Shown: one piece after another, positions 1 to 64,000 of the stretch | Numbering within the stretch: position 1 is the first letter of the stretch | Layout of the letters: the number at the start of each line of letters is the position of its first letter | Source of the DNA: Candidatus Nomurabacteria bacterium | GTDB lineage: Bacteria; Patescibacteriota; Minisyncoccia; Phycocordibacterales; UBA918 | DNA length: 64,000 nt | NCBI GenBank assembly: GCA_023898525.1 | Contig: CP060227.1 | Coordinates: 173,634-237,633, forward strand | Direction: 5' to 3' | Position numbers and translations under genes: made by a program | Notes under the pieces: generated by a model | The model's database searches: none | The model's input: only the letters and a program-made list of their open reading frames with translations | What the model was told of the DNA's origin: nothing

Positions 1-67
1 GTGTATTCATGATTCAAAGTCACCACAATGGTCATTTCATGGTCGTGCCGCTAGTTTTTTTGATGAT

Positions 68-262
68 ATGTTGACAGGAATAATATGCGGAGCAACAACA
101 GGGCTTGTTTTAGGTTTCTACGAGTTCGATAGTGATTGGACTTACTATTGGATTCTTTCCTGTGTAATCATCTCTGTATATGGATCACTGATAAGAATGA
201 TTTGTAAATTCTTCAACATAGAAATAGAAACGGTCACAATTAACTTATCTGAAAAACTATAA
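68..262 (+). CDS. small hypothetical protein (64 aa, hydrophobic)
   Basis: ORF-track ORF with no recognisable motif, followed by an imperfect hairpin at about 283-310. Confidence 0.2.
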   Translation: MLTGIICGATTGLVLGFYEFDSDWTYYWILSCVIISVYGSLIRMICKFFNIEIETVTINLSEKL

Positions 263-312
263 CAGTTTCTCAAAATAAAAAGCATCTCTTTTTTGAGGTG
301 CTTTTTTAATTT

Positions 313-374
313 TTATATCAAAAACTCAATCACATCACCGTCTTGTACCACATGCTCCTTGCCTTCGGTGCGGA
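313..374. repeat. diverged 62-bp duplicate of the ychF 3' end (59/62 identical to 1171..1232)
   Basis: direct comparison of the two stretches: tatatcaaaaactcaatcacatcaccgtcttgtaccac(a/g)t(g/a)ctccttgccttcggtgcg(g/a)ag. Confidence 0.7.
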
Positions 375-376
375 GA

Positions 377-1114
377 TTAAAACAAACTAACCCCTAAAAA
401 GACCGTTATTAGAAGCATAGCTATAATACCTATTACGTCAGCGGTCTTTTTAGACAACCTTCCCAAGACTTTTTTACCAAATAAAGTAGCAACTGTTATA
501 ATTGGAACAATGTATACAATAGGTATTACTTGATCTAAAGTTAGTTGTTCTGTCTCTAGACGCACAAGGAAGGCAAGGGACAGAACAACGAAACTTATGA
601 GAGATGTTGTGCCATGCATTTGCTGCAAGCTAATGTTTTCAGACAATAAATACACTTTTCGCAACGCACCACCCGCACCAAGTCCAGTACCCTGCATAAA
701 ACCTGAAATTATACTTACTATCACTAAAGTTGGTTCATGTATATTTTTACGTCTCTCTTGTACATTGTACATTTCATATATTTTCTTAAGGAGAAAATAA
801 GCTGACATAATGAATATCAGTACAAGTAGCATCATTGATGAAACAAGACTGACAACATAAGTACCGATCATTGCCATAACTATCGATATTGGTAACATCT
901 TTTTTATATATTTCGGCAAAACATCTTTTCGGAAGACTATTGTTTTTACCAAACTATTCACCATAAAAAAGAACGCCACTAGACCTATAGCTGTATGTGG
1001 CTCAACAATAAGTGATAACAAAGGATTTAAAACCACCGCCGCCGACATTGGTACAACCACAAAAAAGAACGAGGAAAAGCCAAGTAGTATATATACCAAA
1101 ATTTCCGTGTTCAT
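377..1114 (-). CDS. TauE/SafE (DUF81)-like multi-pass membrane permease
   Basis: 245 aa, about 8 hydrophobic helices, Gly-rich GxGxG stretch (GFMQGTGLGAGGALRKV); family assignment by overall architecture only. Confidence 0.45.
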   Translation of the reverse strand: MNTEILVYILLGFSSFFFVVVPMSAAVVLNPLLSLIVEPHTAIGLVAFFFMVNSLVKTIVFRKDVLPKYIKKMLPISIVMAMIGTYVVSLVSSMMLLVLIFIMSAYFLLKKIYEMYNVQERRKNIHEPTLVIVSIISGFMQGTGLGAGGALRKVYLLSENISLQQMHGTTSLISFVVLSLAFLVRLETEQLTLDQVIPIVYIVPIITVATLFGKKVLGRLSKKTADVIGIIAMLLITVFLGVSLF

Positions 1115-1169
1115 AATTATTAGTTTAGTATAACAGCAAAGGAGCCAGTAAAGTGATCTATAAATCGTC

Positions 1170-2267
1170 TTATATCAAAAACTCAATCACATCACCGTCT
1201 TGTACCACGTACTCCTTGCCTTCGGTGCGAAGCTTGCCTTGCTCGCGGGCCTTAGCGAGCGAGCCTGCTTGCACCAAGTCATCAAAAGTCACTACTTGCG
1301 CGCGGATGTATTTTTTCTCAAAGTCAGTATGAATAGCAGCAGCAGCCTTAGGTCCTAGTGAGCCAATTGGCACAGTCCAAGCTCTGGTTTCTTTTTCACC
1401 AGTCGTGAAGTAACTCATTAGTCCCAATCGGTGGTAACAAGCGCGGATTAGACTCTCTACCCCACTATCCTGCGCCCCATACTCACGACGGAAATCATTC
1501 TTTTCTTCTTCGGACATATCGCGAAGTTCATGCTCCATACCAGCATCTACCACCACATACTCCGCTCCGGTTGCCTCAAAGAAATGAAGAAGTTCCTGCC
1601 ACCGATCATCATTTTGCTCATCAAGATTATAAGCGTCGGTCTTTTTGTTACAAACATACAAGAAAGGCTTCATAGTGAGAAGGTGTAGATGTCTCACAAT
1701 CTTTTTCTCATCATCTGACATCTCAAGTGAGTTAGCCAAGCTACCAGCCTCTAGGTGCGGCAAGAGTCTAGTAAGAAGATCCTTCTCCGCTACTGCTTCT
1801 TTATCACCTCGCTTAGCATCACGCTCGACATTTCCCAATCTCTTACTCACCGTCTCAGCGTCAGCCAAAATAAGCTCAAGATTGATTACTTCAATATCAG
1901 AAAGTGGATTTACTCCCCCTGACACATGATGCACATCGCTATCTTCAAATATACGCACCACTTCCGCAATCATATCGGTCTCGCGAATATTGGCCAAGAA
2001 TTTGTTACCAAGACCTTCACCGGCTGATGCTCCCTGCACCAAACCGGCAATATCAACAAACTCCACCACCGCTGGGATAATTTCTGATGAACCCGAAATA
2101 GCAGATAAGGTCGCTAAACGACTGTCGGGTACTGCTACCAAACCCACCGTTGGGTCAATAGTAGCAAACGGATAATTAGCAATCAGCACCTCATTTTTAG
2201 TGAGGGCGGTAAATAAAGTGGACTTCCCAACATTTGGTAACCCGACAATTCCAACAGATAATGACAT
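1170..2267 (-). CDS. ychF: ribosome-binding ATPase YchF (Obg-family GTPase with C-terminal TGS domain)
   Basis: N-terminus MSLSVGIVGLPNVGKSTLFTALT (P-loop), NKxD-like motif, C-terminal TGS-like DGDVIEF; 365 aa. Confidence 0.85.
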   Translation of the reverse strand: MSLSVGIVGLPNVGKSTLFTALTKNEVLIANYPFATIDPTVGLVAVPDSRLATLSAISGSSEIIPAVVEFVDIAGLVQGASAGEGLGNKFLANIRETDMIAEVVRIFEDSDVHHVSGGVNPLSDIEVINLELILADAETVSKRLGNVERDAKRGDKEAVAEKDLLTRLLPHLEAGSLANSLEMSDDEKKIVRHLHLLTMKPFLYVCNKKTDAYNLDEQNDDRWQELLHFFEATGAEYVVVDAGMEHELRDMSEEEKNDFRREYGAQDSGVESLIRACYHRLGLMSYFTTGEKETRAWTVPIGSLGPKAAAAIHTDFEKKYIRAQVVTFDDLVQAGSLAKAREQGKLRTEGKEYVVQDGDVIEFLI

Positions 2268-2302
2268 ATGGTGGCTAGCGTAACATTTTAATTATAAATT
2301 TA

Positions 2303-2758
2303 CTATAAATCTTCTTTTTTTTCTTTTAATTCTTCAGATTTAAGGCGACTGCCGTACATAAAAACCCAAACCAGTCCAGCAACTGTTCCTGTACCCATAA
2401 TACTTCCCGCCACCGGATTACCAAAAACTCCAATTATAGCCGATACCGACAAACCAACAATTGCAATTATAAAACCAAGTATTTGACCCCATTTTGAACG
2501 GTGTATGTCAGACTCGATTACTTTCTTTTCAAGATCGCGTCTATGTGAAGATTGTTCTTCAGCCATTTTTATAATCCTTTCCGCCGCTCCAGGGGAAACT
2601 TCTTCAAATCTATGTAACACATCAGGGTGCGGTAACGGACCAGAAAATGAATGCCTTACGTGTTGCTTGTGGACCACAACCCCTCTTTCATCTGGTGAGT
2701 TATCAAACGAATGGGGTACAGATCTAACTGTTTTTTGACTTTTTTTCTTTTTGCTCAT
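2303..2758 (-). CDS. DUF2335-like membrane protein
   Basis: FEEVSPGAAERIIKMAEEQ motif followed by two C-terminal TM helices; recalled family resemblance only. Confidence 0.35.
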   Translation of the reverse strand: MSKKKKSQKTVRSVPHSFDNSPDERGVVVHKQHVRHSFSGPLPHPDVLHRFEEVSPGAAERIIKMAEEQSSHRRDLEKKVIESDIHRSKWGQILGFIIAIVGLSVSAIIGVFGNPVAGSIMGTGTVAGLVWVFMYGSRLKSEELKEKKEDL

Positions 2759-2951
2759 AGCTTTTAATGGATTTGCTTAAATCTTCACCTACAGCCATCC
2801 AATCGTTTTTTAGAGCAATAATATCAGCTTCTCTTTCAGACATTGATTCATTATATCTTTGCATTGTAGCCCCAATGTCTACAACACTACCCATCCCCTC
2901 AATCAGTGACGGTTCAGCAAAAAGACTCCCGAATACATAGCGACGTTTCAT
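2724..2951 (-). CDS. hypothetical protein (75 aa)
   Basis: ORF only; overlaps the next gene by 35 nt. Confidence 0.2.
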   Translation of the reverse strand: MKRRYVFGSLFAEPSLIEGMGSVVDIGATMQRYNESMSEREADIIALKNDWMAVGEDLSKSIKSYEQKEKKSKNS

Positions 2952-2999
2952 TATACACTCATGTTAACAAACAAGGTATTACAAAGCAAATGATCAGAC

Positions 3000-3836
3000 C
3001 TAAAACGGCAACAAACTTCGCTCGTATTCACAAAATACTACATCGCTTGAGTCGATACCTAAGCGGTTAGCAAACTCCTGTCTAGCGATTTCGCGATTAC
3101 CAACCATATCGACAAGACCAGCGTCAACCGCTTTAGCTCCCGGCATGGTCGAACCATCAGCCAGCTCTTGGACATTTTCTACTGAGAGCCCACGGAGATC
3201 AGCGACCTGTCGCACAAATTCGTTATGGATTATCTCCAAATCAGCTTCAAACTTTTCTCTTTCTGCATCAGTCAAGGGTTTGTTTGGATTACCGGCATCT
3301 TTAAACTCACCCGTTGATAACTCCACAAAAGTCAGTCCTTTCTTTTCATTCTTTTTAGAATTTTCTACATAGGACATAGTGACCCCAATACTACCGACAT
3401 CTGACATAGCTGAAGCAATGATCTTATTAGAACCAGCCGCTACCAAGTAGCCACCAGAAGCCCCGATATCACCAATCAAACTAATGGTTGGCAATGAAGT
3501 AGACCGTATCATTTGACTAATCTGCTCGGCCGCCACTGGTGTGCCACCAGGAGAATTTATTTCAAGTAATAATCCGTCAACTCCAAGGTCTTTTTCGGCG
3601 CTAGCAATAAAATCACGCACCATACCCGGTGTCGTGACTAAACCATAGTCTTCGAACCCATTGTATGGCAATATCACCCCTTCAATCGGCAACACTCCAA
3701 TGTTACAAAAACCATCACTGATAGTATCAGACCGGTACCACGCATCAGTAATACCCAATATCAAAATGAAGGTTAATAAGACTGCTACCACCCGTAAAAA
3801 TACCCCAGCCACTTCTCTACCAAATGTTTTTTCCAT
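3000..3836 (-). CDS. sppA: signal peptide peptidase SppA (S49 family, 36K type) with N-terminal membrane anchor
   Basis: N-terminal TM helix, then SPGGTPVAAEQI and GDIGASGGYLVAAGSNKIIASAMSDVGSIGV (S49/ClpP-fold serine-lysine dyad region). Confidence 0.75.
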   Translation of the reverse strand: MEKTFGREVAGVFLRVVAVLLTFILILGITDAWYRSDTISDGFCNIGVLPIEGVILPYNGFEDYGLVTTPGMVRDFIASAEKDLGVDGLLLEINSPGGTPVAAEQISQMIRSTSLPTISLIGDIGASGGYLVAAGSNKIIASAMSDVGSIGVTMSYVENSKKNEKKGLTFVELSTGEFKDAGNPNKPLTDAEREKFEADLEIIHNEFVRQVADLRGLSVENVQELADGSTMPGAKAVDAGLVDMVGNREIARQEFANRLGIDSSDVVFCEYERSLLPF

Positions 3837-3914
3837 AATTAACCTATCTTATCATAAATACTAAACACACTCGGCAACAAAACCTTTTATATAGTGTAGA
3901 ATAAGCGTATCATT

Positions 3915-4961
3915 ATGAAAATTCCGACCCTACCGCTAAAAACGGCTACCACCAAAAAAATTCTGTTTGTTTTTATAGCGGCTACCGGGTTTGTTTTTGT
4001 ATTTGGCCTTTTCGTCTTACTTTTTACCAAATACATAATCAATCATGAGAATTTTGTACTACTACACCCCAACAAAGACACACAGGGTTTGGGAGCTGAT
4101 TATTTTCCTATTGGCGTGGACCCAGCCAAAAAAGAAATTGTTGAAAACGCTTCGGTTGACTGGTACGTTGAAAGCTATCTTTCTATTCATGTTGACGAAT
4201 CACGTAAACAGCGTTTGTTTGACCGTATGGTGGCCGAACTAGCAAAGTGGGATTTCTATCAGCAGTTCGCTTCACCTCGCAGTCGAGTGTTAGTCATTTA
4301 TCCAGGTGAACGAAAAGAGGAAATTGCGAAAAATTTTGGTGATATCCTAAAGTGGACAAAGTCCGAACGTGAACAGTTCATGGCAGCCGTAGTAGAAGCT
4401 GAACCACTTATTAGTGACGGGAAATTCTATCCAGGCAGATACGTAGTAGACATAGATACCTCACCGGAAGTTGTGGCCGAAACTTTAAATAGTCGTTTTG
4501 ATCACGAAATCGCAGACAAGTACAATCCCGAAATCGCCACCAAGGTTCCCCTTAAAGACGCTCTGACCATAGCCTCCTTATTGGAGCGCGAGGCTTATGA
4601 CTTTACTGATATGCGCTACATTTCCGGAATCATCTGGAACCGAACTTTTATAAATATGCCACTGCAGCTCGACGCCACCTTGCAATACGTACGTGGTAGC
4701 AAACCCAGCGAACCAAAATGGTGGCCGGCCGTCAGACCTAATGATAAGTTTTTATCTTCACCCTACAATACTTATAAAAATACCGGCTTACCACCAGCAC
4801 CGATTGCCAATCCGTCGGTGGAGGCAGTAGTAGCTGCTTTAAATCCCCGCGCAACTGACTGCTTGTTTTATTTTCATGATAAAAATGGAGAATTTTACTG
4901 CTCAGCTACCTATGAAGATCATATTGCTTCACTAAAGAAGGTGTACGGTCGCGGACAATAG
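3915..4961 (+). CDS. mltG: endolytic murein transglycosylase MltG (YceG-like)
   Basis: N-terminal TM helix; central YceG-like region; C-terminal LFYFHDKNGEFYCSATYEDHIASL typical of MltG. Confidence 0.75.
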   Translation: MKIPTLPLKTATTKKILFVFIAATGFVFVFGLFVLLFTKYIINHENFVLLHPNKDTQGLGADYFPIGVDPAKKEIVENASVDWYVESYLSIHVDESRKQRLFDRMVAELAKWDFYQQFASPRSRVLVIYPGERKEEIAKNFGDILKWTKSEREQFMAAVVEAEPLISDGKFYPGRYVVDIDTSPEVVAETLNSRFDHEIADKYNPEIATKVPLKDALTIASLLEREAYDFTDMRYISGIIWNRTFINMPLQLDATLQYVRGSKPSEPKWWPAVRPNDKFLSSPYNTYKNTGLPPAPIANPSVEAVVAALNPRATDCLFYFHDKNGEFYCSATYEDHIASLKKVYGRGQ

Positions 4962-5010
4962 AAAACAGCGTAAATTTTGCTTTACTTCACAAAATTTACG
5001 CTGTTTGGTT

Positions 5011-5301
5011 TTATCGATTTCCTCTCCAGCCTGGATTATCCCAAATATGTCTGTTATCAGGTGTTCTATAGAACCCATGATTGCGGGTGTTGACCCCAGG
5101 CCTTTTCCTGAATCTAGTTGCTCCTGTGCCTGGGTTGTAATCACCGAAATATTGATTACCACGAACTCCACTGTGATAACCTCCAGGGTTCCCGTATACT
5201 TGTCCACCATATCCACCGAACCCTCCATACGGTGCAACCCCAACACATCCAACAAGAAAAGGAAATGCTAATATAATTAAAATCAAAGGAACTTTTTTCA
5301 T
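5011..5301 (-). CDS. Gly/Tyr-rich putative lipoprotein (96 aa)
   Basis: signal peptide with lipobox-like LVGC, then GYGG/GGY-rich low-complexity sequence. Confidence 0.3.
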   Translation of the reverse strand: MKKVPLILIILAFPFLVGCVGVAPYGGFGGYGGQVYGNPGGYHSGVRGNQYFGDYNPGTGATRFRKRPGVNTRNHGFYRTPDNRHIWDNPGWRGNR

Positions 5302-5407
5302 TTTGACCTCCCAGTCAAAAAATGTTAATCAAATTCAATTTAAATAATATCACAAAACACCAAACTTGTCAATAGAAAAGTTCGGTGTTTTGCTAATTCC
5401 GCTTGAA

Positions 5408-5992
5408 TTATACCCCTTTTTGTCCTAATTCGACCACTTCTTTTTCCCACTTTTTGCGGGTTTTGTCGTCTACCTTTTCACATGGACCAAAAGCACTAAC
5501 TGCTGTGCGAATACCGGCAAACTCCATAATTCCGTACTGGATTTCGTTGGTATAATCACCATATTGCCACCACGTCTTAAATGGACTATGTGAACCGGAA
5601 AGGATAATCACGCGACCAGTTCTCCCCTTTAAATGTTTTTCTACTTGCTTAGTTTCTTTATTGAAGTTAAAGGCAAACCCGGGAAGCCAAAAACGGTCAA
5701 ACAAGCCTTTAAGTAAAGCCGGCATGGTACACCACCAATTTGGATAAACAATCACAATATGCTCAGCCCATAAAAACTTCTCTTGTAGATCAACTAAGTC
5801 CGGCTCCAATTCCTGAATTTCTTTATAACCCTTATGTAGTATCGGATCAAAACTCAAATCACCCAAATTTACCCGCTGTACATTATGACCCGCTTCTTCC
5901 GCTGCCAGCTGGTAATTATCAGTCATTTGTCCACTGTATGATTCTTTGTCAGGGTGTCCGCATAAAACTAAAATATTCTTCGGGTTTTTCAT
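5408..5992 (-). CDS. flavodoxin-like fold NAD(P)H-dependent (quinone) oxidoreductase
   Basis: MKNPKNILVLCGHPDKESYSG N-terminus and overall Flavodoxin_2 (MdaB/KefG-like) pattern; 194 aa. Confidence 0.6.
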   Translation of the reverse strand: MKNPKNILVLCGHPDKESYSGQMTDNYQLAAEEAGHNVQRVNLGDLSFDPILHKGYKEIQELEPDLVDLQEKFLWAEHIVIVYPNWWCTMPALLKGLFDRFWLPGFAFNFNKETKQVEKHLKGRTGRVIILSGSHSPFKTWWQYGDYTNEIQYGIMEFAGIRTAVSAFGPCEKVDDKTRKKWEKEVVELGQKGV

Positions 5993-6058
5993 ATCTCTCT
6001 AGTATAACGGAAAAGGCGCCAGCGTAGCTGGCGCCTTGTTGATTACTTTCGATCTAAT

Positions 6059-6373
6059 TTAATTACGTATTGTTCCGTTAGGGTTAAATCTTCCCTGTGA
6101 CCCCATCTGCATTTTCATCAACTGCTCCTTCATCTCAGGACTCATTACAGCCATGATCTCTGCTTGATATTTTGGCAGCACTTTTTGAGCAGCTGCCATT
6201 TGGTTATTCCCATTTACTTTTAGTTCAGCTTGCATTTCCTTGGCTATTTTTTCAAATAAGGCCGGATCCTTTTCGATCATTTCCATGATCATTTTTTGCT
6301 GCTCTTCAGGTACCCCTTTCATCTGTGACTGAAGAACCTTTTTAAGTGCAAATTGTTTTAATTTTCCAAACAT
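6059..6373 (-). CDS. Met/Lys/Glu-rich hypothetical protein (104 aa)
   Basis: ORF with Met-rich helical composition, no assignable family. Confidence 0.3.
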   Translation of the reverse strand: MFGKLKQFALKKVLQSQMKGVPEEQQKMIMEMIEKDPALFEKIAKEMQAELKVNGNNQMAAAQKVLPKYQAEIMAVMSPEMKEQLMKMQMGSQGRFNPNGTIRN

Positions 6374-6422
6374 AATGTGTCTGATTGTATCACAAATGTC
6401 TAATTATTTAGAGTCTTTGTAA

Positions 6423-7715
6423 TTACTTTCTTTTCTGCCACTCTCTACCCTGTCTGACCAGCAGCTCAGATGCTCGTTCTGGCTCCTGCATTATTTCTTC
6501 AACAATCCTTTCGGCTCGCACTCCTTGTGAACCCTTAATCAAAATAACATCACCAGGCTTGATAAAAGCTTGTAACTCTCGACCAGCTCTAGCGGCATCG
6601 TCGTATTGATAGACCGTTTTGTCACTCAAGCCATTATTTAGAGACGCTTCTGCCATACTCCGCGCCCTGACTCCAACTGTAAACAAGACATCAGCACAGT
6701 GTGGCACGAATTCACCTATTTTCTCGTGTTCACGTGCCGAAAATTGACCCAACTCCAACATATCACCTAGTACAGCAATTTTGCGCTTGGCGTAACGAAT
6801 CTCTTTTAAGGTGGCGAGGGCTTGGACTGTAGCAGCTGGTGATGCGTTGTATGAGTCATCAATAATCACCGTCCCTTTAATACCGGCTAATATATTCATC
6901 CGACCAGGTGGAGGCAGATATTCCTCAAGCGCCTTAGCCGCCTCTGCTACTGAGACTCCACACGAAACGGCAGTAGCAATGGCGGCGGCGCATGTATAGA
7001 CATACTGCACACCAACGGCTCCCGCCACTTTAACTTCATACTTGTCACCAAGATTATCAATCACAAAACTGATTCCGGCTGGTACATCATCCCGATAGTA
7101 TATCTGGTCTTTCCCAGCTAAAAAATGAGAGCTTAGATAACGACTAAAACCGATTGCTTTATGTCTGAACTCGGGTAACTTTGATTGGATAATTTCATCA
7201 TCGTGGTTATAAACTATAACCCCTTCCGGATCAAGCGCGTCAACGAGTCTTAATTTTTCTTCAACTACGGCTTCAGGTGAAGCAAAATATTCAACATGTA
7301 CCGGCACATCAGGCAATCTAGTCAAAACTACAATGTGTGGCTTGAGCCATTTAGTTAAATTTACCATGTCATTTGGCCTATCGATACCAGCTTCGATAAT
7401 CAAATATTCAGGATAATCCTTAGCAAAAAAGGCAATAAAAAAACCGTCCACTATATTTTTAAGCCACAAAAAAGGATTGTTCCAAGCATTCGGTAAACCA
7501 AGGACAGTAAGTGGGACTCCAATTTCAGAATTAAAACTTTTCTCACTTTTCCTGGTCACATAGTGATTTTTTAAGATACTATAGATAGCATCTTTGGCGG
7601 CTGTCTTACCGACACTACCTGTTACCGCCACAATTACCGGGCGACGACGATTCAAGAGCCGTTTGGCCTCAAAAGTAAGAATTCTAACAACAACTGATTT
7701 CAAAAACTTTTTCAT
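6423..7715 (-). CDS. murF: Mur ligase, most likely UDP-MurNAc-tripeptide--D-Ala-D-Ala ligase MurF
   Basis: AVTGSVGKTAAKD (Mur ligase P-loop), DDSYNASP (MurF-type motif rather than MurE DNPR); immediately downstream of ftsI. Confidence 0.65.
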   Translation of the reverse strand: MKKFLKSVVVRILTFEAKRLLNRRRPVIVAVTGSVGKTAAKDAIYSILKNHYVTRKSEKSFNSEIGVPLTVLGLPNAWNNPFLWLKNIVDGFFIAFFAKDYPEYLIIEAGIDRPNDMVNLTKWLKPHIVVLTRLPDVPVHVEYFASPEAVVEEKLRLVDALDPEGVIVYNHDDEIIQSKLPEFRHKAIGFSRYLSSHFLAGKDQIYYRDDVPAGISFVIDNLGDKYEVKVAGAVGVQYVYTCAAAIATAVSCGVSVAEAAKALEEYLPPPGRMNILAGIKGTVIIDDSYNASPAATVQALATLKEIRYAKRKIAVLGDMLELGQFSAREHEKIGEFVPHCADVLFTVGVRARSMAEASLNNGLSDKTVYQYDDAARAGRELQAFIKPGDVILIKGSQGVRAERIVEEIMQEPERASELLVRQGREWQKRK

Positions 7716-7716
7716 G

Positions 7717-9435
7717 TTAACGGTCAGGTGGAATGGTGTAATAATTGATTAAAAACTTTGCAATATTCATAAATGGGTCAGTTAAGGTCTCAGACGCATA
7801 TCTCACCCCCTTTGGTTCTACAGTATACATGAAAACAATAAATTTTGGGTCGAAGGCTGGAAAGTAGCCAAAAAATGAGTGTAAGTAGCGATCATCGTAG
7901 TATCCGCCACCGTTAGGATTGGCAATCTGAGCTGTCCCAGTCTTGGCCCCAATGGTATGCTGTGGTAAGGATTTCTTACCATTGGCCAAAGCATCATCGA
8001 CCACGATTGTAAGCATTCTGGATATTTCTTCACTAGTTCTTTCAGACAAGACCTGATCTCCTTCAGGATACCGAATCTCACGAGTTGTACCATTATCATA
8101 GATAACTTCTGAAGCTATATGCGGTGTCACTAATCGTCCTCCATTACCTAAGGTAGCCAAAGCTCTAATCGTCGCAATCGGCGTGAGAGCAATACCTTGG
8201 CCAAACGAAGCAGTAGCATATTCAACCTCTCGCGGTGAGTTAAGGTTGTCGACCAATCCATAAACTTCATTGGGTTGATCTATACCAGTCTCACTCCCTA
8301 ACTTGAAATTAAGAAAATATTCTCGGAACTTATCTTTACCCATTTTCTGAGCTATGTACGAAACACCAGTGTTCAAAGATTGATTTAAAATCTCTTGCAT
8401 CGGTACAGTACCACGCCCGCGACCATCATAATTGCTTATAGTCATTGAATTAAGAGTGATGGTTCCCGCATCATAATAAGTTGAATCACGAGTAATCACC
8501 CCACTATCAAGACCGGCCGCCATGGTTAAGGCTTTTATAGTCGAACCAAACTCATAAACATCTTCAACTAGCGGGTTTCTAAATTGCTCGACCGTAGAAG
8601 TTCCACGGTCATTTAGGTTATAACCAGGTACGACATCCATCGCATAGATAGCACCGGTTTTTGGATCCATTATAATGGCACCGGTCATCTTACTTTGATA
8701 TTTATCGTTAGTTTCCTGCAACTGGGTACTCAGCATTCTGGCCACCACCGGCTCAATTGTCGTCACCACGTCACCCTTGGGTGACTCATCTTTCTCATAG
8801 ACCGCGCGTCCTAGATTACTAAATATTTCAGCAAAGAAGTTGACTGACTGCACTTCTGTATCATGAAATAAAACTTCATCATAATAACGTTCCAAACCAT
8901 ATTTCCCATGCAGCTCATTTTCTGTCTCAGCACTATAGCCCACAAAGCCAATGGTTCTAGCTACTAAATCGGCACCGGGATAATATCGCCACTGATTGCG
9001 ATACAACTGTACACCGTCTATATCAAGGTCTGATATCTTATCAGCCACGTCATCTGACAAAGTGGTTTCAATTTCAACATAAGTGCGATCAGGTAAGGTC
9101 GCCCGATTTATACAGCGGTCTTTAGAAATAGATAGATAAGGCAATAATTTTTCACAGACGATTGCCGCATCTTGTATCATCTCCGGATTAAATGATAATA
9201 AGTAACCAGAGCTAATTGAAGCGGCTGAAACCTTTTCGCCATCCTTGGTCGTAAAATATATTGAGCCACGGGAATACAAATCCTGTTTAGTATGAACATA
9301 CTGACTCTCCGCTTTTTCTGTATATTCCTCCCCATGAACAACTTGAATCTGATATAGACGAAAAACCAAGACCAGTGCCAAAAAAAGCACTAATCCGGTT
9401 ATAATGCGAATTCTTAAAACCATTTGCTGTCTCAT
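7717..9435 (-). CDS. ftsI: penicillin-binding protein, division transpeptidase FtsI (class B PBP)
   Basis: N-terminal TM helix, SxxK (GSTIK), SxN, KTG (GAKTGTAQ) motifs; position in mraZ-rsmH-ftsL-ftsI order. Confidence 0.8.
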   Translation of the reverse strand: MRQQMVLRIRIITGLVLFLALVLVFRLYQIQVVHGEEYTEKAESQYVHTKQDLYSRGSIYFTTKDGEKVSAASISSGYLLSFNPEMIQDAAIVCEKLLPYLSISKDRCINRATLPDRTYVEIETTLSDDVADKISDLDIDGVQLYRNQWRYYPGADLVARTIGFVGYSAETENELHGKYGLERYYDEVLFHDTEVQSVNFFAEIFSNLGRAVYEKDESPKGDVVTTIEPVVARMLSTQLQETNDKYQSKMTGAIIMDPKTGAIYAMDVVPGYNLNDRGTSTVEQFRNPLVEDVYEFGSTIKALTMAAGLDSGVITRDSTYYDAGTITLNSMTISNYDGRGRGTVPMQEILNQSLNTGVSYIAQKMGKDKFREYFLNFKLGSETGIDQPNEVYGLVDNLNSPREVEYATASFGQGIALTPIATIRALATLGNGGRLVTPHIASEVIYDNGTTREIRYPEGDQVLSERTSEEISRMLTIVVDDALANGKKSLPQHTIGAKTGTAQIANPNGGGYYDDRYLHSFFGYFPAFDPKFIVFMYTVEPKGVRYASETLTDPFMNIAKFLINYYTIPPDR

Positions 9436-9438
9436 AGC

Positions 9439-9750
9439 TTATTCGGAAACAGTATTATATACCAGATTTTGTTCAGACCGACTAACAAATATCTTGTTGT
9501 CACTCAATTCAAAATTATCCAAGGTAGCTACCTCTGAACTGATTTCATGACGAGCTTCTATATACGAAGCTTCCAGCTTTGCAATCTGAGAACGAAGTTC
9601 ATTTAAATCATGTAATGCCTCCTTACGCATCACTACATGCATAACAGATAAGCTTAAAAAATACATATACAAAGCAATACCAACTAAAAACAAACCTACC
9701 CCTAAAGACGTGATTAAGTGATTATTCTTGGTGATTACCTTTGTATTCAT
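9439..9750 (-). CDS. ftsL: FtsL/FtsB-like septum formation protein (single TM plus coiled coil)
   Basis: 103 aa, TM helix then heptad-like LNELRSQIAKLEASYIEARHEI; conserved position between rsmH and ftsI. Confidence 0.45.
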   Translation of the reverse strand: MNTKVITKNNHLITSLGVGLFLVGIALYMYFLSLSVMHVVMRKEALHDLNELRSQIAKLEASYIEARHEISSEVATLDNFELSDNKIFVSRSEQNLVYNTVSE

Positions 9751-10666
9751 GCTGTGTTTTGTCTGTTAAAAAAATTTTTCTGATAATTCTTAATTTTGCA
9801 CTTCGTGCTCTGGGATTTTTGGACAACTCTTCTTCATTGGCTGTGATCGGTTTTTTGACCACTAGTTCAAATTCCTCAGTTTCAGCCAATTCCCTAAATT
9901 TGAGCTTTACTATCCGGTCTTCAATCGAATGAAAACTTATGATAGCCAACCTTCCCTCTTGCTCTAGAAAAAACGCAGCTTGATCAACAAATTTTTCTAG
10001 AACCTTAAGCTCATCATTAACGGCAATGCGTATCGCTTGGAAACTTTTAGTGGCTGGGTTGATGCTCTTTTTGTAGGCAGATTGTTTTGGTACAGCTTGG
10101 GTAATGATTTCAGCCAACTGTCTGGCGGTACTAATCGGAGTTTTTTCGCGAGCCGTTACTATCGCCTTGGCAATTCGTCGAGCAAATCGTTCGTCACCGT
10201 ATCCGTATAGAACATTCGCCAAATCCTCCTCAGCCCAAGTATTAACCAAGTCATAGGCGGTAAAGATGTTATCTTCCGGCTGACCGTAGGTCATGAGAAG
10301 TGGTTCATCCGCTTGAAACGAAAAACCCTTTCCACCACCCTCAAACTGGTCTGTACGCCACCCTAAATCCGCTAAAATTGCGTCAACCTTTTTAATATGT
10401 AAAGAACCTAATATTTGTTCTAAATTTGAAAAATTATCATTCACTAGATGAATGACTGGTTTGGTTTCCTCTAATTCCTTTCTTTTGTTTAGAAAGGCAG
10501 CTTTGTCGGCATCAATACCAATATATACTCCGTTTTCATCTAAGCTTCTGCAAATTGACAATGCGTGACCTCCGCCACCATAAGTAGCATCGACAACGAC
10601 ACTATCTGGTTTTAGATTGAGAGCCCTGACAGCCTCAGCTTGTAAGACGGTAATATGTTTCTTCAT
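9722..10666 (-). CDS. rsmH: 16S rRNA (cytosine1402-N4)-methyltransferase RsmH (MraW)
   Basis: DATYGGGGHA SAM-binding motif, IISFHSIEDRIVK; 314 aa. Confidence 0.85.
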   Translation of the reverse strand: MKKHITVLQAEAVRALNLKPDSVVVDATYGGGGHALSICRSLDENGVYIGIDADKAAFLNKRKELEETKPVIHLVNDNFSNLEQILGSLHIKKVDAILADLGWRTDQFEGGGKGFSFQADEPLLMTYGQPEDNIFTAYDLVNTWAEEDLANVLYGYGDERFARRIAKAIVTAREKTPISTARQLAEIITQAVPKQSAYKKSINPATKSFQAIRIAVNDELKVLEKFVDQAAFFLEQEGRLAIISFHSIEDRIVKLKFRELAETEEFELVVKKPITANEEELSKNPRARSAKLRIIRKIFLTDKTQHEYKGNHQE

Positions 10667-10677
10667 GTCGGTAGTTG

Positions 10678-11112
10678 TTATAGGACACCTATTTCACCGA
10701 GTTTTTCAGCAAGCGAATCGGCTTCGATTTCTATCTTGCGTTTGTACTCAGTCCATCTTTCCTCATCCCAAATTTCGATACGATCATGTATACCTGCAAG
10801 CACTACACTTGAATTCAGGTGTGCAAAATCTTTCAAAAAGTCTGGCACGAGAATACGTCCAACTGAATCTACCTCCACCTCTACTGCTCCTGATAAGAAG
10901 AATCGATTGAAACTTCTTGTATCCGCCTGTCCGAGTGGCAGTTGACCAATCTTTTCAGTGATCTTCTGCCACTCCCGGAGCGGATATACAAAGAGACAGT
11001 TGTCGAGACCTCGGGTTACCACCAGCTTTTTCCCAAGTTCCTTACGCCATTTAGACGGTAAGGACAGCCGTTTCTTAGGATCCAACGTATGCTTGTGTTC
11101 GCCGATTAACAT
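10678..11112 (-). CDS. mraZ: transcriptional regulator MraZ
   Basis: two MraZ-type repeats (TLDPKKRLSLPSKWRKEL; VDSVGRILVPDFLKDF); 144 aa; leads the dcw fragment. Confidence 0.8.
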   Translation of the reverse strand: MLIGEHKHTLDPKKRLSLPSKWRKELGKKLVVTRGLDNCLFVYPLREWQKITEKIGQLPLGQADTRSFNRFFLSGAVEVEVDSVGRILVPDFLKDFAHLNSSVVLAGIHDRIEIWDEERWTEYKRKIEIEADSLAEKLGEIGVL

Positions 11113-11240
11113 ATCTCAACTAGTCTATACGATTCTCATCGCACATTCCACTATCTCCCACCACATCTACATTTTACACCACTTCATCCCACCTGCAACT
11201 ATTTTATATTCAAAAATTGGGTATAACTTTTTAAAATACA

Positions 11241-11280
11241 AAAAACCGATGGATTCCATATGGAATCCATCGGTTTTTAT
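11241..11280. terminator. bidirectional intrinsic terminator (16-bp stem ACCGATGGATTCCATA/TATGGAATCCATCGGT flanked by A5 and T5)
   Basis: perfect palindrome with A/T runs on both sides, just downstream of lysS. Confidence 0.6.
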
Positions 11281-11285
11281 GTTAT

Positions 11286-12776
11286 CTATTCAGAGACTAT
11301 TTCTTTTAATTCACTACCTACAACTTTAGGCTTCATCAGTGGAAATAATTGCGTCTCGCGGATTGGCTTGTCTTCCAAAATAGCAAACAGACGCTCACCA
11401 AAGCCAAAACCACAGGCTGGTGGCATACCGTGCTCAAGCATCTCTACAAACTCAAAGTCAGGCATCATCGCCTCTTCGTCACCACTCTCAATTAGTTCCT
11501 GTTGCTGATAAAAACGAGCTTTTTGTTCCAGTGGGTCATTTAATTCAGAGTAACCATTCCCAACCTCTGTACCGGCAATAATCGGCTGAAAGCGTTGGGT
11601 AGCTCCCGCTTGCCCTGGTACTTCTTTAGCTAGTGGTGAAACTAGCTTTGGATGGTTAATTAGAAAAGCAGGACCAGCAATATTTTTGCGGCAATATTTC
11701 CAAAGTGTATCGGTCAGTCTTTCAATATTATCTCCTTCATACTTAACACCCAGTTCTGACAACTTAGCTTTTATTTCTTCTTCTGAAGTTGAATTCAGAT
11801 CAATACCGGTTTGTCTTTTTACTTCTTCAACATAGTCTACTCTCTGCCATTCGTCAGCTAAGTCAAAGGTGTGTTCACCGCGAGTAAATTCGGTCTTACC
11901 ATACACTTCAGTGGCAATAGTACGATAGAGATTTTCTACCAAATGCATTCCATCCTCATAATCAGCAAAGGCCTGGTAAAACTCAAGGTTAGTAAATTCT
12001 TGTAAGTGATTTGGACTAGAACCTTCATTACGATAAGTGCGACCAATTTCAAATATTTTTTCAAAGCCGGCCGCCATCAATCGCTTTTGCCACAATTCTC
12101 CGACCGATATACGCAAAAAGACATCAATATCAAAATCATTATGATGAGTGGCAAACGGTCGCGCTTCCGCTCCGCCGGTTGTAATCTCCAGAGTTGGAGT
12201 CTCTACTTCAGTAAAGCCCTGTTCTTTCATAAAGTTCCTGGTCACATCCCAGAACTTTTCTTTGCGCTTAAACATTTCTCGAAGCTCGTCTTTATCCAGA
12301 AGATCTAAATAACGTTTACGAAAACGTTCGTCTTCGTTCTGTAGACCGTGGTATTTGTCTGGAAGTGGTAAAAGACTTTTACTCACCATTCGCCACGATT
12401 CAGCCATCACCGACTTCTCTCCCCTTTGGGTCACAAAAAGTTTACCGGTCACCTCGATAAAATCACCACCATCGGCTGCGTCTTTGAATAATTGAAAATC
12501 TTCAGCTGACAGTACATCTTCCTTGAAAACAGCCTGTAGTCGGCCAGTAGCGTCTTGCAGGACCACAAACATAATCGCTCCCTGCCCACGGATTATCATT
12601 ACCCGCCCCACTATTGTCACAATAGTCTCAGAACTTTCTAATTCAGAAAAAGACTCCAGTGCCGTCACTATTTCATGAGTACGGTTTACCTTTGATACAT
12701 AAGGGTTAATTCCCTTATCTTTTAATATCTGTAATTTCTTTAGTCGCTCGTCGCGAATCTCTTCTAGTGATGACAT
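11286..12776 (-). CDS. lysS: lysine--tRNA ligase (class II)
   Basis: class II motifs (FTNLEFYQAFADYED; GFGFGERL); start moved to MSSLEEIRDE (ATG at 12776) because the upstream 57 nt overlap the greA terminator hairpin. Confidence 0.85.
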   Translation of the reverse strand: MSSLEEIRDERLKKLQILKDKGINPYVSKVNRTHEIVTALESFSELESSETIVTIVGRVMIIRGQGAIMFVVLQDATGRLQAVFKEDVLSAEDFQLFKDAADGGDFIEVTGKLFVTQRGEKSVMAESWRMVSKSLLPLPDKYHGLQNEDERFRKRYLDLLDKDELREMFKRKEKFWDVTRNFMKEQGFTEVETPTLEITTGGAEARPFATHHNDFDIDVFLRISVGELWQKRLMAAGFEKIFEIGRTYRNEGSSPNHLQEFTNLEFYQAFADYEDGMHLVENLYRTIATEVYGKTEFTRGEHTFDLADEWQRVDYVEEVKRQTGIDLNSTSEEEIKAKLSELGVKYEGDNIERLTDTLWKYCRKNIAGPAFLINHPKLVSPLAKEVPGQAGATQRFQPIIAGTEVGNGYSELNDPLEQKARFYQQQELIESGDEEAMMPDFEFVEMLEHGMPPACGFGFGERLFAILEDKPIRETQLFPLMKPKVVGSELKEIVSE

Positions 12777-12805
12777 AATGTTGTTTAGTGTAACGGAAAA
12801 ACAAC

Positions 12806-12845
12806 AAAAATAAAAGCCCTGCATGCTAAGCATGCAGGGCTTTTA
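12806..12845 (-). terminator. intrinsic terminator downstream of greA (GCCCTGCATGC-TAA-GCATGCAGGGC followed by U-run on the minus strand)
   Basis: perfect 11-bp stem at 12816..12840 followed, on the coding strand of greA, by TTTTATTTTT. Confidence 0.6.
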
Positions 12846-12854
12846 TTTACAATA

Positions 12855-13349
12855 TTACTCTACCTTAAGCACTTTATACTTCTGCTTTCCTGCCGGAGTA
12901 TCGAAAGTAAATTCATCCCCCTTAGTCTTACCCATCAAAGCCTCCCCAAGTGGTGACAAGTAAGAGAGCTTCTTCTCATGAATATTAGCTTCATCAGATC
13001 CTACGATGGTGTAAGCCCTGGTATCTTTTTCCTTATCCTTCTGAATTGAAACGATTGACCCCAGCCCAACGACTCCTCCTTTCTTCTCATGAGCAACGAT
13101 CTTAGCCTCTTTGATAACCTTTTCCAAGTAACCAATTCTCTCCTCAATCGCGGCCTGCATATCACGCGCCTCTTGATATTCGGCGTTCTCTGATAAGTCC
13201 CCTAAACTACGAGCGTACTCCAATGACTCGGCCACTTCCTTTCTTCTGACCGTCTTTAGGTGATCTAGTTCTTTCTTTAGTTCTTCAAACTTCTCGGCGG
13301 TTAAAAATGCTTGTGTATCGTTCATATTGTGTTTTAAAAATTTACCCAA
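12855..13349 (-). CDS. greA: transcription elongation factor GreA
   Basis: LTAEKFEELKKELDHL...GDLSENAEYQEARDMQA (GreA coiled-coil fingertip with conserved acidic residues), C-terminal FKBP-like domain. Confidence 0.85.
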   Translation of the reverse strand: MGKFLKHNMNDTQAFLTAEKFEELKKELDHLKTVRRKEVAESLEYARSLGDLSENAEYQEARDMQAAIEERIGYLEKVIKEAKIVAHEKKGGVVGLGSIVSIQKDKEKDTRAYTIVGSDEANIHEKKLSYLSPLGEALMGKTKGDEFTFDTPAGKQKYKVLKVE

Positions 13350-13383
13350 TTATACTTACTTAGCTCCGCAGGTCAAATATTTA

Positions 13384-15126
13384 TTAATTATCTTCGTCGC
13401 TGTCTTTCTCTAAACTAAGGTATTCTGGACGATTTTTCGACATCCATTCTACCACATCACCCATAATCCTAGTGGCCCCCAGGGCGTTACTGCGTGGCGC
13501 CCTATCCATCATCAAAATAAAAGCATACTGCGGATCTTCGTACGGAAAGAATCCGGCAGCCCAAGAGTTCACATAGGCATTTCCAGAACCCACCTCGGCC
13601 GTACCAGACTTGGCAGCAATAGCTACATCCTTTCTTTCTAAAGCTCTCGCAGTTCCGCCTGGATAGATAACGGTTTTACGCATCCCCTCGTGGATGATTT
13701 TTAAATACTCCGGATTCAAGTGAAGGTCAACTGAATCTCCTTGTTTATCTTTAATGACGTGTGGTGACAATAAATATCCACCATTGGCTAGAGAAGCATA
13801 AGCTCTAAGCATCTGAATTGGGGTTACCAAAAAACCAAACTGCCCAATCGCAGTAAAATAAGTATCACCAAGTCGCCAATCATCATCAAATACTTCCTTC
13901 TTCCAGTCCGGGTCCGGCACTACTCCAATCTGCTCCTGCGCTATATTGATACCAGTCGGAGAACCTAGGCCGAATTTTCGGTAATTTTCAGCCATCTTAG
14001 TGATACCAAGCCCGGTCATAGGTGATGTAATACCAGCCTGTGGTACAGCATTTTTCGGCAAACCGCCGCCAACGATATAGAAATAAACATTAGAGGAAAA
14101 AGCAATTGCCTCCCGCATCGTCATCGCGCCATGCGCACGCCAGTCATTAAAACGTGAAGGGTTACTTGGGTTATAGGGGTTAGGAATAACAATTGAACCA
14201 TTGCTGAAAACCTCCTTGTTTGGATCGATAACCTTTTCTGCGAGCGCCGCATAAGCTACAAAGGGTTTCACAATTGAACCTGGCGTATAGGCGCCACTGA
14301 CAATCTTATTCAAAAAAGGCAATCGATCATCATTATTATATTTTTCGATTGTCTCAATATCATAACCATCAGCCATTACCTCAGGGTCATAGCTAGGGAA
14401 ACTGGTAAGAGCAATCAATTCACCTGTATGAACATCCATAATCGCTCCGGCACCACTTCGAAAACCCGCCTTGGCACTGGACGTTGAAATTATTTGATAC
14501 ATAGCCTCTGATAGTTCAGCATCAATTGATAAATACAGTGGCTCCCCAGCCACCGGCTGATCCAAAGCATGTTCACTGACCACATTGTTAAGCGCATCCG
14601 TAACCACGATTCGGCTGCCATTAACCCCTTTTAGCATATCATCGTAAGCCGCCTCCACCCCATTTCGACCAATATACTCGGTTCTGAAATAAAACCCACG
14701 ACTGTCTTTTTTGGGATAACTAACATAACCTAAGACCTGTCCCAAGCCCAAGCGGTCTGTATAAGCCCGAATGGGAAAATTATGAACGCCTCGATCGTCA
14801 ATTTCGTTCCAAACCACCATCTCCCCCATTCGGTCATAAACAACACCACGTTCTGCAATAATTGTATCCTTATCAACCGTATTTGACTCAGCTATTTTCT
14901 TATACTCATCACCATGAACCACTTGTAAGGAATACACCTTACTAACAAAAAATAACGCGATTACGATAAAAACAAACCCGACTATATAAATATTACGTGG
15001 AGATATAGGTAATTCACGTTTACCCTCCAAACGCTCCATGTTTAAACCCAGAACATTTGAAGCATCAAATAGAACCTCGTCTAATTCCACTCGTGATTTG
15101 CGTTTTTTGTTACGAAACCATCTCAT
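13384..15126 (-). CDS. mrdA: penicillin-binding protein 2 (elongation transpeptidase)
   Basis: SIVKP (SxxK), SSN, KSGTAE motifs; directly downstream of mreBCD. Confidence 0.8.
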   Translation of the reverse strand: MRWFRNKKRKSRVELDEVLFDASNVLGLNMERLEGKRELPISPRNIYIVGFVFIVIALFFVSKVYSLQVVHGDEYKKIAESNTVDKDTIIAERGVVYDRMGEMVVWNEIDDRGVHNFPIRAYTDRLGLGQVLGYVSYPKKDSRGFYFRTEYIGRNGVEAAYDDMLKGVNGSRIVVTDALNNVVSEHALDQPVAGEPLYLSIDAELSEAMYQIISTSSAKAGFRSGAGAIMDVHTGELIALTSFPSYDPEVMADGYDIETIEKYNNDDRLPFLNKIVSGAYTPGSIVKPFVAYAALAEKVIDPNKEVFSNGSIVIPNPYNPSNPSRFNDWRAHGAMTMREAIAFSSNVYFYIVGGGLPKNAVPQAGITSPMTGLGITKMAENYRKFGLGSPTGINIAQEQIGVVPDPDWKKEVFDDDWRLGDTYFTAIGQFGFLVTPIQMLRAYASLANGGYLLSPHVIKDKQGDSVDLHLNPEYLKIIHEGMRKTVIYPGGTARALERKDVAIAAKSGTAEVGSGNAYVNSWAAGFFPYEDPQYAFILMMDRAPRSNALGATRIMGDVVEWMSKNRPEYLSLEKDSDEDN

Positions 15127-15373
15127 TATCGCTAGTATACATCAACAAACGAGGCTTGAGTAAATCTATAAAAAGCACCAGGGCCAGTGAGCAAATTGTA
15201 ATTAGTGGTAAATGATAAAAAGCCCCAAAATAACCATCAAGCAGCACAGCCACAAACACTAGCTCATAACCGCCAAACTTAAACATATACCAGACAGACA
15301 AAACAACACCAACAATATATAACGGCGTTATCATAAACATAACTATTGCCACTAACAATAATAATCTAAGCAT
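15110..15373 (-). CDS. mreD: rod shape-determining protein MreD (small polytopic membrane protein)
   Basis: 87 aa, entirely hydrophobic, located between mreC and mrdA. Confidence 0.4.
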   Translation of the reverse strand: MLRLLLLVAIVMFMITPLYIVGVVLSVWYMFKFGGYELVFVAVLLDGYFGAFYHLPLITICSLALVLFIDLLKPRLLMYTSDNEMVS

Positions 15374-15384
15374 ATTTACTATTA

Positions 15385-16356
15385 TTAATCACTGACTGTT
15401 GTCGACGCACTCGAAGACGCAACCTCTAATACTGCTATATCTTGAGTAGCTAAAACGTCGGTAAGTGAATCAGTCAACTCGCGATTTAATTTTAACTTTT
15501 GCTCAATCTCCTCTTCTATATTATCTACAATTTCTACCTCTGTCTTTGGTTGAACCACATTTGTGTCGATTGAAACATAAAAAATACTGTTCATTGCTAC
15601 CGGTGGTACAACATATCCATATTGTTCCGGCTGGGTCGGGTGATTTTCAACCCAAGCGATCTCACCATAGACCCCGCTAGTTAGGGCTGGCAACAATACC
15701 TCATTGCCAACCGTCATTGGTACCCCTTGTGGCAAACTAACCCGTGCCACCCCACCACCAACTCCCTGAATATCCGCAAATACATTTGGTCCAATTATGT
15801 AAGCAGTGGCCTCAAACCCAGAGGTGGTAAATAATTCTACAAAGGAATATTTTGGAGTCACATGACTAACAATACCAAGAACAGAGTCTAACCCGGAATA
15901 CACCGGCATCCCAACTTCAAGCCCAGCCTCTGAACCTTGATCAATTTGAAGTGAATCATAGACCAAAGTACTAGGTTGAGCGATAACCCGAGCTACTATG
16001 CGCTGATTGGGAGTATCAACATTTGCCAACTTCCTCAACTGCATATTCTCCATTAACAAACGCTGGATTGTAAGTTGAGTACCGGTTTCGGTAGCGTCTT
16101 TTGCTCGCAATTCTTCCAACTCTGTCACGAGTTCCGCCTTTGAACGTAAATAAGTAGGAAAAACACCATTTGAATTTTTAACCCAGACAGTAACCACATG
16201 AAATGGATAAAGGGCAACCGAAGCCACTTGTGACGTAAGCCAAGGTAGTAACCAGCCAATAAAAATAAGCGCCGCTGCCACCAAAATCCAAGTCCGTCGT
16301 TTTTTATGACTGATATGGCGATAATTCACCTTCGTTGTCGATGAGTATTTCTTCAT
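15385..16356 (-). CDS. mreC: rod shape-determining protein MreC
   Basis: N-terminal TM helix, coiled coil (LVTELEELRAKDAT), beta-rich C-terminal part; start is ambiguous (16374 or 16356), both overlap the mreB 3' end. Confidence 0.65.
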   Translation of the reverse strand: MKKYSSTTKVNYRHISHKKRRTWILVAAALIFIGWLLPWLTSQVASVALYPFHVVTVWVKNSNGVFPTYLRSKAELVTELEELRAKDATETGTQLTIQRLLMENMQLRKLANVDTPNQRIVARVIAQPSTLVYDSLQIDQGSEAGLEVGMPVYSGLDSVLGIVSHVTPKYSFVELFTTSGFEATAYIIGPNVFADIQGVGGGVARVSLPQGVPMTVGNEVLLPALTSGVYGEIAWVENHPTQPEQYGYVVPPVAMNSIFYVSIDTNVVQPKTEVEIVDNIEEEIEQKLKLNRELTDSLTDVLATQDIAVLEVASSSASTTVSD

Positions 16357-17377
16357 ATTCTTCAAAATTTTCAATCACAATCCCCGTACCCCTGATTACC
16401 GAACGGAGGGGGTCGGGTACTACAATAACCGGAACCTGGAGACTTTCTTCAAGTAAAGTAGACAAGCCCGGTATCAACGCCCCACCACCACAGACATGAA
16501 CACCACGCTGCATAACATCGGCCAGGACTTCCGGTGGTGTTTTTTCAAGGACAGCTTTAGTGGTTTCCACAATGCTATCAATCTGATTTACTACCGCATC
16601 TCTAACATCACTAGCAGTGATGATTACTTCACGTGGTAACCCAGTCATAACGTCACGTCCTCGAATAATCATTTCATTACCACTTCCCTCCGGATTAACT
16701 GAAGCTAAGGCAATTTTAGCATCTTCTGCCGTCTTTTCACCGACATAAACTTTGAATTGATCACGAACATAAGACGAAATAGCAGCATTCAAATGATCAC
16801 CGGCCACCCGTAAATTTTTGGCCACCACAATACCATTAAGAGAAATAACCGCGATATCGGTAGTTCCTCCACCGATATCAATAATCATGTTACCGGCTGC
16901 TTTATTTATTGGTAATTTGGCGCCAATAGCGGCAGCCATAGGTTCTTCAATTAGAAACACATCACGAGCACCAGCGTTCTTAGCCGCATCTCGAGCCGCT
17001 CGCATTTCCACATTAGTGATACCAGACGGTACACCAATCAAAATTCGTGGCGGAACTAATGAACGAGTTTCGTTTTGTACTTTATTTATCAGGTAACCAA
17101 GCATTTCCTCGGTTACTTCAAAATCAGAGATCACACCATCCACCAATGGTCGCACCACTTCAATGTGCTGTGGCGTACGCCCCTGCATAGTTTTAGCCTC
17201 GATACCGACCGCCACTAACTGGCCAGTTTTCTTATTAACCGCTACTATCGTTGGCTCATTTAGTACAATACCCTTGTTTTTAACGTAAACCAGAGTATTA
17301 GCCGTACCTAGGTCAATAGCCATATCAGTTGAAACAACCGATAAAAGCTTGTTGAAATTTTGCGATAACCTACCCAT
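16304..17377 (-). CDS. mreB: rod shape-determining actin homologue MreB (with acidic C-terminal extension)
   Basis: MAIDLGTANTLVY (phosphate-1), DIGGGTTDIAV (phosphate-2), GGGALIPGL (adenosine motif). Confidence 0.9.
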   Translation of the reverse strand: MGRLSQNFNKLLSVVSTDMAIDLGTANTLVYVKNKGIVLNEPTIVAVNKKTGQLVAVGIEAKTMQGRTPQHIEVVRPLVDGVISDFEVTEEMLGYLINKVQNETRSLVPPRILIGVPSGITNVEMRAARDAAKNAGARDVFLIEEPMAAAIGAKLPINKAAGNMIIDIGGGTTDIAVISLNGIVVAKNLRVAGDHLNAAISSYVRDQFKVYVGEKTAEDAKIALASVNPEGSGNEMIIRGRDVMTGLPREVIITASDVRDAVVNQIDSIVETTKAVLEKTPPEVLADVMQRGVHVCGGGALIPGLSTLLEESLQVPVIVVPDPLRSVIRGTGIVIENFEEYEEILIDNEGELSPYQS

Positions 17378-17391
17378 TAATTTTTATTTTA

Positions 17392-18660
17392 CTATGTATC
17401 GCTATTAGTATCAAAATCTCTATATAATTCCTCTTCGGTTAGATGTCTAACTTCTCCAGTAGCCCGGTTTACCACTTCAAACTTACCTTCTTCTTTAGCC
17501 TTCTTGCTCAACACGACCCGATACGGAATACCAATCAAATCACTGTCTGCAAACTTTTCACCAGCCCGAGTAGCTTCACGATCATCAAAAAGTACTTCAA
17601 CTCCGCGCTCTAACAGATTCATATAAATACCTGTAACCCAGTCAGCTACTGCTTCGTCTTCCATATTGAGACCCACCAAATGAACCTTGTAAGGAGCGAT
17701 ATTTTCAGGCCAAACAATCCCCTTTTCATCGGCAAATTTCTCGACAATAACCCCCATTACGCGAGTGATTCCAATACCATATGAACCCATCCAAACCGGA
17801 AGATCGTTTCCTTCCTCAGTTTTGAAAGTCAAACCGATATCGTCAGCTTTCTGACGTCCGAAATTAAAAATGTTTCCCACCTCAGCCGTTTTGACCTTAG
17901 TTAGGTCAGATTCGGTTATTCCAAGCTTGGCCAGAGTCTCATCGTTTAAAACCTCTTCGTTTATGGCTATATCTTTTTCGCGGTTGATATATATTGCATC
18001 TTCACCGGCCTCACAAATAGTCTGAAATTCGTGACTAAATTCTGTAAAGGCACCACCAGATGCAAAAGTCACAAAAGTATCTTCACCAAGCCCTAATCTA
18101 TCGTAGACACGATTATAAGCGTCTATAGTCTCTTTATAAAAAGCTTCGTGTGCATCACCATCAACACAAAAAGAATACATGTCTTTCATGACAAATTCTC
18201 GGCCGCGCATGATGCCGCTTTTGGCTCTAAGCTCATTACGTAGTTTAGTTTGAAACTGGTAAACATAAACCGGTAAATCCTTATAACTGGCAATGTAGTT
18301 TTTGAGCATTTCTCCAATCGGTTCTTCGTGACTCCAGCCGAAACCAACCTCTCCACCGGCTTTAAGCTCAGATTTAAACCACACATCAACCACCTCATCA
18401 TCCCACCGACCAGTCCGCTCCCAGAGCTCCTTTCGCTGCAGAGCTGTCATAATCAGTTCCTGGCCACCAACCATGTTCATCTCTTCTCTGACAATAGCTT
18501 TTATCTTTTCGAGCACCTTAAGACCAAGTGGTAAGTAAGCATAAACCCCAGCCATTTCTTTATAGACATATCCGGCCCGTATTAACAACTGAGCATTTTT
18601 AGACTGTTCGTCAGCTGGTGCTTCTCGTCTGGTTTTGGTAAATAATTTTGATTGTCGCAT
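17392..18660 (-). CDS. proS: proline--tRNA ligase, short form lacking the INS editing insertion
   Basis: N-terminus MRQSKLFTKTRREAPADEQSKNAQLLIRAGY matches bacterial ProS; class II motifs; only 422 aa. Confidence 0.8.
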   Translation of the reverse strand: MRQSKLFTKTRREAPADEQSKNAQLLIRAGYVYKEMAGVYAYLPLGLKVLEKIKAIVREEMNMVGGQELIMTALQRKELWERTGRWDDEVVDVWFKSELKAGGEVGFGWSHEEPIGEMLKNYIASYKDLPVYVYQFQTKLRNELRAKSGIMRGREFVMKDMYSFCVDGDAHEAFYKETIDAYNRVYDRLGLGEDTFVTFASGGAFTEFSHEFQTICEAGEDAIYINREKDIAINEEVLNDETLAKLGITESDLTKVKTAEVGNIFNFGRQKADDIGLTFKTEEGNDLPVWMGSYGIGITRVMGVIVEKFADEKGIVWPENIAPYKVHLVGLNMEDEAVADWVTGIYMNLLERGVEVLFDDREATRAGEKFADSDLIGIPYRVVLSKKAKEEGKFEVVNRATGEVRHLTEEELYRDFDTNSDT

Positions 18661-18671
18661 AGGCAGAATTT

Positions 18672-19769
18672 CTAATTAGTAAAAAGACGAACAATATCGT
18701 TATAAGTAACCACGATCATTAAAAGCATCAATAGTGCAAAACCGATAAGATTTAAGTGGCCGGCCCAATTTGGGTTAATTGGTCGGCGAGTTACCGCTTC
18801 TATAGCCACAAACACCAACCGGCCTCCATCCAGAGCTGGAATTGGTAGAAGATTAATAACAGCCAGATTAAGAGAAATAACAGCCGTGAACGTTAACAAA
18901 GCTACCACCCCAAATTGGGCCGCGTCACCAACCATGTTAACAATACCAACCGGTCCAGCCACTTGTGATAAATCAGCTGTGCCAGAAACTGCTCCAACCA
19001 ACAAAGAATAAAGACCGGTCACAATTTGCTCCAAACCATTAACGGTAGCAAAAAACGAGTCGACGATAGCGGTGAAAAATGAACGAGGTACAGTTTCAAC
19101 TAGCGCTAGAGAGACACCGACAGCTGCCTTGCTTTCCTCTCCCGGTATTAAACCGGTTTCTGGTGTAACATTAACCGTCCCAGTGTCGTCTCCATTTTTA
19201 TAATTAATACTTAATTCTTCGTCAGCATGAGCTTGAATAAATTCCGTAAAAGTTGACGGGGTCGGTTTCATCAACTCATCGTCTGCCGACCCTACGCTTA
19301 AAATCTCAGAACCAGCTGATAACTTCTCATATAGCGGACTACCTGGCAAAACACCTGAGACATACAGTACCGCTTCATCGGTAGCCACTGACTCTTCAAC
19401 CGCTGTCGGCGTACCCAACATGAAAACAACGAAAAACAAAAACCAAGCAAATAAGACATTCATGGCAACGCCAGCTACCAAAACGAGGGCTTGGGCCCAT
19501 TTTGGGCGCGAGCCGAAGGCTCGCGCCTTATCCACCTCATCACCAGGAATCTCTTCCAAGTTTTCCCCATAAATTTTTACAAATCCACCAATCGGCAGAG
19601 CATTAAATGAATATTCGGTTTCACCTTTTTTAATACCGTACATTTTTGGCGGAAACCCAATACCAAACTCATCCACCCGCATGCCGGTTTTTTTGGCTAC
19701 AATAAAATGCCCCCATTCATGCACCAGAATAAGTACAAATAATACTAATAGGAATAAAATAATTGTCAT
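18672..19769 (-). CDS. rseP: RIP zinc metalloprotease RseP (site-2 protease)
   Basis: HEWGHFIVAK (HExxH), PDZ-like middle, LNLAVINLLPIPALDGGR (LDG motif). Confidence 0.8.
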   Translation of the reverse strand: MTIILFLLVLFVLILVHEWGHFIVAKKTGMRVDEFGIGFPPKMYGIKKGETEYSFNALPIGGFVKIYGENLEEIPGDEVDKARAFGSRPKWAQALVLVAGVAMNVLFAWFLFFVVFMLGTPTAVEESVATDEAVLYVSGVLPGSPLYEKLSAGSEILSVGSADDELMKPTPSTFTEFIQAHADEELSINYKNGDDTGTVNVTPETGLIPGEESKAAVGVSLALVETVPRSFFTAIVDSFFATVNGLEQIVTGLYSLLVGAVSGTADLSQVAGPVGIVNMVGDAAQFGVVALLTFTAVISLNLAVINLLPIPALDGGRLVFVAIEAVTRRPINPNWAGHLNLIGFALLMLLMIVVTYNDIVRLFTN

Positions 19770-19772
19770 AAA

Positions 19773-20315
19773 TTATTTCTGCAACTCAGCTTCTTTACTC
19801 GTAAAAAGTGCTTCCAAGGCTCGATTTGTCTCCTCTACACTTTTTTGAATATCCTCTTTCATGGCAAACTTATCATCCTCACTAATTTCAGCAGCCTTGA
19901 ACTGACTTTCCACTCCTTTCATAGTCTCATCTCGCACAGAACGAACTGATATACGGGCATCTTCCAATTTACTTTTAGCCAACTTTAAAAGCTGCTCTCT
20001 TCTTTCACTAGTAAGTTCCGGAAAAATGACTCGTAGACCTGAAGAATCAACAGCCAAAGAAACACCAAGTTCTGCGTCTCTGATCGCTCTTTCAATCGCT
20101 GGGATACTACTCGCATCCCATGGAGCAACTCTCAGGGTTCTCATATCTTCTATATTTACTGAACCAACTTGCTGGATCGGCATAAACGAACCATAGCTTT
20201 CAACTTTTATACTATCAAGCAAAGCCGGCGTGGCTTGACCAGTCCTAATCCCTGCATACTCTTTTACCAACCAATCCTCAACTTCTTTAAGTTTTTGTTT
20301 TAATTCATTCGTCAT
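19773..20315 (-). CDS. frr: ribosome recycling factor
   Basis: 180 aa, LDSIKVESYGSFMPIQQVGSVNIEDMRTLRVAPWD, typical Frr length and pattern. Confidence 0.9.
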   Translation of the reverse strand: MTNELKQKLKEVEDWLVKEYAGIRTGQATPALLDSIKVESYGSFMPIQQVGSVNIEDMRTLRVAPWDASSIPAIERAIRDAELGVSLAVDSSGLRVIFPELTSERREQLLKLAKSKLEDARISVRSVRDETMKGVESQFKAAEISEDDKFAMKEDIQKSVEETNRALEALFTSKEAELQK

Positions 20316-20419
20316 ACATGATTTTTATTCCATTATTATAACAGTTTAACATTAAACCTATTTCAAAAGTAGAGGCAAGTTACAAGCTAATATATAGCTT
20401 TAGAAATAAGACTATCTTG

Positions 20420-21058
20420 TTATTTTTCAGCCCCAGGAGGCAAAAGCAAAGCCATTTCCTCCAATAACATCTTATTGGATGCACCGCGAGTATTTAGACT
20501 GGTTACCACCACCAACAAACTGTGCATAGTATCAACATCTAGACTATTAGCCCTCTTTGATAAATATTTAGCTAGGCCAACTTTTATATTAACCACCCAG
20601 TCACCTTTAGCATCCAAATTTTTACCTATTAATACAAGCCGCTGTGCGTAATTTAATTTACAGAAATCTGCAAAATCATCAGTAGTATTAGTCTCTGTAC
20701 CCTGATACGACCCTTCATATGTCTGAAAACGTGACAATAGCGTAGGCAGTAGCTCCGTGTCATTACCAACCAAAAAAATAAATTTTGTAGTACTTGGCGG
20801 CTCCTCCAATAATTTCAATAAAGCCTGTTGTGCTTCGCTAGTAATTTTCTTTAAGATTACTACCAATAGCTTTGCGTCGCCTTGACCGGGTTTTAAAAAA
20901 GCCAAACGAACCAACTCCCTAGCATCATCTATACCAAAATTTTCCTTCTCAATATAGGAAATTTCCTCTATCTTAAGTTCACAAATAAGCTCCTCTCCTA
21001 CTTGGCGGTTCGTCAGATTAGACCGAATTAGAAAAGCGTGATGGTCGAGCATTGGCAC
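20420..21058 (-). CDS. holB: short DNA polymerase III delta'-like protein lacking the N-terminal P-loop module
   Basis: QQALLKLLEEPPSTTKFIFLV and LLPTLLSRFQ (delta' sensor/SRC-like motifs); no Walker A; 212 aa. Confidence 0.5.
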   Translation of the reverse strand: MPMLDHHAFLIRSNLTNRQVGEELICELKIEEISYIEKENFGIDDARELVRLAFLKPGQGDAKLLVVILKKITSEAQQALLKLLEEPPSTTKFIFLVGNDTELLPTLLSRFQTYEGSYQGTETNTTDDFADFCKLNYAQRLVLIGKNLDAKGDWVVNIKVGLAKYLSKRANSLDVDTMHSLLVVVTSLNTRGASNKMLLEEMALLLPPGAEK

Positions 21059-21059
21059 A

Positions 21060-22742
21060 TTATGCTGGATTACGTTTTTTTTGTAAATCTAGAATATGCT
21101 TGATGACGCGACGTAAATACAACTCAAAAGTCTCTCCTTGCTCATAGATAATACCCTGCTCATAGCGCCAACCATTCATGTAGTCTGTGATGCTTTGTCT
21201 GATTTCTTGAGTAGCTCCCTCAAAACGACCGGCTAGTAAAAGTGGGATCTGCAACCCAGCTATCTTCTTAAAGAGAGGGTGCTCCCGTCCACTTGGGCCG
21301 GTACCAAACAGTCCACTTTTCTTGAACAGACTCCAATCCGACAATAACTGCTCTAAGCCACTGTCAATTTCTGCGGTATACAAAGGATTGGTAACGCCAG
21401 CTTCAGTTTTTGAGCTATCAGCTAAATCATTAGGTGTAAGGTTGCGCTTTCGGTCAGCCAGCGAAGGAACATTTGATTGTACCGGTAAAGTAGATTCTGC
21501 TGACGGCTGTCTTGGCGGAGTTGGTGGTGTAACCGCTACCGGAGTAACTGGGTTTGGGGCTGATGGCACAGTATTAATCTGAGATGCTGGAACATTCTCT
21601 GGTGTTGGTGAAATTGGTTCCGGCTCCACCATCGGCATAGGAGTGACCTCAACCACCGGTCTAGGTGGTATAACAGGCTCTACCGCGGCCGGGGGCGGAG
21701 TTGGTGGTGGTGTAACTACTACCGGTTTTGGTGTGACCGGAGCAACCGATTGAGAGGTAACAGGCTCAGGCGGTGTAGAAACGGGAGTTGGTGTTGAGGC
21801 TGGTTGTGGTGTAGTCTGGGCAACTTCTGAAACAACAGACGGTTTTTGCTTAGCTTGTTCTTTCATTTCAATTGCCTTTTGAACTGCTACAAAGGCAGTT
21901 TCCAATCTCTGCATTGCCACGTCTATACCTCCAACTCCACCATTCATTTTCTTCATCGCATCCAAAAGTGCGTTCATGTATTCGCGACCAACTTCATTAT
22001 CTATATCTACCAAATTCACTGGATTACCAACTTTTTGGTTTACTACCGCTTTAATTTCTCGAATACGATTTAGGTAGCTTGACTGTTCTGGAGATGGTGT
22101 AGGAGCGGCGGCAGGTGTAGATGGAGCCGGTTGCACCGGTGAAGTGGTTTGTGTCGGCGGATTTGTCGACGCTGGTGAAGCCGAAGCAGGGGGCACTGGT
22201 GTGGTAGTAGCCGTGTCAGAAACTGACGGAGTAATTGGTGGAGTCACCTTCGGTATATCAGCTGGCGCAGCCATCGTAACAGGAGAAACTGTCACCTGAT
22301 CAGCTTGTTTTACTTCTTCAAGAGGTTTTTGACTTACTGCAGGGGACACCTCTCCAGTCTGAGTCTGAGCTGAAGCTGGAGGAGGCACTGGCTGAGTATC
22401 CAAAGCTTTAGCTTCAGAAGCAGATACGGTTGGTTTACGAAAAGTTGGAGCTGGACGCATACTACCAAAAGGTAAGTCTGGTTCGGGAGCAGGTGCCACC
22501 TCAGGCTCTGTCGGTTTTTTGATAGCCGCCACCGGAGTAATATTGTGTGCCGAAAGTTTCTGCTCTAAAGAAATTCTTACCGACTCATCTTGCCCTCCGT
22601 TTTTATATAAAAAGACAAGGTCGCGTAATTCATTTTTTTCAGCTGAGGACAACTCACTCTGACGAATACCAGCCAAGAGAGCGGTGATACCTGCCTGTGT
22701 AGTAAAGTCATAACTTGAAACCAAGGAACCAGTTTTATCCAT
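21060..22742 (-). CDS. hypothetical protein with about 300-aa Pro/Thr/Ala/Val/Ser-rich low-complexity core
   Basis: 560 aa, no signal peptide, structured N- and C-terminal domains separated by PTPP/PVTP-rich repeats. Confidence 0.4.
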   Translation of the reverse strand: MDKTGSLVSSYDFTTQAGITALLAGIRQSELSSAEKNELRDLVFLYKNGGQDESVRISLEQKLSAHNITPVAAIKKPTEPEVAPAPEPDLPFGSMRPAPTFRKPTVSASEAKALDTQPVPPPASAQTQTGEVSPAVSQKPLEEVKQADQVTVSPVTMAAPADIPKVTPPITPSVSDTATTTPVPPASASPASTNPPTQTTSPVQPAPSTPAAAPTPSPEQSSYLNRIREIKAVVNQKVGNPVNLVDIDNEVGREYMNALLDAMKKMNGGVGGIDVAMQRLETAFVAVQKAIEMKEQAKQKPSVVSEVAQTTPQPASTPTPVSTPPEPVTSQSVAPVTPKPVVVTPPPTPPPAAVEPVIPPRPVVEVTPMPMVEPEPISPTPENVPASQINTVPSAPNPVTPVAVTPPTPPRQPSAESTLPVQSNVPSLADRKRNLTPNDLADSSKTEAGVTNPLYTAEIDSGLEQLLSDWSLFKKSGLFGTGPSGREHPLFKKIAGLQIPLLLAGRFEGATQEIRQSITDYMNGWRYEQGIIYEQGETFELYLRRVIKHILDLQKKRNPA

Positions 22743-22826
22743 AACTCCTAAATAATAACATCTAGCAAATCAAAACGCAGTAACGAAGCAGTCGATAAAT
22801 GTGAATTAAAAAAAATATGACCATCA

Positions 22827-23126
22827 CTAAAGTATAGAGCTCACTTCGGATTGAAAAGCTTTCATTTCTTCGTCCAACAGTTCACAAAAATCCGGATATT
22901 TTTCACAAAGGATTTCAAAAAAGTTCTCTGCTCCCACGTTTAGATTAATAAAAGACTCAAATTCTCGAGAAGTTTCTTCAGGGGTAATGGCTAGATATTT
23001 CATTAGCGCACTTTGAAAAACCAGAGTACCTACTTCCTCCGCGAATGCCTGCTCTACTTCGCCCTGAACAGCACTTTGGTCTGATGGTGATTGCGTGTCT
23101 CCAATTTTATTGTTGTCTGTTATCAT
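22827..23126 (-). CDS. small acidic hypothetical protein (99 aa)
   Basis: ORF in operon position between the giant protein and the PT-rich protein. Confidence 0.3.
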   Translation of the reverse strand: MITDNNKIGDTQSPSDQSAVQGEVEQAFAEEVGTLVFQSALMKYLAITPEETSREFESFINLNVGAENFFEILCEKYPDFCELLDEEMKAFQSEVSSIL

Positions 23127-23135
23127 AATTTTATT

Positions 23136-26100
23136 TTATCTATAAACATTTTGATTAGCTAATGTTTGAGCACTATGCTCCACAACAAATCGAGAAAACA
23201 GATCAGATATCTTTGTGTTATCTGTATATTGTAGACCAGACTGCTTTAAATTATTTATTGCATCCATCCAAGCTACCGCTGCTTCGTACTTAATATTATG
23301 AACTTCACTAGAAGGAACAGTGTCTCTACCCAGGTAGTGCAGTTGACCACTTTCCGGTGCAGTATTGTTTAGCGCATGAATAAGATAGTCTCTACCGTAC
23401 TGATCATATAAGTACTGCATATCACCAAACTCCTTCATGGTCATATTCCCATACACAGACATAAAGCTGTCATAATGATTCCTAGCATCAAAGAAGTCAT
23501 AGGCTCCGGCATCAACTTGATTCGTTGCTTCATTTATAGCTGCGTTTAGATTTTTTTCACTACCAAAAACCTGTAGAGCATAATCCTTGTACTCTGGGCT
23601 ATGGAAGAAATTGTCAGAATTATAAGTTTCCGGCGGCTGGATATTAGCCGAGACAACGTTTTCTACACTAGGTAAATTTAAATTTGTTTGATCTACTTCA
23701 AATTTCAAAACCGAGTGGATATCCCAAGCTGGATTACGAGCAGCTTCAGCCGTAAGTGCTTGCCAGACCCCAGCCTTTAATTCATATGGTGCTATACTAG
23801 GATCTTTGGCAACCAATTCAGCTGCGACAGTTTGTGCATAGTCATTCATTGCCAAGGTCACCGGAGTTGAGGTGCCGGGCTTAGTGGCAAATTCAATTAA
23901 TGGTGATTCCTCGACCCTCTCAGCAATTTCACTTACTTGGATATCCGGATGATTGGCAGTAATAGGTATGACTTCTTCACTTGACCCATCCGCCACTACT
24001 TCTAGGTGACCGGAAGAAGGTGAAGTTGGAAGATCTATATCGTTTTTCTCAAGTTCAATTAACTTATTCAATTCCCCTTCTAAGGGACCTAAATTGATCT
24101 TATCTCCAGGATAAATTAATTCTGTATCATTGATATTGGCTAACTCACGCAAAACCTCATCGGCCCGAACTTTATCAAAGAGAGCGTCTAGCACTTGATT
24201 ACGCTCACTTGGTGACAAATCTGCCAACTCAGACTGATACCTGTCTTCTACAATATCCCAAAGAGTATCGCCCTTTACAACCGTATGAATATTCTCAACA
24301 TTTTCTACATTTGATGTAGTCTGATCTACCGCATGCTCTCGCCAAGCTTCTGCCACCTCGTTATTTAAGGCATTCTCAGCGGTTGAGTTTACCTCAGCGG
24401 TAGCCGAAGAAGCTAAGTCGGAAGCGTCGATTTTTTCTATACTACCAATCTCAACTTTAGTGATTGGACTTTCCTGCCACCAGTCAGTTTCGCCAAACTT
24501 ACCCTCCAGCTTCCCAAGCAGGGTCTCGGATAGATTATCGGCTGTCATATTAGGATGAAGCGCCAACAGGTTGCTGGTATTTAGACGCAGGTAGCTTTCA
24601 ACTTGTACTAGGTTTTCACCGCTTAAATCTTCCGCGCCAACCACAGACAAATCTTTAACCAGAGTACTGAATTGTTCATGACTAAAGCTATAATTAGGTA
24701 CAGTAATCTTATCAACCACTTCAGTTACACCAACATTTCCTGCTACTGCTTCAGTAGCCGAAGAAGTTTCCTCACCACCAAGCATGTCAAGAATCTCAGG
24801 ATTTTTATCCAAAGCTGCTGCTATTTGTTCACTGGTGGCATCTGTCGCCTTACTTACACTTTCAGAAATTTGATCAGCAGAGCCCAGATGAGACATTCCA
24901 TAGCCGGTCAATCCTCCGGCTAGGAAACCGGCTCCTATAGTAGCTGCTGTTCTTTGGCTCTGTGCAGCCTTAGCTTTTCGCAATGCCTGCATTACTTCCT
25001 CTTCATAATTATCTATATCATCGACTGAAAAATCTTCGCCTTCCATAAGCTTCTCAGCTTTTGCCTCAGCTTTCCTGACCTTAAAACTCATTACCTGATC
25101 AGCACCCAAGGCAGCACCGGAGCTGATAGCCATACGAGCACCAGCCACACCAGCCGCCGCAGCACCAGCCAGTACACCCGCGCCGAGTATAATTCCCCCT
25201 CTGACCCACCACTTGGTCTTTTTAAGTTTCATCATTACTCTGCCCACCGTCTTTGCCTGCTCTTCAGTCAGAATCTCAGTTTTCTGTATATCCAACCTTT
25301 CCTTACCAGGTCGCAAAACGAACTTTTTTAAGAATGCCTGATCCACTTTTTGTTCATAGCCTGTTGGTTTAGGAGCTTTTTCTTTATTGTAGGAGGCAAG
25401 ATAGGCTGCCGTCTCACTTTCAAGCTTACTCTTATGAAACTCTTCGTTCACAGACAACTTACCCCTCTCTTTCATTGCTAAGCGTAATTTCCTTGTATAT
25501 TCCTTTCTGGATACTTTGTACTTATCTTCCAAGACTTTGATGTTGTCAGGTAATTTAGGCTTTAAACCAAGGAACTTTTTACCCCAATCTTTAATCTTAC
25601 CAAGTCCACCACGATTAGCGTAATAATTTTTTACCGCATCTTCGTACTCTTTTTTGTTGTCTTGATATGCTTCCTTGAACGTCTTATCAGTTCCCTCAAC
25701 TTTAGAAAACAAAAGATCTTGTTTAGCTTTTTGATAATCGGTTAGTTCTATTTCTTTTTCGTCTTTTGTTTTAAGTTCAACTTTTTCTTTATCGCTTAAT
25801 TCAAGAGTTTCCACAGCTTCGTTATCCATGTCCACAAATTCAGCTTCTTTTTTAGTAGCGACATCACTTTCTTCAAGGTCAAAAAGTTTATCTGGAGTTG
25901 ATTTATCAATATTTATAACTTCCCCTTCACTTTCGGTACTTAAGTCGTCTTCTGAACCTACTTCTGCATCAACTACACCGTCCCTAAGCTTAATCTCTTC
26001 CTGGAGAGTTGGAATTTCATCAGCCTTTGGTTCAAATTTTTCATCCGCATCTCCATCGCCACCATTTTCCTTATTATCTGTCTTCTGAACACCATCAATT

Positions 26101-27413
26101 TCATCATTACTTTCAACTTCTTCCATCTCACCAACTTTTTTTGACAAACTTGCAATTACAGATTCCAGCTTTACTTTTTTCTCTTCTAATTCATTACACA
26201 CTTCCTCGGAAGCTTCATTTTTTACAACTTCATTAAATTCTTTTACTATATTTTGACCCTCTTCAATAAATCGTCTTACTGTGGGTGTGGGTGTGGGTGT
26301 AGGTATTTGAGATCTTGTGTTTTTAGCAACACTTTTAGCTTTATTTACTGTATTTTCAAATTTAGACTCAACTAAGCTAAACTCTGAAACAATTTCACTC
26401 TTTCTTTCTGCAAAATCCTGAACCTCTTCTGCTTTTGTATCTGCTACTTCTTTTTGATCTTCAGCACCATTTGACTTACTGGCATCTGTACGTCTGTTTT
26501 TATATTTAAAGTTTTCATCTTTTATTTTTTTAATCAAATCGTATAGACCGTACTTCAATTCTACTAATTTATCTCGAAACGTCCTAGAATTTTGTACATC
26601 ACTATTACTATTATTCAGCAAATTATTAAATTCAACCTCTTTTTGTTTTAAAAGTTTAAGCTTAGAAACCAGAGTTTCTGGTAAGCCATTCAAAATAGGC
26701 TCTGGTAGACTATCTAGATCACCGCCAAAGTTAAGCCTTAAAAAGCCATTATTGAAGTTATCAAAAACTCCAGCGATTTTATTTTTTAGATTCGCATATT
26801 TATCTTCGTTTTTTTCTGGTTGAGCATTACCTTCTTCATTTATACCTTCTCTTTTTTCTTTAATCTCATCCAACTTATCTTTATTTTCTTCAATTAGTTG
26901 ACTAATTGAGCTTATCGTCTCATTGAATAATCGAAAACTCCTCGGAAGTCGATTCTCTATATGATTCTTTAGCAAATTTTGATCAGATTCCCTTAGAAGG
27001 TTGCCTATGGCCATTAGGACAGAATTTGCAGTCACTATATGACTATTCATGAGATGAATAGAATCTCTTAATAATTCAGCATCTTCTTTTATTCTTTCAA
27101 ACTCTTGTCTAGAATTCTCAAGCAACTCTTTTAACTCCCCTACATCATCAGGCAGTTTTTCAGCATCAATTTCTAATTTTAGTTCAACCTCATCTATCTG
27201 AGGTTCTTCTAAGGGCTCGTCTACGGGGTCAGTATTTACTTCTACACCTGAATCTTGCTCGACTGTATTATCGCCATTAGACCTTTCAACCGTTTCTGTA
27301 TCAGAGTTTTCATTTGATTCATTTTCGCCAACATCCTCAACAATCTCAGCGTCCACTATTTCGGCTCCAGGTTTATTAGCTTTTTGAGACAAACTTTCTA
27401 TTCTCATAGACAA
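23136..27413 (-). CDS. giant (1425 aa) coiled-coil membrane protein with C-terminal LysM domain
   Basis: about 720-aa acidic coiled-coil N-terminal part (PTPTPT linker), TM segments (WWVRGGIILGAGVLAGAAAAGVAG; TAATIGAGFLAGGLTGYG), LysM-like HTVVKGDTLWDIVEDRY...IYPGDKINL. Confidence 0.5.
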   Translation of the reverse strand: MSMRIESLSQKANKPGAEIVDAEIVEDVGENESNENSDTETVERSNGDNTVEQDSGVEVNTDPVDEPLEEPQIDEVELKLEIDAEKLPDDVGELKELLENSRQEFERIKEDAELLRDSIHLMNSHIVTANSVLMAIGNLLRESDQNLLKNHIENRLPRSFRLFNETISSISQLIEENKDKLDEIKEKREGINEEGNAQPEKNEDKYANLKNKIAGVFDNFNNGFLRLNFGGDLDSLPEPILNGLPETLVSKLKLLKQKEVEFNNLLNNSNSDVQNSRTFRDKLVELKYGLYDLIKKIKDENFKYKNRRTDASKSNGAEDQKEVADTKAEEVQDFAERKSEIVSEFSLVESKFENTVNKAKSVAKNTRSQIPTPTPTPTVRRFIEEGQNIVKEFNEVVKNEASEEVCNELEEKKVKLESVIASLSKKVGEMEEVESNDEIDGVQKTDNKENGGDGDADEKFEPKADEIPTLQEEIKLRDGVVDAEVGSEDDLSTESEGEVINIDKSTPDKLFDLEESDVATKKEAEFVDMDNEAVETLELSDKEKVELKTKDEKEIELTDYQKAKQDLLFSKVEGTDKTFKEAYQDNKKEYEDAVKNYYANRGGLGKIKDWGKKFLGLKPKLPDNIKVLEDKYKVSRKEYTRKLRLAMKERGKLSVNEEFHKSKLESETAAYLASYNKEKAPKPTGYEQKVDQAFLKKFVLRPGKERLDIQKTEILTEEQAKTVGRVMMKLKKTKWWVRGGIILGAGVLAGAAAAGVAGARMAISSGAALGADQVMSFKVRKAEAKAEKLMEGEDFSVDDIDNYEEEVMQALRKAKAAQSQRTAATIGAGFLAGGLTGYGMSHLGSADQISESVSKATDATSEQIAAALDKNPEILDMLGGEETSSATEAVAGNVGVTEVVDKITVPNYSFSHEQFSTLVKDLSVVGAEDLSGENLVQVESYLRLNTSNLLALHPNMTADNLSETLLGKLEGKFGETDWWQESPITKVEIGSIEKIDASDLASSATAEVNSTAENALNNEVAEAWREHAVDQTTSNVENVENIHTVVKGDTLWDIVEDRYQSELADLSPSERNQVLDALFDKVRADEVLRELANINDTELIYPGDKINLGPLEGELNKLIELEKNDIDLPTSPSSGHLEVVADGSSEEVIPITANHPDIQVSEIAERVEESPLIEFATKPGTSTPVTLAMNDYAQTVAAELVAKDPSIAPYELKAGVWQALTAEAARNPAWDIHSVLKFEVDQTNLNLPSVENVVSANIQPPETYNSDNFFHSPEYKDYALQVFGSEKNLNAAINEATNQVDAGAYDFFDARNHYDSFMSVYGNMTMKEFGDMQYLYDQYGRDYLIHALNNTAPESGQLHYLGRDTVPSSEVHNIKYEAAVAWMDAINNLKQSGLQYTDNTKISDLFSRFVVEHSAQTLANQNVYR

Positions 27414-27441
27414 ATAATTATTGGTTTAATCATACCACACC

Positions 27442-30213
27442 CTATAAAACCAGCGGCGTCTCTTTAGCATACCGTGCGGATATCTCAGCTTCGACCTCAG
27501 CCCGCGGACGGCCGTGGGTATGATAACTTAATTCGATCATTTCATTGATTCTGGTGAGATCAGTCGGTGGTGGTGGCATGGTCTTAATATTGAAAGGCTT
27601 GGTCGGTGTGCCGTTGGCCAAAATACGCACCAAGGCATTGCGGTTTGGAATATTCATTAAATTGCTGGCATTAAATGGTGGTGAGAACTGATGTTCCAGG
27701 AACTGAGCATCCTCGGGACCAACCCGAAAAGCCGCCATTGAACCCACGTTGCCAAACACAGCATCTTTAATGTTGGGATCAAGCTGGGCAATAAATTGAT
27801 GAGCAATAGTGAGGCCAAGCTTATACTTACGCGCCTCAGACAAAATCGCCGATATGGAATTGGTTGAGACATTCTGAAACTCATCCATATGGAGATAAAA
27901 CGGTGCAAACCCTCGAGTTGGATCATCCACTCGAGACAATGCCGCCATCAGTATCTTGCCAACAATTATCATACCAATCAGATTGGCATTAATTTCTCCC
28001 AATCGACCTTTCGATAGATTGACTAAGAGAATCTTACGTTCGTCCATTACCTGCCGGAAGTTAAAGGCTGATTTTTGTTGCCCGATGATTGGCCGCATGT
28101 AGTCATTGGCGGTAAAAACATCGAATTTAGATACGATATAAGGCACAATATTCTCAAGCGACGCTTCACCACCAGCCTTTGAAGCAATTTCCCGCCAAAA
28201 CTGTACAACCACAGGGTTGGTAGCCTTTTCTAGTTTCATTCGACGATATTTAGCGTCGGCCATAACTCGCGAGATATCCATCAAAGTATTGCCGCTGTCA
28301 GGGTCTTCCATGACTAACAAAGTGGCGTTACGGAAGTATTGTTCAAACATTGGCCCCATTGACTCCGGATTGGCTCCGTAGAGCTTTTGGAAAATTGAAA
28401 ACAGCTCATTGACCACAAAGGTCTTCTGCTCCGGCTTGGTAATATCATACTCAAGCATGTTGAGTGCGAGGATGCGGTCGAGTCGCGATGGGTCAAAGTA
28501 AATAACATCCTGTTCTCGCTCTTTTGGTACCGCACTGAGCACATCCTCAATATCGGTTCCATGAGGATCTATCATACACACACCATCACCCCGCAAAATA
28601 TCTTGCGTTATCATATTTTTCATTAGCGTGGTCTTACCAGTACCAGTCTGTCCAATGATATAGAAGTGTCGCAAACGGTCTTCGTTGGTTATGTAGATTT
28701 CACGTTCTGAATTGCGATGATTATTTATACCAAGCAATGTTCCTTCGGTTGGCATGTCATTGGGAGCCGCTGCCGTGTTGGCATGCGATTGTTTAAACTG
28801 CGGTGAAGATAGAACACCATTACCTGGAAAATGAATCAAAGTTGATAATTCAGTCAAGTTGAACGGAATAATCGCTTTAGTCCAAAATTCGCGAAAAGCA
28901 AAAGCTTTCTGAAGTGATTTAAGACTTCCTTTGGCCCGCTTAGGCGCAAAACTATTACCATCAACCAGATCAAATTGATTGAAGGTAGATTCAATCTCTC
29001 CTAAAATTTGCTCGGCTCTAGCGCTGTCTCGAGCTGAAACTGCTATCCGAATATTTGTTTCTACAATCTCTGACTTGACCTTTCGGGAGAATACTTCAAT
29101 TTTATCGGACTCTATGGTCGATGATGAACCTTCACCCTCTTTTGGTTTTTTGCTAAAGATTAAATCAGACAAAGAACCCATAATCTCACCACCAATAGTG
29201 CTACGCGAAATTGCCTCACCCGCTTTCATACCTTTCTGCATGTTTTTGATCACTTCGCTGTAACTTTTGTTGTATTTTTTTTGCGGATAACGCATCAAAA
29301 ACTGCACCGCCGCACCGCCGCCTTCGCGCTCAATTTTAGAAAAAGCATTTAAAATAACCGCCAGCGGATCAGAGGTAAAGCCGTCATGCGTACGAATTGG
29401 GTAAATTGGATGCTTTTTTAACTTTAACTCACTGATCAAAGTTACTCCTTGATCAACAAAGATATTATAATCATGCGCCTGCACTGTCAGTTCAGCGTGT
29501 GGAAACAGCGACAATACCTGCTTTTCAAATAAGGTGACAAACTGATTAGGAACCGCAACATAAAATACGATATCATCACTAAAATCCGCCACCGCAATCT
29601 CAATAGCAAAATGATTGTGCGACTGCTCCGAACCAATATTTCTAAGGCCGGCAAACAACTGCTCCATCATCCCGATCAGCTCTGATAACTGATATTCTCG
29701 CCCATCAGCTGCTTTAGTCTCCGGTAAAGTTAGCTCATAAAGTGTCATATGAAGTAGGTGCCAAGTCGGCATCCCCTCTTTTATATCCTGAATATTTACC
29801 CCAGACCGAATTTGCTCCACCAAACGACGATGGACTTGGTCGATAATGTAGGCGTTGTCGGTTTTTTCTAGAACCGACAACGCATTTCTAATCCCTTTTT
29901 CTAGCGCAATATGTACTATTTCTTCCACCGGATCTGCCGCTAAAGCCACCTGCTCGCTGGCCACCGCCACATCAGCTTCAGCAAATTTGTGTTTAGGATC
30001 AAGGACTGACCTAGGAGTAAAAGAAGCGTATTCTCTAATCTCCTGCTTACCAACAGTTTCGATATCAGCCTGGTCTACTTCCGGACTACGAGCCAAAAGC
30101 TCGCGCTCACGCGCCGCAATTTGCTCACGCAGATAACTAATCTCCTCTTCCGGAGAAGTGAATTTCTTAGGTATTCCCTCTGGCATAGCCACATTGTATC
30201 TTAGTTTTGACAC
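27442..30213 (-). CDS. type IV coupling protein-like ATPase (VirD4/TraG/TraD family homologue), 923 aa
   Basis: Walker A IIGQTGTGKTTL, Walker B YLHMDEFQN, then ARKYKLGLTIAHQFIAQL (T4CP-like RxxG...Q...QL region); no VirB-type partners seen nearby. Confidence 0.55.
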   Translation of the reverse strand: MSKLRYNVAMPEGIPKKFTSPEEEISYLREQIAARERELLARSPEVDQADIETVGKQEIREYASFTPRSVLDPKHKFAEADVAVASEQVALAADPVEEIVHIALEKGIRNALSVLEKTDNAYIIDQVHRRLVEQIRSGVNIQDIKEGMPTWHLLHMTLYELTLPETKAADGREYQLSELIGMMEQLFAGLRNIGSEQSHNHFAIEIAVADFSDDIVFYVAVPNQFVTLFEKQVLSLFPHAELTVQAHDYNIFVDQGVTLISELKLKKHPIYPIRTHDGFTSDPLAVILNAFSKIEREGGGAAVQFLMRYPQKKYNKSYSEVIKNMQKGMKAGEAISRSTIGGEIMGSLSDLIFSKKPKEGEGSSSTIESDKIEVFSRKVKSEIVETNIRIAVSARDSARAEQILGEIESTFNQFDLVDGNSFAPKRAKGSLKSLQKAFAFREFWTKAIIPFNLTELSTLIHFPGNGVLSSPQFKQSHANTAAAPNDMPTEGTLLGINNHRNSEREIYITNEDRLRHFYIIGQTGTGKTTLMKNMITQDILRGDGVCMIDPHGTDIEDVLSAVPKEREQDVIYFDPSRLDRILALNMLEYDITKPEQKTFVVNELFSIFQKLYGANPESMGPMFEQYFRNATLLVMEDPDSGNTLMDISRVMADAKYRRMKLEKATNPVVVQFWREIASKAGGEASLENIVPYIVSKFDVFTANDYMRPIIGQQKSAFNFRQVMDERKILLVNLSKGRLGEINANLIGMIIVGKILMAALSRVDDPTRGFAPFYLHMDEFQNVSTNSISAILSEARKYKLGLTIAHQFIAQLDPNIKDAVFGNVGSMAAFRVGPEDAQFLEHQFSPPFNASNLMNIPNRNALVRILANGTPTKPFNIKTMPPPPTDLTRINEMIELSYHTHGRPRAEVEAEISARYAKETPLVL

Positions 30214-30231
30214 ATAAAAGCAAGACTATCC

Positions 30232-30278
30232 CCTTAATAGAACTGCCCCGCGCCTACGGCGCGGGGCAGTTCTATTAA
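30232..30278. promoter_or_regulatory. 22-bp perfect inverted repeat (CTTAATAGAACTGCCCCGCGCC-TAC-GGCGCGGGGCAGTTCTATTAAG) between the mreB-like gene and the T4CP-like gene
   Basis: seen directly; GC-rich stem in AT-rich context, no U-tract. Confidence 0.5.
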
Positions 30279-30282
30279 GTCA

Positions 30283-31299
30283 CTATCGTTTAGCTAGCAC
30301 TGTCCGTTTGTAGGTATCAAGGTGCTCTAATGCAATACCAGTACCGGTAGCCACACAAAAGAGTGCTTGGTCGGCCAATTGCGCCTTAACACCGGTACGC
30401 CGCTTGATTAATTCGGGAAAATTGCGCAACTGTGAAGTTCCACCAGTCATTATTATTCCACCATCGATAATATCCGAGGCTAGTTCCGGAGGAGTGTCTT
30501 GAAAAACATCCTTAATAGCTTTGACCATTTCTCGCAATTCTCGGCCAATTGCCCGCACTACTTCATTGGTACGCATCTCGGTAGTACGCGGCAAACCAGA
30601 CAAGACATCACGCCCTTTAATATCCATCACCAACTCCTCTTCCAAGGGCAAGGCCGAGCCGATAGTTATCTTAATTTCTTCAGCCGTTTTTTCACCAATA
30701 GATAAATTGCGAGTTTTTTTCACATAATCAACAATCGCTGTATCTATCCGGTTACCGGCGCATTTAACTGAGTTGGAAGCCACGATACCTCCCAAAGAAA
30801 TAACCGCCACATCGATCGTACCACCACCAATATCAATAATCATATGCCCCTGCGCCTCATAGATCGGCACCCCAGCCCCAATCGCCGCCAATATCGGCTC
30901 TTTTACCACATAGGCGTTCTTGGCCCCCGCCTTGATTGTCGCTTCCACCACAGCCCGTCTTTCGGTCGAAGTGACTCCCGCCGGCACTGACACCATCACA
31001 TCCGGTTTAAAAATATTGAATCGACCAAGGGCTTTGCGCAAAAAGTAGCGAAGCATAGCCTCAGTCACCCGATAGTCCGCAATTACTCCATCCTTCATCG
31101 GACGGTAAGCACGAATCGTATCTGGCGTACGACCAATCATCCGTTTTGCTTCAGCTCCAACTGCCACCACTCGGTTATCATCAGACACCGCCACCACCGA
31201 TGGTTCGTTTAGTACAATCCCGTGACCAGGTACAAACACCAGAATGCTGGTAGTACCAAGATCTATGCCAATTTTTGGGTTCAAATTATTCCAGGCCAT
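30283..31299 (-). CDS. second MreB-like actin homologue
   Basis: KIGIDLGTTSILVFV, DIGGGTIDVAV, GGIIMTGGTSQL; start set at MAWNNLNPKIGIDLG (ATG at 31299) rather than the ORF-track start 31377. Confidence 0.7.
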   Translation of the reverse strand: MAWNNLNPKIGIDLGTTSILVFVPGHGIVLNEPSVVAVSDDNRVVAVGAEAKRMIGRTPDTIRAYRPMKDGVIADYRVTEAMLRYFLRKALGRFNIFKPDVMVSVPAGVTSTERRAVVEATIKAGAKNAYVVKEPILAAIGAGVPIYEAQGHMIIDIGGGTIDVAVISLGGIVASNSVKCAGNRIDTAIVDYVKKTRNLSIGEKTAEEIKITIGSALPLEEELVMDIKGRDVLSGLPRTTEMRTNEVVRAIGRELREMVKAIKDVFQDTPPELASDIIDGGIIMTGGTSQLRNFPELIKRRTGVKAQLADQALFCVATGTGIALEHLDTYKRTVLAKR

Positions 31300-31465
31300 G
31301 TTTTGGGTATATATTACCTTCTTTCTCGAAAACAACAAAGGGTGGGCTAAAAAAATACCAAGGGTAACCCTAGGCAAGCCTGCCTAGGGTTACCCTTGGT
31401 ATTTCCCTTGGTATTTTTAGCCTTGGTATTCTACACTCTTTGACCACTAGCACCGTATAGCATAT

Positions 31466-32983
31466 ATGCTATACTGTGTTTCTATGTTAAATATTGGACA
31501 CAAGATAGCAGACTTACGAGAAACCAAGGGTATTACTCAGACCGAATTAGCCAAGACATTAAAAACCACCCAAAGTGCCGTAGCCAGAATGGAAGCTGGC
31601 AAGCAAAATATCAGCGCTGACATGCTCAAACGAATCGGTAAGGCGCTAGGCAAGAATCTGATCACTCTCTCCCCTGGTACAGTAAATGTAGAAATTGAAG
31701 GTGGACACAAACTAAACGGTACTATAGAAACCAACACCTCTAAAAATGGCGCTGTTGGCCTACTCTGTGCCAGCTTACTAAACCGTGGTACCACCACCCT
31801 GCACCGCATGCCCCGAATTGAAGAAGTACATCGCATCGTTGAAGTTCTAGAGAGCATCGGTAGTAGAGTTGAGTGGCAAGGTAGCACCATCACGATTACT
31901 CCACCCAAGAAATACCAACTCAACAAAATTGACGTTGAAGCTGCCAAGCGAACCCGCAGCATTGTCATGTTTATCGGTCCACTAATTCATCATTTTGCAA
32001 AATTTAACCTACCACAATCCGGTGGCTGCAAACTCGGTAGCCGCACCGTCAAGCCGCACTTTTTCGCCTTAGAGAACTTTGGTGTAAATATAAAGGCCAC
32101 AAATGACAGCTTTGAAATAACTAAAAGCAACAAGAGACCTTCAGAAGTCATCCTTTACGAATCAGGTGACACGGTTACTGAAAACGCACTGTTTGCCGCC
32201 GCCTTGACTCCTAACACTACCGTCATCAAATACGCCACCGCTAATTACATGGTGCAAGAAATCTGCATCTTTCTTCAACTACTAGGCGTAAAGATAGATG
32301 GCATTGGCACCACCACCCTAACCGTTACTGGAATATCAAATATTAATAAAAATGTTGAATACACCTTATCTGAAGACCCGACCGATAGTATGTTTTTCTT
32401 GGCTGCCGCTATCGTCACCAACTCAGCTATCACCATTACTCGCTGTCCGATTGATTTTCTAGAACTGGAGCTCTTAAAACTAGAAAAAATGGGCTTTAAG
32501 TACACTAAGTCCAAGCCTTACTTATCGCACAATAATTTCACCAAGCTGGTTGATATTACGACAAAACCATCAAAACTGGTCGCTCTTCATGAAAAAATTC
32601 ACCCTTCTGTTTACCCAGGCTTAAACATCGACAACCTTCCCTTCTTCGCCGTTATCGCTACGCAAGCTAAGGGTCAAACCCTGATTCACGACTGGGTCTA
32701 TGAGAAACGCGCCATTTATTTTACCGAACTCGAAAAACTAGGAGCTGACACCGTACTAGCTGACCCGCACCGCATCTTTATCACCGGACCAACCGAACTC
32801 AAAGCTAACGAACTTATCTGTCCACCTGCCCTCCGCCCGGCTACCATCCTTCTCATTGCCATGCTTGGAGCCAAGGGTCATAGCGTGCTTCGCAATATCT
32901 ACAGCATCAACCGTGGTTACGAAAACCTAGTAGAGCGCCTCGCTTCGCTCGGCGCTCAGATTAAGTACTTGGATGAGTTTTAA
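31466..32983 (+). CDS. murA: XRE-type HTH domain fused to UDP-N-acetylglucosamine 1-carboxyvinyltransferase (MurA)
   Basis: N-terminal HTH_3 (IGHKIADLRETKGITQTELAKTLKTTQSAVARMEAGKQNIS); EPT-fold body with catalytic-Cys loop SGGCKLGSRTVKPH aligning to E. coli PGGCTIGARPVDLH; C-terminal NRGYENLVERLASLGAQI. Confidence 0.6.
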   Translation: MLYCVSMLNIGHKIADLRETKGITQTELAKTLKTTQSAVARMEAGKQNISADMLKRIGKALGKNLITLSPGTVNVEIEGGHKLNGTIETNTSKNGAVGLLCASLLNRGTTTLHRMPRIEEVHRIVEVLESIGSRVEWQGSTITITPPKKYQLNKIDVEAAKRTRSIVMFIGPLIHHFAKFNLPQSGGCKLGSRTVKPHFFALENFGVNIKATNDSFEITKSNKRPSEVILYESGDTVTENALFAAALTPNTTVIKYATANYMVQEICIFLQLLGVKIDGIGTTTLTVTGISNINKNVEYTLSEDPTDSMFFLAAAIVTNSAITITRCPIDFLELELLKLEKMGFKYTKSKPYLSHNNFTKLVDITTKPSKLVALHEKIHPSVYPGLNIDNLPFFAVIATQAKGQTLIHDWVYEKRAIYFTELEKLGADTVLADPHRIFITGPTELKANELICPPALRPATILLIAMLGAKGHSVLRNIYSINRGYENLVERLASLGAQIKYLDEF

Positions 32984-33059
32984 GTTTGACAGAAGATATT
33001 ATTCATGTTATTTTCCAACAGTCTTGTAATTTAATTTGTTTTTTTGAGAGGATCTTTAA

Positions 33060-33395
33060 ATGAATACTAATGATATTAAACGTGTTTCAGCATGGACGAT
33101 TTTATTAACATCCCTTGTGATAGCAGTTCTGCTGGCCTACATAACCACAGAAATGTTAAAGTTTGGTGGATTGATAGTCCTGTCTCTGATTCTATACTTA
33201 TTAAAAACAAAAACCGAAAAGTACCTTGACAAACTCGATGATGAAAAACAACCTGGTTTTCACGACCTTCTATATATCTTACCGATATCTATCCTAACTT
33301 TTATCGTCTCTATGTTTATTTTTTATATATACACCACAGACGACAAACAGATAGTTGAAGCCCTTGAAGTTATAAAGTATTACACAATCAAATAG
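33060..33395 (+). CDS. small membrane protein (111 aa, 3 TM)
   Basis: hydrophobic ORF, no family assigned. Confidence 0.25.
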   Translation: MNTNDIKRVSAWTILLTSLVIAVLLAYITTEMLKFGGLIVLSLILYLLKTKTEKYLDKLDDEKQPGFHDLLYILPISILTFIVSMFIFYIYTTDDKQIVEALEVIKYYTIK

Positions 33396-33503
33396 AACTA
33401 CTAGCAGCTCTAGACCCTCCCGCCCATAAAAAGCGGGAGTTTGTTTTACTTCAAAACTCCCAAACCTTACAACTCCCCGCCATTTTGATACAATACTCCT
33501 CAC

Positions 33504-35399
33504 ATGTTCGTAATTCAGGTAATTCCCCTCATCAAAGCCACCAAAATCAACACCCTGACCTACTTCAGTAGCGTCAATTACGAAATCGGCACCATCTTAT
33601 CAGCGCCAATCAGAGGCAAAAGTCACCAAGCTATTGTGATTTCGAGTAAGGACGCCTCTGACTACAAGACCACCCTCCGCAATGCCTCATTCACCCTTCG
33701 CAAACTTCCCGAACAACAAAACACCACAACCGTACCGGCCAGTCTTCGCCAAACAGCTGAGAAACTAACCGAGAGCTATCCCAGCTCACTAGGAGCCATC
33801 ATGTATCAACTCCTATCACCCGACATTAGAAACGGCAACTATCAATACCCCACAGTCTCAGCCTTAACCCATCAAGAGGAAACGATACCGCAAATCCTCA
33901 CCGCTACCACCACCGAACGTTACGTAGCCTACCGCAGCTACATCCGTAGCACTTTGGCTAGACGTGGTTCGGTGATGTTCGTAGTTCCTAATTCAGCTGA
34001 TCTAGAGTACGCCAAAGCCAACCTCTCTCATGGGATTGAAGATAGAATCGTTATTTTTTCACCCTACCAGTCAAAGTCAGAAAGAAAGAAAGCTTACGCC
34101 GCCTTTGAAGACACTAGTATCGCTAAAGTGATTATCACAACCACCAGTCACGCTTATTTGGACCGAGTTGATCTGCTGACCATAATTATGGAAAACAGCG
34201 CCAGTAATCTGTATAAAGACCGTACTCGTCCCTACCTAGATCACCGCACTGCTCTTACTACCTTATCGAAAATCACCGGACGCAGTGTGTTACTGGGCGA
34301 TATTTTACCGCGCAGCGAAGATGAGCATTATCGTCGTCAGGATCTGTTCATTACCTACAACGAGGAAACCAAGCGCATCCCCTTTTCCAGTCCGATTACC
34401 ATTATCGAACAAAAAGACAAACCTTCACCCGACCTACCTTTCATGTTATTTTCCCCGGAGTTGAAAAGGCGTGCTATCAGTGCCCTAGAAGGTCGAGGAC
34501 GAGTCTTCATGTATGGAGCCAGACGAGGTATTGCGCCTGTCGTAGCCTGTGTTGACTGTGGTTTTATTTTTCGTTGTCCTGACTCAAACACTCCCTACTC
34601 TCTAATCCGTACTTACAACAAAGCCGGTGAGGAAGATAGGTGGTTTGTTTCTAGCACCTCCGGTCGACGCGTACGCGCTTCTGACACCTGTACCAACTGT
34701 GGTTCATGGCGGCTAAAGCAACGCGGCATTGGTATTCAGCACGTTTTTGATGAATGTGTGGCTAACTTCCCAAACAATAAAGTACTGTTATTTGATAACC
34801 AGACCGCTTCCACCAAACGTCGCGCTAGCAAAATTATCGACGAATTCTATTCTGACCGAGGCACGATACTCGTTGGTACACAAATGGCTTTAGCTTATCT
34901 GAGTCAAAAAGGAATAGACCTAAGCGCCGTAGTATCGCTGGACGCTGCCCGCTCCAACCCAACCTGGCGGGCCGACGAGGAGATTTTCCGTCTTTTGCTA
35001 CAACTACGGGATCTTTCCCATAAAGAAGTGTTGGTCCAAACCAGAACAGAACCAGACGATTTAATGCATTACATAAAAACCGGCAGTCTAGAAAGTTTTT
35101 ACAACGATGAGCTGGCCTTGCGTGAAGCGTTAAATTATCCCCCATTTTCAACCTTTATCCTAATGAGTTGGACCGGCAACAAAGACTTTATAGCCACGAC
35201 CGAAAATACCATTAAGTCACTAACCAAACCGCACGAGGCGTTTTTCTATACCAATCCTAATTTCGGCAAAGATAAATTCTTACGCCATGCTTTATTTAGA
35301 CTACCAGCCAAAAGCCAAGCTCTTAAAGATTTAATCAAAGTCAGCAGCGAACTTCCTCCATACGTACGAATAGAAATTGACCCTAATCGCATTGTCTAG
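33504..35399 (+). CDS. priA: primosomal protein N' (PriA)-like protein with degenerate Walker A and DEAH motifs
   Basis: N-terminal 3'BD-like region, CxxC...C...CxxC zinc-finger block (CVDCGFIFRCPD...CTNCGS), ILVGTQMA helicase-C motif; Walker A position reads TATTTERY and DEEH position reads MENS. Confidence 0.55.
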   Translation: MFVIQVIPLIKATKINTLTYFSSVNYEIGTILSAPIRGKSHQAIVISSKDASDYKTTLRNASFTLRKLPEQQNTTTVPASLRQTAEKLTESYPSSLGAIMYQLLSPDIRNGNYQYPTVSALTHQEETIPQILTATTTERYVAYRSYIRSTLARRGSVMFVVPNSADLEYAKANLSHGIEDRIVIFSPYQSKSERKKAYAAFEDTSIAKVIITTTSHAYLDRVDLLTIIMENSASNLYKDRTRPYLDHRTALTTLSKITGRSVLLGDILPRSEDEHYRRQDLFITYNEETKRIPFSSPITIIEQKDKPSPDLPFMLFSPELKRRAISALEGRGRVFMYGARRGIAPVVACVDCGFIFRCPDSNTPYSLIRTYNKAGEEDRWFVSSTSGRRVRASDTCTNCGSWRLKQRGIGIQHVFDECVANFPNNKVLLFDNQTASTKRRASKIIDEFYSDRGTILVGTQMALAYLSQKGIDLSAVVSLDAARSNPTWRADEEIFRLLLQLRDLSHKEVLVQTRTEPDDLMHYIKTGSLESFYNDELALREALNYPPFSTFILMSWTGNKDFIATTENTIKSLTKPHEAFFYTNPNFGKDKFLRHALFRLPAKSQALKDLIKVSSELPPYVRIEIDPNRIV

Positions 35400-35433
35400 G
35401 TTAGAAAAATGTGTTATTTTTCGCATTATAACT

Positions 35434-35979
35434 ATGTCAAAATTAGTACCAGAAAGTCACACCGCCCTGCATATTATTTCAGAGGAAGTTACACCTGAAG
35501 AATTTACTGATGGCACAGTAAAAAAAATACTAAAAGGCATGCGTGCCGCGATTAAAACCTACGAAGTAGATGGTTTTATCGCTGTAGCTATCGCCGCGCC
35601 GCAGATTGGTGTGGCCAAGCGTATTTTTCTAGTTGAAGACCAAACTCAAAAGAAAAGCGAGGACGAGGAAGATCGACTTCCCACCTTAGTCGCTATTAAC
35701 CCAAGAATAATAAAAACCTCTAAGAAAACCCACCTGGTCGGTGAAGGTTGTCTGTCAGTAAAAGACCGCTATGGTACAGTCCGCCGCGCCACCAATGTCA
35801 CCTTTGAAGCCTTGGACGAGAACGGTGAAAAATACACCAGAGGAGCTGGTGGACTCTTGGCGCAAATAATACAGCACGAATACAATCACTTGGACGGAAT
35901 CCTTTTTGTCGATGTGGCAGAAAAAGTCTGGGAGAAAAAAGACAATGAACCAACCAATGAAGAAAACGATGCAGAATAA
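35434..35979 (+). CDS. def: peptide deformylase
   Basis: GIAVAIAAPQIG (motif 1), EGCLSV (motif 2), HEYNHLDG (motif 3); start taken at MSKLVPESH to avoid overlap with priA. Confidence 0.8.
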   Translation: MSKLVPESHTALHIISEEVTPEEFTDGTVKKILKGMRAAIKTYEVDGFIAVAIAAPQIGVAKRIFLVEDQTQKKSEDEEDRLPTLVAINPRIIKTSKKTHLVGEGCLSVKDRYGTVRRATNVTFEALDENGEKYTRGAGGLLAQIIQHEYNHLDGILFVDVAEKVWEKKDNEPTNEENDAE

Positions 35980-36844
35980 TCTTAATCTAAAAATTACCTA
36001 CTTTGGCGGTGAACCGCTGTCAATGCCGGTACTAGAAGAATTGAAAAAGTCAGGAATCCTCCCTAACTTGGTTATTTGCAACCCCGATCGACCAAGTGGC
36101 CGAAAAAAACAGCTTACTCCCCCGCCAACCAAAGTTTGGGCAGAAGAAAATGGTATCGAAGTTTTCCAACCAGAAAGTTATAAAGACGAAGATGTTAAAA
36201 CCAAACTAGCGTCTGGAAATTTCGACCTGTTTGTCGTGGTGGCATACAACAAAATCTTACCTAAGTGGCTAATTGATCTACCCAAATTTAAAACCATCAA
36301 CGTTCACCCATCACTTCTTCCAAAGTTACGTGGCCCGAGCCCGATTCGTAGTGCTATTTTAAACGACCAGCGCGAAACCGGCGTTTCCATCATAGTCCTA
36401 GACGAAGAAATGGATCACGGACCAATTATCGCCCAAGCTAAAGTGACTATACCATCAGAAAAATGGCCGATTAGCGGCACCGAACTGGACATGACCTTAG
36501 GACAAATCGGTGGCAAACTCTTAGCCAAGACGATACCAAACTGGACTTCGGGCAATATTACACCTACAGACCAAGACCACAGCCAAGCAACTTTATGTAC
36601 CAAAATCACTAAAAACATGGGTGAGTTGCAGCTCGACCCATACAACTTGCCCAAAGGAGAAGGAGCCTATAAAGCCCTTCTAAAAATCCGCGCTTTTGCT
36701 GGCTGGCCGGAAACTTTTTTTATATACAATGACAAGCGTTTTAAAATCAAAGAGGCTGTGTTGACTAACTCTGGTCAGCTTGTAATCAACAAAATAGTAC
36801 CAGAAGGAAAATCCGAGACTGATTTTTCAGCTTATTTTAAGTAG
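35969..36844 (+). CDS. fmt: methionyl-tRNA formyltransferase
   Basis: ITYFGGEPLSMPVLEEL, NVHPSLLPKLRGPSPIRSAIL (formyltransferase SLLP/HxSLLP motif), C-terminal Fmt domain; start ambiguous (35945-35969). Confidence 0.8.
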   Translation: MQNNLNLKITYFGGEPLSMPVLEELKKSGILPNLVICNPDRPSGRKKQLTPPPTKVWAEENGIEVFQPESYKDEDVKTKLASGNFDLFVVVAYNKILPKWLIDLPKFKTINVHPSLLPKLRGPSPIRSAILNDQRETGVSIIVLDEEMDHGPIIAQAKVTIPSEKWPISGTELDMTLGQIGGKLLAKTIPNWTSGNITPTDQDHSQATLCTKITKNMGELQLDPYNLPKGEGAYKALLKIRAFAGWPETFFIYNDKRFKIKEAVLTNSGQLVINKIVPEGKSETDFSAYFK

Positions 36845-36850
36845 AATTTA

Positions 36851-36900
36851 AAAATAAAAGCCGCGTCGAGCAAATTTGCTCGACGCGGCTTTTATTTTTT
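36851..36900. terminator. bidirectional intrinsic terminator (GCCGCGTCGAGCAAA/TTTGCTCGACGCGGC flanked by A-run and T-run)
   Basis: perfect 15-bp palindrome between convergent fmt (+) and hpf (-). Confidence 0.7.
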
Positions 36901-37270
36901 AAATTTCTCCTCCTGACCGCATCGCTTCCTTTATTTCTCGACCACCCTTTTTCATTAAAGTCTGTCGCTTACTACTATCCTTATTTAACTCCCGATCAAG
37001 CTCCTCCTTAACTTCATCGATAGCGTTTTCAAAAGTATCTTTAGTTGCTTCCGCGCGGTGCATTTTTCCACTCAACCATAGATTAGCTTCAACTCTGTAT
37101 ATATCACCAGTATTATGTGAAGCGATTTTTTCAAATTCTACTTCACACTTCAAATCAGTTTCATCACCAATATATTTCTCTAGAGAAGTAAACTTTTGCT
37201 CAACCAGATCGTGAAGTTTTTCTTCAACCGTTACATTTGTGTTCCTGAATATTATGTTTGAGAATGACAT
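36899..37270 (-). CDS. hpf: ribosome hibernation promoting factor (short HPF/RaiA type)
   Basis: 123 aa; NVTVEEKLHDLVEQKFTSLEKY...VEANLWLSGKMHRAEA typical of sigma-54 modulation/S30EA family. Confidence 0.7.
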   Translation of the reverse strand: MSFSNIIFRNTNVTVEEKLHDLVEQKFTSLEKYIGDETDLKCEVEFEKIASHNTGDIYRVEANLWLSGKMHRAEATKDTFENAIDEVKEELDRELNKDSSKRQTLMKKGGREIKEAMRSGGEI

Positions 37271-37293
37271 ATTTTTTTCTTAATTCTTATACC

Positions 37294-37515
37294 CTACATC
37301 TTTACATCAAAAATTTTGTTACCCGAGTGATGTCCAGAGACAATCCTTACCGCTTTTACACTTACCCCGAGGTTTTCTGCCAGCAATTCTCTGACTCTCT
37401 GATTGGCTAAATTTCTTTCCGCTGGCGCTTTAACTGCCATTTCATAAACCAACTCACCTGTTTTCTCTACTGTCTCCTTTTTGGCTTTTGGTGTCACCCG
37501 CACCTTTACATACAT
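37294..37515 (-). CDS. DUF167 (YggU-like) protein
   Basis: 73 aa; VRVTPKAKKETVEKTG...VKAPAERNLANQRVRELLAENLGV pattern of DUF167. Confidence 0.55.
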   Translation of the reverse strand: MYVKVRVTPKAKKETVEKTGELVYEMAVKAPAERNLANQRVRELLAENLGVSVKAVRIVSGHHSGNKIFDVKM

Positions 37516-37518
37516 ACA

Positions 37519-37830
37519 CTAACCCTCACAAGAGACACAGGCGCTGTCACTAATGTGTATACGAGGTCGAGCCGGAGTAGCAGCCGTCTTTCCATAGTTA
37601 GTTTGCAAATGTGCCACTATATCATCGGATTCGTGAAGGGCAGCTTCTTTGTCAGTGTCTATCAAAAATGGAGTTTGTGAGCTATTCCCTTTTTCTTGAA
37701 GTTCAGCCAAATTAGCCGACTCAGTCACATCTTTTAGTTCAACCTCTAGATCCAAACGGTCAATTACCGCCAGTACTCGACGGCAAAAAGAACAATTGGG
37801 TTTATAGTAAAGTGTAAGCATACAAAACAT
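37519..37830 (-). CDS. glutaredoxin/NrdH-like small thioredoxin-fold protein
   Basis: LTLYYKPNCSFCRRV (CxxC), TPFLI motif; C-terminal extra Cys pair (CVSC). Confidence 0.5.
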   Translation of the reverse strand: MFCMLTLYYKPNCSFCRRVLAVIDRLDLEVELKDVTESANLAELQEKGNSSQTPFLIDTDKEAALHESDDIVAHLQTNYGKTAATPARPRIHISDSACVSCEG

Positions 37831-37908
37831 TAAACTTGTAACTCGTTCATTATACTACATCTCATAAAGTTGAACACCAGTTGATAAATACACCAAAATA
37901 GAGCTTAT

Positions 37909-37931
37909 GCCCCGCAGCTACGCTGCGGGGC
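37909..37931. repeat. GC-rich palindrome GCCCCGCAGC-TAC-GCTGCGGGGC (related to the 30232..30278 hairpin)
   Basis: seen directly in the 235-bp intergenic region upstream of the tRNA. Confidence 0.5.
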
Positions 37932-37975
37932 ACCCACCATCCCTCCACACAAACACATGCCTCCAGCGGCAAAAG

Positions 37976-38003
37976 TTGAATATTCCAATTTTTTCTGTAC
38001 AAT
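37976..38003 (+). promoter_or_regulatory. candidate sigma70-like promoter (TTGAAT-16 nt-TACAAT) about 60 nt upstream of tRNA-Asn
   Basis: hexamer match by eye; spacing 16 nt. Confidence 0.3.
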
Positions 38004-38099
38004 ACAACCACTTGAGTCAAACCAGACTTAAGTGGCTAATAGCCAGAACAATCACAATTAAATATTCCGCCGTAGCTCAGTGGTAGAGCAGTTGGCTGT

Positions 38100-38705
38100 G
38101 AACACACCGTGTTTCAAGCCTGATATACTAAATACAATGAGTGTACCAGACAAAAGAACATATGCCGATCGTGCCGAGTATTTGAAAAAAGCTGTTTCTG
38201 ACAGAAGAAGAAAACTGAAGGAAATGGCAATTGAATACGGGGGTGGCAAATGTCAAATTTGTGGTTATAAAAAATGCAAGAGAGCTTTAAGCTTTCACCA
38301 CAAAGATGCTAACAAGAAAGACTTTGGTCTTTCTGCAAAAGGACTCACTAGATCTTGGAATAAGATCAAGAAAGAACTTGATAAATGCATCCTAGTTTGT
38401 GCAAATTGCCACATGGAACTACACGATGGTATCACGCAGCTTCCTACTGAAAAGTAGGTCGAAAACGAGGTGAATTGCTGGAAGCCTTAGCAAGTAATGT
38501 TGCAGGTAATCAGCAGCCAAGCTTGAGTTGAAAAACTCTTGAAGGTTCAGAGACTATCCTTTATGGAGTACCCAGCTCTAGATTTAATTTTCAAAATTTT
38601 GAAAATTAAATCTAGAGCTGGGGAAGCGCCTCGCATCCAACAACAGCAAAAAACTGAAAAGGATGATGATATAGTCCACCCCTTTTAGAAATATTAGGAC
38701 AAGTG
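38100..38705 (+). mobile_element. group I self-splicing intron with embedded HNH homing endonuclease ORF
   Basis: conserved P (AATTGCTGGAAG 38473-84), Q (AATCAGCAGCC 38508-18), R (GTTCAGAGACTA 38545-56), S (ATGATATAGTCC 38665-76) elements; 26-bp perfect P8-position hairpin 38571..38623; intron preceded by U and ends in G. Confidence 0.75.
38137..38457 (+). CDS. HNH (His-Me finger) homing endonuclease encoded in the 5' peripheral region of the group I intron
   Basis: CQICGY...ALSFHHKD...CANCHMELH (four Cys plus HH...N...H); 107 aa from ATG 38137 (ORF track extends upstream via GTG into the tRNA exon). Confidence 0.7.
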   Translation: MSVPDKRTYADRAEYLKKAVSDRRRKLKEMAIEYGGGKCQICGYKKCKRALSFHHKDANKKDFGLSAKGLTRSWNKIKKELDKCILVCANCHMELHDGITQLPTEK

Positions 38706-38749
38706 TAACCAATTGGTCGTAGGTTCGAATCCTACCGGCGGAGCAAATC

Positions 38750-39825
38750 TGAATAATCTCACATACATATGAGACTCCTTAAATAAGGAGTAATGAGAAT
38801 ACATAACATTTTAAGGAACACCAGAGGGTTTGCCAAAGCGGCTGATAGTGCTCTAAAGTGGCAGACAATGAAAAACAAACAGGAGGTCGAAAGAAGAGTT
38901 AAAATACTCACGTTTTGGCAAAAACATGGTACTAATACCACCAAAGATGCTTTTGGCGTATCTAGACCAACTTTATTTAGATGGCAAAAAGAACTAAATG
39001 ATAGTAATGGTAATATCCAAGCCCTAGACCCCAAGAGTACTGCTCCTAAGAAACGAAGAGTGAGACAGATATCACCACCACTAGAGCAAGCTATTATCAA
39101 CTGGCGTACTAAGCGACCACGGATTGGTGGGAAAAAGCTGGTACCGCTATTGAAGAAGGAAGGATTCAAGGTGTCAGTTTCCTATGTTAATCGCTGTATC
39201 AGTGATCTTAAAGAACTAGGTAGACTACCGAATCCAGTTAAGCTCTCTTGGTACGCTAAGAGTGGTACACACAAAGAACAAAGAAAAACCAAGGTTAAAA
39301 AACAAAGAAGACCACAAAAACAAGGTTTGGAGATAGACACTATCGTGAGACACATAGATGGCACTAAACGGTACATACTCACCGCCATAGACATAGAAAG
39401 ACGGTTTGCTTACGCTCGTACTTATACCAGTCATTCTTCAAATAGTGCTCGAGACTTTCTAAAACAACTTATACACTATACCCCTTTTAGTATAGATGAG
39501 ATACAGACTGATAATGGTTCAGAATTCGCTAAATACTTCCACGAAGCTTGTTTAACTCTTAACATCAACCATTATCACACTTATCCACGTTGTCCTAAGA
39601 TGAATGCCTATATAGAGCGATTCAATCGTACCGTTCAAGAAGAACACATTATTTATCACCGATCCCTGCTTCGAGATAGTATTCCTGACTTCAATGATTC
39701 ACTGAATGAATGGTTGTATTGGTATAACCATGAGAGACCGCATGAAGGACTGGGTCTTTTGTCGCCCATGGAGTATTATAGAGAACATTATGAGATAGAG
39801 TCTCAAAGGTGGTGAGATCGTACAA
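38750..39825 (+). mobile_element. IS481-family insertion sequence, copy 1 (1076 bp), inserted 7 bp downstream of the tRNA-Asn 3' end
   Basis: 100% identical over 1076 bp (compared directly in sequence) to 62627..63702; imperfect terminal IRs around TGAATAATCTCAC / GGTGAGATCGTACAA; possible 5-bp flanking repeat AAATC. Confidence 0.8.
38793..39815 (+). CDS. IS481-family DDE transposase (HTH + rve integrase core)
   Basis: DDE triad context: IDTIVRHIDG..., TDNGSEFAKYF, NAYIERFNRTVQEE; YNHERPHEGLG; 340 aa single ORF. Confidence 0.85.
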   Translation: MRIHNILRNTRGFAKAADSALKWQTMKNKQEVERRVKILTFWQKHGTNTTKDAFGVSRPTLFRWQKELNDSNGNIQALDPKSTAPKKRRVRQISPPLEQAIINWRTKRPRIGGKKLVPLLKKEGFKVSVSYVNRCISDLKELGRLPNPVKLSWYAKSGTHKEQRKTKVKKQRRPQKQGLEIDTIVRHIDGTKRYILTAIDIERRFAYARTYTSHSSNSARDFLKQLIHYTPFSIDEIQTDNGSEFAKYFHEACLTLNINHYHTYPRCPKMNAYIERFNRTVQEEHIIYHRSLLRDSIPDFNDSLNEWLYWYNHERPHEGLGLLSPMEYYREHYEIESQRW

Positions 39826-39898
39826 ATCATTGACACTTTACCCAAAAAAATGTATAATTTACAAAGATTTCAAACAACCAGATAGGAGATTATTTATG

Positions 39899-40210
39899 TC
39901 TGAAGTAACTTTTAACTGCCGTATTGTAATTGCTGACGGTCACCCATATGTTGTATACGCTCGCTCAGGAAATCACTACCATTCGTTCACTGCTCGGTAT
40001 GCAGTCAGTATAGATATGAAGAACAATAAATGTACTGTAAGTGAAATAGCCCTACAGATGGCACAACAGGCGCCCGAGGAGTTACCTTTAAGCAGACTGG
40101 TTCAAAATTTTGTCTACAGCTTCTCAGCAACCTCTTTTTCTTGTGATGAAAAAAGTGGGTGGCAAGAACTATTTGAAAAGCATGACAAATCTAAAGTAGT
40201 TACTGAATAA
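39899..40210 (+). CDS. hypothetical protein (about 103 aa from MSEVTFNCRI)
   Basis: ORF followed by hairpin CTCGTGGTG...CACCACGAG plus T-run (40265..40310). Confidence 0.3.
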   Translation, partial: SEVTFNCRIVIADGHPYVVYARSGNHYHSFTARYAVSIDMKNNKCTVSEIALQMAQQAPEELPLSRLVQNFVYSFSATSFSCDEKSGWQELFEKHDKSKVVTE

Positions 40211-40321
40211 TCTGAGCAAGTTGATGTTCAATTAAGATAAACCTATATGTTTTATAATAGCTCACTCGTGGTGTAACTAGTAATAGTTTTCACCACGAGT
40301 TTTTGTTTTATATTGATATCA

Positions 40322-40352
40322 ACAAGTTCGAACATCCTCCACCCAGCGGAGC
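40322..40352 (+). repeat. 31-bp direct repeat, copy 1 (ACAAGTTCGAACATCCTCCACCCAGCGGAGC)
   Basis: identical to 41061..41091. Confidence 0.8.
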
Positions 40353-40432
40353 TAGACAGATTAAGTTTTTTATGATTTAATACAGATTGATGTAGCGTTT
40401 TAAATTTCAGACACTCGTGAGGAGAACCAAAA

Positions 40433-40996
40433 ATGGCAATAACTGAAACCGATTACATTAAAAAGGTACCGCTTCAAAAAATTCATGCACTCATGACTAG
40501 ACAGGACATGAATATTGGGTATATGTTACTTATGGGTAAATGGGCTGATTCAGCACTAACATGCGAAGAACATCCTTTTGGTTTAGATTTACCCGCATAC
40601 GAGAACGATAGTTGTGGTCCTTATAAAAATAGACAAGTAAGATTTATACCAAGAACAGATGCTGATGCGGAAATCAACACGTTAATCGCCCATCTTAATT
40701 GGACCCTAGATGGTAGTAGTACAGTTTCGCGCTTGCGTGTCATATACGCAGAATGCAATGAAAACAATCCTAATGAACATTCCGTCTATGTGGAAATATG
40801 GACCAATGCAGGAGTACTCATGGCTGGCGGCTCTGATTGTGACATTGAAGGTGGTATAGCAGCCTCTAATCTCCTGGGTATAGTGCACTTACTTAAATTA
40901 CTATACGTGACAGAAATTGAAACAATTGAGATACCCTATTGTATAGCAAAAGTACATAGTGACAATTTTCACAATAAGTATAGATACCTCATTTAA
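40433..40996 (+). CDS. hypothetical protein (187 aa) bracketed by the 31-bp direct repeats
   Basis: ORF with no recognisable motif. Confidence 0.35.
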   Translation: MAITETDYIKKVPLQKIHALMTRQDMNIGYMLLMGKWADSALTCEEHPFGLDLPAYENDSCGPYKNRQVRFIPRTDADAEINTLIAHLNWTLDGSSTVSRLRVIYAECNENNPNEHSVYVEIWTNAGVLMAGGSDCDIEGGIAASNLLGIVHLLKLLYVTEIETIEIPYCIAKVHSDNFHNKYRYLI

Positions 40997-41060
40997 CATT
41001 TAAATTCTGTTCTCAACATACTACCCTCAGCAATAGCTGTAGGGTAGCTTTTTATATAAT

Positions 41061-41091
41061 ACAAGTTCGAACATCCTCCACCCAGCGGAGC
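41061..41091 (+). repeat. 31-bp direct repeat, copy 2; its 3' end is part of a strong hairpin
   Basis: identical to 40322..40352. Confidence 0.8.
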
Positions 41092-41119
41092 ACAAAATCC
41101 CCTTTCGGGGATTTTGTGC
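41090..41119. terminator. hairpin GCACAAAATCCCC-TTTC-GGGGATTTTGTGC
   Basis: perfect 13-bp stem; lies between the convergent 40433..40996 (+) and 41156..41473 (-) genes. Confidence 0.5.
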
Positions 41120-41155
41120 TCACGTCTTATCCTAAGATAATCAATGACAAAGTTC

Positions 41156-41473
41156 TTATAGACCCATTTCTTGTACAGCGTGTACACCAACACTTCCTCC
41201 TAGAGTTAATGATGGTGAACCTTTTGCTATTTCTACCGCAGCGTCCATATCGTCTGCGTTTACCACCAGATATCCACCAACCTCAGCTTGATAATCGGAA
41301 ACTGACATGTCGGTACCAATTATATCCTTTCCTTTTTCCTCAAAAGGTCCCATACTATCTAAAATACCCTTTCCTCTTAGATCATCTACCCAAGTCTTCC
41401 ATTGATCCATAATTTCCTCTCGATTTGAATCATCGGGACTGCCGCCCTTGATTAACAATATAAATTTTTGCAT
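41156..41473 (-). CDS. YciI-like (DGPF domain) protein
   Basis: MQKFILLIKGG...W..W...L...G.L....GPFEEKG...DY.AEVGGYLVVNADDMDAAVEIAKGSP matches the YciI-like pattern; 105 aa. Confidence 0.5.
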   Translation of the reverse strand: MQKFILLIKGGSPDDSNREEIMDQWKTWVDDLRGKGILDSMGPFEEKGKDIIGTDMSVSDYQAEVGGYLVVNADDMDAAVEIAKGSPSLTLGGSVGVHAVQEMGL

Positions 41474-41567
41474 AGTTATTATTTTTCTTATCTAGCAATT
41501 ATTTAATTCTAACAGATAAGATGAGGGTATCCTACTTCAGCTTAAGATTATTACACCAATCACCTAA

Positions 41568-42446
41568 CTACCGTATACCCGTGTCACACGACAAATCAAC
41601 GTCTAGCATTGTGTCCGGCGTCACAGTAATATCAACCGTGCCACAACTTGGAAATGGACTTCCGCCGACTGGCTGAAGTGTGTAATTTCCAGGTGGAAGC
41701 ATTGCTTTATAAACTCCAGTTTTATCAGTATTTATTATCGAAAATGGCGCATTACTATGACTGCCAATTGCGTAGACTTCTACAGTTGTAGGGTACGGTT
41801 TGTCGGCACACCCAGGATCTGGCGGTTCACGCATGACCGGACAGGTCGGACCAAGTAATACCCTACCCGATACACCTGAATCAAATGGTAATATACCTCC
41901 TCCGCCACTCATAACCACATCGTCATCCACATCAGCAATACCCTCGTCCTCAGCACCATCTTCATCACCATTGATTTCTTTTATATCTTTTCCCTCTCCC
42001 TCCCTCTCCTCATTTTGTGTTAATACTGCGAGTAGAGTTGCGACATCAGATTCACTCTTTACCTCTACCTCTAACCGCTTTGAGAGATTGGCAAGGAGCG
42101 TTCTGTAGCCTTCACTAGATATAGTCTGTTCAGCTGAAGTCACTGGTTGACCAGCGGTTCTTTGGTATGTAAGTTCATTTCCATCGAAGTGATACACGCC
42201 TTCAAGGGTTTTTACTCCACCAAAATCCGACGGCACAAGGTCCGGAAATATCTGCATAAAAATAAACGCGCTAAAACCCTCTATCGGGTGTCCACCACGT
42301 TCAACCCCGGCTTGTATGATCTCTGACTGAAAGAGTTCGCTATATTGATTTAATTCGTACCCAGGAACTTCTTTAGTTAGCTGCCAAAAAATACCAATTC
42401 CAAGCACAATGACCATAACCATCATTGGTGACAAATATTTCTTCAT
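41568..42446 (-). CDS. membrane-anchored secreted hypothetical protein with acidic linker and C-terminal beta-rich (carboxypeptidase-regulatory-like?) domain
   Basis: N-terminal TM helix; GDEDGAEDEGIADVDDD linker; C-terminal GVYKAMLPPGNYTLQPVGGS. Confidence 0.3.
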   Translation of the reverse strand: MKKYLSPMMVMVIVLGIGIFWQLTKEVPGYELNQYSELFQSEIIQAGVERGGHPIEGFSAFIFMQIFPDLVPSDFGGVKTLEGVYHFDGNELTYQRTAGQPVTSAEQTISSEGYRTLLANLSKRLEVEVKSESDVATLLAVLTQNEEREGEGKDIKEINGDEDGAEDEGIADVDDDVVMSGGGGILPFDSGVSGRVLLGPTCPVMREPPDPGCADKPYPTTVEVYAIGSHSNAPFSIINTDKTGVYKAMLPPGNYTLQPVGGSPFPSCGTVDITVTPDTMLDVDLSCDTGIR

Positions 42447-42511
42447 GTACTTATTTTACCCCAAACCCTAACTAACTTGAAGCTGGTTAGGTAAGACTAT
42501 ACCTATCAACC

Positions 42512-43072
42512 CTAAGACGCAGCTTGTAGTTTTAACAGTTTTTGTAGTTGCTGAAGTAGGTCGAGGAGTTGCAAAAGCTGTTTAATTTTTGCTTCCAATT
42601 CTTCCCGAGTCGGCTGTACCATACCCTGCTTATCATTGCTATTAACACTAGTCACAACTGGCGCGACCGGGTTCTTTAAACACGATATCCAAGGTGTAGT
42701 ACTTTGCTTGTCATAAACATATTTGGCGTAGGCGAGATTATCCTCAAGAGTATTAATATCAAAACCAAGTTTTTTAGCAGTATTTAGATGAATAGATTCA
42801 TTAAACTGAAATACCCCGATCATCTGACCACCTGAGCCGCCCCGCAAAACAGCGCCGCTGTTGGTGTATTGACGGAAGTTTGATTCACAACGAGCAATCT
42901 CAATCATATCTGGAATGTCCACGAAATACTCTCGAACTTTTTTCTCTGTCTCAACCTGATTACGATAATCCGAGACTCCAGCTGTGAGTGGTGTTTCAGC
43001 GTAGGCTGAGCTAGACACACCAAAAGCTACCAACAAGAAGGTAGATAGAAATATTATAGATTGTATTTTCAT
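42512..43072 (-). CDS. secreted protein with lysozyme-like/transglycosylase (Rpf/SLT-like) domain
   Basis: signal peptide; IEIARCESNFRQY...GQMIGVFQFNESIHLNTAKKLG resembles the CES...G..Q..W core of Rpf-type transglycosylases; weak. Confidence 0.3.
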   Translation of the reverse strand: MKIQSIIFLSTFLLVAFGVSSSAYAETPLTAGVSDYRNQVETEKKVREYFVDIPDMIEIARCESNFRQYTNSGAVLRGGSGGQMIGVFQFNESIHLNTAKKLGFDINTLEDNLAYAKYVYDKQSTTPWISCLKNPVAPVVTSVNSNDKQGMVQPTREELEAKIKQLLQLLDLLQQLQKLLKLQAAS

Positions 43073-43156
43073 AGTTGGATATTATATCACCAAAACCTCT
43101 CAACCTGCACCCGTCAAACTTTTTTATTTTACCCCAACACTGCTATAATCCAAGCT

Positions 43157-43579
43157 ATGGAAATTCCAGTTTTTAGTATCATATCGCTTATTACCGAAAT
43201 ATTGGTCACAGTATCAGTTTTAGTCATTATCTATAAAGCCTATTACACCGGTGTTTTTATGCGGGGTTTTGCTTTCTTTGTTCTTGGCTACGAGATCATG
43301 TTCAATATCTCATATATGCTTTCTCGAGTACTACACCACCTACCAGAACACCACGACTCACACCACGAACCTTTTGAGCTTGGACTCGCTATTTTTCACG
43401 GCACCTTTTCCTTGATAATGTTTATTGGTCTAGTTATTTTCTTTCTTATGGCTGCCAAAAAATACGCCACTGGTGAAAATTACTTTGCTAAACACCCCCG
43501 CTTCACTTCCCTCTTTATCGCCGCTTGGCTGGTATCGGTATTTTCTGGAATGCTATTCTTTTATCTTTTGTATGTTTAA
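43157..43579 (+). CDS. polytopic membrane protein (about 140 aa)
   Basis: four hydrophobic helices; start taken at MEIPVFSII to avoid overlap with the convergent upstream gene. Confidence 0.3.
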   Translation: MEIPVFSIISLITEILVTVSVLVIIYKAYYTGVFMRGFAFFVLGYEIMFNISYMLSRVLHHLPEHHDSHHEPFELGLAIFHGTFSLIMFIGLVIFFLMAAKKYATGENYFAKHPRFTSLFIAAWLVSVFSGMLFFYLLYV

Positions 43580-43604
43580 TATCTTATTTTTTTAACTATA
43601 GAGT

Positions 43605-43862
43605 ATGGAAGTATTTTTTAGCGTAGCTCCAACATTATTTAACTTTATTGGAACAATTGTTATTGCCTGGGGTCTTTTGATCACAAAAGAAAAAGCTTTA
43701 GAATTAGGCATATCTCGCTGGTCAAGTGATGATGAAGAAGAAAATCTTAAACTTCCAGCCATAAGCGACAGAATTAAACAAAGGAATTTTGCAATCGTAG
43801 GATTAATACTATTAACTATTGGTTTGATTATAGAATTAATCGGTACACTTTGTTACAAGTGA
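43605..43862 (+). CDS. small membrane protein (85 aa, 2 TM)
   Basis: ORF only. Confidence 0.25.
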   Translation: MEVFFSVAPTLFNFIGTIVIAWGLLITKEKALELGISRWSSDDEEENLKLPAISDRIKQRNFAIVGLILLTIGLIIELIGTLCYK

Positions 43863-43874
43863 TATACTTACTCC

Positions 43875-44615
43875 ATGAAAAAGGTTTTGGTTTATGGGGT
43901 TTTACCAATAGCTGTATTTTTGATAGTGCTTTATGTATTAGCTTCTTTTACACATACTGGGCGGGTGTGGTCTTTGTATTTTTTGGCGGCGCCGAAGGCG
44001 CCGCTCGCTGTGAAATACGATTGTATCAAAGAGACCAACCAAAAAGTGTACGATAAGTTTCTATTACCACTGGAATTTGATGAAGTATCCAAAAACGACT
44101 TACGAGAGTATTGGCACTTTAGCTATTATCGTGCCTGCCTTTTTAAAGCCGGCTATGACTTTTGGGGTAATGAAATACCACCAACCTCTCTACTACAAAA
44201 AGACAGTCACACAGAATATACCAACTACTTTGCAGACATATCTCTAACTCTCCCCCCTCAAACTAAACTGGCTTTAGACAATGAAGTAAATCCCGACCAT
44301 GATGATTATATTATCGCCTCTATCCTAGAACTAGATGGAAATGAAATTTATATAAATGTTGACCGAAGCTACAAGCCTGCCAATATGGCGACACTGAAAA
44401 ATGAGTTCGCCGGCTTTCAAAGCCAAAAAGATTTTAAGAGCCCTGACTTAGTTTTCCAAAGTGAAACAAAAGAAAACGTAGCTGCTTTTAGTGACGGTAA
44501 ATTATATGGCTACGTAGTACTAATACCAAACCGACATATTGTAAAAATATATACAGACAAAGATGGGTCAGAAACACTAGACCAGATTATGACTACATTT
44601 AAAACTATTGAATAA
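43875..44615 (+). CDS. membrane-anchored hypothetical protein (246 aa)
   Basis: N-terminal TM helix, no motif. Confidence 0.3.
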   Translation: MKKVLVYGVLPIAVFLIVLYVLASFTHTGRVWSLYFLAAPKAPLAVKYDCIKETNQKVYDKFLLPLEFDEVSKNDLREYWHFSYYRACLFKAGYDFWGNEIPPTSLLQKDSHTEYTNYFADISLTLPPQTKLALDNEVNPDHDDYIIASILELDGNEIYINVDRSYKPANMATLKNEFAGFQSQKDFKSPDLVFQSETKENVAAFSDGKLYGYVVLIPNRHIVKIYTDKDGSETLDQIMTTFKTIE

Positions 44616-44693
44616 AAGAACTGCTAATATAAAATAACCGAGGAACGACCTTTTCCGTCGCAAGCTCCTCCTCAATTTCGCACCTCGGTTATT

Positions 44694-45029
44694 TTAATCG
44701 TCATCATCTTCCTCCTCCCACTCGTCATCCTCGTATTCTTCATCATCTTCCCACTCGTCATCTTCCTCATATTCTTCGTCTTCATATAAACCATTAAAAA
44801 CACTATCATCCACTGGATTAGAAGAAATATCAGCAGAAGTCGGTATTGGAATCGTTTCCAATTCTTCCGGCAACGGGTCAACTTGCTCTATTTCAACACT
44901 AGCGGTAGTGTCATGTATTTCTTTGTTGGCGTTTTTCTTTTTTTCGGCATAACTAGCAAAACCATACGCTAAAATTGCTGTTGCCCCAATCCAGAATACT
45001 ATCAAACTAAGTACAAAAGTCTTTTTCAT
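44694..45029 (-). CDS. membrane-anchored protein with extremely acidic Glu/Asp/Tyr/Trp-rich C-terminus
   Basis: N-terminus MKKTFVLSLIVFWIGATAIL nearly identical in style to the next gene; C-terminal EDEEYEEDDEWEDDEEYEDDEWEEEDDDD. Confidence 0.3.
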   Translation of the reverse strand: MKKTFVLSLIVFWIGATAILAYGFASYAEKKKNANKEIHDTTASVEIEQVDPLPEELETIPIPTSADISSNPVDDSVFNGLYEDEEYEEDDEWEDDEEYEDDEWEEEDDDD

Positions 45030-45039
45030 AATTTATATT

Positions 45040-45900
45040 TTAAGCAGCTACACCGACATAATATTTACTAAGTAATTGGTAAGAACTGGACTTATGCCTA
45101 TGTCCACCGGAAGTTGTACCATTAAATAGTTTAGTCGCATCAATACCACAGTTATTGATAATCCTACTCTTACCACCCGGATGATACGGTATATAGTCAG
45201 TTACATCATACACCTTTCCATCAATCGTCATCCAGCAGTCGGTCGAGCTGTTGTGCTTGGCGACAGTAGCGGCGCTAATCCCCGAAGAGGTCTTGGTGGT
45301 GTTTGTGGTGGTGTTGGTAGTATTAGTTGTATTTGTATTGGTAGTAGTCTTGGTGGTGTTTGTGGTTTGAGTTTTAGTATTGGTTGTACCTGAAGTTGAT
45401 TTAACCTCAACCTTAGGTTTGAAACTAAGATCATTAGTTAAATAATTCTCTACCGACCACCCTCTCGTTCCATCGTCATACGATATTCTGTACCACCAAT
45501 AACCATCAGCAGCTACCGGATCTACCAATACTCTCCCAATGGTACCTGGTAACACTGTACCTACTACCCCTGCTTCAATGGAAGGCTCCTTACGAACCTT
45601 TAAACTTTCCATTGCCATTAAAGTATCAAGATCAGTATATTTGGCCGAATCACTTAGTGTATTATCGCCATTAGATTTTTCTTTATCGCCACCAAATATA
45701 CCTTTGGTAATCTCAGATAAAAAACCATTCCCCTCTTCAGAAACACCTTCTGTATCTTCCACCCTTTCAAGCGAATTCATATCTGAAGACATCAGGCCAA
45801 CCTCCGGCGCAGTATTATCATAAACCACAAAAGCCGCCGCCAAGAGAGCAGTAACCACTGACCAAAAGATTGCAACAAAGATAACGAAAGTTTTTTTCAT
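45040..45900 (-). CDS. membrane-anchored SH3b-like domain / poly-Thr-Asn linker / cytochrome b5-like haem-binding domain protein
   Basis: SH3b-like VRKEPSIEAGVVGTVLPGTIGRV...WWYRISYDDGTRGW; TTNTTKTTTNTNTTNTTNTT linker; b5-like HNSSTDCWMTIDGKVYDVTDYIPYHPGG. Confidence 0.5.
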   Translation of the reverse strand: MKKTFVIFVAIFWSVVTALLAAAFVVYDNTAPEVGLMSSDMNSLERVEDTEGVSEEGNGFLSEITKGIFGGDKEKSNGDNTLSDSAKYTDLDTLMAMESLKVRKEPSIEAGVVGTVLPGTIGRVLVDPVAADGYWWYRISYDDGTRGWSVENYLTNDLSFKPKVEVKSTSGTTNTKTQTTNTTKTTTNTNTTNTTNTTTNTTKTSSGISAATVAKHNSSTDCWMTIDGKVYDVTDYIPYHPGGKSRIINNCGIDATKLFNGTTSGGHRHKSSSYQLLSKYYVGVAA

Positions 45901-45917
45901 AATAAATACATTCTACC

Positions 45918-47234
45918 CTACAAGAGCTTAAATTCTTCGGTATGAATCAAGCGACGCGGTACCCCAGCGGCAGTAAATTGCTTAATTAAACCCTGCATCA
46001 TTGGCGGCGGACCACAGACGAATATGTCAGTGTTGGAAAGGTCACCACTGGTACTCTTTATGACGTCCGCTGACAAAAAACCTTTCTCATCTGATTGATG
46101 AGGAATAATACTAATATTAGAATTTTCTTCACTAATAGCCTTAAGTTCATTATAAAAAACCATTTCATCCTCTGTTTTGGTCGCATAATAAAAATCAATT
46201 ACCAAGTCATCACGTTGATTTACCCTTAAGTTGCGTGCCATGTTAAGAAACGGAGTAATACCAATACCACCTGCTATCCAGATTTGACGCCCGCACTTGC
46301 CTTTAAGATAAGAAAAGCCACCAAACGGACCCTCAATCCTCGCGGTTGCTCCCGCGTTTAAGTACTTAAGTTGACCAGTCCAGTCACCAAGCGCTTTTAC
46401 AGAGATGCGCAAATATTTCTCTGTAGGTGCCGAACTAATCGAAAATGGATGCACTTCTTTGGTCATACCACCATCCACAAAACTAATAAAAATAAATTGT
46501 CCGGGCACATAATGCATTACTTCATTTTCTGGACGCATAACTACCTCAATAATACCTTCCCCTAAATCATTGACCGCTTCAACTATATACGTATATCTTT
46601 TCTTAAACGCATGACCGAGCAGAGTATGATAAATATAAGCAGCAATAGCTAAAGCAGCCAGACTAAAAATATATACTTTAAGCCAAGGATTGATTGACAC
46701 ATCGCTCGGAATCAAAAAAGCATGCAAAGCGCCAAGAAAAAAAGCCCCACCCAAAATCTGATGGGCAAATCGTAAGTACTGATAACGCCACTTGGCGAAG
46801 AAAGTAATAACGAGAAGCGACATCATAAGTAAAAGTCCTAGGATACCGAAGTTTACCGCCCAGTCACCACCAGGAATAAGTAGCTTAGCGGCTTCAACTA
46901 CAGATATAGGCACGAGTGCCACGGCCAGAGCCAATGGGTGCACTAAGATAAAAAGAAAAGCAATCGTCCCAGAATAGTGATGTATCCGATAAACCCGATC
47001 CAGACTCCCAAAGTATTCCTCAAGAAAATGCAATCTGGCACTAAGGATAATTGTAAGAGAAAAAAGTGTAATACCGACAAGAGCAGTTAATTGCCCAACA
47101 CTGGTGAGAGCGGAAAATGAGTCACCAAATCGCATAGACAACGGCATCATGGTGAGCCACATAAACATAGGCAATAAAGTCGCCAAAATAACAACTGTCA
47201 ATCCAACCCGATTTTTAAATATCCTTTGTGGCAT
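45918..47234 (-). CDS. ferric reductase/NOX-like flavocytochrome (6-TM di-haem domain fused to FAD- and NAD(P)H-binding FNR-like domains)
   Basis: His pairs in TM helices (HHYSGTIAFLFILVHP; HQILGGAFFLGALHAF), HPFSISSAP (FAD-binding HPF motif), AGGIGITPF (NAD-binding GGxGxxP). Confidence 0.6.
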   Translation of the reverse strand: MPQRIFKNRVGLTVVILATLLPMFMWLTMMPLSMRFGDSFSALTSVGQLTALVGITLFSLTIILSARLHFLEEYFGSLDRVYRIHHYSGTIAFLFILVHPLALAVALVPISVVEAAKLLIPGGDWAVNFGILGLLLMMSLLVITFFAKWRYQYLRFAHQILGGAFFLGALHAFLIPSDVSINPWLKVYIFSLAALAIAAYIYHTLLGHAFKKRYTYIVEAVNDLGEGIIEVVMRPENEVMHYVPGQFIFISFVDGGMTKEVHPFSISSAPTEKYLRISVKALGDWTGQLKYLNAGATARIEGPFGGFSYLKGKCGRQIWIAGGIGITPFLNMARNLRVNQRDDLVIDFYYATKTEDEMVFYNELKAISEENSNISIIPHQSDEKGFLSADVIKSTSGDLSNTDIFVCGPPPMMQGLIKQFTAAGVPRRLIHTEEFKLL

Positions 47235-47374
47235 ATGTTTTTATGATTATACGCTAAATGGATAAAAAACGAAGAGCCTGAAATCATTTGCTTACAAGAA
47301 ATAAAAGCCAACCTCAGTGATGAGATTAAAAAGATCCACTGATATTACTTATATTTTAATTCCGCCGAGAAAAA

Positions 47375-48829
47375 CTAGTCCGTGGTCTTTACCGCACCAT
47401 TGTCTGATTCGACTGCAGTGGTAGCCACACCAAAGTCATCTAGCAAGTTTTTTCCTGAGTCAACAACCACATCTTCATCAATTTCCAAATCGTTATTAGA
47501 AGTCTCAACAAACTCGTTGGTTGGAGCAAAGATATCCGGTCGCGGGTCACCCTCGACTTTAATAATCGCCCACGCCCCCTTATTCATACGAGCTAGAGCG
47601 TGGTCAACTAAGATGATATTACCTGGTACTTCAGCGGTAAATTCAACAATCGAAGCCCCGCCCGGCAACACCGCGGTAGTTTGGATATTTTGTAGTGGCA
47701 ATGCCCCAATTCCTCCCTCAGCATAAACTAAATCAAAAATCTCACCAATTGGATGGAACGAAGAAATTAAATTCACACCACCATTACCAACGTAAATACG
47801 CACCTTCTCTCCAGTCTTTACTTTCATACGCGGCTCCCCATCCTTTTCAATTCGTCCGTTGAAGGTCACGTAGTTTGGATTACCGTCGAGCAAAGCCTCT
47901 GAGTCAAACACCGTTAGACCCTTTTTACCCAAGGCGCCCTTAGTATATAGTTCGCCTTGTACTAAATAAAACTCTTTATCAACTGGTGGCAGACCTTCCT
48001 TTGGTTCAACCAAAATAAGTCCGTACTGGCCGTGAGAATTGTGAGTACTGACATTCGGCGAGGCGCAGTGATAGATGTATAAACCGGGATTCAAAGCTTT
48101 CCAAGAAAATTGTTTGGTTTCTCCAGGCTCCACAAACGAAAGAGTGGCTCCACCTCCTGGACCTGTAACAGCGTGTAAGTCTATATTATGCCCATGTAAA
48201 CTGGATTCATGATTGGTAATAGTCATCTCTACCGTATCGCCCTCCCTGACTCGAAGCATCGGACCCGGTACCTGCTTATTAAAAGTCCAGTAATTAAAAT
48301 ACACTTCATCAGCCACTTCTGATATTACTTCTTGGGTCACCAATGACACTTTTACCGTTTCACTCCAATCTCTATCAATTGGTGGCGGCACAGCATTTGG
48401 ATCAGCTCCAATGTCATCTACCCACTCAAAATTACTGTAGCCTTGGAAGAAATGTAAAACATTTCTAAAAGGCAAATCTGCCGTATGACCGCCCGGATGA
48501 TAACTGTGCATAAAGGCCGGCATGGCAAAGTGCGGCGGATGAGTTTCGTCACCCCACACGTAAAAAATTCCGCCAGTTATAAAAAGCGCCATGGAGATAG
48601 CCAAAGGTTTTGAATGAAAACGATAAGCCACCCTCGCTACAAAGAAAATCGAGGAGCCGATAAGTAGTAAAATGCCTATTTTTTGGAGTAATTCGTATTG
48701 AATCAACGGAAAAATTTTAAAGAAAGACAAAGCTCCCAAAAGAACCACTACCAGGACTATTGACGCAACAATTATTAAATAAAAAATAAAAGACTTTGAT
48801 CGGCCTTCATTTTGTTTTTCTTCATCCAT
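47375..48829 (-). CDS. nirK: copper-containing nitrite reductase (NirK)-like two-domain cupredoxin protein with N-terminal 3-TM extension
   Basis: SLHGHNIDLHAVTGPGGGA (NirK HNxDxH type-1/type-2 Cu region) and YIYHCASPNVSTH (Cys-His Cu site); axial position appears as Gln rather than Met. Confidence 0.55.
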   Translation of the reverse strand: MDEEKQNEGRSKSFIFYLIIVASIVLVVVLLGALSFFKIFPLIQYELLQKIGILLLIGSSIFFVARVAYRFHSKPLAISMALFITGGIFYVWGDETHPPHFAMPAFMHSYHPGGHTADLPFRNVLHFFQGYSNFEWVDDIGADPNAVPPPIDRDWSETVKVSLVTQEVISEVADEVYFNYWTFNKQVPGPMLRVREGDTVEMTITNHESSLHGHNIDLHAVTGPGGGATLSFVEPGETKQFSWKALNPGLYIYHCASPNVSTHNSHGQYGLILVEPKEGLPPVDKEFYLVQGELYTKGALGKKGLTVFDSEALLDGNPNYVTFNGRIEKDGEPRMKVKTGEKVRIYVGNGGVNLISSFHPIGEIFDLVYAEGGIGALPLQNIQTTAVLPGGASIVEFTAEVPGNIILVDHALARMNKGAWAIIKVEGDPRPDIFAPTNEFVETSNNDLEIDEDVVVDSGKNLLDDFGVATTAVESDNGAVKTTD

Positions 48830-48947
48830 AGGTTATTTATATGACAACTTATAAGGCAAAATGACTTGCTTTAACTAATTGTACCACCAGATAAATATTA
48901 GAGCGTGAGTTAATCACCTTTAATAAATTATTATTCTTATAAATGAT

Positions 48948-49796
48948 TTATTTAAACAATTTAGTAATATCATCAATATACTTGCCGTAGGAGCCGAAGT
49001 TATAAAAACGAGACCACAAGGCCGGTGAACCAAGGTGACTAAGATAATCGAGTAATTTAACTTTACTGCCATCGGGTAAGGTAATAATTTTCATATGCAC
49101 CTTCTCAGACACCAATTGCATCGTACATTCACCAGTCACCGGATCAAAATCATCAAGGTGATGCCAAGTATAACCTTCTGGTTTTTTTGCCAGGTCTGCC
49201 GCGGCGTTAGCCAGCTCATCGTCAACACTTCTGATTCCACTCATCTTAATTTTAATCTTTGCAAAAAAAGACTCGCCTTGATAAATAACCGGTTCTTCAA
49301 GATAGATAGTTTCAGCCAAAGAGGTATAGTCGGGAGCAAAACCACGCTTTGACGCTTTTATTTCTAAACCAAGATACTCACGAGCTTTTTCTACATCAAA
49401 TAACCAACCTTCGTCCTCTAATTCTCTGATTATTTCTCTTATGTATCGTTTCTTGGTCGCTCGTGACAGTCGATAAACGTTCATAAAATTCTCTAGTTGA
49501 GCTTTGGTACCACGACAAAGCATCTCGCCCGCTTCGGTGAAAAGATCGATTCCACCAGAAAACCTTCCCCGATAAACAACCAATCGATAAGCCATCTTAG
49601 TTTCTTTCATGAAAGCCACTGACTCATCTCCAATCGTTCGGAATAATGCAATTGAATTTTCACCGAAAGAATCCATTCCGATAGCCATCACATCTTCCAT
49701 GTAGGCTGGGATATTTTTTGCATATACAAAAACATCTTTAAAGCGCGCTCGCCCATTATCAACAACACCGTAGATGAATTCAATACAAAAAGACAT
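48948..49796 (-). CDS. protein with C-terminal Tox-WHH (HNH/EndoVII-fold) predicted nuclease domain
   Basis: GYTWHHLDDFDPVTGECTMQLVSEKVH matches the WHH toxin-nuclease signature (YTWHH...MQLV...H); N-terminal 200 aa unassigned. Confidence 0.45.
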   Translation of the reverse strand: MSFCIEFIYGVVDNGRARFKDVFVYAKNIPAYMEDVMAIGMDSFGENSIALFRTIGDESVAFMKETKMAYRLVVYRGRFSGGIDLFTEAGEMLCRGTKAQLENFMNVYRLSRATKKRYIREIIRELEDEGWLFDVEKAREYLGLEIKASKRGFAPDYTSLAETIYLEEPVIYQGESFFAKIKIKMSGIRSVDDELANAAADLAKKPEGYTWHHLDDFDPVTGECTMQLVSEKVHMKIITLPDGSKVKLLDYLSHLGSPALWSRFYNFGSYGKYIDDITKLFK

Positions 49797-49798
49797 AA

Positions 49799-51547
49799 TC
49801 AGGTACGTATCTTACAAATAGCACAACCGTCTTCAGCTGTTTTAACCAAAGCCATACCAATATCATCCAGCCAAGATTTTAGTTTGCTACTGGTTGTACC
49901 AATCTTGCCGGCAACCTCTGCAATATACTCCATACCCAAAGTAGCTGCTTTTTCAATGACCAAGAAGATTTCACGAATAGCAGTACGAATCGCTGCTCTG
50001 CCACCTCTTAGGACACTGATGATTTTTCTAATAATTGGCAGTATGGTTTCAATAGAAAATTTAGTAATTCCACCTAGAACTGTATTGATTGAAGCTTTCA
50101 AAAAAGCTAGCACATCCTCTCCTATCTTACCCATCTTGGTGAGAAGCGAACTTACGCTACTCATACCACCGGAAGAAATAAGACCTACCACCAATTCCAC
50201 TATAAAACCAACAATCGCGCCGACCATATACGCTACTTTATCAAGCGTGATATCAGCAGTAAGAGCACTGAGATTGAAACTACTAACTTCTTCTACAATA
50301 GTATCTATCGCCTCGCTAAATATTCCGGAAATATCTGCACTTAAAACCGTCTGCACCATTTCATCAAGTATCTCTAGAGCTTCTGGTATTACCGTCGCGG
50401 CATTTTTAATCGCTTCCCCCGCCGCTCCTAGAGCGACAAAGATCCAACCAAGAAGATCGATAAGTCCAAGTACCGCTTCAACCAAAGCATTCCAAAGACC
50501 ACAAAAATAAGCGTTAATAGCACTAATTACTTGCTCACCAACATCAGCCAAAGCTCCGACCGCCGCCTCAACCTTAGCGGTCAATTCGGCGGCAAAGATA
50601 TCTACCTTGGCAAACACGCTATCTAAAATATAAGTGATATCTTCAGATTGCACCAAAACTGCAGCGTATGATTTTGACATAGCGGTCCGAACATATGACT
50701 CTAAATCTCGTTTACGACTATCAATCTCAGCTCTAATGGTACGACTAATATCTTCAATTAAATCTTCGGATAAAGATTCAAAGGAATTAACAGCTAGGTT
50801 TGAGTAGTGAGTAAGAATCGGCGAATAACCAGCCTTGCTTGAATCCCAATGCTTTTCTTTAAACTTGACCTTATCTCGCAGAAACTCGGTAACCGCTAAA
50901 ATACCGTCTCCAACAAGGGAGTAAGCGCCTGACAGCAGTACTGTCTGCCAGTTGAGGATCATCAAGAAAGTAGCCAAAAATTCCATTGATGGATCCTCTA
51001 TCCTACCGGTACGAATCAGCTCTGATATTTCTGCACCGGTAAAATCAAGACTGTATCCTTGGTCATTTTGATTTATAAGACTAATGATTTCCATTTGCTC
51101 ACCATCAAAACGAGCCGCTTTTTCCCTGAGACCTTCCAGCTCATTCTTGAAATCATCACCAACCGCAATATAAGCCGTGCGTCCACTAAACAAATCCTTA
51201 CTATTATCTTCTAAGAACAAGCATATTTCATTTGACAGAGGCTCGGCGGCCGTAAAAGCCTCCTTAAGATAACCAGCATCGCGCGATACAAAGACCCACA
51301 CCTTATACTGATACTCACCCGGATCCAATGTCTTATTTCCATCTCTATCCATGAAAGCCCAAAATTCCTTAACCAATGGGGTTGATACATTTGTCTCTGC
51401 CACCAACTCAACACCACTAACTTCTTCGCTCTCAGCACTACCGAAATAATATTGTTTTATATCATCACTACCAAGACTAAAGGGCGAATCAGCCAAAGGG
51501 CTAGTGTAACGCAAGGTTGCCAGATCTTTTTCTGAGGATAAGGACAT
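49799..51547 (-). CDS. 582-aa hypothetical protein with long Ala/Ile/Val/Gly/Glu-rich amphipathic and hydrophobic helical C-terminal half
   Basis: operon partner (3-nt gap to the WHH gene, 17-nt gap to the 1126-aa gene); hydrophobic helices such as VGAIVGFIVELVVGLISSGG. Confidence 0.35.
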   Translation of the reverse strand: MSLSSEKDLATLRYTSPLADSPFSLGSDDIKQYYFGSAESEEVSGVELVAETNVSTPLVKEFWAFMDRDGNKTLDPGEYQYKVWVFVSRDAGYLKEAFTAAEPLSNEICLFLEDNSKDLFSGRTAYIAVGDDFKNELEGLREKAARFDGEQMEIISLINQNDQGYSLDFTGAEISELIRTGRIEDPSMEFLATFLMILNWQTVLLSGAYSLVGDGILAVTEFLRDKVKFKEKHWDSSKAGYSPILTHYSNLAVNSFESLSEDLIEDISRTIRAEIDSRKRDLESYVRTAMSKSYAAVLVQSEDITYILDSVFAKVDIFAAELTAKVEAAVGALADVGEQVISAINAYFCGLWNALVEAVLGLIDLLGWIFVALGAAGEAIKNAATVIPEALEILDEMVQTVLSADISGIFSEAIDTIVEEVSSFNLSALTADITLDKVAYMVGAIVGFIVELVVGLISSGGMSSVSSLLTKMGKIGEDVLAFLKASINTVLGGITKFSIETILPIIRKIISVLRGGRAAIRTAIREIFLVIEKAATLGMEYIAEVAGKIGTTSSKLKSWLDDIGMALVKTAEDGCAICKIRT

Positions 51548-51563
51548 GGGAAATTAAAATTGA

Positions 51564-54500
51564 TTATGGGTTTTCATCCGTATCGGTATCAGTGTCGACA
51601 TCTGTATCTGCATCCTCATCGGTTTCGTCGCTGCTTGACCCACCCAAGACAGAGGAAGAACCGAGCAATTGTGTGTCACCCTCGTACTTTCCACAACACG
51701 GCAAACCTTCATCATCCAGATAAACAGAATTGCCCTGAATAATGGTTAACGAAGTTGGAACCCGAGTTTGCCACTCTTCCTCAACAAAACCTTCCACCTC
51801 AGCCAACTCCTCTTCAATTGAAAGATAAAGATCATCATCAGTCTCGATTACCAAGTCTCCTCCGTTCCAGATGTCACCAGTCTCTAAATAATAATCAATC
51901 GCTGATTCAAAACCGATGCGTACCGGCACCACCACTCGCGCCATACCACTTTGCAAGAAAGCTTCAAAAGTCTCGTCTGATTCGTTCAGAGTATTTACCA
52001 AATTAGCCCAGTCACACTTACCGGCCCAGTAGTAAGGATAAAATAGATACGACATAATACTCCAATCAAAAGCTTGTTCGAAGAATTTCACATGTGATGA
52101 ATACTCTTCCCAACTTGAGCTTTGGTTTACTTGTGGCACGTTACAGTACATACTATCTTGGTAAAAATCTTGTCCCTGAGTTATTCCAAATGGGCTAGTC
52201 AACATCTCTATTGCCACTCGTTTGATCTCTCGCTGCTCAATACTACGGTATGAGCTAGACGGAATCGCCCCAGCCACCTCTTCCTCACTACTACTTAGAG
52301 CCGCTTCTTGCTCGGCCACATCACTCTCATATTCACGAAGCGCCTCTTCGTAAGCATCAAGCAGACTGTCATAAGCATCAGATTGCCAAGCTGCATACTC
52401 ATCAGGATCAATCTCACAATTCAAGGTAACATTTAAACTGTAGCTTAAAGTACGATGTCCGGAAATTGCCACCTCCACCAAGTCACCAATTGGCTCATCC
52501 ATGTTTAAGGTAAATGAATAATCCTTATGTCTATCATCATTACCGCTTCCTTTAACATCTTTTGTCCAAACCTCACTTCCAACAGTAATTCGCCAGTTGG
52601 TGCCAACATTCTTTTTTGAATCATAACGAAACGAAACACTGACATTAGCACTGGTACACTGATAGCCAGCCGGTAGAGCAACTTGCCCACCACCGGTGAA
52701 TTCGTCACCTTTATCTAAATTTGAAGCATTATATGTCTTAGAGGTCGAACTGGTTTCCGTCTCTGGAGCACTGATAGTAATACCATATTCGGCTGCTAAT
52801 TCTTCGTAGTTTGGCTCATCATAACCCTCGATATCAGATGGTCCCTTAATACCCAGATCTGCCAAAGTTGGTGGTGGAGTAATGCTGGCGATTTCTTCTT
52901 CAGTTACACCACTAGCTTCTAGCGCTTGCTGTTCTAGAGCAAATTTATAAAACTTAGCCGGTTCAGGAATCAAGAATTCTACCATCAGTCGCTTGCCGTA
53001 GTTTATAAGTCGATTAACATAAACAATATCGATCCAACGATATACACCGGTCACATGTTCGTCACCCTCACGGTTGTCATAGCCATGACGGTTGTTTTCC
53101 TCATACTCTTCAAGCATTTTGACAGTTCGTTTATAAGAGGTCTTTTGAACAATACGTTCAAGCGCGTTGTTTACCACTTCTTCAGCATAAGTCTTGGCGT
53201 CAGTGTCTGAGGTGGAAGCAGAGTTAGCAGAAGCGTAATCAAAATTACCTTCCGCCGATACAGTAACGCCCATATACTCACCAGACACACCAGCCGAGGC
53301 TCCCGCCCCAAGATCCGTCCCCTTTTCCAGCACCTTAGCAATTTCTGACTGCAACTCATTGCGTACCGTTGATGAAGTGTCGGTCTGATTTTCAACTTCA
53401 GATTCAGTTGACTCTTCAGTGGTAGTCTCAGTCGATGACAGAGTTCGAGTATGTCGCTCTTTGTACTCACGTGCCATAATATTTTCAATCCGTGATACTT
53501 CACCCGGCACATAACAACAAACCTCTTGTTCAACCTTACGGAAAATACCAATCCCGAGTCGATTAACCCCATACAATTCGGTTGATCCCTCCTCAGTTTC
53601 CTCTGTCTCTTCGGTTTCTTTAGTGCCTTTGCCAACACCAATTGAAGGTAGTTCAGGTATTATGTTTGGAATCTCGAGCTCCATTTCAGATCCATCATCG
53701 AAAATAAATTTACCGGTAAAACCAAAATTATCATCGGTTGAAGTGTCTATGTCCTTACCTGGAAAAAGTTTAAGGTTCAACAGACTATCGTCATTCTCCA
53801 CTATCTCCACCTCCTTTCCTGAAGCGACTTTTGTATTACCTTTCTTTAAACTATAAGAAACTGAGGTGGGCTTGGCCCCAACTGTGTTAGTGTTAAGAGT
53901 AAGAAAAACATCCGACCCAAGGTCATCTGCTTCGCTTATAGTTAAGTAAGAGGTAAAAGGTTTTATGTCTGCATTACCGTCATACCGCAGAGCCCCAGTA
54001 TCTCTAGCTACACTATGCAGTTCGCTCCGAGTCCGACGGATAGAGCTATTCAAGTCACTTTCCAGTGCTGTAACGGTTTTCTTTTTAGTGTTGCTGCGAT
54101 CAAAAAAATCCTTGGCGGTGGTACTTAAAGATATCTTTTTGGATACAATTTCTGATCCAACAGCCGCAATCGTAGCATCCTCATCAACCTTACTACTCAC
54201 TAAAGATACGTCATTCTTTAGAGTTTTATAAGTATTTAAACGACTTTTGCCACGCGCCATCTTTTGTGAACGACCAAAACGATCCAATATACCCCCTTTA
54301 CCAAAACCAGAACCAGCTGAGGTACTACTATCGGTTTGTCGTTCGGTCGAAAAGGCCTTTGGTATCACCACCTTAGCATTAGCCAATCGACGCAGATAGA
54401 GTTCGACCCGCTTCTCTTTTGACGGCGACTTTGGAGTCCGCGGAGTTTCTATCAACTCAACTGCCAAATCTTTAAAATCAGTTTCCTTAAAGTGGTACAA

Positions 54501-54944
54501 GAAATTATCCGCTACTAAAAGACGACTGCAAGCCTGCCTAGTGACCGGCGAGTCTCGTACAATAAGTTGATAAAAAAGGTTATCCCACACAACCCGAGCG
54601 TTCTTTGCGCTAAGACCATTTAGACCAGCCAGCTTTTTCTCTACATCAGCTAAAGTAATACTGGCTCGCCGTTTAGAAAGCCAATGCGAAAAATCATATA
54701 ATCCTGGTGCCAATTCCCGGACCTCTCGATAAGTTTTTATCGACTTGAATTTTTTAGCGGCTGACTGCAATTCTTCTCGGGCCGTCGGCAAATCATCGCT
54801 AAGGTCTTTAATGATCAAACTTTTAGCACTTAATTCAGAAGATATATAAATAAAACCCGAATCACGGCGGGCAGGGTCTAAAAGTTGAGGTGTTCTAAGG
54901 GTAAAAAAACGAAAAAGATCGCTAGTGACAGGTCGTTGTTGCAT
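51564..54944 (-). CDS. 1126-aa hypothetical protein with acidic DTDVDTDTDTDENP C-terminal tail
   Basis: long uninterrupted ORF with no recognisable motif, first gene of the three-gene operon. Confidence 0.4.
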   Translation of the reverse strand: MQQRPVTSDLFRFFTLRTPQLLDPARRDSGFIYISSELSAKSLIIKDLSDDLPTAREELQSAAKKFKSIKTYREVRELAPGLYDFSHWLSKRRASITLADVEKKLAGLNGLSAKNARVVWDNLFYQLIVRDSPVTRQACSRLLVADNFLYHFKETDFKDLAVELIETPRTPKSPSKEKRVELYLRRLANAKVVIPKAFSTERQTDSSTSAGSGFGKGGILDRFGRSQKMARGKSRLNTYKTLKNDVSLVSSKVDEDATIAAVGSEIVSKKISLSTTAKDFFDRSNTKKKTVTALESDLNSSIRRTRSELHSVARDTGALRYDGNADIKPFTSYLTISEADDLGSDVFLTLNTNTVGAKPTSVSYSLKKGNTKVASGKEVEIVENDDSLLNLKLFPGKDIDTSTDDNFGFTGKFIFDDGSEMELEIPNIIPELPSIGVGKGTKETEETEETEEGSTELYGVNRLGIGIFRKVEQEVCCYVPGEVSRIENIMAREYKERHTRTLSSTETTTEESTESEVENQTDTSSTVRNELQSEIAKVLEKGTDLGAGASAGVSGEYMGVTVSAEGNFDYASANSASTSDTDAKTYAEEVVNNALERIVQKTSYKRTVKMLEEYEENNRHGYDNREGDEHVTGVYRWIDIVYVNRLINYGKRLMVEFLIPEPAKFYKFALEQQALEASGVTEEEIASITPPPTLADLGIKGPSDIEGYDEPNYEELAAEYGITISAPETETSSTSKTYNASNLDKGDEFTGGGQVALPAGYQCTSANVSVSFRYDSKKNVGTNWRITVGSEVWTKDVKGSGNDDRHKDYSFTLNMDEPIGDLVEVAISGHRTLSYSLNVTLNCEIDPDEYAAWQSDAYDSLLDAYEEALREYESDVAEQEAALSSSEEEVAGAIPSSSYRSIEQREIKRVAIEMLTSPFGITQGQDFYQDSMYCNVPQVNQSSSWEEYSSHVKFFEQAFDWSIMSYLFYPYYWAGKCDWANLVNTLNESDETFEAFLQSGMARVVVPVRIGFESAIDYYLETGDIWNGGDLVIETDDDLYLSIEEELAEVEGFVEEEWQTRVPTSLTIIQGNSVYLDDEGLPCCGKYEGDTQLLGSSSVLGGSSSDETDEDADTDVDTDTDTDENP

Positions 54945-55202
54945 GAGTTGTGCTTATTAAATTAAAACTTTTAATTGCGTTCAACCATGCCACCAAGCCC
55001 CCCACTACCGTTGCGCATTACTGGTTAGTATAGCCAGACATCTTTAAGCATGCAAAAAAAATCTGTGGAAGCGCACATTCACTACTTCAATAATCCACCT
55101 TATTTAATTTTTACCCACACTAAACATGTATAATAAATAAATATTTACCACACATACCTTCTTGTATAGGATTGGTAAAATTATTTTTAATATTAAATTG
55201 TT

Positions 55203-55619
55203 ATGTCAAATTTAAAGAAATGGATTTTGTATATCCCGGCTTTAATCTTAGTATTTATTTACGCTGGACACGCTTGGGGTGGACTCATGCAAGACCCGGA
55301 GTTTATTGAGTTAGTAGGTACCTTAGGATTTAGTGAAGAAATAACTAAATATCTAGTTTACCTTGTATTTATATTGGATGGTGCGGTTGTTCTACTTATT
55401 CTGTTTGGTAGTCGTATCACTAACCTTTCCTGGAAATTTGTTTATCTCTGGGCTGGACTTTGGCCATGGATTCCACGCTATCTGGAAATACAAGGCGGAC
55501 ATGAGTCAGAGTGGGGTGAGGCTTTGTTTATAACCATACTAGCTTTCATCGCTTACAAGCTCCACACCACCAAAAACATAAAATTGTTCCCAAAGAAAGA
55601 ACAATACTTGTACCAGTAA
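55203..55619 (+). CDS. membrane protein (138 aa, 4 TM)
   Basis: hydrophobic ORF followed by an intrinsic terminator. Confidence 0.3.
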   Translation: MSNLKKWILYIPALILVFIYAGHAWGGLMQDPEFIELVGTLGFSEEITKYLVYLVFILDGAVVLLILFGSRITNLSWKFVYLWAGLWPWIPRYLEIQGGHESEWGEALFITILAFIAYKLHTTKNIKLFPKKEQYLYQ

Positions 55620-55629
55620 AACTCGCAAC

Positions 55630-55662
55630 AAAAAGCCGCCTTTCATGAAAGGCGGCTTTTTG
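55630..55662 (+). terminator. intrinsic terminator AGCCGCCTTTCATGAAAGGCGGCT + T-run
   Basis: perfect 10-bp stem, U-tract. Confidence 0.65.
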
Positions 55663-55705
55663 TATGTTATATTTATTACGTTATTTATATAAAAGCTAAA
55701 TATCT

Positions 55706-55906
55706 ATGAAAACTCTAAAATGTGATTTATGCGAACACGAAGCTCAAGGCGAAACTTTTGAGGAGTGGATGGAAGCTCTAAAACCTCACTATGCAGAAGC
55801 TCACGCTGATTTTATGCAGCAACAAGGAAACAGGACCGAGGAAGAACAGAAGGCAGAAATGCAAAAATGGATGACGGAAAATAAAGCTAGGTTTGAGGCT
55901 GCTTAG
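55706..55906 (+). CDS. small Cys/His-containing protein (66 aa), possibly DUF1059-like
   Basis: MKTLKCDLCEHEAQGETFEEWMEALKPHYAEAH; weak family guess. Confidence 0.3.
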   Translation: MKTLKCDLCEHEAQGETFEEWMEALKPHYAEAHADFMQQQGNRTEEEQKAEMQKWMTENKARFEAA

Positions 55907-55914
55907 AAACCGTC

Positions 55915-55950
55915 TAAAACCCCTCAAAATTGAGGGGTTTATTATTTTTA
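55915..55950. terminator. bidirectional terminator AAACCCCTCAAAATTGAGGGGTTT + AT-rich run
   Basis: hairpin between convergent genes. Confidence 0.6.
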
Positions 55951-56568
55951 TTTTATCCTCTCATACTTACCCATCAAAACAGCACTTTCTATCGCTGACT
56001 CTTTGGCTATTACCTCTACCTCATCAAGGGTTGGGACTTTAATAAAATTCACAATATCAGGCAATGCATAAAGTCGGAAAAAGTACCGGTGCTCACGATC
56101 TGGCGGACAAGAACCAACGTACCCGACCTCACCACGCGAAGATAAGCCTTCACTACCAACCATCTCTCCTTCCTTAATCACGGTTGTATCTGGCGGAATA
56201 TTGTACAACACCCAATGATCAAACTTCTCTATTCCCCGACTTTCCTTCACACTATCCGGAATATCTGGATCATCCATCACTAGAACCAACGATTTTGTAC
56301 CCTCTGGAACACCAGAAATGTGTAACTCAGGATTTACATTTTCACCATCACAGGTGTATCTTGCCGGAATTGACCCACCATCAGCAAAAGCTGGTGAAGT
56401 TAAAGTGAGTGCCATAGTTGTCTCATTGTTATCACTATTAATTTGACTCTTATCTTCACCCAAGCCACCATCAATCGCAACTGGTGCATGAACTGGCTTA
56501 TATAAAAGATAAGAACCGACCAAAACAACCACTAACGTGAAAATAAAAATTTTATGCAGGTTGTTCAT
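55948..56568 (-). CDS. YbhB/YbcL-family PEBP (Raf kinase inhibitor-like) protein with N-terminal signal/anchor
   Basis: ADGGSIPARYTCDGENVNP, DHWVLYNIP, HRYFFRLYAL (PEBP motifs); start moved to MNNLHKIFIF to avoid overlap with the MATE promoter region. Confidence 0.7.
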   Translation of the reverse strand: MNNLHKIFIFTLVVVLVGSYLLYKPVHAPVAIDGGLGEDKSQINSDNNETTMALTLTSPAFADGGSIPARYTCDGENVNPELHISGVPEGTKSLVLVMDDPDIPDSVKESRGIEKFDHWVLYNIPPDTTVIKEGEMVGSEGLSSRGEVGYVGSCPPDREHRYFFRLYALPDIVNFIKVPTLDEVEVIAKESAIESAVLMGKYERIK

Positions 56569-56639
56569 ATTTGAATATTTTATCACTGTCATACTACCAG
56601 TACCAGATAAATATAACGAATAATGTATACTTAAAAAAC

Positions 56640-57986
56640 ATGACAAATACCGAACACCGTTCACTGACCAATGAACCAGTACCAATACTGCTTCGTTCTA
56701 TCGCTGTGCCTGCTTCTATTGGTTTCTTCTTTAATACCATGTATAACGTCGTGGACAGTTGGGTAGCAGGTCAAATTTCCGGAGAAGCTTTAGCAGCACT
56801 CTCTGTTACCTTTCCTGTCTTCTTTATAATCATCGCCTTGGCCATTGGTATCGGTACCGGTGTAACCGCTCTTATCGCCAACGAGCTGGGCGCTCAAAAA
56901 ACCGAAAAAGCCAAGCTATACGCCACCCAAACCATTTCCTTTGGTCTTATCACTTCTATCATCATAACCATTGCCGGTTACCTGGCCGCTCCAACTTTAT
57001 TTAAATTTCTAGGTGCCTCTGACTCATACCTTACGGCCACCCTAGCCTATATGCAGCCAATTTTCCTTGGCTCAATTTTCATTGCCATGGTAATTATCCT
57101 AAACGGTATTCTTAACGCCGTTGGAAATACTAAATCGTACCGCAACGTGCTTGTTGCAGGTTTTTTCTTAAATGTTCTTCTTAGTCCAACCTTAGCCCTC
57201 GGTTGGTTTGGTCTGCCAACCCTAGGTATCTTGGGTATCGCTGTCGCGACCCTCATCAGTAATTTGCTCGGGCTTATCTATATTAGTTACAAAGTTTGGC
57301 AGACCAAATTAATTGACCGAGAATGCCTCAGTTGCTACCTAAAACCAAACAAAAAGATTTACGCGGACATAATGTCACAAGGTTTACCAGCCAGTTTAAA
57401 TATGATGACGGTGGCTATCGGCGCCTTTATTATTACTTATTTTGTCAGTCAATACGGTAAAGAGGCGGTGGCCGGTTACGGAACCGCTATTCGTGTTGAA
57501 CAAATGGTTCTTATTCCTAGTATGGGTATAAATATGGCTGTGTTAGCCCTGATAGGACAAAATAACGGCGCTAAAAGACACGACCGTATTACAGAAATTG
57601 CCGCTGTCGGAATAAGGTATATTTTAATCCTGGGAACCATTGGCACCACCATCCTCTTCTTTGCAGCTGCTCCACTCATGAAACTCTTTACAGAGGAGCC
57701 AGATATAATTGGCTTTGGAGTTGGATACTTAGCTGTCGCGGCCTTTATCACTTGGGCATACGGAATAATATTTGTGACAGAAGCCATTTTGCGCGGGCTT
57801 AAAAAACCAATCTTCCCTTTGATTTTAGGAGTAGTTAGACAGACTATAGTGCCATTAACTGCTTTTTATTTAGTGACTTTCGTTTTCACCTTAAGTATCG
57901 TTGGGCTATGGTGGAGTATTTTTATCATCGTTTGGTCATCGGCTTTGATCTCACTTTGGTACACCAGGCGACAAATGAGTCTGTAA
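56640..57986 (+). CDS. MATE-family multidrug/oligosaccharidyl-lipid efflux transporter
   Basis: 12 TM helices; N-terminal PILLRSIAVPASIGFFFNTMYNVVDSWVAGQISGEALAAL typical MATE TM1; start taken at MTNTEHRS. Confidence 0.7.
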   Translation: MTNTEHRSLTNEPVPILLRSIAVPASIGFFFNTMYNVVDSWVAGQISGEALAALSVTFPVFFIIIALAIGIGTGVTALIANELGAQKTEKAKLYATQTISFGLITSIIITIAGYLAAPTLFKFLGASDSYLTATLAYMQPIFLGSIFIAMVIILNGILNAVGNTKSYRNVLVAGFFLNVLLSPTLALGWFGLPTLGILGIAVATLISNLLGLIYISYKVWQTKLIDRECLSCYLKPNKKIYADIMSQGLPASLNMMTVAIGAFIITYFVSQYGKEAVAGYGTAIRVEQMVLIPSMGINMAVLALIGQNNGAKRHDRITEIAAVGIRYILILGTIGTTILFFAAAPLMKLFTEEPDIIGFGVGYLAVAAFITWAYGIIFVTEAILRGLKKPIFPLILGVVRQTIVPLTAFYLVTFVFTLSIVGLWWSIFIIVWSSALISLWYTRRQMSL

Positions 57987-58079
57987 CCAGCTCCTCTTAG
58001 GAACACCCCCACAATTAAATAGGACATATAATACCGCGTCTAGTCTTTTTAATTTGTGCAGATGTAATATGATTCATAT

Positions 58080-59081
58080 ATGACCAGACGCCAACATAAA
58101 AAAGATAAAACCTACATCATTTTGAGAATAATGGCTATTTTGATTTTTCTACTCTTAATTACAATCATAGCCACCATTGAAGTAAATAAAGTAGACTTTA
58201 AAGCAAACCAACCAATCACAATTGACCCTGTAAATATAGACTACAAACACGAAACTGCCCCAAGTAGCCCTTTTCTACACTCTGAAGAAGCAGTCATCGT
58301 GGAGGTCGGCACATCTACCGAGAAAGAGGTTATACCAATTGATAAAGTTTTATTTGAATATGTAGAAGTGACAAACGGTTGCGGACCACATTTTGAAGGC
58401 GACTGTCTAAATGTCCGCAGCGGCCCCGGTCTTGATTATCCGGTTGTAGCCCAACTTAGAAACGGCATTGTTCTAAAAGTTGGTGGTAAGGTGGAGAGAG
58501 ACGATGAAACTTGGTTTAAAATTATTTTTGACGAATGGCTCCGCTACCCAGAACGAATAAAAGATGATTGGTATATATCTGCTGATTATGTAGAGGTTTT
58601 ATTAGACGAGGGAGATAAAACTGTTTGGGATAAAAAAGACACCGACGCCAAAACCGCGTCAAGCACTATCGCTTCAGACCAAAGTCAATCAACGACCACA
58701 CCAATTAAGAAAATCATTGTCGATCGTTCCGAACAAAAACTCTACGCATACGAGGATGAAGATATCTTTATGGAAATTGATATATCGACCGGGCTAGAAT
58801 TAACACCCACTCCACGCGGTGAATTTACCATCTTCAAAAAAACACCGAGCCGGTATATGCAAGGACCATTACCAAACCTAATTGATCAACAATACTACGA
58901 TCTGCCAGGAGTACCCTGGAACCTCTATTTCACTCATGGCGGAGCCGTTATCCATGGAGCCTATTGGCACAATAGCTTTGGCCATCCATACTCACACGGC
59001 TGCGTAAACGTTGAACCAAACAATGCCAGAAAATTATATAATTGGGCAGACTTAGGAACCAAAGTAATCGTTCGAGACTAG
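58080..59081 (+). CDS. L,D-transpeptidase (YkuD catalytic domain) with SH3b-like N-terminal domain
   Basis: catalytic HGGAVIHGAYWHNSFGHPYSHGCVNV (His...Cys motif of YkuD); TM anchor; SH3b-like NVRSGPGLDYPVVAQLRNGIVLKV. Confidence 0.75.
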   Translation: MTRRQHKKDKTYIILRIMAILIFLLLITIIATIEVNKVDFKANQPITIDPVNIDYKHETAPSSPFLHSEEAVIVEVGTSTEKEVIPIDKVLFEYVEVTNGCGPHFEGDCLNVRSGPGLDYPVVAQLRNGIVLKVGGKVERDDETWFKIIFDEWLRYPERIKDDWYISADYVEVLLDEGDKTVWDKKDTDAKTASSTIASDQSQSTTTPIKKIIVDRSEQKLYAYEDEDIFMEIDISTGLELTPTPRGEFTIFKKTPSRYMQGPLPNLIDQQYYDLPGVPWNLYFTHGGAVIHGAYWHNSFGHPYSHGCVNVEPNNARKLYNWADLGTKVIVRD

Positions 59082-59133
59082 ACCATAAAAAACGTTTTGT
59101 GTCATATTGACCTTATTGTATAATTTCTAGACT

Positions 59134-59961
59134 TTGAAATCATTTAAAGTTATTTCTACTTTATCTATATTGACCGTTGTCGGAGCGACCTACGGTCTAC
59201 TAGAAACTACTCAAGCCTCTCCCTCCCCTCTACCCAATGAAGACCAAAGTCAAAATATATATCCAAGGATAGTTCAGGTTGCATCCGCTAGCGAACTTGA
59301 ATCAAAATCCCCTGAATCAAACCAGACCGACTCAATTAAAAAAACAGAAAAGGTCGAAGATAAAAACTATATTGCAAAAAAAGAAAAACAGACCGAGAAG
59401 ACCAAACTAGCCACAGCCAGTAAAGATAATCTGATCAAGACCAACAAAACCAGCCAAACAAAAGATAATTTTTTTGTTCCTTTCTACTCTCAGTTTCAGG
59501 ACATCTCTGACCCCAGTTGGAAAAAAGTCGGCTGTGGCATTGCCAGCCTGGCCATGCTTATAGAACTATATGAACCAGGAAAAGTTTCGGTCGATAGCTT
59601 ACTTCAAGAAGGTATTGAGGGCGGAGCATACCTAAACGACGCCGGCTGGATACACAGCGGTCTTATTAGCTTAGCCCGGGATTATGGACTTAATGGATCA
59701 ACCAACGACTTGTCAGGTTTGGGTACCGAAAAAGCCTTTTCAAAACTAAAAGAAGCTTTAAATGAAGGACCTGTCATGGCCTCAGTCCATTACACTTTTG
59801 ACCCGAAAAATCCAATTCCCCATTTAGTAGTAATAAACGGAGTTGACGGCAACACCGTCTACTATAACGACCCATCAGAAAAAACCGGTGGTGGCACCAT
59901 CACTTCGGAAAAATTCATCAAAGCTTGGAAAAAAAGATATATAGAAATCAGACCTGTTTAG
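59134..59961 (+). CDS. secreted C39-like (papain-fold) peptidase domain protein
   Basis: signal peptide; KVGCGIASLAMLIELYEP (catalytic Cys context of Peptidase_C39_2), downstream His (VHYTFD...PHLVVINGVD). Confidence 0.5.
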   Translation: MKSFKVISTLSILTVVGATYGLLETTQASPSPLPNEDQSQNIYPRIVQVASASELESKSPESNQTDSIKKTEKVEDKNYIAKKEKQTEKTKLATASKDNLIKTNKTSQTKDNFFVPFYSQFQDISDPSWKKVGCGIASLAMLIELYEPGKVSVDSLLQEGIEGGAYLNDAGWIHSGLISLARDYGLNGSTNDLSGLGTEKAFSKLKEALNEGPVMASVHYTFDPKNPIPHLVVINGVDGNTVYYNDPSEKTGGGTITSEKFIKAWKKRYIEIRPV

Positions 59962-59970
59962 TAAATAGAA

Positions 59971-60010
59971 AAAGCCTGGGTATGTGTTATATATACATAC
60001 CCAGGCTTTC
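59971..60010 (+). terminator. intrinsic terminator-like hairpin AGCCTGGGTATGT...ACATACCCAGGCT
   Basis: 13-bp stem immediately after the C39-like gene. Confidence 0.5.
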
Positions 60011-60293
60011 GCAGAAGTTTTTCCGGACACAAGACCGTAACCCAAACCGCCATTAAGGGGTTATGCTACACCCAAATGTACCCAATTGTACCTTAAGCAG
60101 TCCTGGTACGCCTCTGCAACTTGCCACTCAATGCTATTTTGCTTCGGAGGTGAATGTCCCCCCAAATAATCTTTTATCGCATATATCCTCCTCAACTACA
60201 ATGCAATATTTGTAGTTGAAGCAATATAACACATGTTCTTGCTTTCGTCAATACATCTATCCTGAATTCTCACCCTAATTGCACAATCCTTTG

Positions 60294-61290
60294 CACCCTA
60301 ATTGCACAGGTCAAGATGACATACATACTGCTTTTGTATGTCACACAAACAAATAGGACCGGAAGACTGGCCGGTTATTTCACGTATGCTCAAAGCGGGA
60401 TACTCAGGAGTGGAGATTGCGCACATTATCAACAAAGATCCAAGTGCGGTTAATAGACATATTAAAGCGTATGGTGGTCGGGATAGATACGATGCTCGCG
60501 AGGTTCGCAGAAAGAAAAAACAGGCACGTATCATTGCTATGGAAGGTACTAGAATACTCAAAGGAGTATTATTACGAGAAGTGAAACGATTATTAAAACA
60601 ACACTACTCACCGGAACAGATAGTCGGAGTACGTGATGACATCTCTGCGAGCACTATCTACCGATACATTAACGAACGAGCTCCACACCTTAAACAATTT
60701 CTTCGTTCTCAGAAAGGCAAGTATCGGCGCAAACGAGGCACCAAAATACGTGAAAAAGTTCGTGAAAGAGCCAAGAAACGTCGTATTGATGAACGACCGC
60801 CCATTATTGAACGTCGCTCCCGTTTGGGAGATTGGGAGGGAGATACTATGCTGGGAAGAGACAAACGAGTACGTATTGTCACCTTCGTTGATCGCAGAAG
60901 CGGGTATCTAATTGCGTATCTTCTGCCAAAATTAAATGCTACTTTACTCACTAAACTGGCGGTGGAAAAATTCAGGCGTATACCCAAAAACAAACGAAAG
61001 ACCGCTACCTTTGATAACGGTACCGAGTTCAGTGACTGGGAACGGTTTGAGAAACAAACGAGTATGACTGTGTACTTTGCTTATCCATACCACTCTTGGG
61101 AGCGTGGTACCAATGAAAATACTAACGGGCTACTTCGACAATATTTTCCGAAAGACTTGGATTTCAACACCATTACTCCACAAGAACTTTCTGAAGCGGT
61201 TCGTCGTATAAATCATCGTCCTAGAAAGAGACATAATTTCAAGTCTCCACATCAGATATTTTGGAAGTGATGGTCTGTGCAATTAGGGTG
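60294..61290 (+). mobile_element. IS30-family insertion sequence (997 bp) with 16-bp perfect terminal inverted repeats CACCCTAATTGCACAG; an extra 15/16 copy of the left IR lies at 60271..60285
   Basis: IR at 60294..60309 equals the reverse complement of 61275..61290; contains a single IS30-type transposase ORF. Confidence 0.75.
60338..61270 (+). CDS. IS30-family DDE transposase
   Basis: N-terminal HTH; DWEGDTM (first Asp), FDNGTEF (second Asp), ENTNGLLRQYFPK (Glu), INHRPRK; 310 aa. Confidence 0.85.
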   Translation: MSHKQIGPEDWPVISRMLKAGYSGVEIAHIINKDPSAVNRHIKAYGGRDRYDAREVRRKKKQARIIAMEGTRILKGVLLREVKRLLKQHYSPEQIVGVRDDISASTIYRYINERAPHLKQFLRSQKGKYRRKRGTKIREKVRERAKKRRIDERPPIIERRSRLGDWEGDTMLGRDKRVRIVTFVDRRSGYLIAYLLPKLNATLLTKLAVEKFRRIPKNKRKTATFDNGTEFSDWERFEKQTSMTVYFAYPYHSWERGTNENTNGLLRQYFPKDLDFNTITPQELSEAVRRINHRPRKRHNFKSPHQIFWK

Positions 61291-61317
61291 GTGATTCAAG
61301 TATGTTTGAACCCTTAA

Positions 61318-61360
61318 CCAAAACACACAAACCCTACTTTAAAGTAGGGTTTGTGTGTTC
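61318..61360. terminator. hairpin AACACACAAACCCTACTTT-AAAGTAGGGTTTGTGTGTT between the IS30 right end and the bactofilin-like gene
   Basis: 18-bp stem; no clear U-tract. Confidence 0.4.
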
Positions 61361-61376
61361 ATAAGAAATTAACTTG

Positions 61377-62525
61377 CTAACGCTCTAACCAAAACTTCTT
61401 TTGCATCACATTCACTATAGTTCCCACCGTTATTAAGAATACTAGGAAAGTAATTATCCAACCCACAATCGGTATCAAACTAACCAAGGTGAGCAACAAA
61501 ACTCCGATCACAACTTTGAACCAAGTTATAGTGATCTGCCCGTTTCCAATTAATTTTAGAAGCCATACCCCAGCCAAAACACCGGCATAAATACCAGAAA
61601 GCATTAAAAGTAAAATGTAGGCTAAAATAGTTAAGATTCCTAGCGGCAAGCCAAATATAGTTACAAATAGGAGCACGATAACCACTGGTACAATAACCAC
61701 CGCCACGAATCCCTTACCAAGCTTAGCTAGCGGGTCAGCTATCGCATCTTGAACCACTGTTTCAGAAAAGCGCCTAAATAACCAAACCAGGATCAATGCT
61801 GCCACAATAGTAGTGATCAATTTGAAAACAAACAAAGCTCCCAGCAAAGCTGCGATCACATTCTCAGCATCGGGTTTTTGTGGCCTTTCAACCATTTTGA
61901 ATACAGTTTCGCCTTCCACCACCGCTGCCTCATCTTTCTTTAAAATATTTTCACTCCGCCCCGCATAACCTAGACCACTATTTATAACAGCGGTTTCGCC
62001 CAGAGTTAAGCTGTCAGTTACCTCAGCTTCCACTTTCCCCGACACTTGTCCATTAATAGTCGCCACTCCGCCGTTTATCCTTACGTTACCAAGCACATTT
62101 CCGTCTAATGTCACCTGACCACCAACCAGAATTAGGTCTTTATTGACTGTCACATCAGACGAAACCAGGACCGATCCACCCATCACGATCAACTCGCCAC
62201 CTACGTCACCGGTTAGTAAAATATTTCCACCCGCCACTCTCACATCGCCACCTACGTCACCGAGTACGGTCACCGAGCCACCAACCAGAGCAATATCGTC
62301 AGAAACCTTACCAGTAACTAAAACATTGCCACCAGCCGCGAATAAATCACCAGCGATATCAGCTGCTAGCGTAACATTACCTCCCGCTACATAGAGATTG
62401 TCATTTACCTCAACCCCTTTTTTGATTGACACCTCTTCACCGGCCTGTATGGTAGCCGCCAAAGATACTGTTGGCACCAAAACAACAGCCATTGCCATCA
62501 AAATAATTTTGTTTATTTTTTTCAT
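61377..62525 (-). CDS. bactofilin-like (polymer-forming cytoskeletal repeat) secreted domain fused to a C-terminal 4-5 TM domain
   Basis: signal peptide; repeated GGNVxLxGDVxGDLxxxGG beta-helix repeats (GGNVTLAADIAGDLFAAGGNVLVTGKVSDDIALVGGSVTVLGDVGGDVRVAGGNILLTGDVGG...); hydrophobic C-terminal third. Confidence 0.5.
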   Translation of the reverse strand: MKKINKIILMAMAVVLVPTVSLAATIQAGEEVSIKKGVEVNDNLYVAGGNVTLAADIAGDLFAAGGNVLVTGKVSDDIALVGGSVTVLGDVGGDVRVAGGNILLTGDVGGELIVMGGSVLVSSDVTVNKDLILVGGQVTLDGNVLGNVRINGGVATINGQVSGKVEAEVTDSLTLGETAVINSGLGYAGRSENILKKDEAAVVEGETVFKMVERPQKPDAENVIAALLGALFVFKLITTIVAALILVWLFRRFSETVVQDAIADPLAKLGKGFVAVVIVPVVIVLLFVTIFGLPLGILTILAYILLLMLSGIYAGVLAGVWLLKLIGNGQITITWFKVVIGVLLLTLVSLIPIVGWIITFLVFLITVGTIVNVMQKKFWLER

Positions 62526-62626
62526 ATTAAGAATTATGAATTGTTCAATAAAACTACCCTCTTTATTTAATATGGTACTCCTATTATGGTCTTTTTACCA
62601 GAACAAACGCACTTTCTTCATAGCTT

Positions 62627-63702
62627 TGAATAATCTCACATACATATGAGACTCCTTAAATAAGGAGTAATGAGAATACATAACATTTTAAGGAACACCA
62701 GAGGGTTTGCCAAAGCGGCTGATAGTGCTCTAAAGTGGCAGACAATGAAAAACAAACAGGAGGTCGAAAGAAGAGTTAAAATACTCACGTTTTGGCAAAA
62801 ACATGGTACTAATACCACCAAAGATGCTTTTGGCGTATCTAGACCAACTTTATTTAGATGGCAAAAAGAACTAAATGATAGTAATGGTAATATCCAAGCC
62901 CTAGACCCCAAGAGTACTGCTCCTAAGAAACGAAGAGTGAGACAGATATCACCACCACTAGAGCAAGCTATTATCAACTGGCGTACTAAGCGACCACGGA
63001 TTGGTGGGAAAAAGCTGGTACCGCTATTGAAGAAGGAAGGATTCAAGGTGTCAGTTTCCTATGTTAATCGCTGTATCAGTGATCTTAAAGAACTAGGTAG
63101 ACTACCGAATCCAGTTAAGCTCTCTTGGTACGCTAAGAGTGGTACACACAAAGAACAAAGAAAAACCAAGGTTAAAAAACAAAGAAGACCACAAAAACAA
63201 GGTTTGGAGATAGACACTATCGTGAGACACATAGATGGCACTAAACGGTACATACTCACCGCCATAGACATAGAAAGACGGTTTGCTTACGCTCGTACTT
63301 ATACCAGTCATTCTTCAAATAGTGCTCGAGACTTTCTAAAACAACTTATACACTATACCCCTTTTAGTATAGATGAGATACAGACTGATAATGGTTCAGA
63401 ATTCGCTAAATACTTCCACGAAGCTTGTTTAACTCTTAACATCAACCATTATCACACTTATCCACGTTGTCCTAAGATGAATGCCTATATAGAGCGATTC
63501 AATCGTACCGTTCAAGAAGAACACATTATTTATCACCGATCCCTGCTTCGAGATAGTATTCCTGACTTCAATGATTCACTGAATGAATGGTTGTATTGGT
63601 ATAACCATGAGAGACCGCATGAAGGACTGGGTCTTTTGTCGCCCATGGAGTATTATAGAGAACATTATGAGATAGAGTCTCAAAGGTGGTGAGATCGTAC
63701 AA
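62627..63702 (+). mobile_element. IS481-family insertion sequence, copy 2 (identical to copy 1, same orientation)
   Basis: 1076 bp identical to 38750..39825 by direct comparison; flanks differ; possible short flanking repeat AGCTT/GCTT. Confidence 0.8.
62670..63692 (+). CDS. IS481-family DDE transposase (identical to 38793..39815)
   Basis: identical 340-aa translation. Confidence 0.85.
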   Translation: MRIHNILRNTRGFAKAADSALKWQTMKNKQEVERRVKILTFWQKHGTNTTKDAFGVSRPTLFRWQKELNDSNGNIQALDPKSTAPKKRRVRQISPPLEQAIINWRTKRPRIGGKKLVPLLKKEGFKVSVSYVNRCISDLKELGRLPNPVKLSWYAKSGTHKEQRKTKVKKQRRPQKQGLEIDTIVRHIDGTKRYILTAIDIERRFAYARTYTSHSSNSARDFLKQLIHYTPFSIDEIQTDNGSEFAKYFHEACLTLNINHYHTYPRCPKMNAYIERFNRTVQEEHIIYHRSLLRDSIPDFNDSLNEWLYWYNHERPHEGLGLLSPMEYYREHYEIESQRW

Positions 63703-64000
63703 GCTTTTGACAAGCACAAACAAATAAAGTAACTTACCGTCAGAATCATTTGTCATAGGAGAAAAAACAAATGAGTAGGTATAAGTACTTAGTGATAATG
63801 ACAATATCTGGACCTTCTAAGTCGACATTGATAAGACTGATGGACTTTGCAGCTAACCAAGCACAAACAGAAGCACCTCACCATAAGCTAGCTCCGAACA
63901 TTATGTTACATAGACCGTTTGAAACTACTGATGACACCAACCTCGTAGTTGACTCGTTAAATAAGTCTCTACGAAATGCAAGAAAAACACATGTGACTGT

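Follow-up and report, generated by a model that had tools for sequence, protein, structure and literature searches.

Two identical IS481-like elements around 22.8 kb of a Paceibacteria genome: probable separate insertions upstream of −35 boxes

Two identical copies of an insertion sequence (IS) enclose 22.8 kb of DNA directly downstream of a tRNA-Asn gene in the window studied here, a stretch of 64 kb from a small Paceibacteria (CPR) genome. Did the two copies bring this DNA to its present site, or was it there before them? The first-pass annotation had read the arrangement as a composite transposon or an IS-bounded genomic island anchored at the tRNA. Our analysis favours another answer. Very probably, one active IS481-like element, present in several copies, made two separate, simple insertions here, each upstream of a −35 box, and the 22.8 kb is resident DNA. 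This answer is based on the identity, boundaries, target-site duplications and copy number of the element, on the synteny and composition of the enclosed DNA, and on the adjacency of the copies to −35 hexamers (Table 1).

Table 1. Positions of the features discussed in the text, numbered from the first base of the window.
Feature	Position	Strand	Remark
tRNA-Asn(GTT) exon 1	38066–38099	+	72-nt tRNA accepted by ARAGORN once joined to 38706–38743
Predicted group I intron in tRNA-Asn anticodon loop	38100–38705	+	Rfam RF00028
tRNA-Asn exon 2	38706–38743	+	Final tRNA base at 38743
Left target-site duplication of copy 1, AATC	38746–38749		Repeated at 39825–39828
IS481-like element, copy 1	38750–39824	+	1075 bp; transposase ORF 38793–39815
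Sigma-70-type consensus promoter of 104-aa gene (39896–40210), TTGACA-N17-TATAAT	39830–39858	+	12/12 consensus
Variable region, apparently lineage-specific	39896–55906		Small hypothetical/secreted proteins, YCII, redox trio, WHH nuclease operon
31-nt direct repeat, tRNA-3'-end-like	40322–40352	+	Ends GCGGAGC; second copy 41061–41091
Conserved syntenic block: PBP(-), MatE, YkuD/SH3, C39-like peptidase	55948–59961		Collinear with L016 (GCA_041389025.1)
IS30-family element, 23-nt inverted repeats	60263–61298	+	Transposase ORF 60338–61270
Left target-site duplication of copy 2, AGCTT	62622–62626		Repeated at 63702–63706
IS481-like element, copy 2	62627–63701	+	1075 bp; transposase ORF 62670–63692
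TTGACA −35 hexamer of 175-aa gene downstream of copy 2	63707–63712	+	Flank comparison

Direct comparison confirmed that the segments 38750–39825 and 62627–63702 are identical over 1076 bases in the same orientation, and that the identity stops at both ends. According to the comparison of five genomic copies, the element itself is 1075 bp long and reads TGAATAATCTCAC...GTGAGATCGTACA. The last of the 1076 identical bases already belongs to the flank, whose first base is an A by chance at both sites, and this settled the 1-nt ambiguity noted earlier in the register of the flanking repeats. The terminal inverted repeats are imperfect (~28 nt, with 20 of the first 29 positions matching) and end in TG...CA; the full termini are TGA...ACA, or TGC...ACA in some relatives. 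As first annotated, both copies encode the same intact 340-aa HTH+rve transposase (domains HTH_32, rve and rve_3).

At least five copies are present in the Paceibacteria MAG GCA_020632175.1, which we took as the source genome, and all five copies fetched were 100% identical over 1075 bp. The three further copies, on contigs 3, 4 and 6, are next to housekeeping genes; downstream of them lie alaS, a 132-aa ORF preceding a gene with an S1 domain, and small ORFs. The identity of all five is in agreement with the recent transposition proposed in the first-pass annotation, and the copies are probably recent; consensus polishing of the long-read assembly could partly explain why the identity is perfect. 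It had also been suggested that recombination between the copies might delete or invert the whole block. Deletion is possible in principle, but direct repeats give deletion or duplication rather than inversion.

The label IS481 is best read as IS481-like. This family gave the best NCBIfam match (NF033577), yet its score of 185.7 bits falls under the curated cutoff of 224; the next family, IS3, scored 108. The best annotated tblastn matches in PLSDB were IS481/ISKpn28 transposases, at 35–38% amino acid identity. The element shares with IS481 and ISKpn28 a DDE (rve) transposase in a single ORF with an N-terminal HTH and no frameshift, a length of ~1 kb, inverted repeats ending in ...ACA and a short target-site duplication. 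IS481 itself targets NCTAGN, whereas the target here is a TTGACA-like hexamer. The left end, TGA or TGC, differs from the TGT of the family, and the host is a CPR bacterium. The duplication also differs in length, as it measured 5 bp in four of the five copies and 4 bp in copy 1, whereas duplications of the IS481 family are mostly 6 bp, with a range of 2–15 (PMC10045372).

Identical copies in an assembled genome might also be explained by an artefact, in which the assembly used a single collapsed IS consensus at two places and either the identity or the placement is unreal. Repeat polishing could produce the base-for-base identity of all five copies, and contigs from short reads typically break off at the ends of IS copies of this family. 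However, both junctions of copy 2 were found in separate short-read Logan contigs of run SRR12358676, one containing DUF8173 and 29 nt of the IS (L011) and the other 28 nt of the IS followed by the 175-aa gene and fpg (L014). Hence, the placement of copy 2 is not an artefact of one assembly. Both copies have unique sequence on both sides and a matching target-site duplication of their own, which further counters a collapsed repeat. We consider an artefact very unlikely.

The duplications also bear on the composite transposon, in which both IS copies would have moved the 22.8-kb segment as a unit to the site next to tRNA-Asn. As in transposons of the Tn10 or Tn5 type, two copies of one IS surround unrelated genes; the copies are identical, intact and in direct orientation, and some of the bracketed genes look accessory. 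Yet a common outer duplication is lacking, since AAATC lies to the left of copy 1 and AGCTT to the right of copy 2. Instead, each copy has its own duplication (AATC/AATC and AGCTT/AGCTT); the remaining three genomic copies have AACCC, TTATC and TATAT.

Nor does the enclosed DNA appear foreign. Its gene content is as first listed: a repeat-flanked cassette, a redox trio (a Cyt-b5 protein, a ferric-reductase-like flavoprotein and NirK), a WHH nuclease operon in which 582-aa and 1126-aa ORFs precede the nuclease, peptidases, a MATE exporter and an IS30 element (NCBIfam IS30, 240.6 bits; cutoff 80). GCA_041389025.1, the closest relative that we found, belongs to another species (Fpg 78% at the amino acid level). 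Its genes run PBP-MatE-YkuD-C39-(two unrelated ORFs)-Fpg-UDG, without an IS across the site of copy 2, and the IS30 element is absent at the corresponding place. By blastn, the two genomes are collinear at 55970–59960 and again at 64396–66049 (extended coordinates), with 68–76% nucleotide identity in the conserved block. In an IS-free relative, the right third of the segment thus continues into Fpg-UDG outside copy 2, which argues against a composite transposon and an IS-bounded island alike. More widely, subsets of tRNA-Asn, PBP, Fpg, YkuD, C39 and UDG occur close to Fmt-HPF-Grx in 80 Paceibacteria loci, and the subset varies from locus to locus.

The composition of 39826–62626 was compared with that of 1–37000, as the first-pass annotation had proposed, and was not distinct. 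The GC content was 0.408 versus 0.421. Measured as tetranucleotide L1 distance to 1–37000, the whole block (0.092) lay slightly below the range of same-sized chunks of 1–37000 (0.101–0.131), so that it differs no more than resident DNA does, and both sub-blocks fell inside their null ranges. With each of the two sites also accounted for by the preference of this IS family for −35 boxes, a composite transposon seems extremely unlikely.

This preference is apparent from the sequences downstream of the copies. The right end of copy 1 lies 5 nt from the TTGACA of the 104-aa gene promoter, and the right end of copy 2 likewise lies 5 nt from the TTGACA of the 175-aa gene, where a weaker −10 (TAACTT) follows 17 nt on. 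We surveyed the 14 distinct sites available for this IS and five relatives (71–75% amino acid identity), several of them from short Logan or ENA contigs. In this set, the right end GTACA is followed by 5 nt and then by a hexamer with T in 14, T in 12, G in 13, A in 9, C in 10 and A in 10 of the 14 sites. The hexamer is exactly TTGACA in 7/14 and matches it in at least five of six positions in 10/14; in most sites a −10-like hexamer follows 16–17 nt further (mean match 4.7 of 6). From intergenic positions, the probability of an exact TTGACA is 2.5e-4, which gives a binomial p of ~1e-22. Among the five genomic copies there is one exception, the copy upstream of alaS, which abuts TCGCAA instead of TTGACA. 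An empty homologous site in one relative (L017) reads GGAGCAAATC and then directly TTGACG-N17-TACTAT. Three short Logan/ENA contigs of the set (L006, L106, L113/L114) have mismatched flanks, reflecting perhaps either chimeric assembly or IS-mediated recombination, and a matching duplication was absent from contig L118. Overall, the pattern suggests that insertion is orientation-specific and occurs just upstream of sigma-70 promoters.

An alternative explanation might be that insertion is random and that selection alone produced the association with promoters, because the surviving insertions in a compact genome are those that spare genes and promoters. Coding is indeed dense, with only ~6.2 kb of intergenic DNA in 64 kb, so surviving insertions are expected to be intergenic. 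However, positions that are merely tolerated would give scattered distances, whereas the phase here is exact (T at +6 in 14/14 and G at +8 in 13/14 sites), with side and orientation constant throughout. Selection alone therefore appears improbable. Selection against intragenic insertions contributes to the promoter association, in a manner that is inseparable on sequence grounds from true target recognition.

What, then, is the role of the tRNA? In the intact window ARAGORN called no tRNA at all, because the tRNA-Asn gene is split by a predicted group I intron of 606 nt, which interrupts it between anticodon positions 35 and 36. The intron scores 69 bits against Rfam RF00028 (gathering score 50; E = 2e-15). 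Its splice sites, with a T ending the 5' exon and a G ending the intron, restore a canonical 72-nt tRNA-Asn(GTT) when the exons are joined in silico; together with the covariance-model score, this supports its assignment as a group I intron. The intron contains an ORF (38137–38457) with a match to HNH endonuclease families of PHROG (E = 2.6e-28). The first-pass annotation was right that copy 1 begins 7 bp past the tRNA 3' end. Yet the position of this copy beside the tRNA is explained by the consensus promoter located there, which is a target of this IS family, and anchoring at the tRNA is not supported.

The notion of an accessory block by the tRNA nevertheless holds in part. The ~16 kb downstream of tRNA-Asn (39.9–55.9 kb) is variable and is the only part that looks lineage-specific, but copy 2 does not form its boundary. 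Possibly, this region integrated site-specifically at the tRNA-Asn 3' end, perhaps stepwise, with the IS copies arriving later and independently; we regard such an origin as a tentative option, which would be compatible with separate insertions of the IS copies. Its genes were not found near tRNA-Asn/Fmt in 80 related genomes, except that the 186-aa and ferric-reductase-like proteins had weak scattered matches (24–55% identity) in eight of these, and NirK was found in other contexts in two relatives. As in tRNA-linked genomic islands, variable genes directly follow a tRNA and short repeats resembling its 3' end are nearby: the 31-nt direct repeats flank a 187-aa ORF, and in L017 a near-identical sequence recurs downstream of tRNA-Asn, whose 3' end is itself duplicated ~160 bp downstream.

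In contrast to such islands, no integrase or recombinase domain was found in the scanned ORFs of at least 95 aa between 38.7 and 62.6 kb, a set that did not include, for example, the 111-aa ORF at 44694–45029. A fuzzy search of the window found no second, distal tRNA-Asn 3' end; only the 31-nt pair (40322, 41061) shares GCGGAGC. A PHROGs search gave no prophage signal save a weak tape-measure-like match, GC and tetranucleotides are not atypical for the genome, and the proposed right boundary, copy 2, falls within conserved synteny. Moreover, synteny is generally loose here, so that absence from distant relatives is weak evidence, and the contig of the nearest relative ends 880 bp past the tRNA, which limits the view of the left region there.

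To return to separate insertions, the closest known parallel to the −35 targeting is the ISAba32 subgroup of the IS1202 family, which targets XerCD sites. The IS1202 family is related to IS481, and its ISAba32 subgroup inserts in a fixed orientation, with one particular end of the IS exactly 5 bp away from the XerCD site and a duplication of 5 bp (bioRxiv 10.1101/2022.12.17.520857). Our element shares the 5-bp spacing to a short, specific sequence of the host, the length of the duplication and the constant orientation. However, the transposase-proximal IRL abuts xrs/dif in the ISAba32 subgroup, whereas here the transposase-distal IRR abuts the −35 hexamer; the target is another one, and so, judged by the size of the element, probably is the transposase.

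We thus envisage one 1075-bp IS with a single 340-aa DDE transposase, active in a small CPR genome, of which each copy would have arrived by ordinary cut/copy-and-paste insertion with a staggered target cut of 5 bp (once 4 bp). Each insertion would have occurred directly upstream of a −35 hexamer, with the transposase gene co-directional with the downstream gene. Copy 1 would have entered at the promoter of the 104-aa gene, by chance 6 nt after tRNA-Asn, and copy 2 at that of the 175-aa gene, which precedes fpg; the copies would share their orientation because both target promoters are on the + strand. For five random copies in a genome of ~1.09 Mb (1,087,875-bp record), the chance that some two of them lie within 24 kb of each other is about 37%. 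The 22.8 kb between the copies would then be resident chromosome instead of cargo, composed of the ~16-kb variable region and the conserved PBP-MatE-YkuD-C39 genes, which run across copy 2 into Fpg-UDG.

The transposition machinery may recognise a TTGACA-like hexamer or promoter-bound RNA polymerase. For the ISAba32 group, insertion at XerCD sites has been proposed to offer a 'safe haven' (bioRxiv 10.1101/2022.12.17.520857). Insertion just upstream of a −35 box would leave the promoter intact, and could therefore be near-neutral.

Direct comparison confirmed that the window carries two identical segments in the same orientation, 38750-39825 (copy 1) and 62627-63702 (copy 2), of 1076 bases each, and that their identity ends abruptly at both sides. 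No further copy of the element, full or partial, was found elsewhere in the window. Alignment of five genomic copies places the element boundaries at TGAATAATCTCAC...GTGAGATCGTACA, which gives a length of 1075 bp. Over this length all five DNA copies are 100% identical, and an apparent single mismatch is the first flank base. The perfect identity could partly stem from polishing. The alignment also settled the 1-nt ambiguity in the register of the flanking repeats: AGCTT stands at copy 2, but copy 1 has AATC and not AAATC. The target duplications are AGCTT, AACCC, TTATC and TATAT, and only 4 bp (AATC) at copy 1.

Both copies contain the same intact 340-aa ORF with HTH_32, rve and rve_3 domains, as described previously. 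IS481 was the top-scoring IS family in NCBIfam for this transposase (185.7 bits, versus 108 bits for IS3), but this score is below the curated cutoff of 224. For this reason the element is termed IS481-like here, without a claim to certified membership of the family. The best annotated plasmid matches in tblastn were IS481/ISKpn28 transposases, with 35-38% identity. Elements of the IS481 family end in TGT...ACA and duplicate 2-15 bp of their target, in most cases 6 bp (PMC10045372).

The first-pass annotation read the two copies as the borders of a composite transposon or of an IS-bounded island anchored at a tRNA gene. Our results largely refute this interpretation: a multi-copy IS has inserted twice, independently, into resident DNA. 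Each copy is flanked by a matching duplication of its own, and the two outer flanks (AAATC versus AGCTT) do not match, as expected of two simple insertions without later recombination between the copies. Conserved synteny across the copy 2 site and a base composition that is not distinct also speak against an IS-bounded island. In GCA_041389025.1, the nearest relative found (78% aa identity for Fpg and 71% for Fmt), the gene order is PBP(-)-MatE-YkuD-C39-(two unrelated ORFs)-Fpg-UDG, without an IS481-like or IS30 element. According to blastn, this genome is collinear with the window at 55970-59960 and again at Fpg-UDG just past the window end, and the copy 2 site is therefore traversed by conserved chromosome. 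A 697-aa ORF of the relative, tested as a DUF8173 homologue, was not homologous. Around Fmt-HPF-Grx in 80 related genomes, tRNA-Asn, PBP, Fpg, YkuD, C39 and UDG occur in changing combinations and orders, so that the right third of the block between the copies is part of an old neighbourhood.

The GC content of the block (0.408, versus 0.421) is unremarkable. Its tetranucleotide distance to 1-37000 (0.092) is slightly under the range of same-sized chunks of that region (0.101-0.131); the block is thus no farther than resident DNA. The sign of the GC skew is unchanged throughout. Inversion of the block, which had also been proposed, is incorrect, since direct repeats permit deletion or duplication instead. 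Owing to these repeats, the population may be polymorphic for a deletion of the 23.9-kb interval, with a predicted junction of ...GGAGCAAATC followed by the IS and then AGCTTTTGACAAG. A composite or island annotation here would mislabel conserved chromosome as mobile cargo.

Copies were counted in the MAG GCA_020632175.1 (Paceibacteria/Nomurabacteria-type, Candidate Phyla Radiation), in which contig JACKGB010000003.1 contains the window. Five loci encode exactly this transposase: three are on this contig, and contigs 4 and 6 have one apiece. Downstream of the three remaining copies are alaS, a 132-aa ORF preceding an S1-domain gene, and small ORFs, all in housekeeping surroundings. With five copies in roughly 1.09 Mb, the length of a 1,087,875-bp record carrying identical Fpg, NirK and transposase, we calculated that a pair within 24 kb is expected ~37% of the time. 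We consider the 24-kb spacing a matter of chance, an ordinary situation for a multi-copy IS. Both copy 2 junctions are present in independent Logan contigs (run SRR12358676), which is evidence against a placement artefact.

Homologous transposases numbered 4,031 at E <= 1e-30, and none were found in a scan of viral contigs. The right end of the IS gave 0 matches in a scan of genome contigs; its sole metagenome-contig match (L012) was a chance match without similarity to the window. In several short contigs (L006 from Logan SRR30635583, L106, L113/L114) the IS is joined to flanks without a common duplication; in L006 the right flank is that of the contig-4 copy and the left flank is different. 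These mismatched flanks reflect either chimeric assembly via the repeat or IS-IS recombination in natural populations.

ARAGORN reported no tRNA in the window, because the tRNA-Asn gene is interrupted by a group I intron, which matches Rfam RF00028 with 69 bits versus a gathering score of 50. Intron-allowing and brute-force splicing runs gave no tRNA either. When joined, exons 38066-38099 and 38706-38743 form a canonical 72-nt tRNA-Asn(GTT). The tRNA end at 38743 bears out the earlier observation that copy 1 starts 7 bp after this gene. The nearest relative shares the intron, with 96% aa identity of the HNH protein versus 69-85% in neighbouring genes. Other Paceibacteria have an intron-less tRNA-Asn or shorter, ORF-less introns of 232 and 268 nt (L023, L070). 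The high HNH identity and this patchy presence suggest a mobile intron. Within the intron, a perfect 52-nt palindrome (38571-38622) falls in a stretch that is inserted with respect to the Rfam model; it could be an extended peripheral stem.

The DNA between the copies had been described as accessory. This seems to hold for the left ~16 kb (39.9-55.9 kb), which looks lineage-specific, but not for the right third, which is conserved in relatives. Near tRNA-Asn/Fmt of 80 relatives, the genes of the left ~16 kb are absent, except for weak scattered matches to two of them (a 186-aa protein and the ferric-reductase-like protein). Perfect 31-nt direct repeats at 40322-40352 and 41061-41091, ending in GCGGAGC, flank a 187-aa ORF and resemble a tRNA 3' end. 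In the relative's tRNA-Asn contig (L017, 12866-12893 and 13441-13497), the tRNA 3' end is duplicated ~160 bp downstream and the 31-nt motif recurs. Both tRNA-like ends are followed by a repeated module with a hairpin terminator (CGAGTAAAAAACTACCAGAC...), at which the contig breaks off. The repeats are possible att remnants left by small integrating cassettes, and together with the duplicated tRNA-Asn 3' end they look like traces of site-specific integration. Against a recent island, no integrase was found among the scanned ORFs of 95 aa or more, and there was no distal att copy in the window and no compositional signal. A prophage origin was considered, and PHROGs gave only a weak tape-measure-like match, to a 582-aa protein. 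A variable region that follows tRNA-Asn and is unconnected with the IS copies is plausible, but we propose it only tentatively.

Other genes between the copies are included in the table. NirK (TIGR02376, 320.8 bits, above its cutoff) has homologues with 70-78% identity that are common in Nomurabacteria/Paceibacteria, in differing gene contexts; the contexts of those with 72-78% identity are unrelated. The WHH nuclease operon may represent a polymorphic toxin or a delivery module, although it showed no immunity gene. The IS30-family element is missing from the corresponding place in the relative, and no clear target duplication was seen at its ends. Its left terminus (TGAATTCTCAC) resembles that of the IS481-like element.

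Features of the window and their coordinates
Feature	Position	Strand	Remarks
Group I intron, 606 nt	38100-38705		Anticodon loop, between anticodon positions 35 and 36
HNH homing-endonuclease ORF	38137-38457		In intron
Promoter-adjacent flanks	39825-39858 and 63702-63712		Compared loci L001-L005, L097-L122
Copper nitrite reductase NirK, ferric-reductase-like flavocytochrome, secreted SH3/cytochrome-b5 protein	45040-48829	-	
Operon of 1126-aa and 582-aa proteins, then WHH/colicin-DNase nuclease	48948-54944	-	First two proteins without family assignment
IS30-family element, 1036 bp	60263-61298		23-nt inverted repeats, 310-aa transposase

While the composite or island finding as stated is ordinary, the part worth following is a promoter-proximal target rule. 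In 4 of the 5 genomic copies, TTGACA directly follows the right duplication. At copy 1 this hexamer is the -35 element of a 12/12 consensus promoter, TTGACA-N17-TATAAT (39830-39858). We compared 14 distinct sites of this IS and of five related elements, whose transposases share 71-75% aa identity and whose flanks were taken from Logan and ENA contigs. The six positions past the 5-nt duplication read T14 T12 G13 A9 C10 A10 (n = 14 sites), with at least 5/6 matches at 10 sites and exact TTGACA at 7. The frequency of exact TTGACA at random intergenic window positions is 2.5e-4 (binomial p ~1e-22). A -10-like hexamer follows 16-17 nt further at most sites, with a mean of 4.7/6 matches. The transposase gene is oriented towards the promoter at every site. 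The downstream gene is on the transposase strand in all five copies here and, where called, in the relatives, except in two of their contigs (L097, L107), which have the nearest called ORF on the other strand.

TTGACA could be thought of as part of the IS. This was rejected, because the intervening 5 nt differ between copies and match the left flank of each. Mimicry of the inverted repeat (IRL TGAATA/TGCATA) is too weak a similarity to argue either way. Purifying selection must contribute as well, yet so exact a phase favours a choice of target by the transposition machinery over purifying selection alone. Targeting would proceed by recognition of the hexamer itself or of promoter-bound RNA polymerase. 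In the relative the homologous copy 1 site is empty, with GGAGCAAATC followed directly by TTGACG-N17-TACTAT. Given the preference of the IS for promoters, the proximity of copy 1 to the tRNA gene is thus a by-product of a promoter located there, and not tRNA anchoring.

We see about an even chance that this clade, which is widespread in Paceibacteria/CPR metagenomes, is a promoter-targeting IS of fixed orientation whose right end lands precisely 5 bp upstream of a sigma-70 -35 hexamer (TTGACA). No description of -35 or promoter-directed IS insertion was found in the literature searched, although this does not prove that the behaviour is new. In insertion geometry, the closest precedent is the ISAba32 subgroup (IS1202 family, related to IS481), which inserts directionally, with a defined end located 5 bp from XerCD sites (xrs) and a 5-bp duplication; its authors discuss a safe-haven rationale and protein-directed targeting (bioRxiv 10.1101/2022.12.17.520857). 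By our own analogy, the IS481-like element would be a bacterial counterpart of the promoter-directed integration of Ty3.

If true, the fixed 5-bp spacing upstream of the -35, combined with constant co-orientation with the gene, would be a new kind of target specificity of DDE transposases, and could suggest a promoter-directed integration tool. It would also provide computational promoter markers for unculturable organisms, and would account for the ability of an IS to multiply in a tiny, gene-dense CPR genome while sparing its genes.

Follow-up and report, generated by a model that had tools for sequence, protein, structure and literature searches.

Three neighboring open reading frames (ORFs) on the minus strand of the 64,000-nucleotide stretch of DNA analyzed here (the window) encode a copper nitrite reductase, NirK (47375 to 48829, 484 aa), a flavocytochrome b resembling SpNOX and the pFre proteins (45918 to 47234, 438 aa; here called NOX-like), and a membrane-anchored SH3b-cytochrome b5 protein (45040 to 45900, 286 aa). 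The three genes are real and were correctly read in the original prediction of three adjacent redox genes: the domain matches are far above chance, the cofactor ligands are intact, and the motifs quoted there are present in the proteins. All three proteins are already in databases, with names, and identical proteins have been deposited from the Candidatus Nomurabacteria metagenome-assembled genome (MAG) GCA_020632175.1, which confirms the earlier view of a CPR-type genome, here that of an ultra-small bacterium. The genes are separated by gaps of 140 and 17 nt, and a further 10 nt lies between the b5 gene and a 111-aa ORF on the same strand (44694 to 45029) that is probably in the same operon. 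By hydropathy scan, this ORF encodes an N-terminal anchor like that of the b5 protein (MKKTFV...FW), followed by a very acidic tail; no Pfam family was found for it, nor any homolog in the fetched loci outside this organism. Convergent to it, on the plus strand, lies a gene for an anchored protein of 246 aa (43875 to 44615), homologs of which directly follow the b5 gene in two relatives (loci L086, E 5e-84, and L083, E 7e-50). Since relatives retain this gene beside their NOX-like/b5 genes, we regard it as a marker of an ancestral block.

The putative nitrite reductase scores 320.8 bits against the NCBIfam equivalog model TIGR02376 (cut-off, 296.3 bits), and its best matches among solved structures are the class II enzymes PhNiR (2zoo; E 1.6e-103) and Neisseria gonorrhoeae AniA (1kbv; E 5.6e-100), to both of which its core is about 60% identical over an alignment of about 300 residues without significant gaps. 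The SSFH[VIP] signature and all type-2 and catalytic residues are common to the three proteins. The type-1 copper ligands are H214, C255, H263, and Q268, the type-2 ligands are H219, H254, and H410, and the catalytic residues are D217, H359, and I361; the sole exception to full retention is thus the axial ligand, Gln268 (codon at 48026 to 48028, minus strand), where AniA and PhNiR carry Met. The axial Gln had been noticed in the original prediction, which called the protein a NirK-like two-domain cupredoxin and made its identity depend on the type-2 histidines. As all three are present in the alignment, the protein is a genuine NirK, and its residues predict reduction of nitrite to NO at the type-2 copper.

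Unlike the lipoprotein AniA, and unlike PhNiR with its cytochrome c fusion, the enzyme described here has a membrane anchor and a His/Met-rich linker ahead of its core, and no donor domain is fused to it. The anchor (residues 1 to 93; 48551 to 48829, minus strand) comprises three helices in the AF2 model (3 to 31, 33 to 67, and 74 to 93), as had been proposed; a simple hydropathy scan picks up two of these as strongly hydrophobic but not the third, which is weaker. Basic residues are concentrated at the N terminus and in the RVAYRFHSK loop, and by the positive-inside rule the catalytic domain is therefore predicted to lie outside the membrane, as is the b5 domain. The linker (residues 96 to 119, THPPHFAMPAFMHSYHPGGH...; 48473 to 48544, minus strand) has a pLDDT below 50 in the AF2 model and covaries with the axial ligand, as its FAMPxFMH motif is found in nearly all Gln-axial relatives and is missing from the Met-axial ones.

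Gln occupies the axial position in all 120 closest homologs aligned and in 46 of 82 species-level relatives, and by alignment it defines a NirK clade, a large CPR subclade, while all relatives compared retain the type-2 histidines together with the Asp, His, and Ile of the catalytic site. The protein belongs to the same family as the CPR (Parcubacteria) NirK clade, for which conservation of the type-1 ligands was stated and no electron donor was assigned (Danczak et al. 2017, PMC5581439), and has the conserved type-2 site and catalytic residues in common with it; most of the closest homologs that we found come from Paceibacteria/Nomurabacteria-type MAGs. The alignment of that study holds 5 HGQYG and 32 HGMYG sequences, and the Gln sequences are unremarked there; nor are the large Gln subclade, the linked Met/His-rich linker, or the N-terminal anchor discussed. 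A natural His2-Cys-Gln type-1 site is known from TsNirK of Thermus scotoductus (6hbe; PMC6400189), an active nitrite reductase that is only distantly related to the present protein (E 1.3e-36). TsNirK is a soluble enzyme of three domains, in which the Gln site is shielded by an additional cupredoxin at the C terminus and the catalytic Asp and Ile are replaced by Ser and Val, whereas the CPR enzyme keeps both residues and has no extra cupredoxin.

The NOX-like protein combines a six-helix, di-heme ferric-reductase domain (PF01794) with a dehydrogenase domain for FAD and NAD(P)H (PF08022 and PF00175), which bears out the NOX/Fre architecture assigned to it earlier. Its best solved structure is SpNOX, the NADPH oxidase homolog of S. 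pneumoniae (8qt6, E 5.7e-33; also 8qq7), a protein of the same length class that shares the six helices, the two b hemes on four histidines, and the FAD/NAD(P)H domain. The alignment (residues 53 to 433) covers nearly the whole protein and places H85/H99 and H158/H171 on the SpNOX ligands H69/H83/H129/H142; these histidines and the HPF, GGIGITPF, and CGPP motifs are invariant in 32 NOX-like homologs. The similarity to SpNOX is modest, however (E about 6e-33), and in CPR, including this genome, a gene for an anchored b5 protein lies immediately downstream, while no protein acceptor has been reported to be genetically linked to SpNOX. [quoted passage not shown]" E. coli MsrPQ likewise pairs a ferric-reductase-domain membrane heme protein with an extracytoplasmic protein partner, but MsrQ is without a dehydrogenase domain and works with a molybdoenzyme that has no sequence-level relationship to the b5 protein.

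The b5 protein matches Cyt-b5 (75.8 bits) and SH3_3 (34.1 bits), has one N-terminal anchor (residues 5 to 23 by hydropathy scan) and a Thr/Asn-rich linker (residues 165 to 205), and so has the composition that was originally described. Among solved structures, its b5 domain best matches the bacterial cytochrome b558 of Ectothiorhodospira vacuolata (1cxy; E 2.2e-15), to which the heme ligands H240 (in HPGG) and H269 and the cysteines Cys222 and Cys251 all align. The two cysteines are said to form a disulfide in the b558 structure. While b558 is small, soluble, and periplasmic, the b5 domain here is the C terminus of a membrane-anchored fusion whose SH3b domain probably attaches to the cell wall, and by analogy with b558 we assume that the b5 domain is exported and loaded with heme outside the membrane.

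The conserved unit at this locus is the NOX-like gene with its downstream anchored b5 gene, a CPR-specific pairing. In all four independent close contexts, the b5 gene immediately follows the NOX-like gene on the same strand, a downstream anchored b5 protein is also encoded in 8 of the 20 best metagenome NOX-like loci, and it occurs sporadically in weaker-matching loci; the gaps are mostly -4 to +41 nt. Every b5 partner begins with MKK and a hydrophobic anchor, and the partners contain one to four b5 domains each, frequently with SH3b; these b5 domains have in common both heme histidines and two cysteines, aligned with the periplasmic b558. CPR-specific colocalization of pFre ferric-reductase-domain genes with b5-domain genes, of unknown function, was described in a 2021 preprint (bioRxiv 10.1101/2021.11.17.468889), which is centered on the MAPR-like cytb5MY proteins and makes no reference to nitrite, NirK, or SH3; the window's pair differs in its classical His/His b5 domain with SH3b and in having NirK directly upstream. 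Two response regulators lie near the pair in L086, as in the preprint, and no two-component genes were found within about 5 kb of the pair in the window. In one further context, genes for an FTR1 iron permease and a rubrerythrin lie a few genes upstream of the pair.

The original prediction saw in the three genes a compact module, but they are not conserved together. No full-length NOX-like gene occurs within 10 kb of NirK in 80 loci from other species, NirK is absent from 87 NOX-like loci, and the pair is missing at all three of the closest NirK relatives examined. Elsewhere, NirK typically neighbors ArsR (16 of 80 loci), RNR (19 of 80), or PNPOx (12 of 80), none of which was found in the window. 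Each unit was thus known from CPR before, and their adjacency is found in this genome only; given hundreds of NirK-bearing CPR genomes, a single chance adjacency is not unexpected. We lean toward the view that two independently conserved CPR membrane redox units have been juxtaposed here, rather than that the genes form a dedicated three-gene module. A lineage-specific rearrangement would have placed NirK directly upstream of the pair, as suggested by the syntenic order of the NOX-like, b5, and 246-aa genes in L083 and L086, both without NirK and without insertion sequence (IS) copies, and by the missing NirK neighbors.

Under this juxtaposition, the three helices at the N terminus of NirK would hold it in the membrane so that its catalytic trimer is extracellular, and nitrite would be reduced to NO there, at the type-2 copper. 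The flavocytochrome would transfer hydride to FAD from NAD(P)H in the cytoplasm and pass single electrons across the membrane via two stacked b hemes, and the outer heme may then reduce the outward b5 domain, the proposed protein acceptor, on its flexible Thr/Asn tether. Sequence analysis establishes which residues serve as cofactor ligands, how the proteins are oriented under the positive-inside rule, and that the pair is conserved. Because NirK lies directly upstream of the pair, b5 may in turn reduce the Gln-type copper site, giving a chain NAD(P)H to FAD to two hemes b to b5 to Cu(Gln) to nitrite; this last coupling, suggested by adjacency in one genome, we propose only tentatively. The earlier claim that candidate donors are encoded beside NirK therefore stands in that the chain is chemically plausible and falls as to a co-conserved module, and since both units were already known and adjoin in one genome, the nitrite-reducing chain is a testable idea rather than an established module.

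It is quite possible, although not the reading that we favor, that the pair serves a role apart from NirK, such as reductive uptake of iron or copper, the reduction of oxidized surface components or of O2, or the delivery of electrons to a host cell, with NirK fed by another donor, for example a small cupredoxin, and the adjacency coincidental. The pair is widespread without NirK, the iron permease and rubrerythrin upstream of one pair would fit such a role, the "wire"-like partners that combine several b5 domains with SH3b could extend across the cell wall, SpNOX tolerates a range of acceptors, and every nirK-bearing bin studied by Danczak et al. contains a cupredoxin (PMC5581439). However, no iron-uptake genes were found adjacent to the window's pair, SpNOX is slow at reducing ferric iron directly, and most contexts contain no specific alternative acceptor gene beside the pair.

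Somewhat more doubtful is a dedicated three-component NAD(P)H:nitrite oxidoreductase, encoded here by one transcription unit and in other CPR acting in trans from unlinked genes. The shared strand and short gaps are consistent with this, and no terminator-like site was found in the 140-nt gap between NirK and the NOX-like gene (47235 to 47374, minus strand), which folds no better than shuffled sequence (z = 0.13); yet a perfect TATAAT hexamer (47246 to 47251) lies 11 nt before the NOX-like start codon, so that separate transcription is possible. Both NirK and b5 are predicted to be extracytoplasmic, and no donor has been assigned to CPR NirK and no acceptor to SpNOX-type enzymes. An axial Gln should lower the type-1 copper potential, which would suit a low-potential heme donor, as a matter of general cupredoxin chemistry rather than of data on this enzyme. 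b5-domain proteins of different architecture lie beside Gln-type NirK in three of the 80 loci (L003, L029, and L053), but this is about the chance level for genomes of about 1 Mb. MAG CAZLLR01 holds both systems, on different contigs (L045 for NirK and L085 for the pair), but its NirK is Met-axial, and adjacency is absent from the 80, 87, and 3 other loci noted above.

Acquisition of a nitrite- or metal-reducing cassette as an IS-bounded composite transposon, as originally suggested, is largely refuted. The segment is literally IS-bounded: two copies of 1,076 bp, 100% identical and encoding a 340-aa rve/HTH_32 transposase, lie in direct orientation on the plus strand (38750 to 39825, just after an intron-containing tRNA gene, and 62627 to 63702), with 22.8 kb between them that also carry an IS30-like gene and a toxin cassette. 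The two copies, however, are flanked by different target duplications (ATC/ATC for the first, GCTT/GCTT for the second), the outer flanks have none in common, GC content is uniform (about 0.40-0.42), and most of the closest homologs found for the NirK and NOX-like proteins come from CPR; together with synteny of the NOX-like/b5/246-aa block in relatives without IS, these observations leave no positive evidence for import. Equally improbable is that the enzyme is not primarily a nitrite reductase but, for example, an oxidase or an enzyme with another substrate. In favor of this, its axial ligand and linker are unlike those of characterized two-domain NirKs, and CPR are without the rest of denitrification (PMC5581439), but its type-2 and catalytic residues are invariant, its core is close to AniA and PhNiR, and the Gln-coordinated TsNirK is active on nitrite (PMC6400189).

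If the two juxtaposed units are indeed coupled, the chain would conserve no energy, because outward electron transfer and proton consumption outside the cell work against the membrane potential. It would instead provide this organism with an electron sink that is independent of quinone and cytochrome c and regenerates NAD(P)+.

The three adjacent minus-strand redox genes lie exactly where the original prediction placed them, with the NirK ORF at 47375-48829 (484 aa), the NOX-like ORF at 45918-47234 (438 aa), and the SH3b-b5 ORF at 45040-45900 (286 aa). Their sequences were already public in a Candidatus Nomurabacteria MAG (GCA_020632175.1) under the names nitrite reductase, ferric-reductase-like protein, and SH3-domain protein, and these identical proteins bear out the CPR origin assigned to the window. 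All three are real redox proteins with their cofactor ligands intact, each unit belongs to a known CPR family, and every component can be found in databases and in the literature. What is new here is that NirK adjoins a NOX-like/b5 pair, an adjacency that is a single case seen in one genome. New, too, are the recognition of a large Gln-axial CPR NirK subclade whose Met/His linker co-varies with the Gln and the characterization of the b5 partners as membrane-anchored proteins, often with several b5 domains and SH3b.

The first protein scored 320.8 bits on the NCBIfam copper nitrite reductase equivalog model TIGR02376 (cut-off, 296.3) and matched the class II NirK references PhNiR (2zoo) and AniA (1kbv) at E values of about 1e-100 across some 300 residues. 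Its ligands were read from two alignments, one that joins AniA and PhNiR to the 120 nearest homologues in the databases and another (n = 82) that combines the window sequence with AniA as reference and 80 loci from species-representative genomes. The type-2 copper histidines H219, H254, and H410 match the AniA ligands, and these histidines, the equatorial type-1 ligands H214, C255, and H263, and the catalytic residues D217, H359, and I361 around the type-2 copper are invariant in the 120 homologues and in the 82 species-level sequences. With all of the type-2 histidines present, which the original prediction had named as its own test, the protein that it called NirK-like is a true NirK.

The unusual axial residue suspected at the type-1 copper was also confirmed by alignment to the two references: the window protein has Gln268 and no axial Met, whereas AniA and PhNiR have Met. 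Gln occupies this position in 120/120 of the closest homologues, and the 82 aligned sequences divide into 46 with Gln, 34 with Met, and 2 with Leu. The membrane-anchored NirK relatives at loci L055 and L078 have Leu as the axial residue of the type-1 copper. Leu is non-coordinating and characteristically found in high-potential laccases. Among NirK homologues from other genomes, the nearest (P0002, at L170:178-1902; 78% identity) is 574 aa long owing to a fused C-terminal META domain (PF03724). A natural Gln-coordinated type-1 site has one precedent in NirK, TsNirK of Thermus scotoductus (PMC6400189), which differs from the window protein in being soluble and three-domain, carries Ser in place of the catalytic Asp, and is only distantly related to it. 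Because TsNirK is active with Gln, the axial Met is the usual NirK ligand and not an obligatory one; M150Q in NirK is known only as an engineered variant. The CPR NirK clade was described by Danczak et al. 2017 (PMC5581439), according to whom its copper ligands are conserved. The supplementary alignment of that study holds 5 HGQYG and 32 HGMYG sequences, and the Gln subclade was therefore visible in published data, yet went unremarked.

The membrane anchor of NirK is joined to the catalytic core by a Met/His-rich segment (consensus, TYxPxFAMPxFMHSHAPGG) whose presence coincides almost perfectly with the axial Gln across the 82 sequences and which is replaced in the Met-axial relatives by an unrelated YPFxLxTFGP segment. 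Its composition and its co-variation with Gln lead us to speculate that this linker might be a Cu(I)-binding or donor-docking segment. An AlphaFold (AF2) model of the monomer has N-terminal helices at residues 3-31, 33-67, and 74-93, a low-confidence His/Met segment at residues 97-119, and then the cupredoxin core; since the shallow alignment gave this model only a moderate mean pLDDT of 69.6, it was read for helix count and linker disorder and not for contacts. Basic residues at the N terminus and in the loop before the third helix place the catalytic domain outside the membrane according to the positive-inside rule, so that the outward-facing core looked for in a topology check holds as a prediction. 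An exhaustive search with the anchor and linker (residues 1 to 137) found 13 weak matches, mostly short fragments, and the anchor is therefore not a module common to other enzymes.

The second protein carries the Pfam domains Ferric_reduct, FAD_binding_8, and NAD_binding_1 and can be aligned over nearly its full length with SpNOX, the NOX homologue of Streptococcus pneumoniae (8qt6; E value of 5.7e-33). It has the six transmembrane helices, with His pairs on TM3 and TM5, that mark NOX and ferric-reductase proteins. The heme histidines H85/H99 (spacing of 14) and H158/H171 (spacing of 13) line up with the SpNOX heme ligands H69/H83/H129/H142 and are invariant in 32 homologues, as are the HPFSISS motif for FAD and the GGIGITPF and CGPP motifs for NAD(P)H (n = 32), so that the NOX/Fre architecture first proposed for this gene stands. 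The family (about 435 aa) is widespread in CPR and is also found in some DPANN archaea. Since the reduction of O2 to superoxide as the physiological reaction has been questioned even for SpNOX, we file the protein as NOX-like or pFre and not as an NADPH oxidase.

In the third protein, a single hydrophobic anchor at the N terminus is followed by an SH3_3 domain, a linker rich in Thr and Asn, and, at the C terminus, a cytochrome b5 domain. Both domains score above their gathering thresholds (Cyt-b5, PF00173, 75.8 bits versus 23.7; SH3_3, PF08239, residues 99-154, 34.1 bits versus 27), which upholds the anchored SH3b-linker-b5 architecture first described, and the b5 domain is, like the NirK core, predicted to face outside. 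The best solved relative of the b5 domain is the bacterial cytochrome b558 (1cxy), with whose ligands the axial histidines H240 (HPGG) and H269 (in RHKSS) align; two b5-domain cysteines likewise line up with those of the periplasmic b558. Membership in the SH3_3 family suggests putative cell-wall binding for the SH3b domain. When the full-length SH3b-b5 protein was the query of a word-index search, its low-complexity linker limited the matches to four other proteins, and the b5 survey instead used an HMM built from the b5 domains of loci fetched from other genomes. A gap of 10 nt separates the b5 gene from a downstream 111-aa ORF (44694-45029, minus strand), whose N-terminal anchor (MKKTFVLSLIVFW...) almost duplicates that of the b5 protein and whose C-terminal half is extremely acidic, with runs of D and E; this ORF has no Pfam family, and no homologues were found in the fetched loci outside the source organism.

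The NOX-like gene and the anchored b5 gene form a pair that recurs in other genomes. An anchored b5 protein directly follows the NOX-like gene on the same strand in 4/4 independent close contexts and in 8 of the 20 best metagenome loci, and it does so sporadically in weaker-matching loci. The spacing of the two genes falls mostly between -4 and +41 nt (17 nt in the window), every partner begins with MKK and a hydrophobic anchor, and the partners carry 1 to 4 b5 domains, often with SH3b. A 2021 preprint (bioRxiv 10.1101/2021.11.17.468889) reported ferric-reductase and b5 genes at most 10 kb apart in 185 of 1,427 domain-encoding CPR genomes and not outside CPR, called the function of this pairing unknown, and made no mention of nitrite, NirK, or SH3. 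The window has this pFre/cytb5 pairing (a ferric-reductase-domain gene and a b5-domain gene within 10 kb), which recurs in relatives. The adjacent two-component system and the MAPR-like cytb5MY, CBLA, and CBLB that the preprint proposed as the ancestral state were not found in the window, where the scanned neighbors gave no response-regulator or kinase domains and only one classical b5 gene is present; L086, a locus from another genome, differs in having two response regulators. In one CPR locus (L088:1308-2132 and neighbors), genes for an FTR1 iron permease and a rubrerythrin/ferritin-like protein sit three to four genes upstream of the pair, a context compatible with a role for the pair in reductive iron uptake.

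The further proposal that the whole trio is a co-conserved compact module did not hold up, as no second case was found. A full-length NOX-like gene was present in 0/80 NirK loci of other species (species-representative genomes, flanks of at most 10 kb to either side) and any b5-domain gene in only 3/80; NirK was present in none of the 87 NOX-like loci (80 from metagenomes and 7 from assemblies), and the NOX-like/b5 pair was absent from the contexts of the three closest NirK relatives examined (P0002, P0004, and P0005). Thus, the redox chain that had been proposed keeps its real redox proteins and its plausibility but loses its standing as a co-evolved module. NirK-bearing CPR genomes number in the hundreds (582 confirmed in one scan), and for this reason the single adjacency of NirK to the pair is not clearly beyond chance. 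In the MAG CAZLLR01 (GCA_964560655.1), a Met-axial anchored NirK (L045) and a NOX-like gene whose b5 partner has 296 aa (L085) are on different contigs, and the two systems can therefore coexist unlinked.

The neighbors that do recur beside CPR NirK, tallied from loci L003-L082 (e.g., L003:11796-16319; L172 is cited as well), are ribonucleotide reductase (19/80), an ArsR-family regulator with a CPDC motif (16/80), a PNPOx-like protein (12/80), and an FNR-like reductase of ~235 aa (5/80). They hint at a nitrite/NO-responsive regulon that includes ribonucleotide reductase; no ArsR-family regulator, ribonucleotide reductase, or PNPOx-like protein is present in the window. Beside Gln-type NirK in three other CPR genomes (L003:16341-18425, L029:7087-9183, and L053:7711-9810) is a ~695-aa protein with an N-terminal domain of ~5 transmembrane helices and two conserved His residues, a cytochrome b5 domain, and a cytochrome-d1-type beta-propeller (PF02239; E value of about 1e-70). 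NirS-type proteins carry cytochrome c, and the fusion of a b5 domain to a cd1-like propeller is therefore unusual. These proteins were considered as "split NOX" analogues and rejected, since no similarity to ferric-reductase domains was found despite the two conserved His residues.

Whether NirK shares a transcript with the NOX-like gene is a question on which the sequence points both ways. The 140-nt gap between them (47235-47374) contains no terminator, which is compatible with co-transcription, but it has a perfect TATAAT 11 nt upstream of the NOX-like start codon, which is compatible with a separate start. Scans for promoter and terminator consensus sites yielded numbers that did not differ from those for shuffled sequence, and the gap folds no better than shuffles.

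The idea of a horizontally acquired, IS-bounded island survives only in its boundaries. Two 1,076-bp IS copies (38750-39825 and 62627-63702, plus strand), 100% identical, in direct orientation, and with imperfect terminal inverted repeats, do bracket 22.8 kb that contain the trio. Each copy is flanked by its own direct repeat (ATC/ATC and GCTT/GCTT), and no target-site duplication common to the outer ends of the segment was found (...AAATC versus GCTTTT...), which indicates that the copies arrived as two separate insertions. GC content inside the segment (0.39-0.43) is indistinguishable from that of most 1-kb windows outside it (0.40-0.44), most of the nearest homologues recovered for NirK and the NOX-like protein come from CPR, and L083 and L086, both of which lack the IS and NirK, have a syntenic block of the NOX-like gene, the b5 gene, and a convergent 246-aa gene. 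Together these observations disfavor acquisition as a unit, and window GC, the homologues of NirK and the NOX-like protein, and synteny gave no foreign-donor signal. The simplest history is that the NOX-like/b5/246-aa block is ancestral to the lineage and that NirK and a toxin cassette upstream of it joined by local rearrangement.

This cassette (48948-54944, minus strand), directly upstream of NirK, encodes proteins of 1,126 aa, 582 aa, and 282 aa and looks like a polymorphic-toxin system. The 282-aa protein ends in a WHH/colicin-DNase nuclease domain, the other two have no Pfam family, and no homologues of the three genes were found in the fetched loci outside the source organism. The IS-flanked segment also contains an IS30-like integrase gene (60338-61270). 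IS copy 1 starts about 5 nt past the 3' end of a tRNA gene (38066-38745, plus strand) that is interrupted by a group I intron some 600 nt long (Rfam RF00028, 69 bits, core at 38388-38698). This tRNA was found by ARAGORN only after intron removal and is tRNA-Thr(UGU) or tRNA-Asn(GUU) depending on which of two equally canonical splice junctions is used; a 125-aa ORF (38080-38457) begins 15 nt into its 5' exon and extends into the 5' half of the intron. Elsewhere in the window, a 66-nt direct repeat (313-378 and 1170-1235; 94% identical) spans the 3' end of the ORF at 1170-2267 and the sequence just downstream of the adjacent ORF at 377-1114, both on the minus strand, which suggests that these ORFs are a tandem paralogue pair.

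What the sequences offer toward a mechanism is intact cofactor sites, an outward topology predicted by the positive-inside rule, and a conserved NOX-like/b5 pair. We infer that the flavocytochrome would oxidize cytoplasmic NAD(P)H and pass electrons over its two hemes to the outside, where the tethered b5 domain would be its protein acceptor. Such a role for b5 fits SpNOX, which has an exposed outer heme and reduces cytochrome c directly and for which its authors suggest that a protein acceptor exists. In the source organism, b5 may in turn reduce NirK, and we consider this functional coupling of the pair to NirK possible but less likely than not.

Blue copper sites generally have a lower potential when the axial ligand is Gln, as in stellacyanin and axial-ligand mutants, and a lowered type-1 potential would suit a heme-b donor over the usual high-potential cupredoxin or cytochrome c donors. 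Since electron export and proton consumption on the outside would oppose the membrane potential, the chain would be a sink for NAD(P)+ regeneration or nitrite handling and not energy-conserving respiration. A nitrite-reducing chain in the source organism is plausible and rests on one genome. The broader proposition, that CPR bacteria, which have no quinones or c-type cytochromes, run a minimal and so far unrecognized electron-export chain from NAD(P)H through an SpNOX-like flavocytochrome and a wall-tethered b5 to an anchored NirK whose type-1 copper was retuned from Met to Gln, with a co-evolving Met/His linker, for a low-potential heme, appears to us rather unlikely.

The literature leaves open which donor supplies electrons to NirK in CPR genomes without an electron-transport chain (Danczak 2017; PMC5581439) and which physiological acceptor SpNOX-type bacterial "NADPH oxidases" serve (Hajjar 2017; Dubach 2024). 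In the form of three small proteins encoded side by side, the locus offers candidates for both, and the proposed chain, if true, would identify the missing source of electrons for CPR NirK as well as the long-sought protein to which bacterial NOX homologues physiologically pass theirs. Independent of such coupling, a large natural two-domain NirK clade with a stellacyanin-like His2-Cys-Gln site and a Met/His-rich segment that co-varies with it is useful for studies of axial-ligand tuning, and the anchored, often multi-b5/SH3b partners point to heme-b-based electron export without cytochrome c maturation.

Follow-up and report, generated by a model that had tools for sequence, protein, structure and literature searches.

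A three-gene module with a detached WHH nuclease in a Candidatus Nomurabacteria genome: a probable mobile toxin with undescribed carriers

What is encoded by three closely spaced genes on contig CP060227.1 of a Candidatus Nomurabacteria bacterium, the last of which appears to specify a nuclease? An earlier note on the 64,000-nucleotide stretch analyzed here (the window) had proposed a toxin or defense module. The three minus-strand genes, here called A, B, and C, have exactly the coordinates and lengths given in that note (Table 1); the gaps of 17 and 3 nt that it reported, however, measure 16 nt, from the stop codon of A to the ATG of B, and 2 nt, the junction of B and C reading TGA-TT-ATG. 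The upstream region, described as 258 bp and AT-rich, is indeed 258 bp long, with a GC content of 0.32 versus 0.42 for the module. Its TTGACA-18-AATAAT site is only suggestive as the promoter of the module, since the count of such sites in the region is not above chance. On the other side, the NirK-like gene named as the next one is a multicopper-oxidase gene 118 nt downstream of C, and, as had been noted, no immunity-like ORF comes before it. Furthermore, no SUKH-family ORF of at least 40 aa was found anywhere in the window.

Table 1. Positions of the module, its domains, and nearby elements in the window
Feature	Position	Strand	Observation
Gene A	51564..54944	minus	1126 aa, intact ORF; constant large partner, unannotated family
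Gene B	49799..51547	minus	582 aa, intact ORF; probable polymorphic-toxin-family carrier, "split" type without a toxin domain of its own
Gene C	48948..49796	minus	282 aa, intact ORF; probable detached toxin cassette
Upstream AT-rich intergenic region	54945..55202	minus	258 bp; carries the region's best promoter-like site
Promoter-like site TTGACA-18-AATAAT	55209..55180	minus	11/12 positions matched
A residues 1–320, helical N-terminal domain	53985..54944	minus	pLDDT ~90 for residues 30–200
A residues 330–441, variable beta-sandwich domain	53622..53957	minus	predicted strands, low conservation
A residues 455–675, most conserved block	52920..53582	minus	column conservation 0.55–0.91
A residues 730–845, jelly-roll domain, C1q/TNF/small-capsid type	52410..52757	minus	jelly-roll structural matches
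A residues 928–1069, second conserved block, alpha/beta domain	51738..52163	minus	conservation 0.64–0.83, invariant columns
A acidic disordered tail, after GLPCC	51567..51689	minus	pLDDT <50
B residues 345–380, first hydrophobic helix or hairpin (NAYFCGLWNALVEAVLGLIDLLGWIFVALGAAG)	50408..50515	minus	Kyte-Doolittle 19-residue mean up to 2.22
B residues 439–457, second hydrophobic helix (AYMVGAIVGFIVELVVGLI)	50177..50233	minus	Kyte-Doolittle mean 2.34
B residues 565–582, short beta-hairpin tail, ending ...GCAICKIRT	49802..49855	minus	predicted strands 565–571 and 574–579
C N-terminal part	49353..49796	minus	aligned with all relatives
C residues 149–282, WHH / colicin-DNase-like HNH nuclease domain	48951..49352	minus	PF14414 and PF12639 above cut-offs
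WHH of C, residues 211–213	49158..49166	minus	signature residue
Other C signature residues			L228 within MQLV (226–229), H234, HLG 254–256
IS copy 1	38750..39825	plus	340-aa rve/rve_3 DDE transposase; ~5 nt after a tRNA gene
IS copy 2	62627..63702	plus	100% identical to copy 1, direct orientation

The WHH signature read in the 282-aa protein is borne out by Pfam, in which C matches WHH (PF14414, E=1.5e-9, 37.9 bits, cut-off 25.1) as well as Colicin-DNase (PF12639, E=1.1e-7, 33 bits, cut-off 25). These matches above cut-off rule out a chance occurrence of the motif. The C terminus reads GYTWHHLDD...MQLV...H...HLG, to be compared with the defined signature WHH…L…H…HxG (PMC3482391), and every one of the 24 aligned relatives retains the signature residues. 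Judged by these matches, C is a predicted WHH-type HNH DNase cassette with its active-site signature intact.

Gene B was said to have an Ala/Ile/Val/Gly-rich C-terminal half, and the composition agrees (A 13%, I 13%, L 11%, V 10%, G 8.5%); the helical, membrane-active character proposed for it fits two conserved hydrophobic helices. Two segments, residues 348–380 and 439–457, are hydrophobic enough to span a membrane. The first helix or hairpin is the most conserved motif across the B family, and in the region of the second Y440, G443, G447, and E451 are conserved. The family comprises 345 clusters among 1.84 billion representatives and has two length classes. Its long forms end in toxin tails, which among 60 long B proteins are 11 Tox-MPTase4, 4 EndoU, 4 Peptidase_C39, 3 YwqJ-deaminase, 2 WHH, 2 ADPrib_exo_Tox, 2 Toxin-deaminase, 1 MafB19-deaminase, and 1 ART. 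The B profile ends at about position 545–560 in the fused forms, and the beta-hairpin tail is specific to split-type B, with an invariant last Cys and a CxxC in most members. Nearly all split-type C proteins carry a Cys at position 2–4, which is absent in fused C. No homologue of B was found in the PDB, and its model is poor (pLDDT 60).

Relatives of the module were compared across 82 related loci. In about half of these a B-family gene follows A, and in 17 of the 82, the split-type loci, A, B, and C occur together, as they also do in Maribacter and on one metagenome contig; the co-location that the earlier note wished to see checked is thus found in many other genomes. Elsewhere long B proteins carry the whole of C (HMM positions 28–269) as a C-terminal fusion. 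Downstream of this fusion in Tenacibaculum lie SUKH immunity genes and orphan toxin cassettes, and in three loci (L066, L072, and L074) B and C are a single protein. L066 additionally has an orphan cassette consisting of a B tail and C, and then a 153-aa ORF. WHH modules are immediately followed by small ORFs that belong to SUKH-1/SMI1_KNR4 (E 4e-14 to 8e-24); 41 copies of these immunity genes were found, commonly in arrays. SUKH genes are kept in all fused WHH forms and in four split-type loci, and the other 13 of the 17, which come from several phyla and include the window, combine the split toxin with neither an immunity gene nor any conserved gene downstream. What had been singled out earlier as atypical, namely that the nuclease has an ORF to itself and that immunity is lacking, is real and marks a recurrent subtype. 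The lack of immunity genes counts against the toxin reading, being unusual for a DNase directed at other bacteria.

Gene A has more than 416 homologues, every one labeled "hypothetical," and GTDB species representatives contain 297 confirmed loci. Searches of Pfam, NCBIfam, PADLOC, and PHROGs gave it no significant match, and the PDB contains neither a homologue nor a protein of matching global fold; its AF2 model (pLDDT 75.4) likewise has no global structural match. Neither a hydrophobic segment nor a signal peptide was found in A, which is predicted to be a soluble multi-domain protein and is the constant upstream gene of the module. The extreme N-terminus holds an LFRFxxLRxP motif that is kept in distant homologues from Bacillus, Sinorhizobium, Tsukamurella, Streptomyces, and Chryseobacterium, and short forms (~840 aa) lack the helical N-terminal domain and span the C-terminal ~57% only. 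The beta-sandwich domain is 58% identical to the Saccharibacteria copy versus 91–93% for the core. The most conserved block, which reads VEQEVCCYVPGEVSRIENIMAREYKER ... HVTGVYRWIDxxY...NYGKRLMxEFxIPEPA, has invariant residues in common with Bacillus, actinobacterial, rhizobial, and haloarchaeal homologues; a conserved Ser/Thr/Gly-rich stretch within it is not placed by AF2, and residues 485–525 and 543–576 have pLDDT <50. The second conserved block reads FFEQAFDW...YPYYW...FLQSGMARVVVPVR and is followed by an invariant GLPCC motif and then by the acidic tail that had been pointed out, ...DTDVDTDTDTDENP. Conservation of the protein extends from Bacteroidota to CPR bacteria, and its core is also present in Bacillus, actinobacteria, rhizobia, and one haloarchaeon, each time with a different effector-like neighbor; A-type genes elsewhere adjoin GH19-like, HET-C, and patatin-like effector genes. 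A is a large and widespread partner protein that no database describes. That A and B are ordinary envelope proteins was considered and rejected, as both belong to families, without significant Pfam or NCBIfam match, that are tied to toxin cassettes.

The module is an exact three-gene unit common to the window and a Saccharibacteria genome: nucleotide homology with that MAG (68.6% identity) extends over 54949..48947, and its limits are the module ends. The locus had been described as an IS-bounded island. Two identical 1076-bp IS copies do bracket 22.8 kb, but the unit common to the other genome is the three genes only. The short repeats that flank the two copies also differ (ATC and GCTT), and the pair was rejected as the mobilizer of the module on both grounds. 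Between the two CPR copies dN is 0.19–0.24 and synonymous sites are saturated, which points to purifying selection on the module since their divergence.

We consider it probable, at roughly 0.6, that A, B, and C form one self-contained, horizontally mobile toxin module belonging to a polymorphic-toxin family with undescribed carriers. The fusions and interchangeable toxin tails of the relatives indicate that B and C are a split polymorphic toxin and A its constant partner. Of the two options left by the earlier note, a toxin is much better supported than a defense module, because of the C–B fusions, the SUKH immunity genes and orphan cassettes, and the many alternative toxin domains on B; the findings that it had said would tell against its proposal, namely no WHH match, no co-location, or envelope functions for A and B, were all looked for and the opposite was seen. 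Mechanistically, B and C would bind each other non-covalently, perhaps by way of the CxxC-bearing tail that is particular to split-type B and the Cys-bearing N-terminus of C, and the two conserved hydrophobic helices of B would insert into a membrane so that the nuclease is carried across. Going by gene order and domain shapes only, A, with its variable beta-sandwich and C1q-like jelly-roll domains, may hold, export, or target the B–C complex. The target would be another cell, either a competitor or, for this episymbiotic lineage, possibly the host. The delivery route is inferred and export assumed; it counts against this reading that neither a signal peptide nor any known secretion or trafficking domain or secretion-system gene was found in association with the module, and that the module occurs in organisms with very different envelopes. 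The missing immunity gene would imply that the producer restrains the nuclease in another way.

It is also conceivable, if unlikely, that the subtype with a split toxin and no immunity gene was recruited from the polymorphic-toxin family for abortive infection or anti-phage defense inside the cell, with A as a sensor of infection, B as a membrane-active scaffold or effector, and C degrading the DNA of the infected cell. A suicide effector needs no immunity gene, as in the 13 loci above, nor is there a signal peptide or secretion link, and the compact three-gene unit is mobile across phyla. The Maribacter copy adjoins McrBC and a type I restriction-modification system, which counts against the toxin reading; IetAS or MzaA lies near two other split-type loci, and the A-core superfamily is paired in a haloarchaeon and in Chryseobacterium with a patatin-like phospholipase, an effector type common in defense systems. 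However, A, B, and C have no significant PADLOC match (only a partial one, E=0.012, between A and a type I specificity subunit), no recognizable NTPase or sensor domain was found in A, and defense genes lie near only ~3 of 14 loci, the neighborhoods being mostly ordinary (TonB receptors, sigma/FecR, T9SS cargo, glycosyltransferases). SUKH genes, poly-immunity arrays, and orphan cassettes are instead hallmarks of toxins exchanged between cells.

Less probable still is that the module is what remains of a polymorphic-toxin locus after loss of the immunity gene and is now inactive or re-used intracellularly, for example, in DNA processing. The missing immunity gene and the horizontal acquisition into a region with several IS copies would fit, and CPR genomes are not known to encode any of the established contact-dependent delivery machines. 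Yet the three ORFs are intact, the catalytic signature is kept, and the dN values with saturated synonymous sites speak against decay; the recurrence of the immunity-less layout in 13 loci of several phyla argues for a maintained design. Finally, an origin of A and B as phage or tailocin structural proteins, with B a tape-measure and A a tail-fiber or baseplate protein bearing a nuclease, is very improbable: PHROG matches of B to tape-measure proteins (residues 310–569, best phrog_305, E=1.8e-8) are weak, partial, and on its Ala/Gly-rich hydrophobic helices, the weak Foldseek matches of the A model to phage tail or tail-fiber proteins (best E=8e-7, TM ~0.1) and to jelly-roll fiber heads are confined to one ~110-residue domain, no A homologue was found by tblastn in 50,697 phage genomes, and phage genes are absent from the flanks of the module, both here and in relatives.

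Considered as a mobile toxin module, the locus resembles several known systems in part. TANFOR-domain polymorphic toxins (PMC7073777) are single large proteins of Bacteroidetes with an N-terminal TANFOR domain; the present family is likewise abundant in Bacteroidota, and its N-terminal region likewise belongs to none of the classical secretion classes, but A and B match no NCBIfam or Pfam model and the constant element is a separate gene. With DNase bacteriocins of the colicin E2/E7/E9 type it shares the C-terminal HNH-type DNase (PF12639 above cut-off), the absence of a signal peptide, and an upstream helical region with a possible role in membrane translocation; unlike in these, there is no immunity or lysis gene, A and B have no sequence similarity to colicin translocation or receptor-binding domains, and the toxin is split over two genes, with a 1126-aa partner in addition. 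T6SS effectors of the Tse6, prePAAR/Rhs class carry the toxin domain after hydrophobic helices, which dedicated chaperones accompany and which are shielded in the producer and thought to aid crossing of the target inner membrane. Conserved hydrophobic helices before a toxin domain and a co-encoded soluble partner are common to both, but the module has no PAAR, VgrG, Rhs, or Eag domains and no T6SS genes nearby, and it occurs in CPR bacteria, in which no T6SS is known. CdiB/CdiA two-partner loci combine a constant partner gene with a polymorphic toxin gene, immunity genes, and orphan cassettes, and here too the orphan toxin-immunity cassettes have a short region in common with the main gene. 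Unlike CdiB, A lacks a signal peptide and is neither a beta-barrel nor a POTRA transporter, and unlike CdiA, B is 600–900 aa long without filamentous-haemagglutinin repeats. Tox-WHH polymorphic toxins with SUKH immunity (Zhang, Iyer and Aravind 2011, PMC3113570; Zhang et al. 2012, PMC3482391) are listed with T2SS, T5SS, T6SS, T7SS, PVC, and TcdB/TcaC trafficking modules (PMC3482391). Carrier B and partner A are none of these, and the toxin of the window is a separate gene without an immunity gene; nevertheless, C has the toxin domain and the WHH, L, H, HxG signature, and the relatives have SUKH-1 immediately downstream, interchangeable C-terminal toxin domains on a conserved carrier, and orphan cassettes with immunity arrays, as Tox-WHH systems do.

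The three minus-strand ORFs that the earlier note had proposed as a module, here called A, B, and C together with their proteins, are confirmed in position and length (see table). The gaps between them, first given as 17 and 3 nt, measure 16 nt between A and B and 2 nt between B and C (TGA-TT-ATG). The 258 bp upstream of A are AT-rich as described (GC 0.32, compared to 0.42 in the genes), and contain the region's best promoter-like site, but such sites are no more numerous there than chance predicts. Relative to B, C is in the -1 frame; a slippery site is absent, however, and a frameshift fusion of the two was rejected; the variable B-C spacing among relatives also disfavors it. The sequence of A is identical to that of a "hypothetical protein" in a Candidatus Nomurabacteria MAG (1.09-Mb contig). 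Immediately downstream of the module, this CPR (Patescibacteria) genome carries a redox cluster, and two further very large ORFs are found in the window.

Features of the window and of numbered relative loci (L; coordinates within each locus)
Feature	Coordinates	Strand	Details
A	51564..54944	-	1126 aa
B	49799..51547	-	582 aa
C	48948..49796	-	282 aa
LFRFxxLRxP in A	54900..54929		A residues 6-15
C476-C477 of A	53511..53516		invariant Cys-Cys pair
C1083-C1084 of A	51693..51698		invariant Cys-Cys pair
C575/C578 of B	49814..49825		CxxC at split-type C-terminus
Cys4 of C	49785..49787		position 2-4 in split types
NirK-like multicopper oxidase	within 45040..48829	-	redox cluster; long N-terminal membrane region
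Ferric-reductase-like FAD/NAD protein	within 45040..48829	-	redox cluster
Cytochrome b5 protein with SH3 domain	within 45040..48829	-	redox cluster; Thr/Asn-rich linker, 9-nt periodic repeats 45281..45397
Very large ORF	23136..27413	-	1425 aa
Very large ORF	27442..30213	-	923 aa
tRNA-His-like gene	38066..38745	+	anticodon GTG; 5' exon from 38066, 3' exon to ~38745
Group I intron	38388..38698		Rfam RF00028, 69 bits
ORF in interrupted tRNA part	38080..38457		weak HNH match, E=0.0018
IS copy 1	38750..39825	+	1076 bp, 340-aa rve/rve_3 transposase, ~5 nt after tRNA gene, repeat ATC
IS copy 2	62627..63702	+	100% identical to copy 1, direct orientation, repeat GCTT
Third transposase gene	60338..61270	+	rve integrase core and HTH domains
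L025	3019..4717		~350-380-aa partner of short A, GH19-like
L035	12493..14276		~350-380-aa partner without significant family match; small protein DKNYY-like
L032	13505..15886		full-length A, then 793-aa HET-C protein
L089, Chryseobacterium plasmid	2996..10359		A-core homologue with patatin-like phospholipase gene
L090, Natronorubrum bangense plasmid	4291..9346		A-core homologue with patatin-like phospholipase

The WHH signature that had been noticed in C is intact, and the protein matches Tox-WHH (PF14414, HNH/EndoVII superfamily) over residues 204-237 above the curated cutoff (E=1.5e-9, 37.9 bits, cutoff 25.1). Colicin-DNase (PF12639) is matched over residues 149-236, corresponding to profile positions 4-91 of 96 (E=1.1e-7, 33 bits, cutoff 25). 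The Tox-WHH signature tabulated by Zhang et al. 2012 consists of WHH, L, H, and HxG (PMC3482391); in C these elements are W211-H212-H213, L228 within MQLV (226-229), H234, and H254-L-G256, and they are kept in 24 of 24 aligned relatives. Residues 1-148 form a second domain, the function of which is unassigned, and searches of the PDB with C, by profile or by sequence, returned nothing credible. At the level of sequence, these data show C to be a WHH DNase cassette.

The C-terminal half of B had been described as rich in Ala, Ile, Val, and Gly, with amphipathic and hydrophobic helices. Enrichment of these residues and of Leu is indeed seen, as are two hydrophobic stretches, at residues 348-380 and 439-457 (mean Kyte-Doolittle value 2.2-2.3), which are also the most conserved motifs across the B family. 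Nothing significant was found for B in Pfam, NCBIfam, or PADLOC, nor anything credible in the PDB by profile or sequence, and its structure model is too poor for use (pLDDT 60). A word-indexed homologue search, with the single sequence or the alignment, gave only 8 proteins because the composition of B is repetitive; the exhaustive profile search used instead yields 345 clusters in two length classes. The profile spans positions ~1-550, after which the long forms carry variable tails. Among 60 long members, we find tails of the Tox-MPTase4 (11), EndoU (4), Peptidase_C39 (4), YwqJ-deaminase (3), WHH (2), ADP-ribosyltransferase exotoxin (2), Toxin-deaminase (2), MafB19-deaminase (1), and ART (1) types. 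The B family therefore displays one defining feature of a polymorphic toxin system, namely, a conserved carrier with C-terminal toxin domains that are interchangeable among relatives.

ORFs were called in 82 relative loci and searched with B and C profiles built by iteration. The gene right after A encodes a B-family protein in 42 loci and another partner in 31, and in 9 the contig ends too early. Co-location of A, B, and a WHH gene, raised earlier as a check, is borne out in that 17 of the 82 loci have the layout of the window, with a B of ~600 aa and a separate WHH gene (the split type); the other A-B loci contain a split-type B unaccompanied by a WHH gene (2) or a long B of 650-914 aa (23). 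In Tenacibaculum (L066, L072, and L074), B ends with C in its entirety, including its two domains (the fused type). These fusions, together with the interchangeable tails of the long forms, indicate that B is a polymorphic-toxin carrier and that C is one of its cassettes, separately encoded in the window. L066 additionally contains an orphan cassette, a 400-aa protein composed of the B tail (last ~100 residues, HMM 446-552) and C, followed by SUKH, and fragments occur in L054 and L081. The small ORFs after WHH modules belong to a single family, SUKH-1/SMI1_KNR4 (E down to 8e-24), with 41 copies that frequently form arrays, and SUKH is the classical immunity family for HNH toxins (PMC3113570, PMC3482391). 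SUKH-1 follows each of the 3 fused WHH forms, and among the 17 split forms it follows 4.

The window is one of the 13 split-type WHH loci in which SUKH is absent. The gene after C is, as stated before, NirK-like and lies 118 nt away; the window contains no SUKH-like ORF of ≥40 aa, no orphan toxin cassette, and no poly-immunity array, and the further ORFs tested from the 23 kb around the module revealed no Pfam immunity family. No conserved downstream gene that would be an immunity candidate was found in the SUKH-less loci. The two features that the earlier note had singled out as atypical, a nuclease encoded as a separate ORF and the lack of an immunity gene, are thus real and recur in 13 of the 17 split-type loci. 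The split type has two features that are absent in the fused forms: its B proteins close with a short hairpin containing a conserved Cys, in most cases as CxxC, and its C proteins begin with a conserved Cys (position 2-4). It is possible that hairpin and N-terminal Cys make up a docking device. The conserved cysteines of A, B, and C are placed at ends and junctions; they could bind a metal jointly or link the three proteins covalently.

In A, where no motif could be assigned before, we likewise find no significant match in Pfam, NCBIfam, PADLOC, or PHROGs, and a hydrophobic segment, a hydrophobic N-terminus, and a signal peptide are all absent. PDB searches with A and with its conserved core gave no credible homologue; OtDUB, the best match of the PDB searches with A, A-core, B, and C (E=0.026), was disregarded. 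The AlphaFold2 model (pLDDT 75.4, from an alignment of 63 sequences) has a helical N-terminal domain, a beta-sandwich, and a highly conserved middle block of long hairpins and helices, partly unplaced. Jelly-roll and conserved alpha/beta domains, a coiled-coil hairpin, and the previously noted acidic tail complete it. There are more than 416 homologues of A, with 297 confirmed loci among GTDB species representatives, mainly in Bacteroidota and further in Planctomycetota, Desulfobulbaceae, Hydrogenophaga, Gammaproteobacteria, and Chlorobiota; the A of a Saccharibacteria MAG, which holds the second CPR copy of the module, is 75% identical to that of the window. Every A, including the ~30%-identity homologues of other phyla, bears the motif LFRFxxLRxP 5-12 residues from its start, and this fixed N-terminal place suggests a targeting or docking signal.

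Residues ~460-1080 of A, the A-core, are kept at 27-34% identity in distant groups (tblastn of plasmids), with hosts that include Bacillus thuringiensis, Tsukamurella, Streptomyces, Sinorhizobium, Ensifer, Cupriavidus, and the haloarchaeon Natronorubrum. All of these homologues are annotated as "hypothetical", and the downstream gene is different in each. The patatin-like phospholipases next to the A-core in Natronorubrum and Chryseobacterium show that A can have partners other than B-type toxins and that the superfamily crosses the boundary between bacteria and archaea; in a Chryseobacterium plasmid, A is followed by a B-family protein. Short forms of A (~840 aa) in Bacteroidota do not contain the N-terminal helical domain and are followed by a protein of ~350-380 aa and then one of ~215 aa. 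The partner pairs at L025, L035, and L032 look like further effector and immunity pairs. A second partner family (~790 aa, Dokdonia/Tenacibaculum) has no relation to B in profile-profile comparison (probability 0.3%), so that A has two or more unrelated carriers as partners. The A-core thus occurs in Bacteroidota, CPR, Proteobacteria, Actinomycetota, Bacillota, and one haloarchaeon, always with a variable effector gene adjacent. A speculative reading, which we hold only tentatively, is that this superfamily, with its ~600-residue core, might be the key part of an unrecognized, self-sufficient machine for effector delivery or activation that operates without a known secretion system across very different envelopes. 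The window would then be its minimal form, consisting of a partner, a membrane-inserting carrier, and a detachable nuclease, with the complex, and not an immunity gene, providing self-protection.

At the nucleotide level, the window resembles the Saccharibacteria contig (68.6%) between 54949 and 48947 and no further, and the mobile unit is the three-gene module itself. The IS-bounded island proposed earlier stands to the extent that two identical IS copies, 23,877 bp apart, bracket 22.8 kb, which also carry NirK-like, ferric-reductase, cytochrome b5, PEBP, MatE, YkuD, and C39-like genes. However, each copy is flanked by a short repeat of its own, a pattern suggestive of insertions that were recent and independent. 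These repeats leave a transposon reading of the pair unsupported, and a composite transposon was rejected on their account and because the shared unit is the three genes only. A third, different transposase gene lies within the 23-kb stretch. Next to IS copy 1, a tRNA-His-like gene that ARAGORN missed is split by a group I intron, and the ORF in its interrupted part may encode a homing endonuclease. Between the two CPR copies of the module, dN is 0.19-0.24 and synonymous sites are saturated; A, B, and C are therefore under purifying selection. The core of A is 91-93% identical between these copies and its variable domains 44-58%.

We consider it about 60% probable that A-B-C is, as a whole, a toxin module, which would work as follows. 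B and C would associate as a complex, and the helices of B, by analogy with the mechanism proposed for toxins that likewise have hydrophobic helices, would insert into a membrane and bring the nuclease across. A would hold, export, or target the B-C complex; surfaces for binding might be offered by its variable beta-sandwich and C1q-like domains. The complex itself would keep the nuclease harmless in the producer. Of this reading, the WHH DNase cassette, the polymorphic carrier with its two conserved hydrophobic helices, the constant partner gene, the immunity genes and orphan cassettes of relatives, and the movement of the three genes together are shown; what A in particular does is far less certain than the overall toxin reading. 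No recognized trafficking module (signal peptide, TPS, PAAR/VgrG, WXG/LXG, MafB-N, PVC, or TcdB/TcaC) reaches the cutoff in A or B in Pfam and NCBIfam, and no conserved secretion genes are found near the module in the 82 loci.

The earlier note had left the choice between a toxin and a defence module; fused cassettes, SUKH, and orphan cassettes in relatives favor the former. That the immunity-less subtype serves in abortive infection or defence is unlikely, although the missing immunity gene and the absent secretion signals would fit such a role, as would a Maribacter locus that adjoins McrBC and a type I restriction-modification system. No component has a significant match in PADLOC-DB v2, where the only hit is a partial match between A and a type I specificity subunit (E=0.012), and close relatives carry SUKH arrays and orphan cassettes. 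Neighborhoods are mostly ordinary; as a raw count, about 3 of 14 split-type loci have defence genes no more than 6 kb away (McrBC with type I restriction-modification, IetAS, and MzaA). Still less probable is a decaying or re-used remnant, since the genes are under purifying selection and the same layout recurs elsewhere. B matches tape-measure PHROGs only partially, in its hydrophobic helical part (residues 310-569, best E=1.8e-8), and with no homologue of A in 50,697 phage genomes (tblastn) and no phage genes flanking the module here or in relatives, a tape-measure identity of B was rejected and an origin of the genes from a phage tail is highly improbable.

Polymorphic toxins are a main currency of microbial warfare, and earlier new delivery routes (CDI, T6SS, and T7SS effectors) each opened a field. 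The two unannotated families described here, with hundreds of clusters, bear DNase, RNase, deaminase, ADP-ribosyltransferase, peptidase, and lipase-type effectors, and one of them reaches Gram-positive bacteria and archaea. The three-gene immunity-less form is small enough to be rebuilt in E. coli and could answer how a cell holds an intact DNase without an antidote. The module's presence in two CPR genomes, moved as an exact unit, leads to the testable idea that these episymbionts turn borrowed toxin cassettes on their hosts or on competitors. In comparison with the Tox-WHH polymorphic toxins, the toxin domain and the immunity family are already known (PMC3113570, PMC3482391). The window differs from a polymorphic toxin locus in having neither the immunity gene nor the orphan cassettes that relatives possess, and from polymorphic toxin systems in the absence of a known trafficking module from A and B. 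Neither A nor B is listed in Pfam, NCBIfam, PADLOC, or PHROGs or has a PDB homologue, and no description of them was found in the searchable literature, including that on toxin families of Bacteroidota/CPR and on archaeal patatin partners. We therefore regard the finding as a variant polymorphic-toxin system, split and immunity-less, whose carrier and partner are undescribed.
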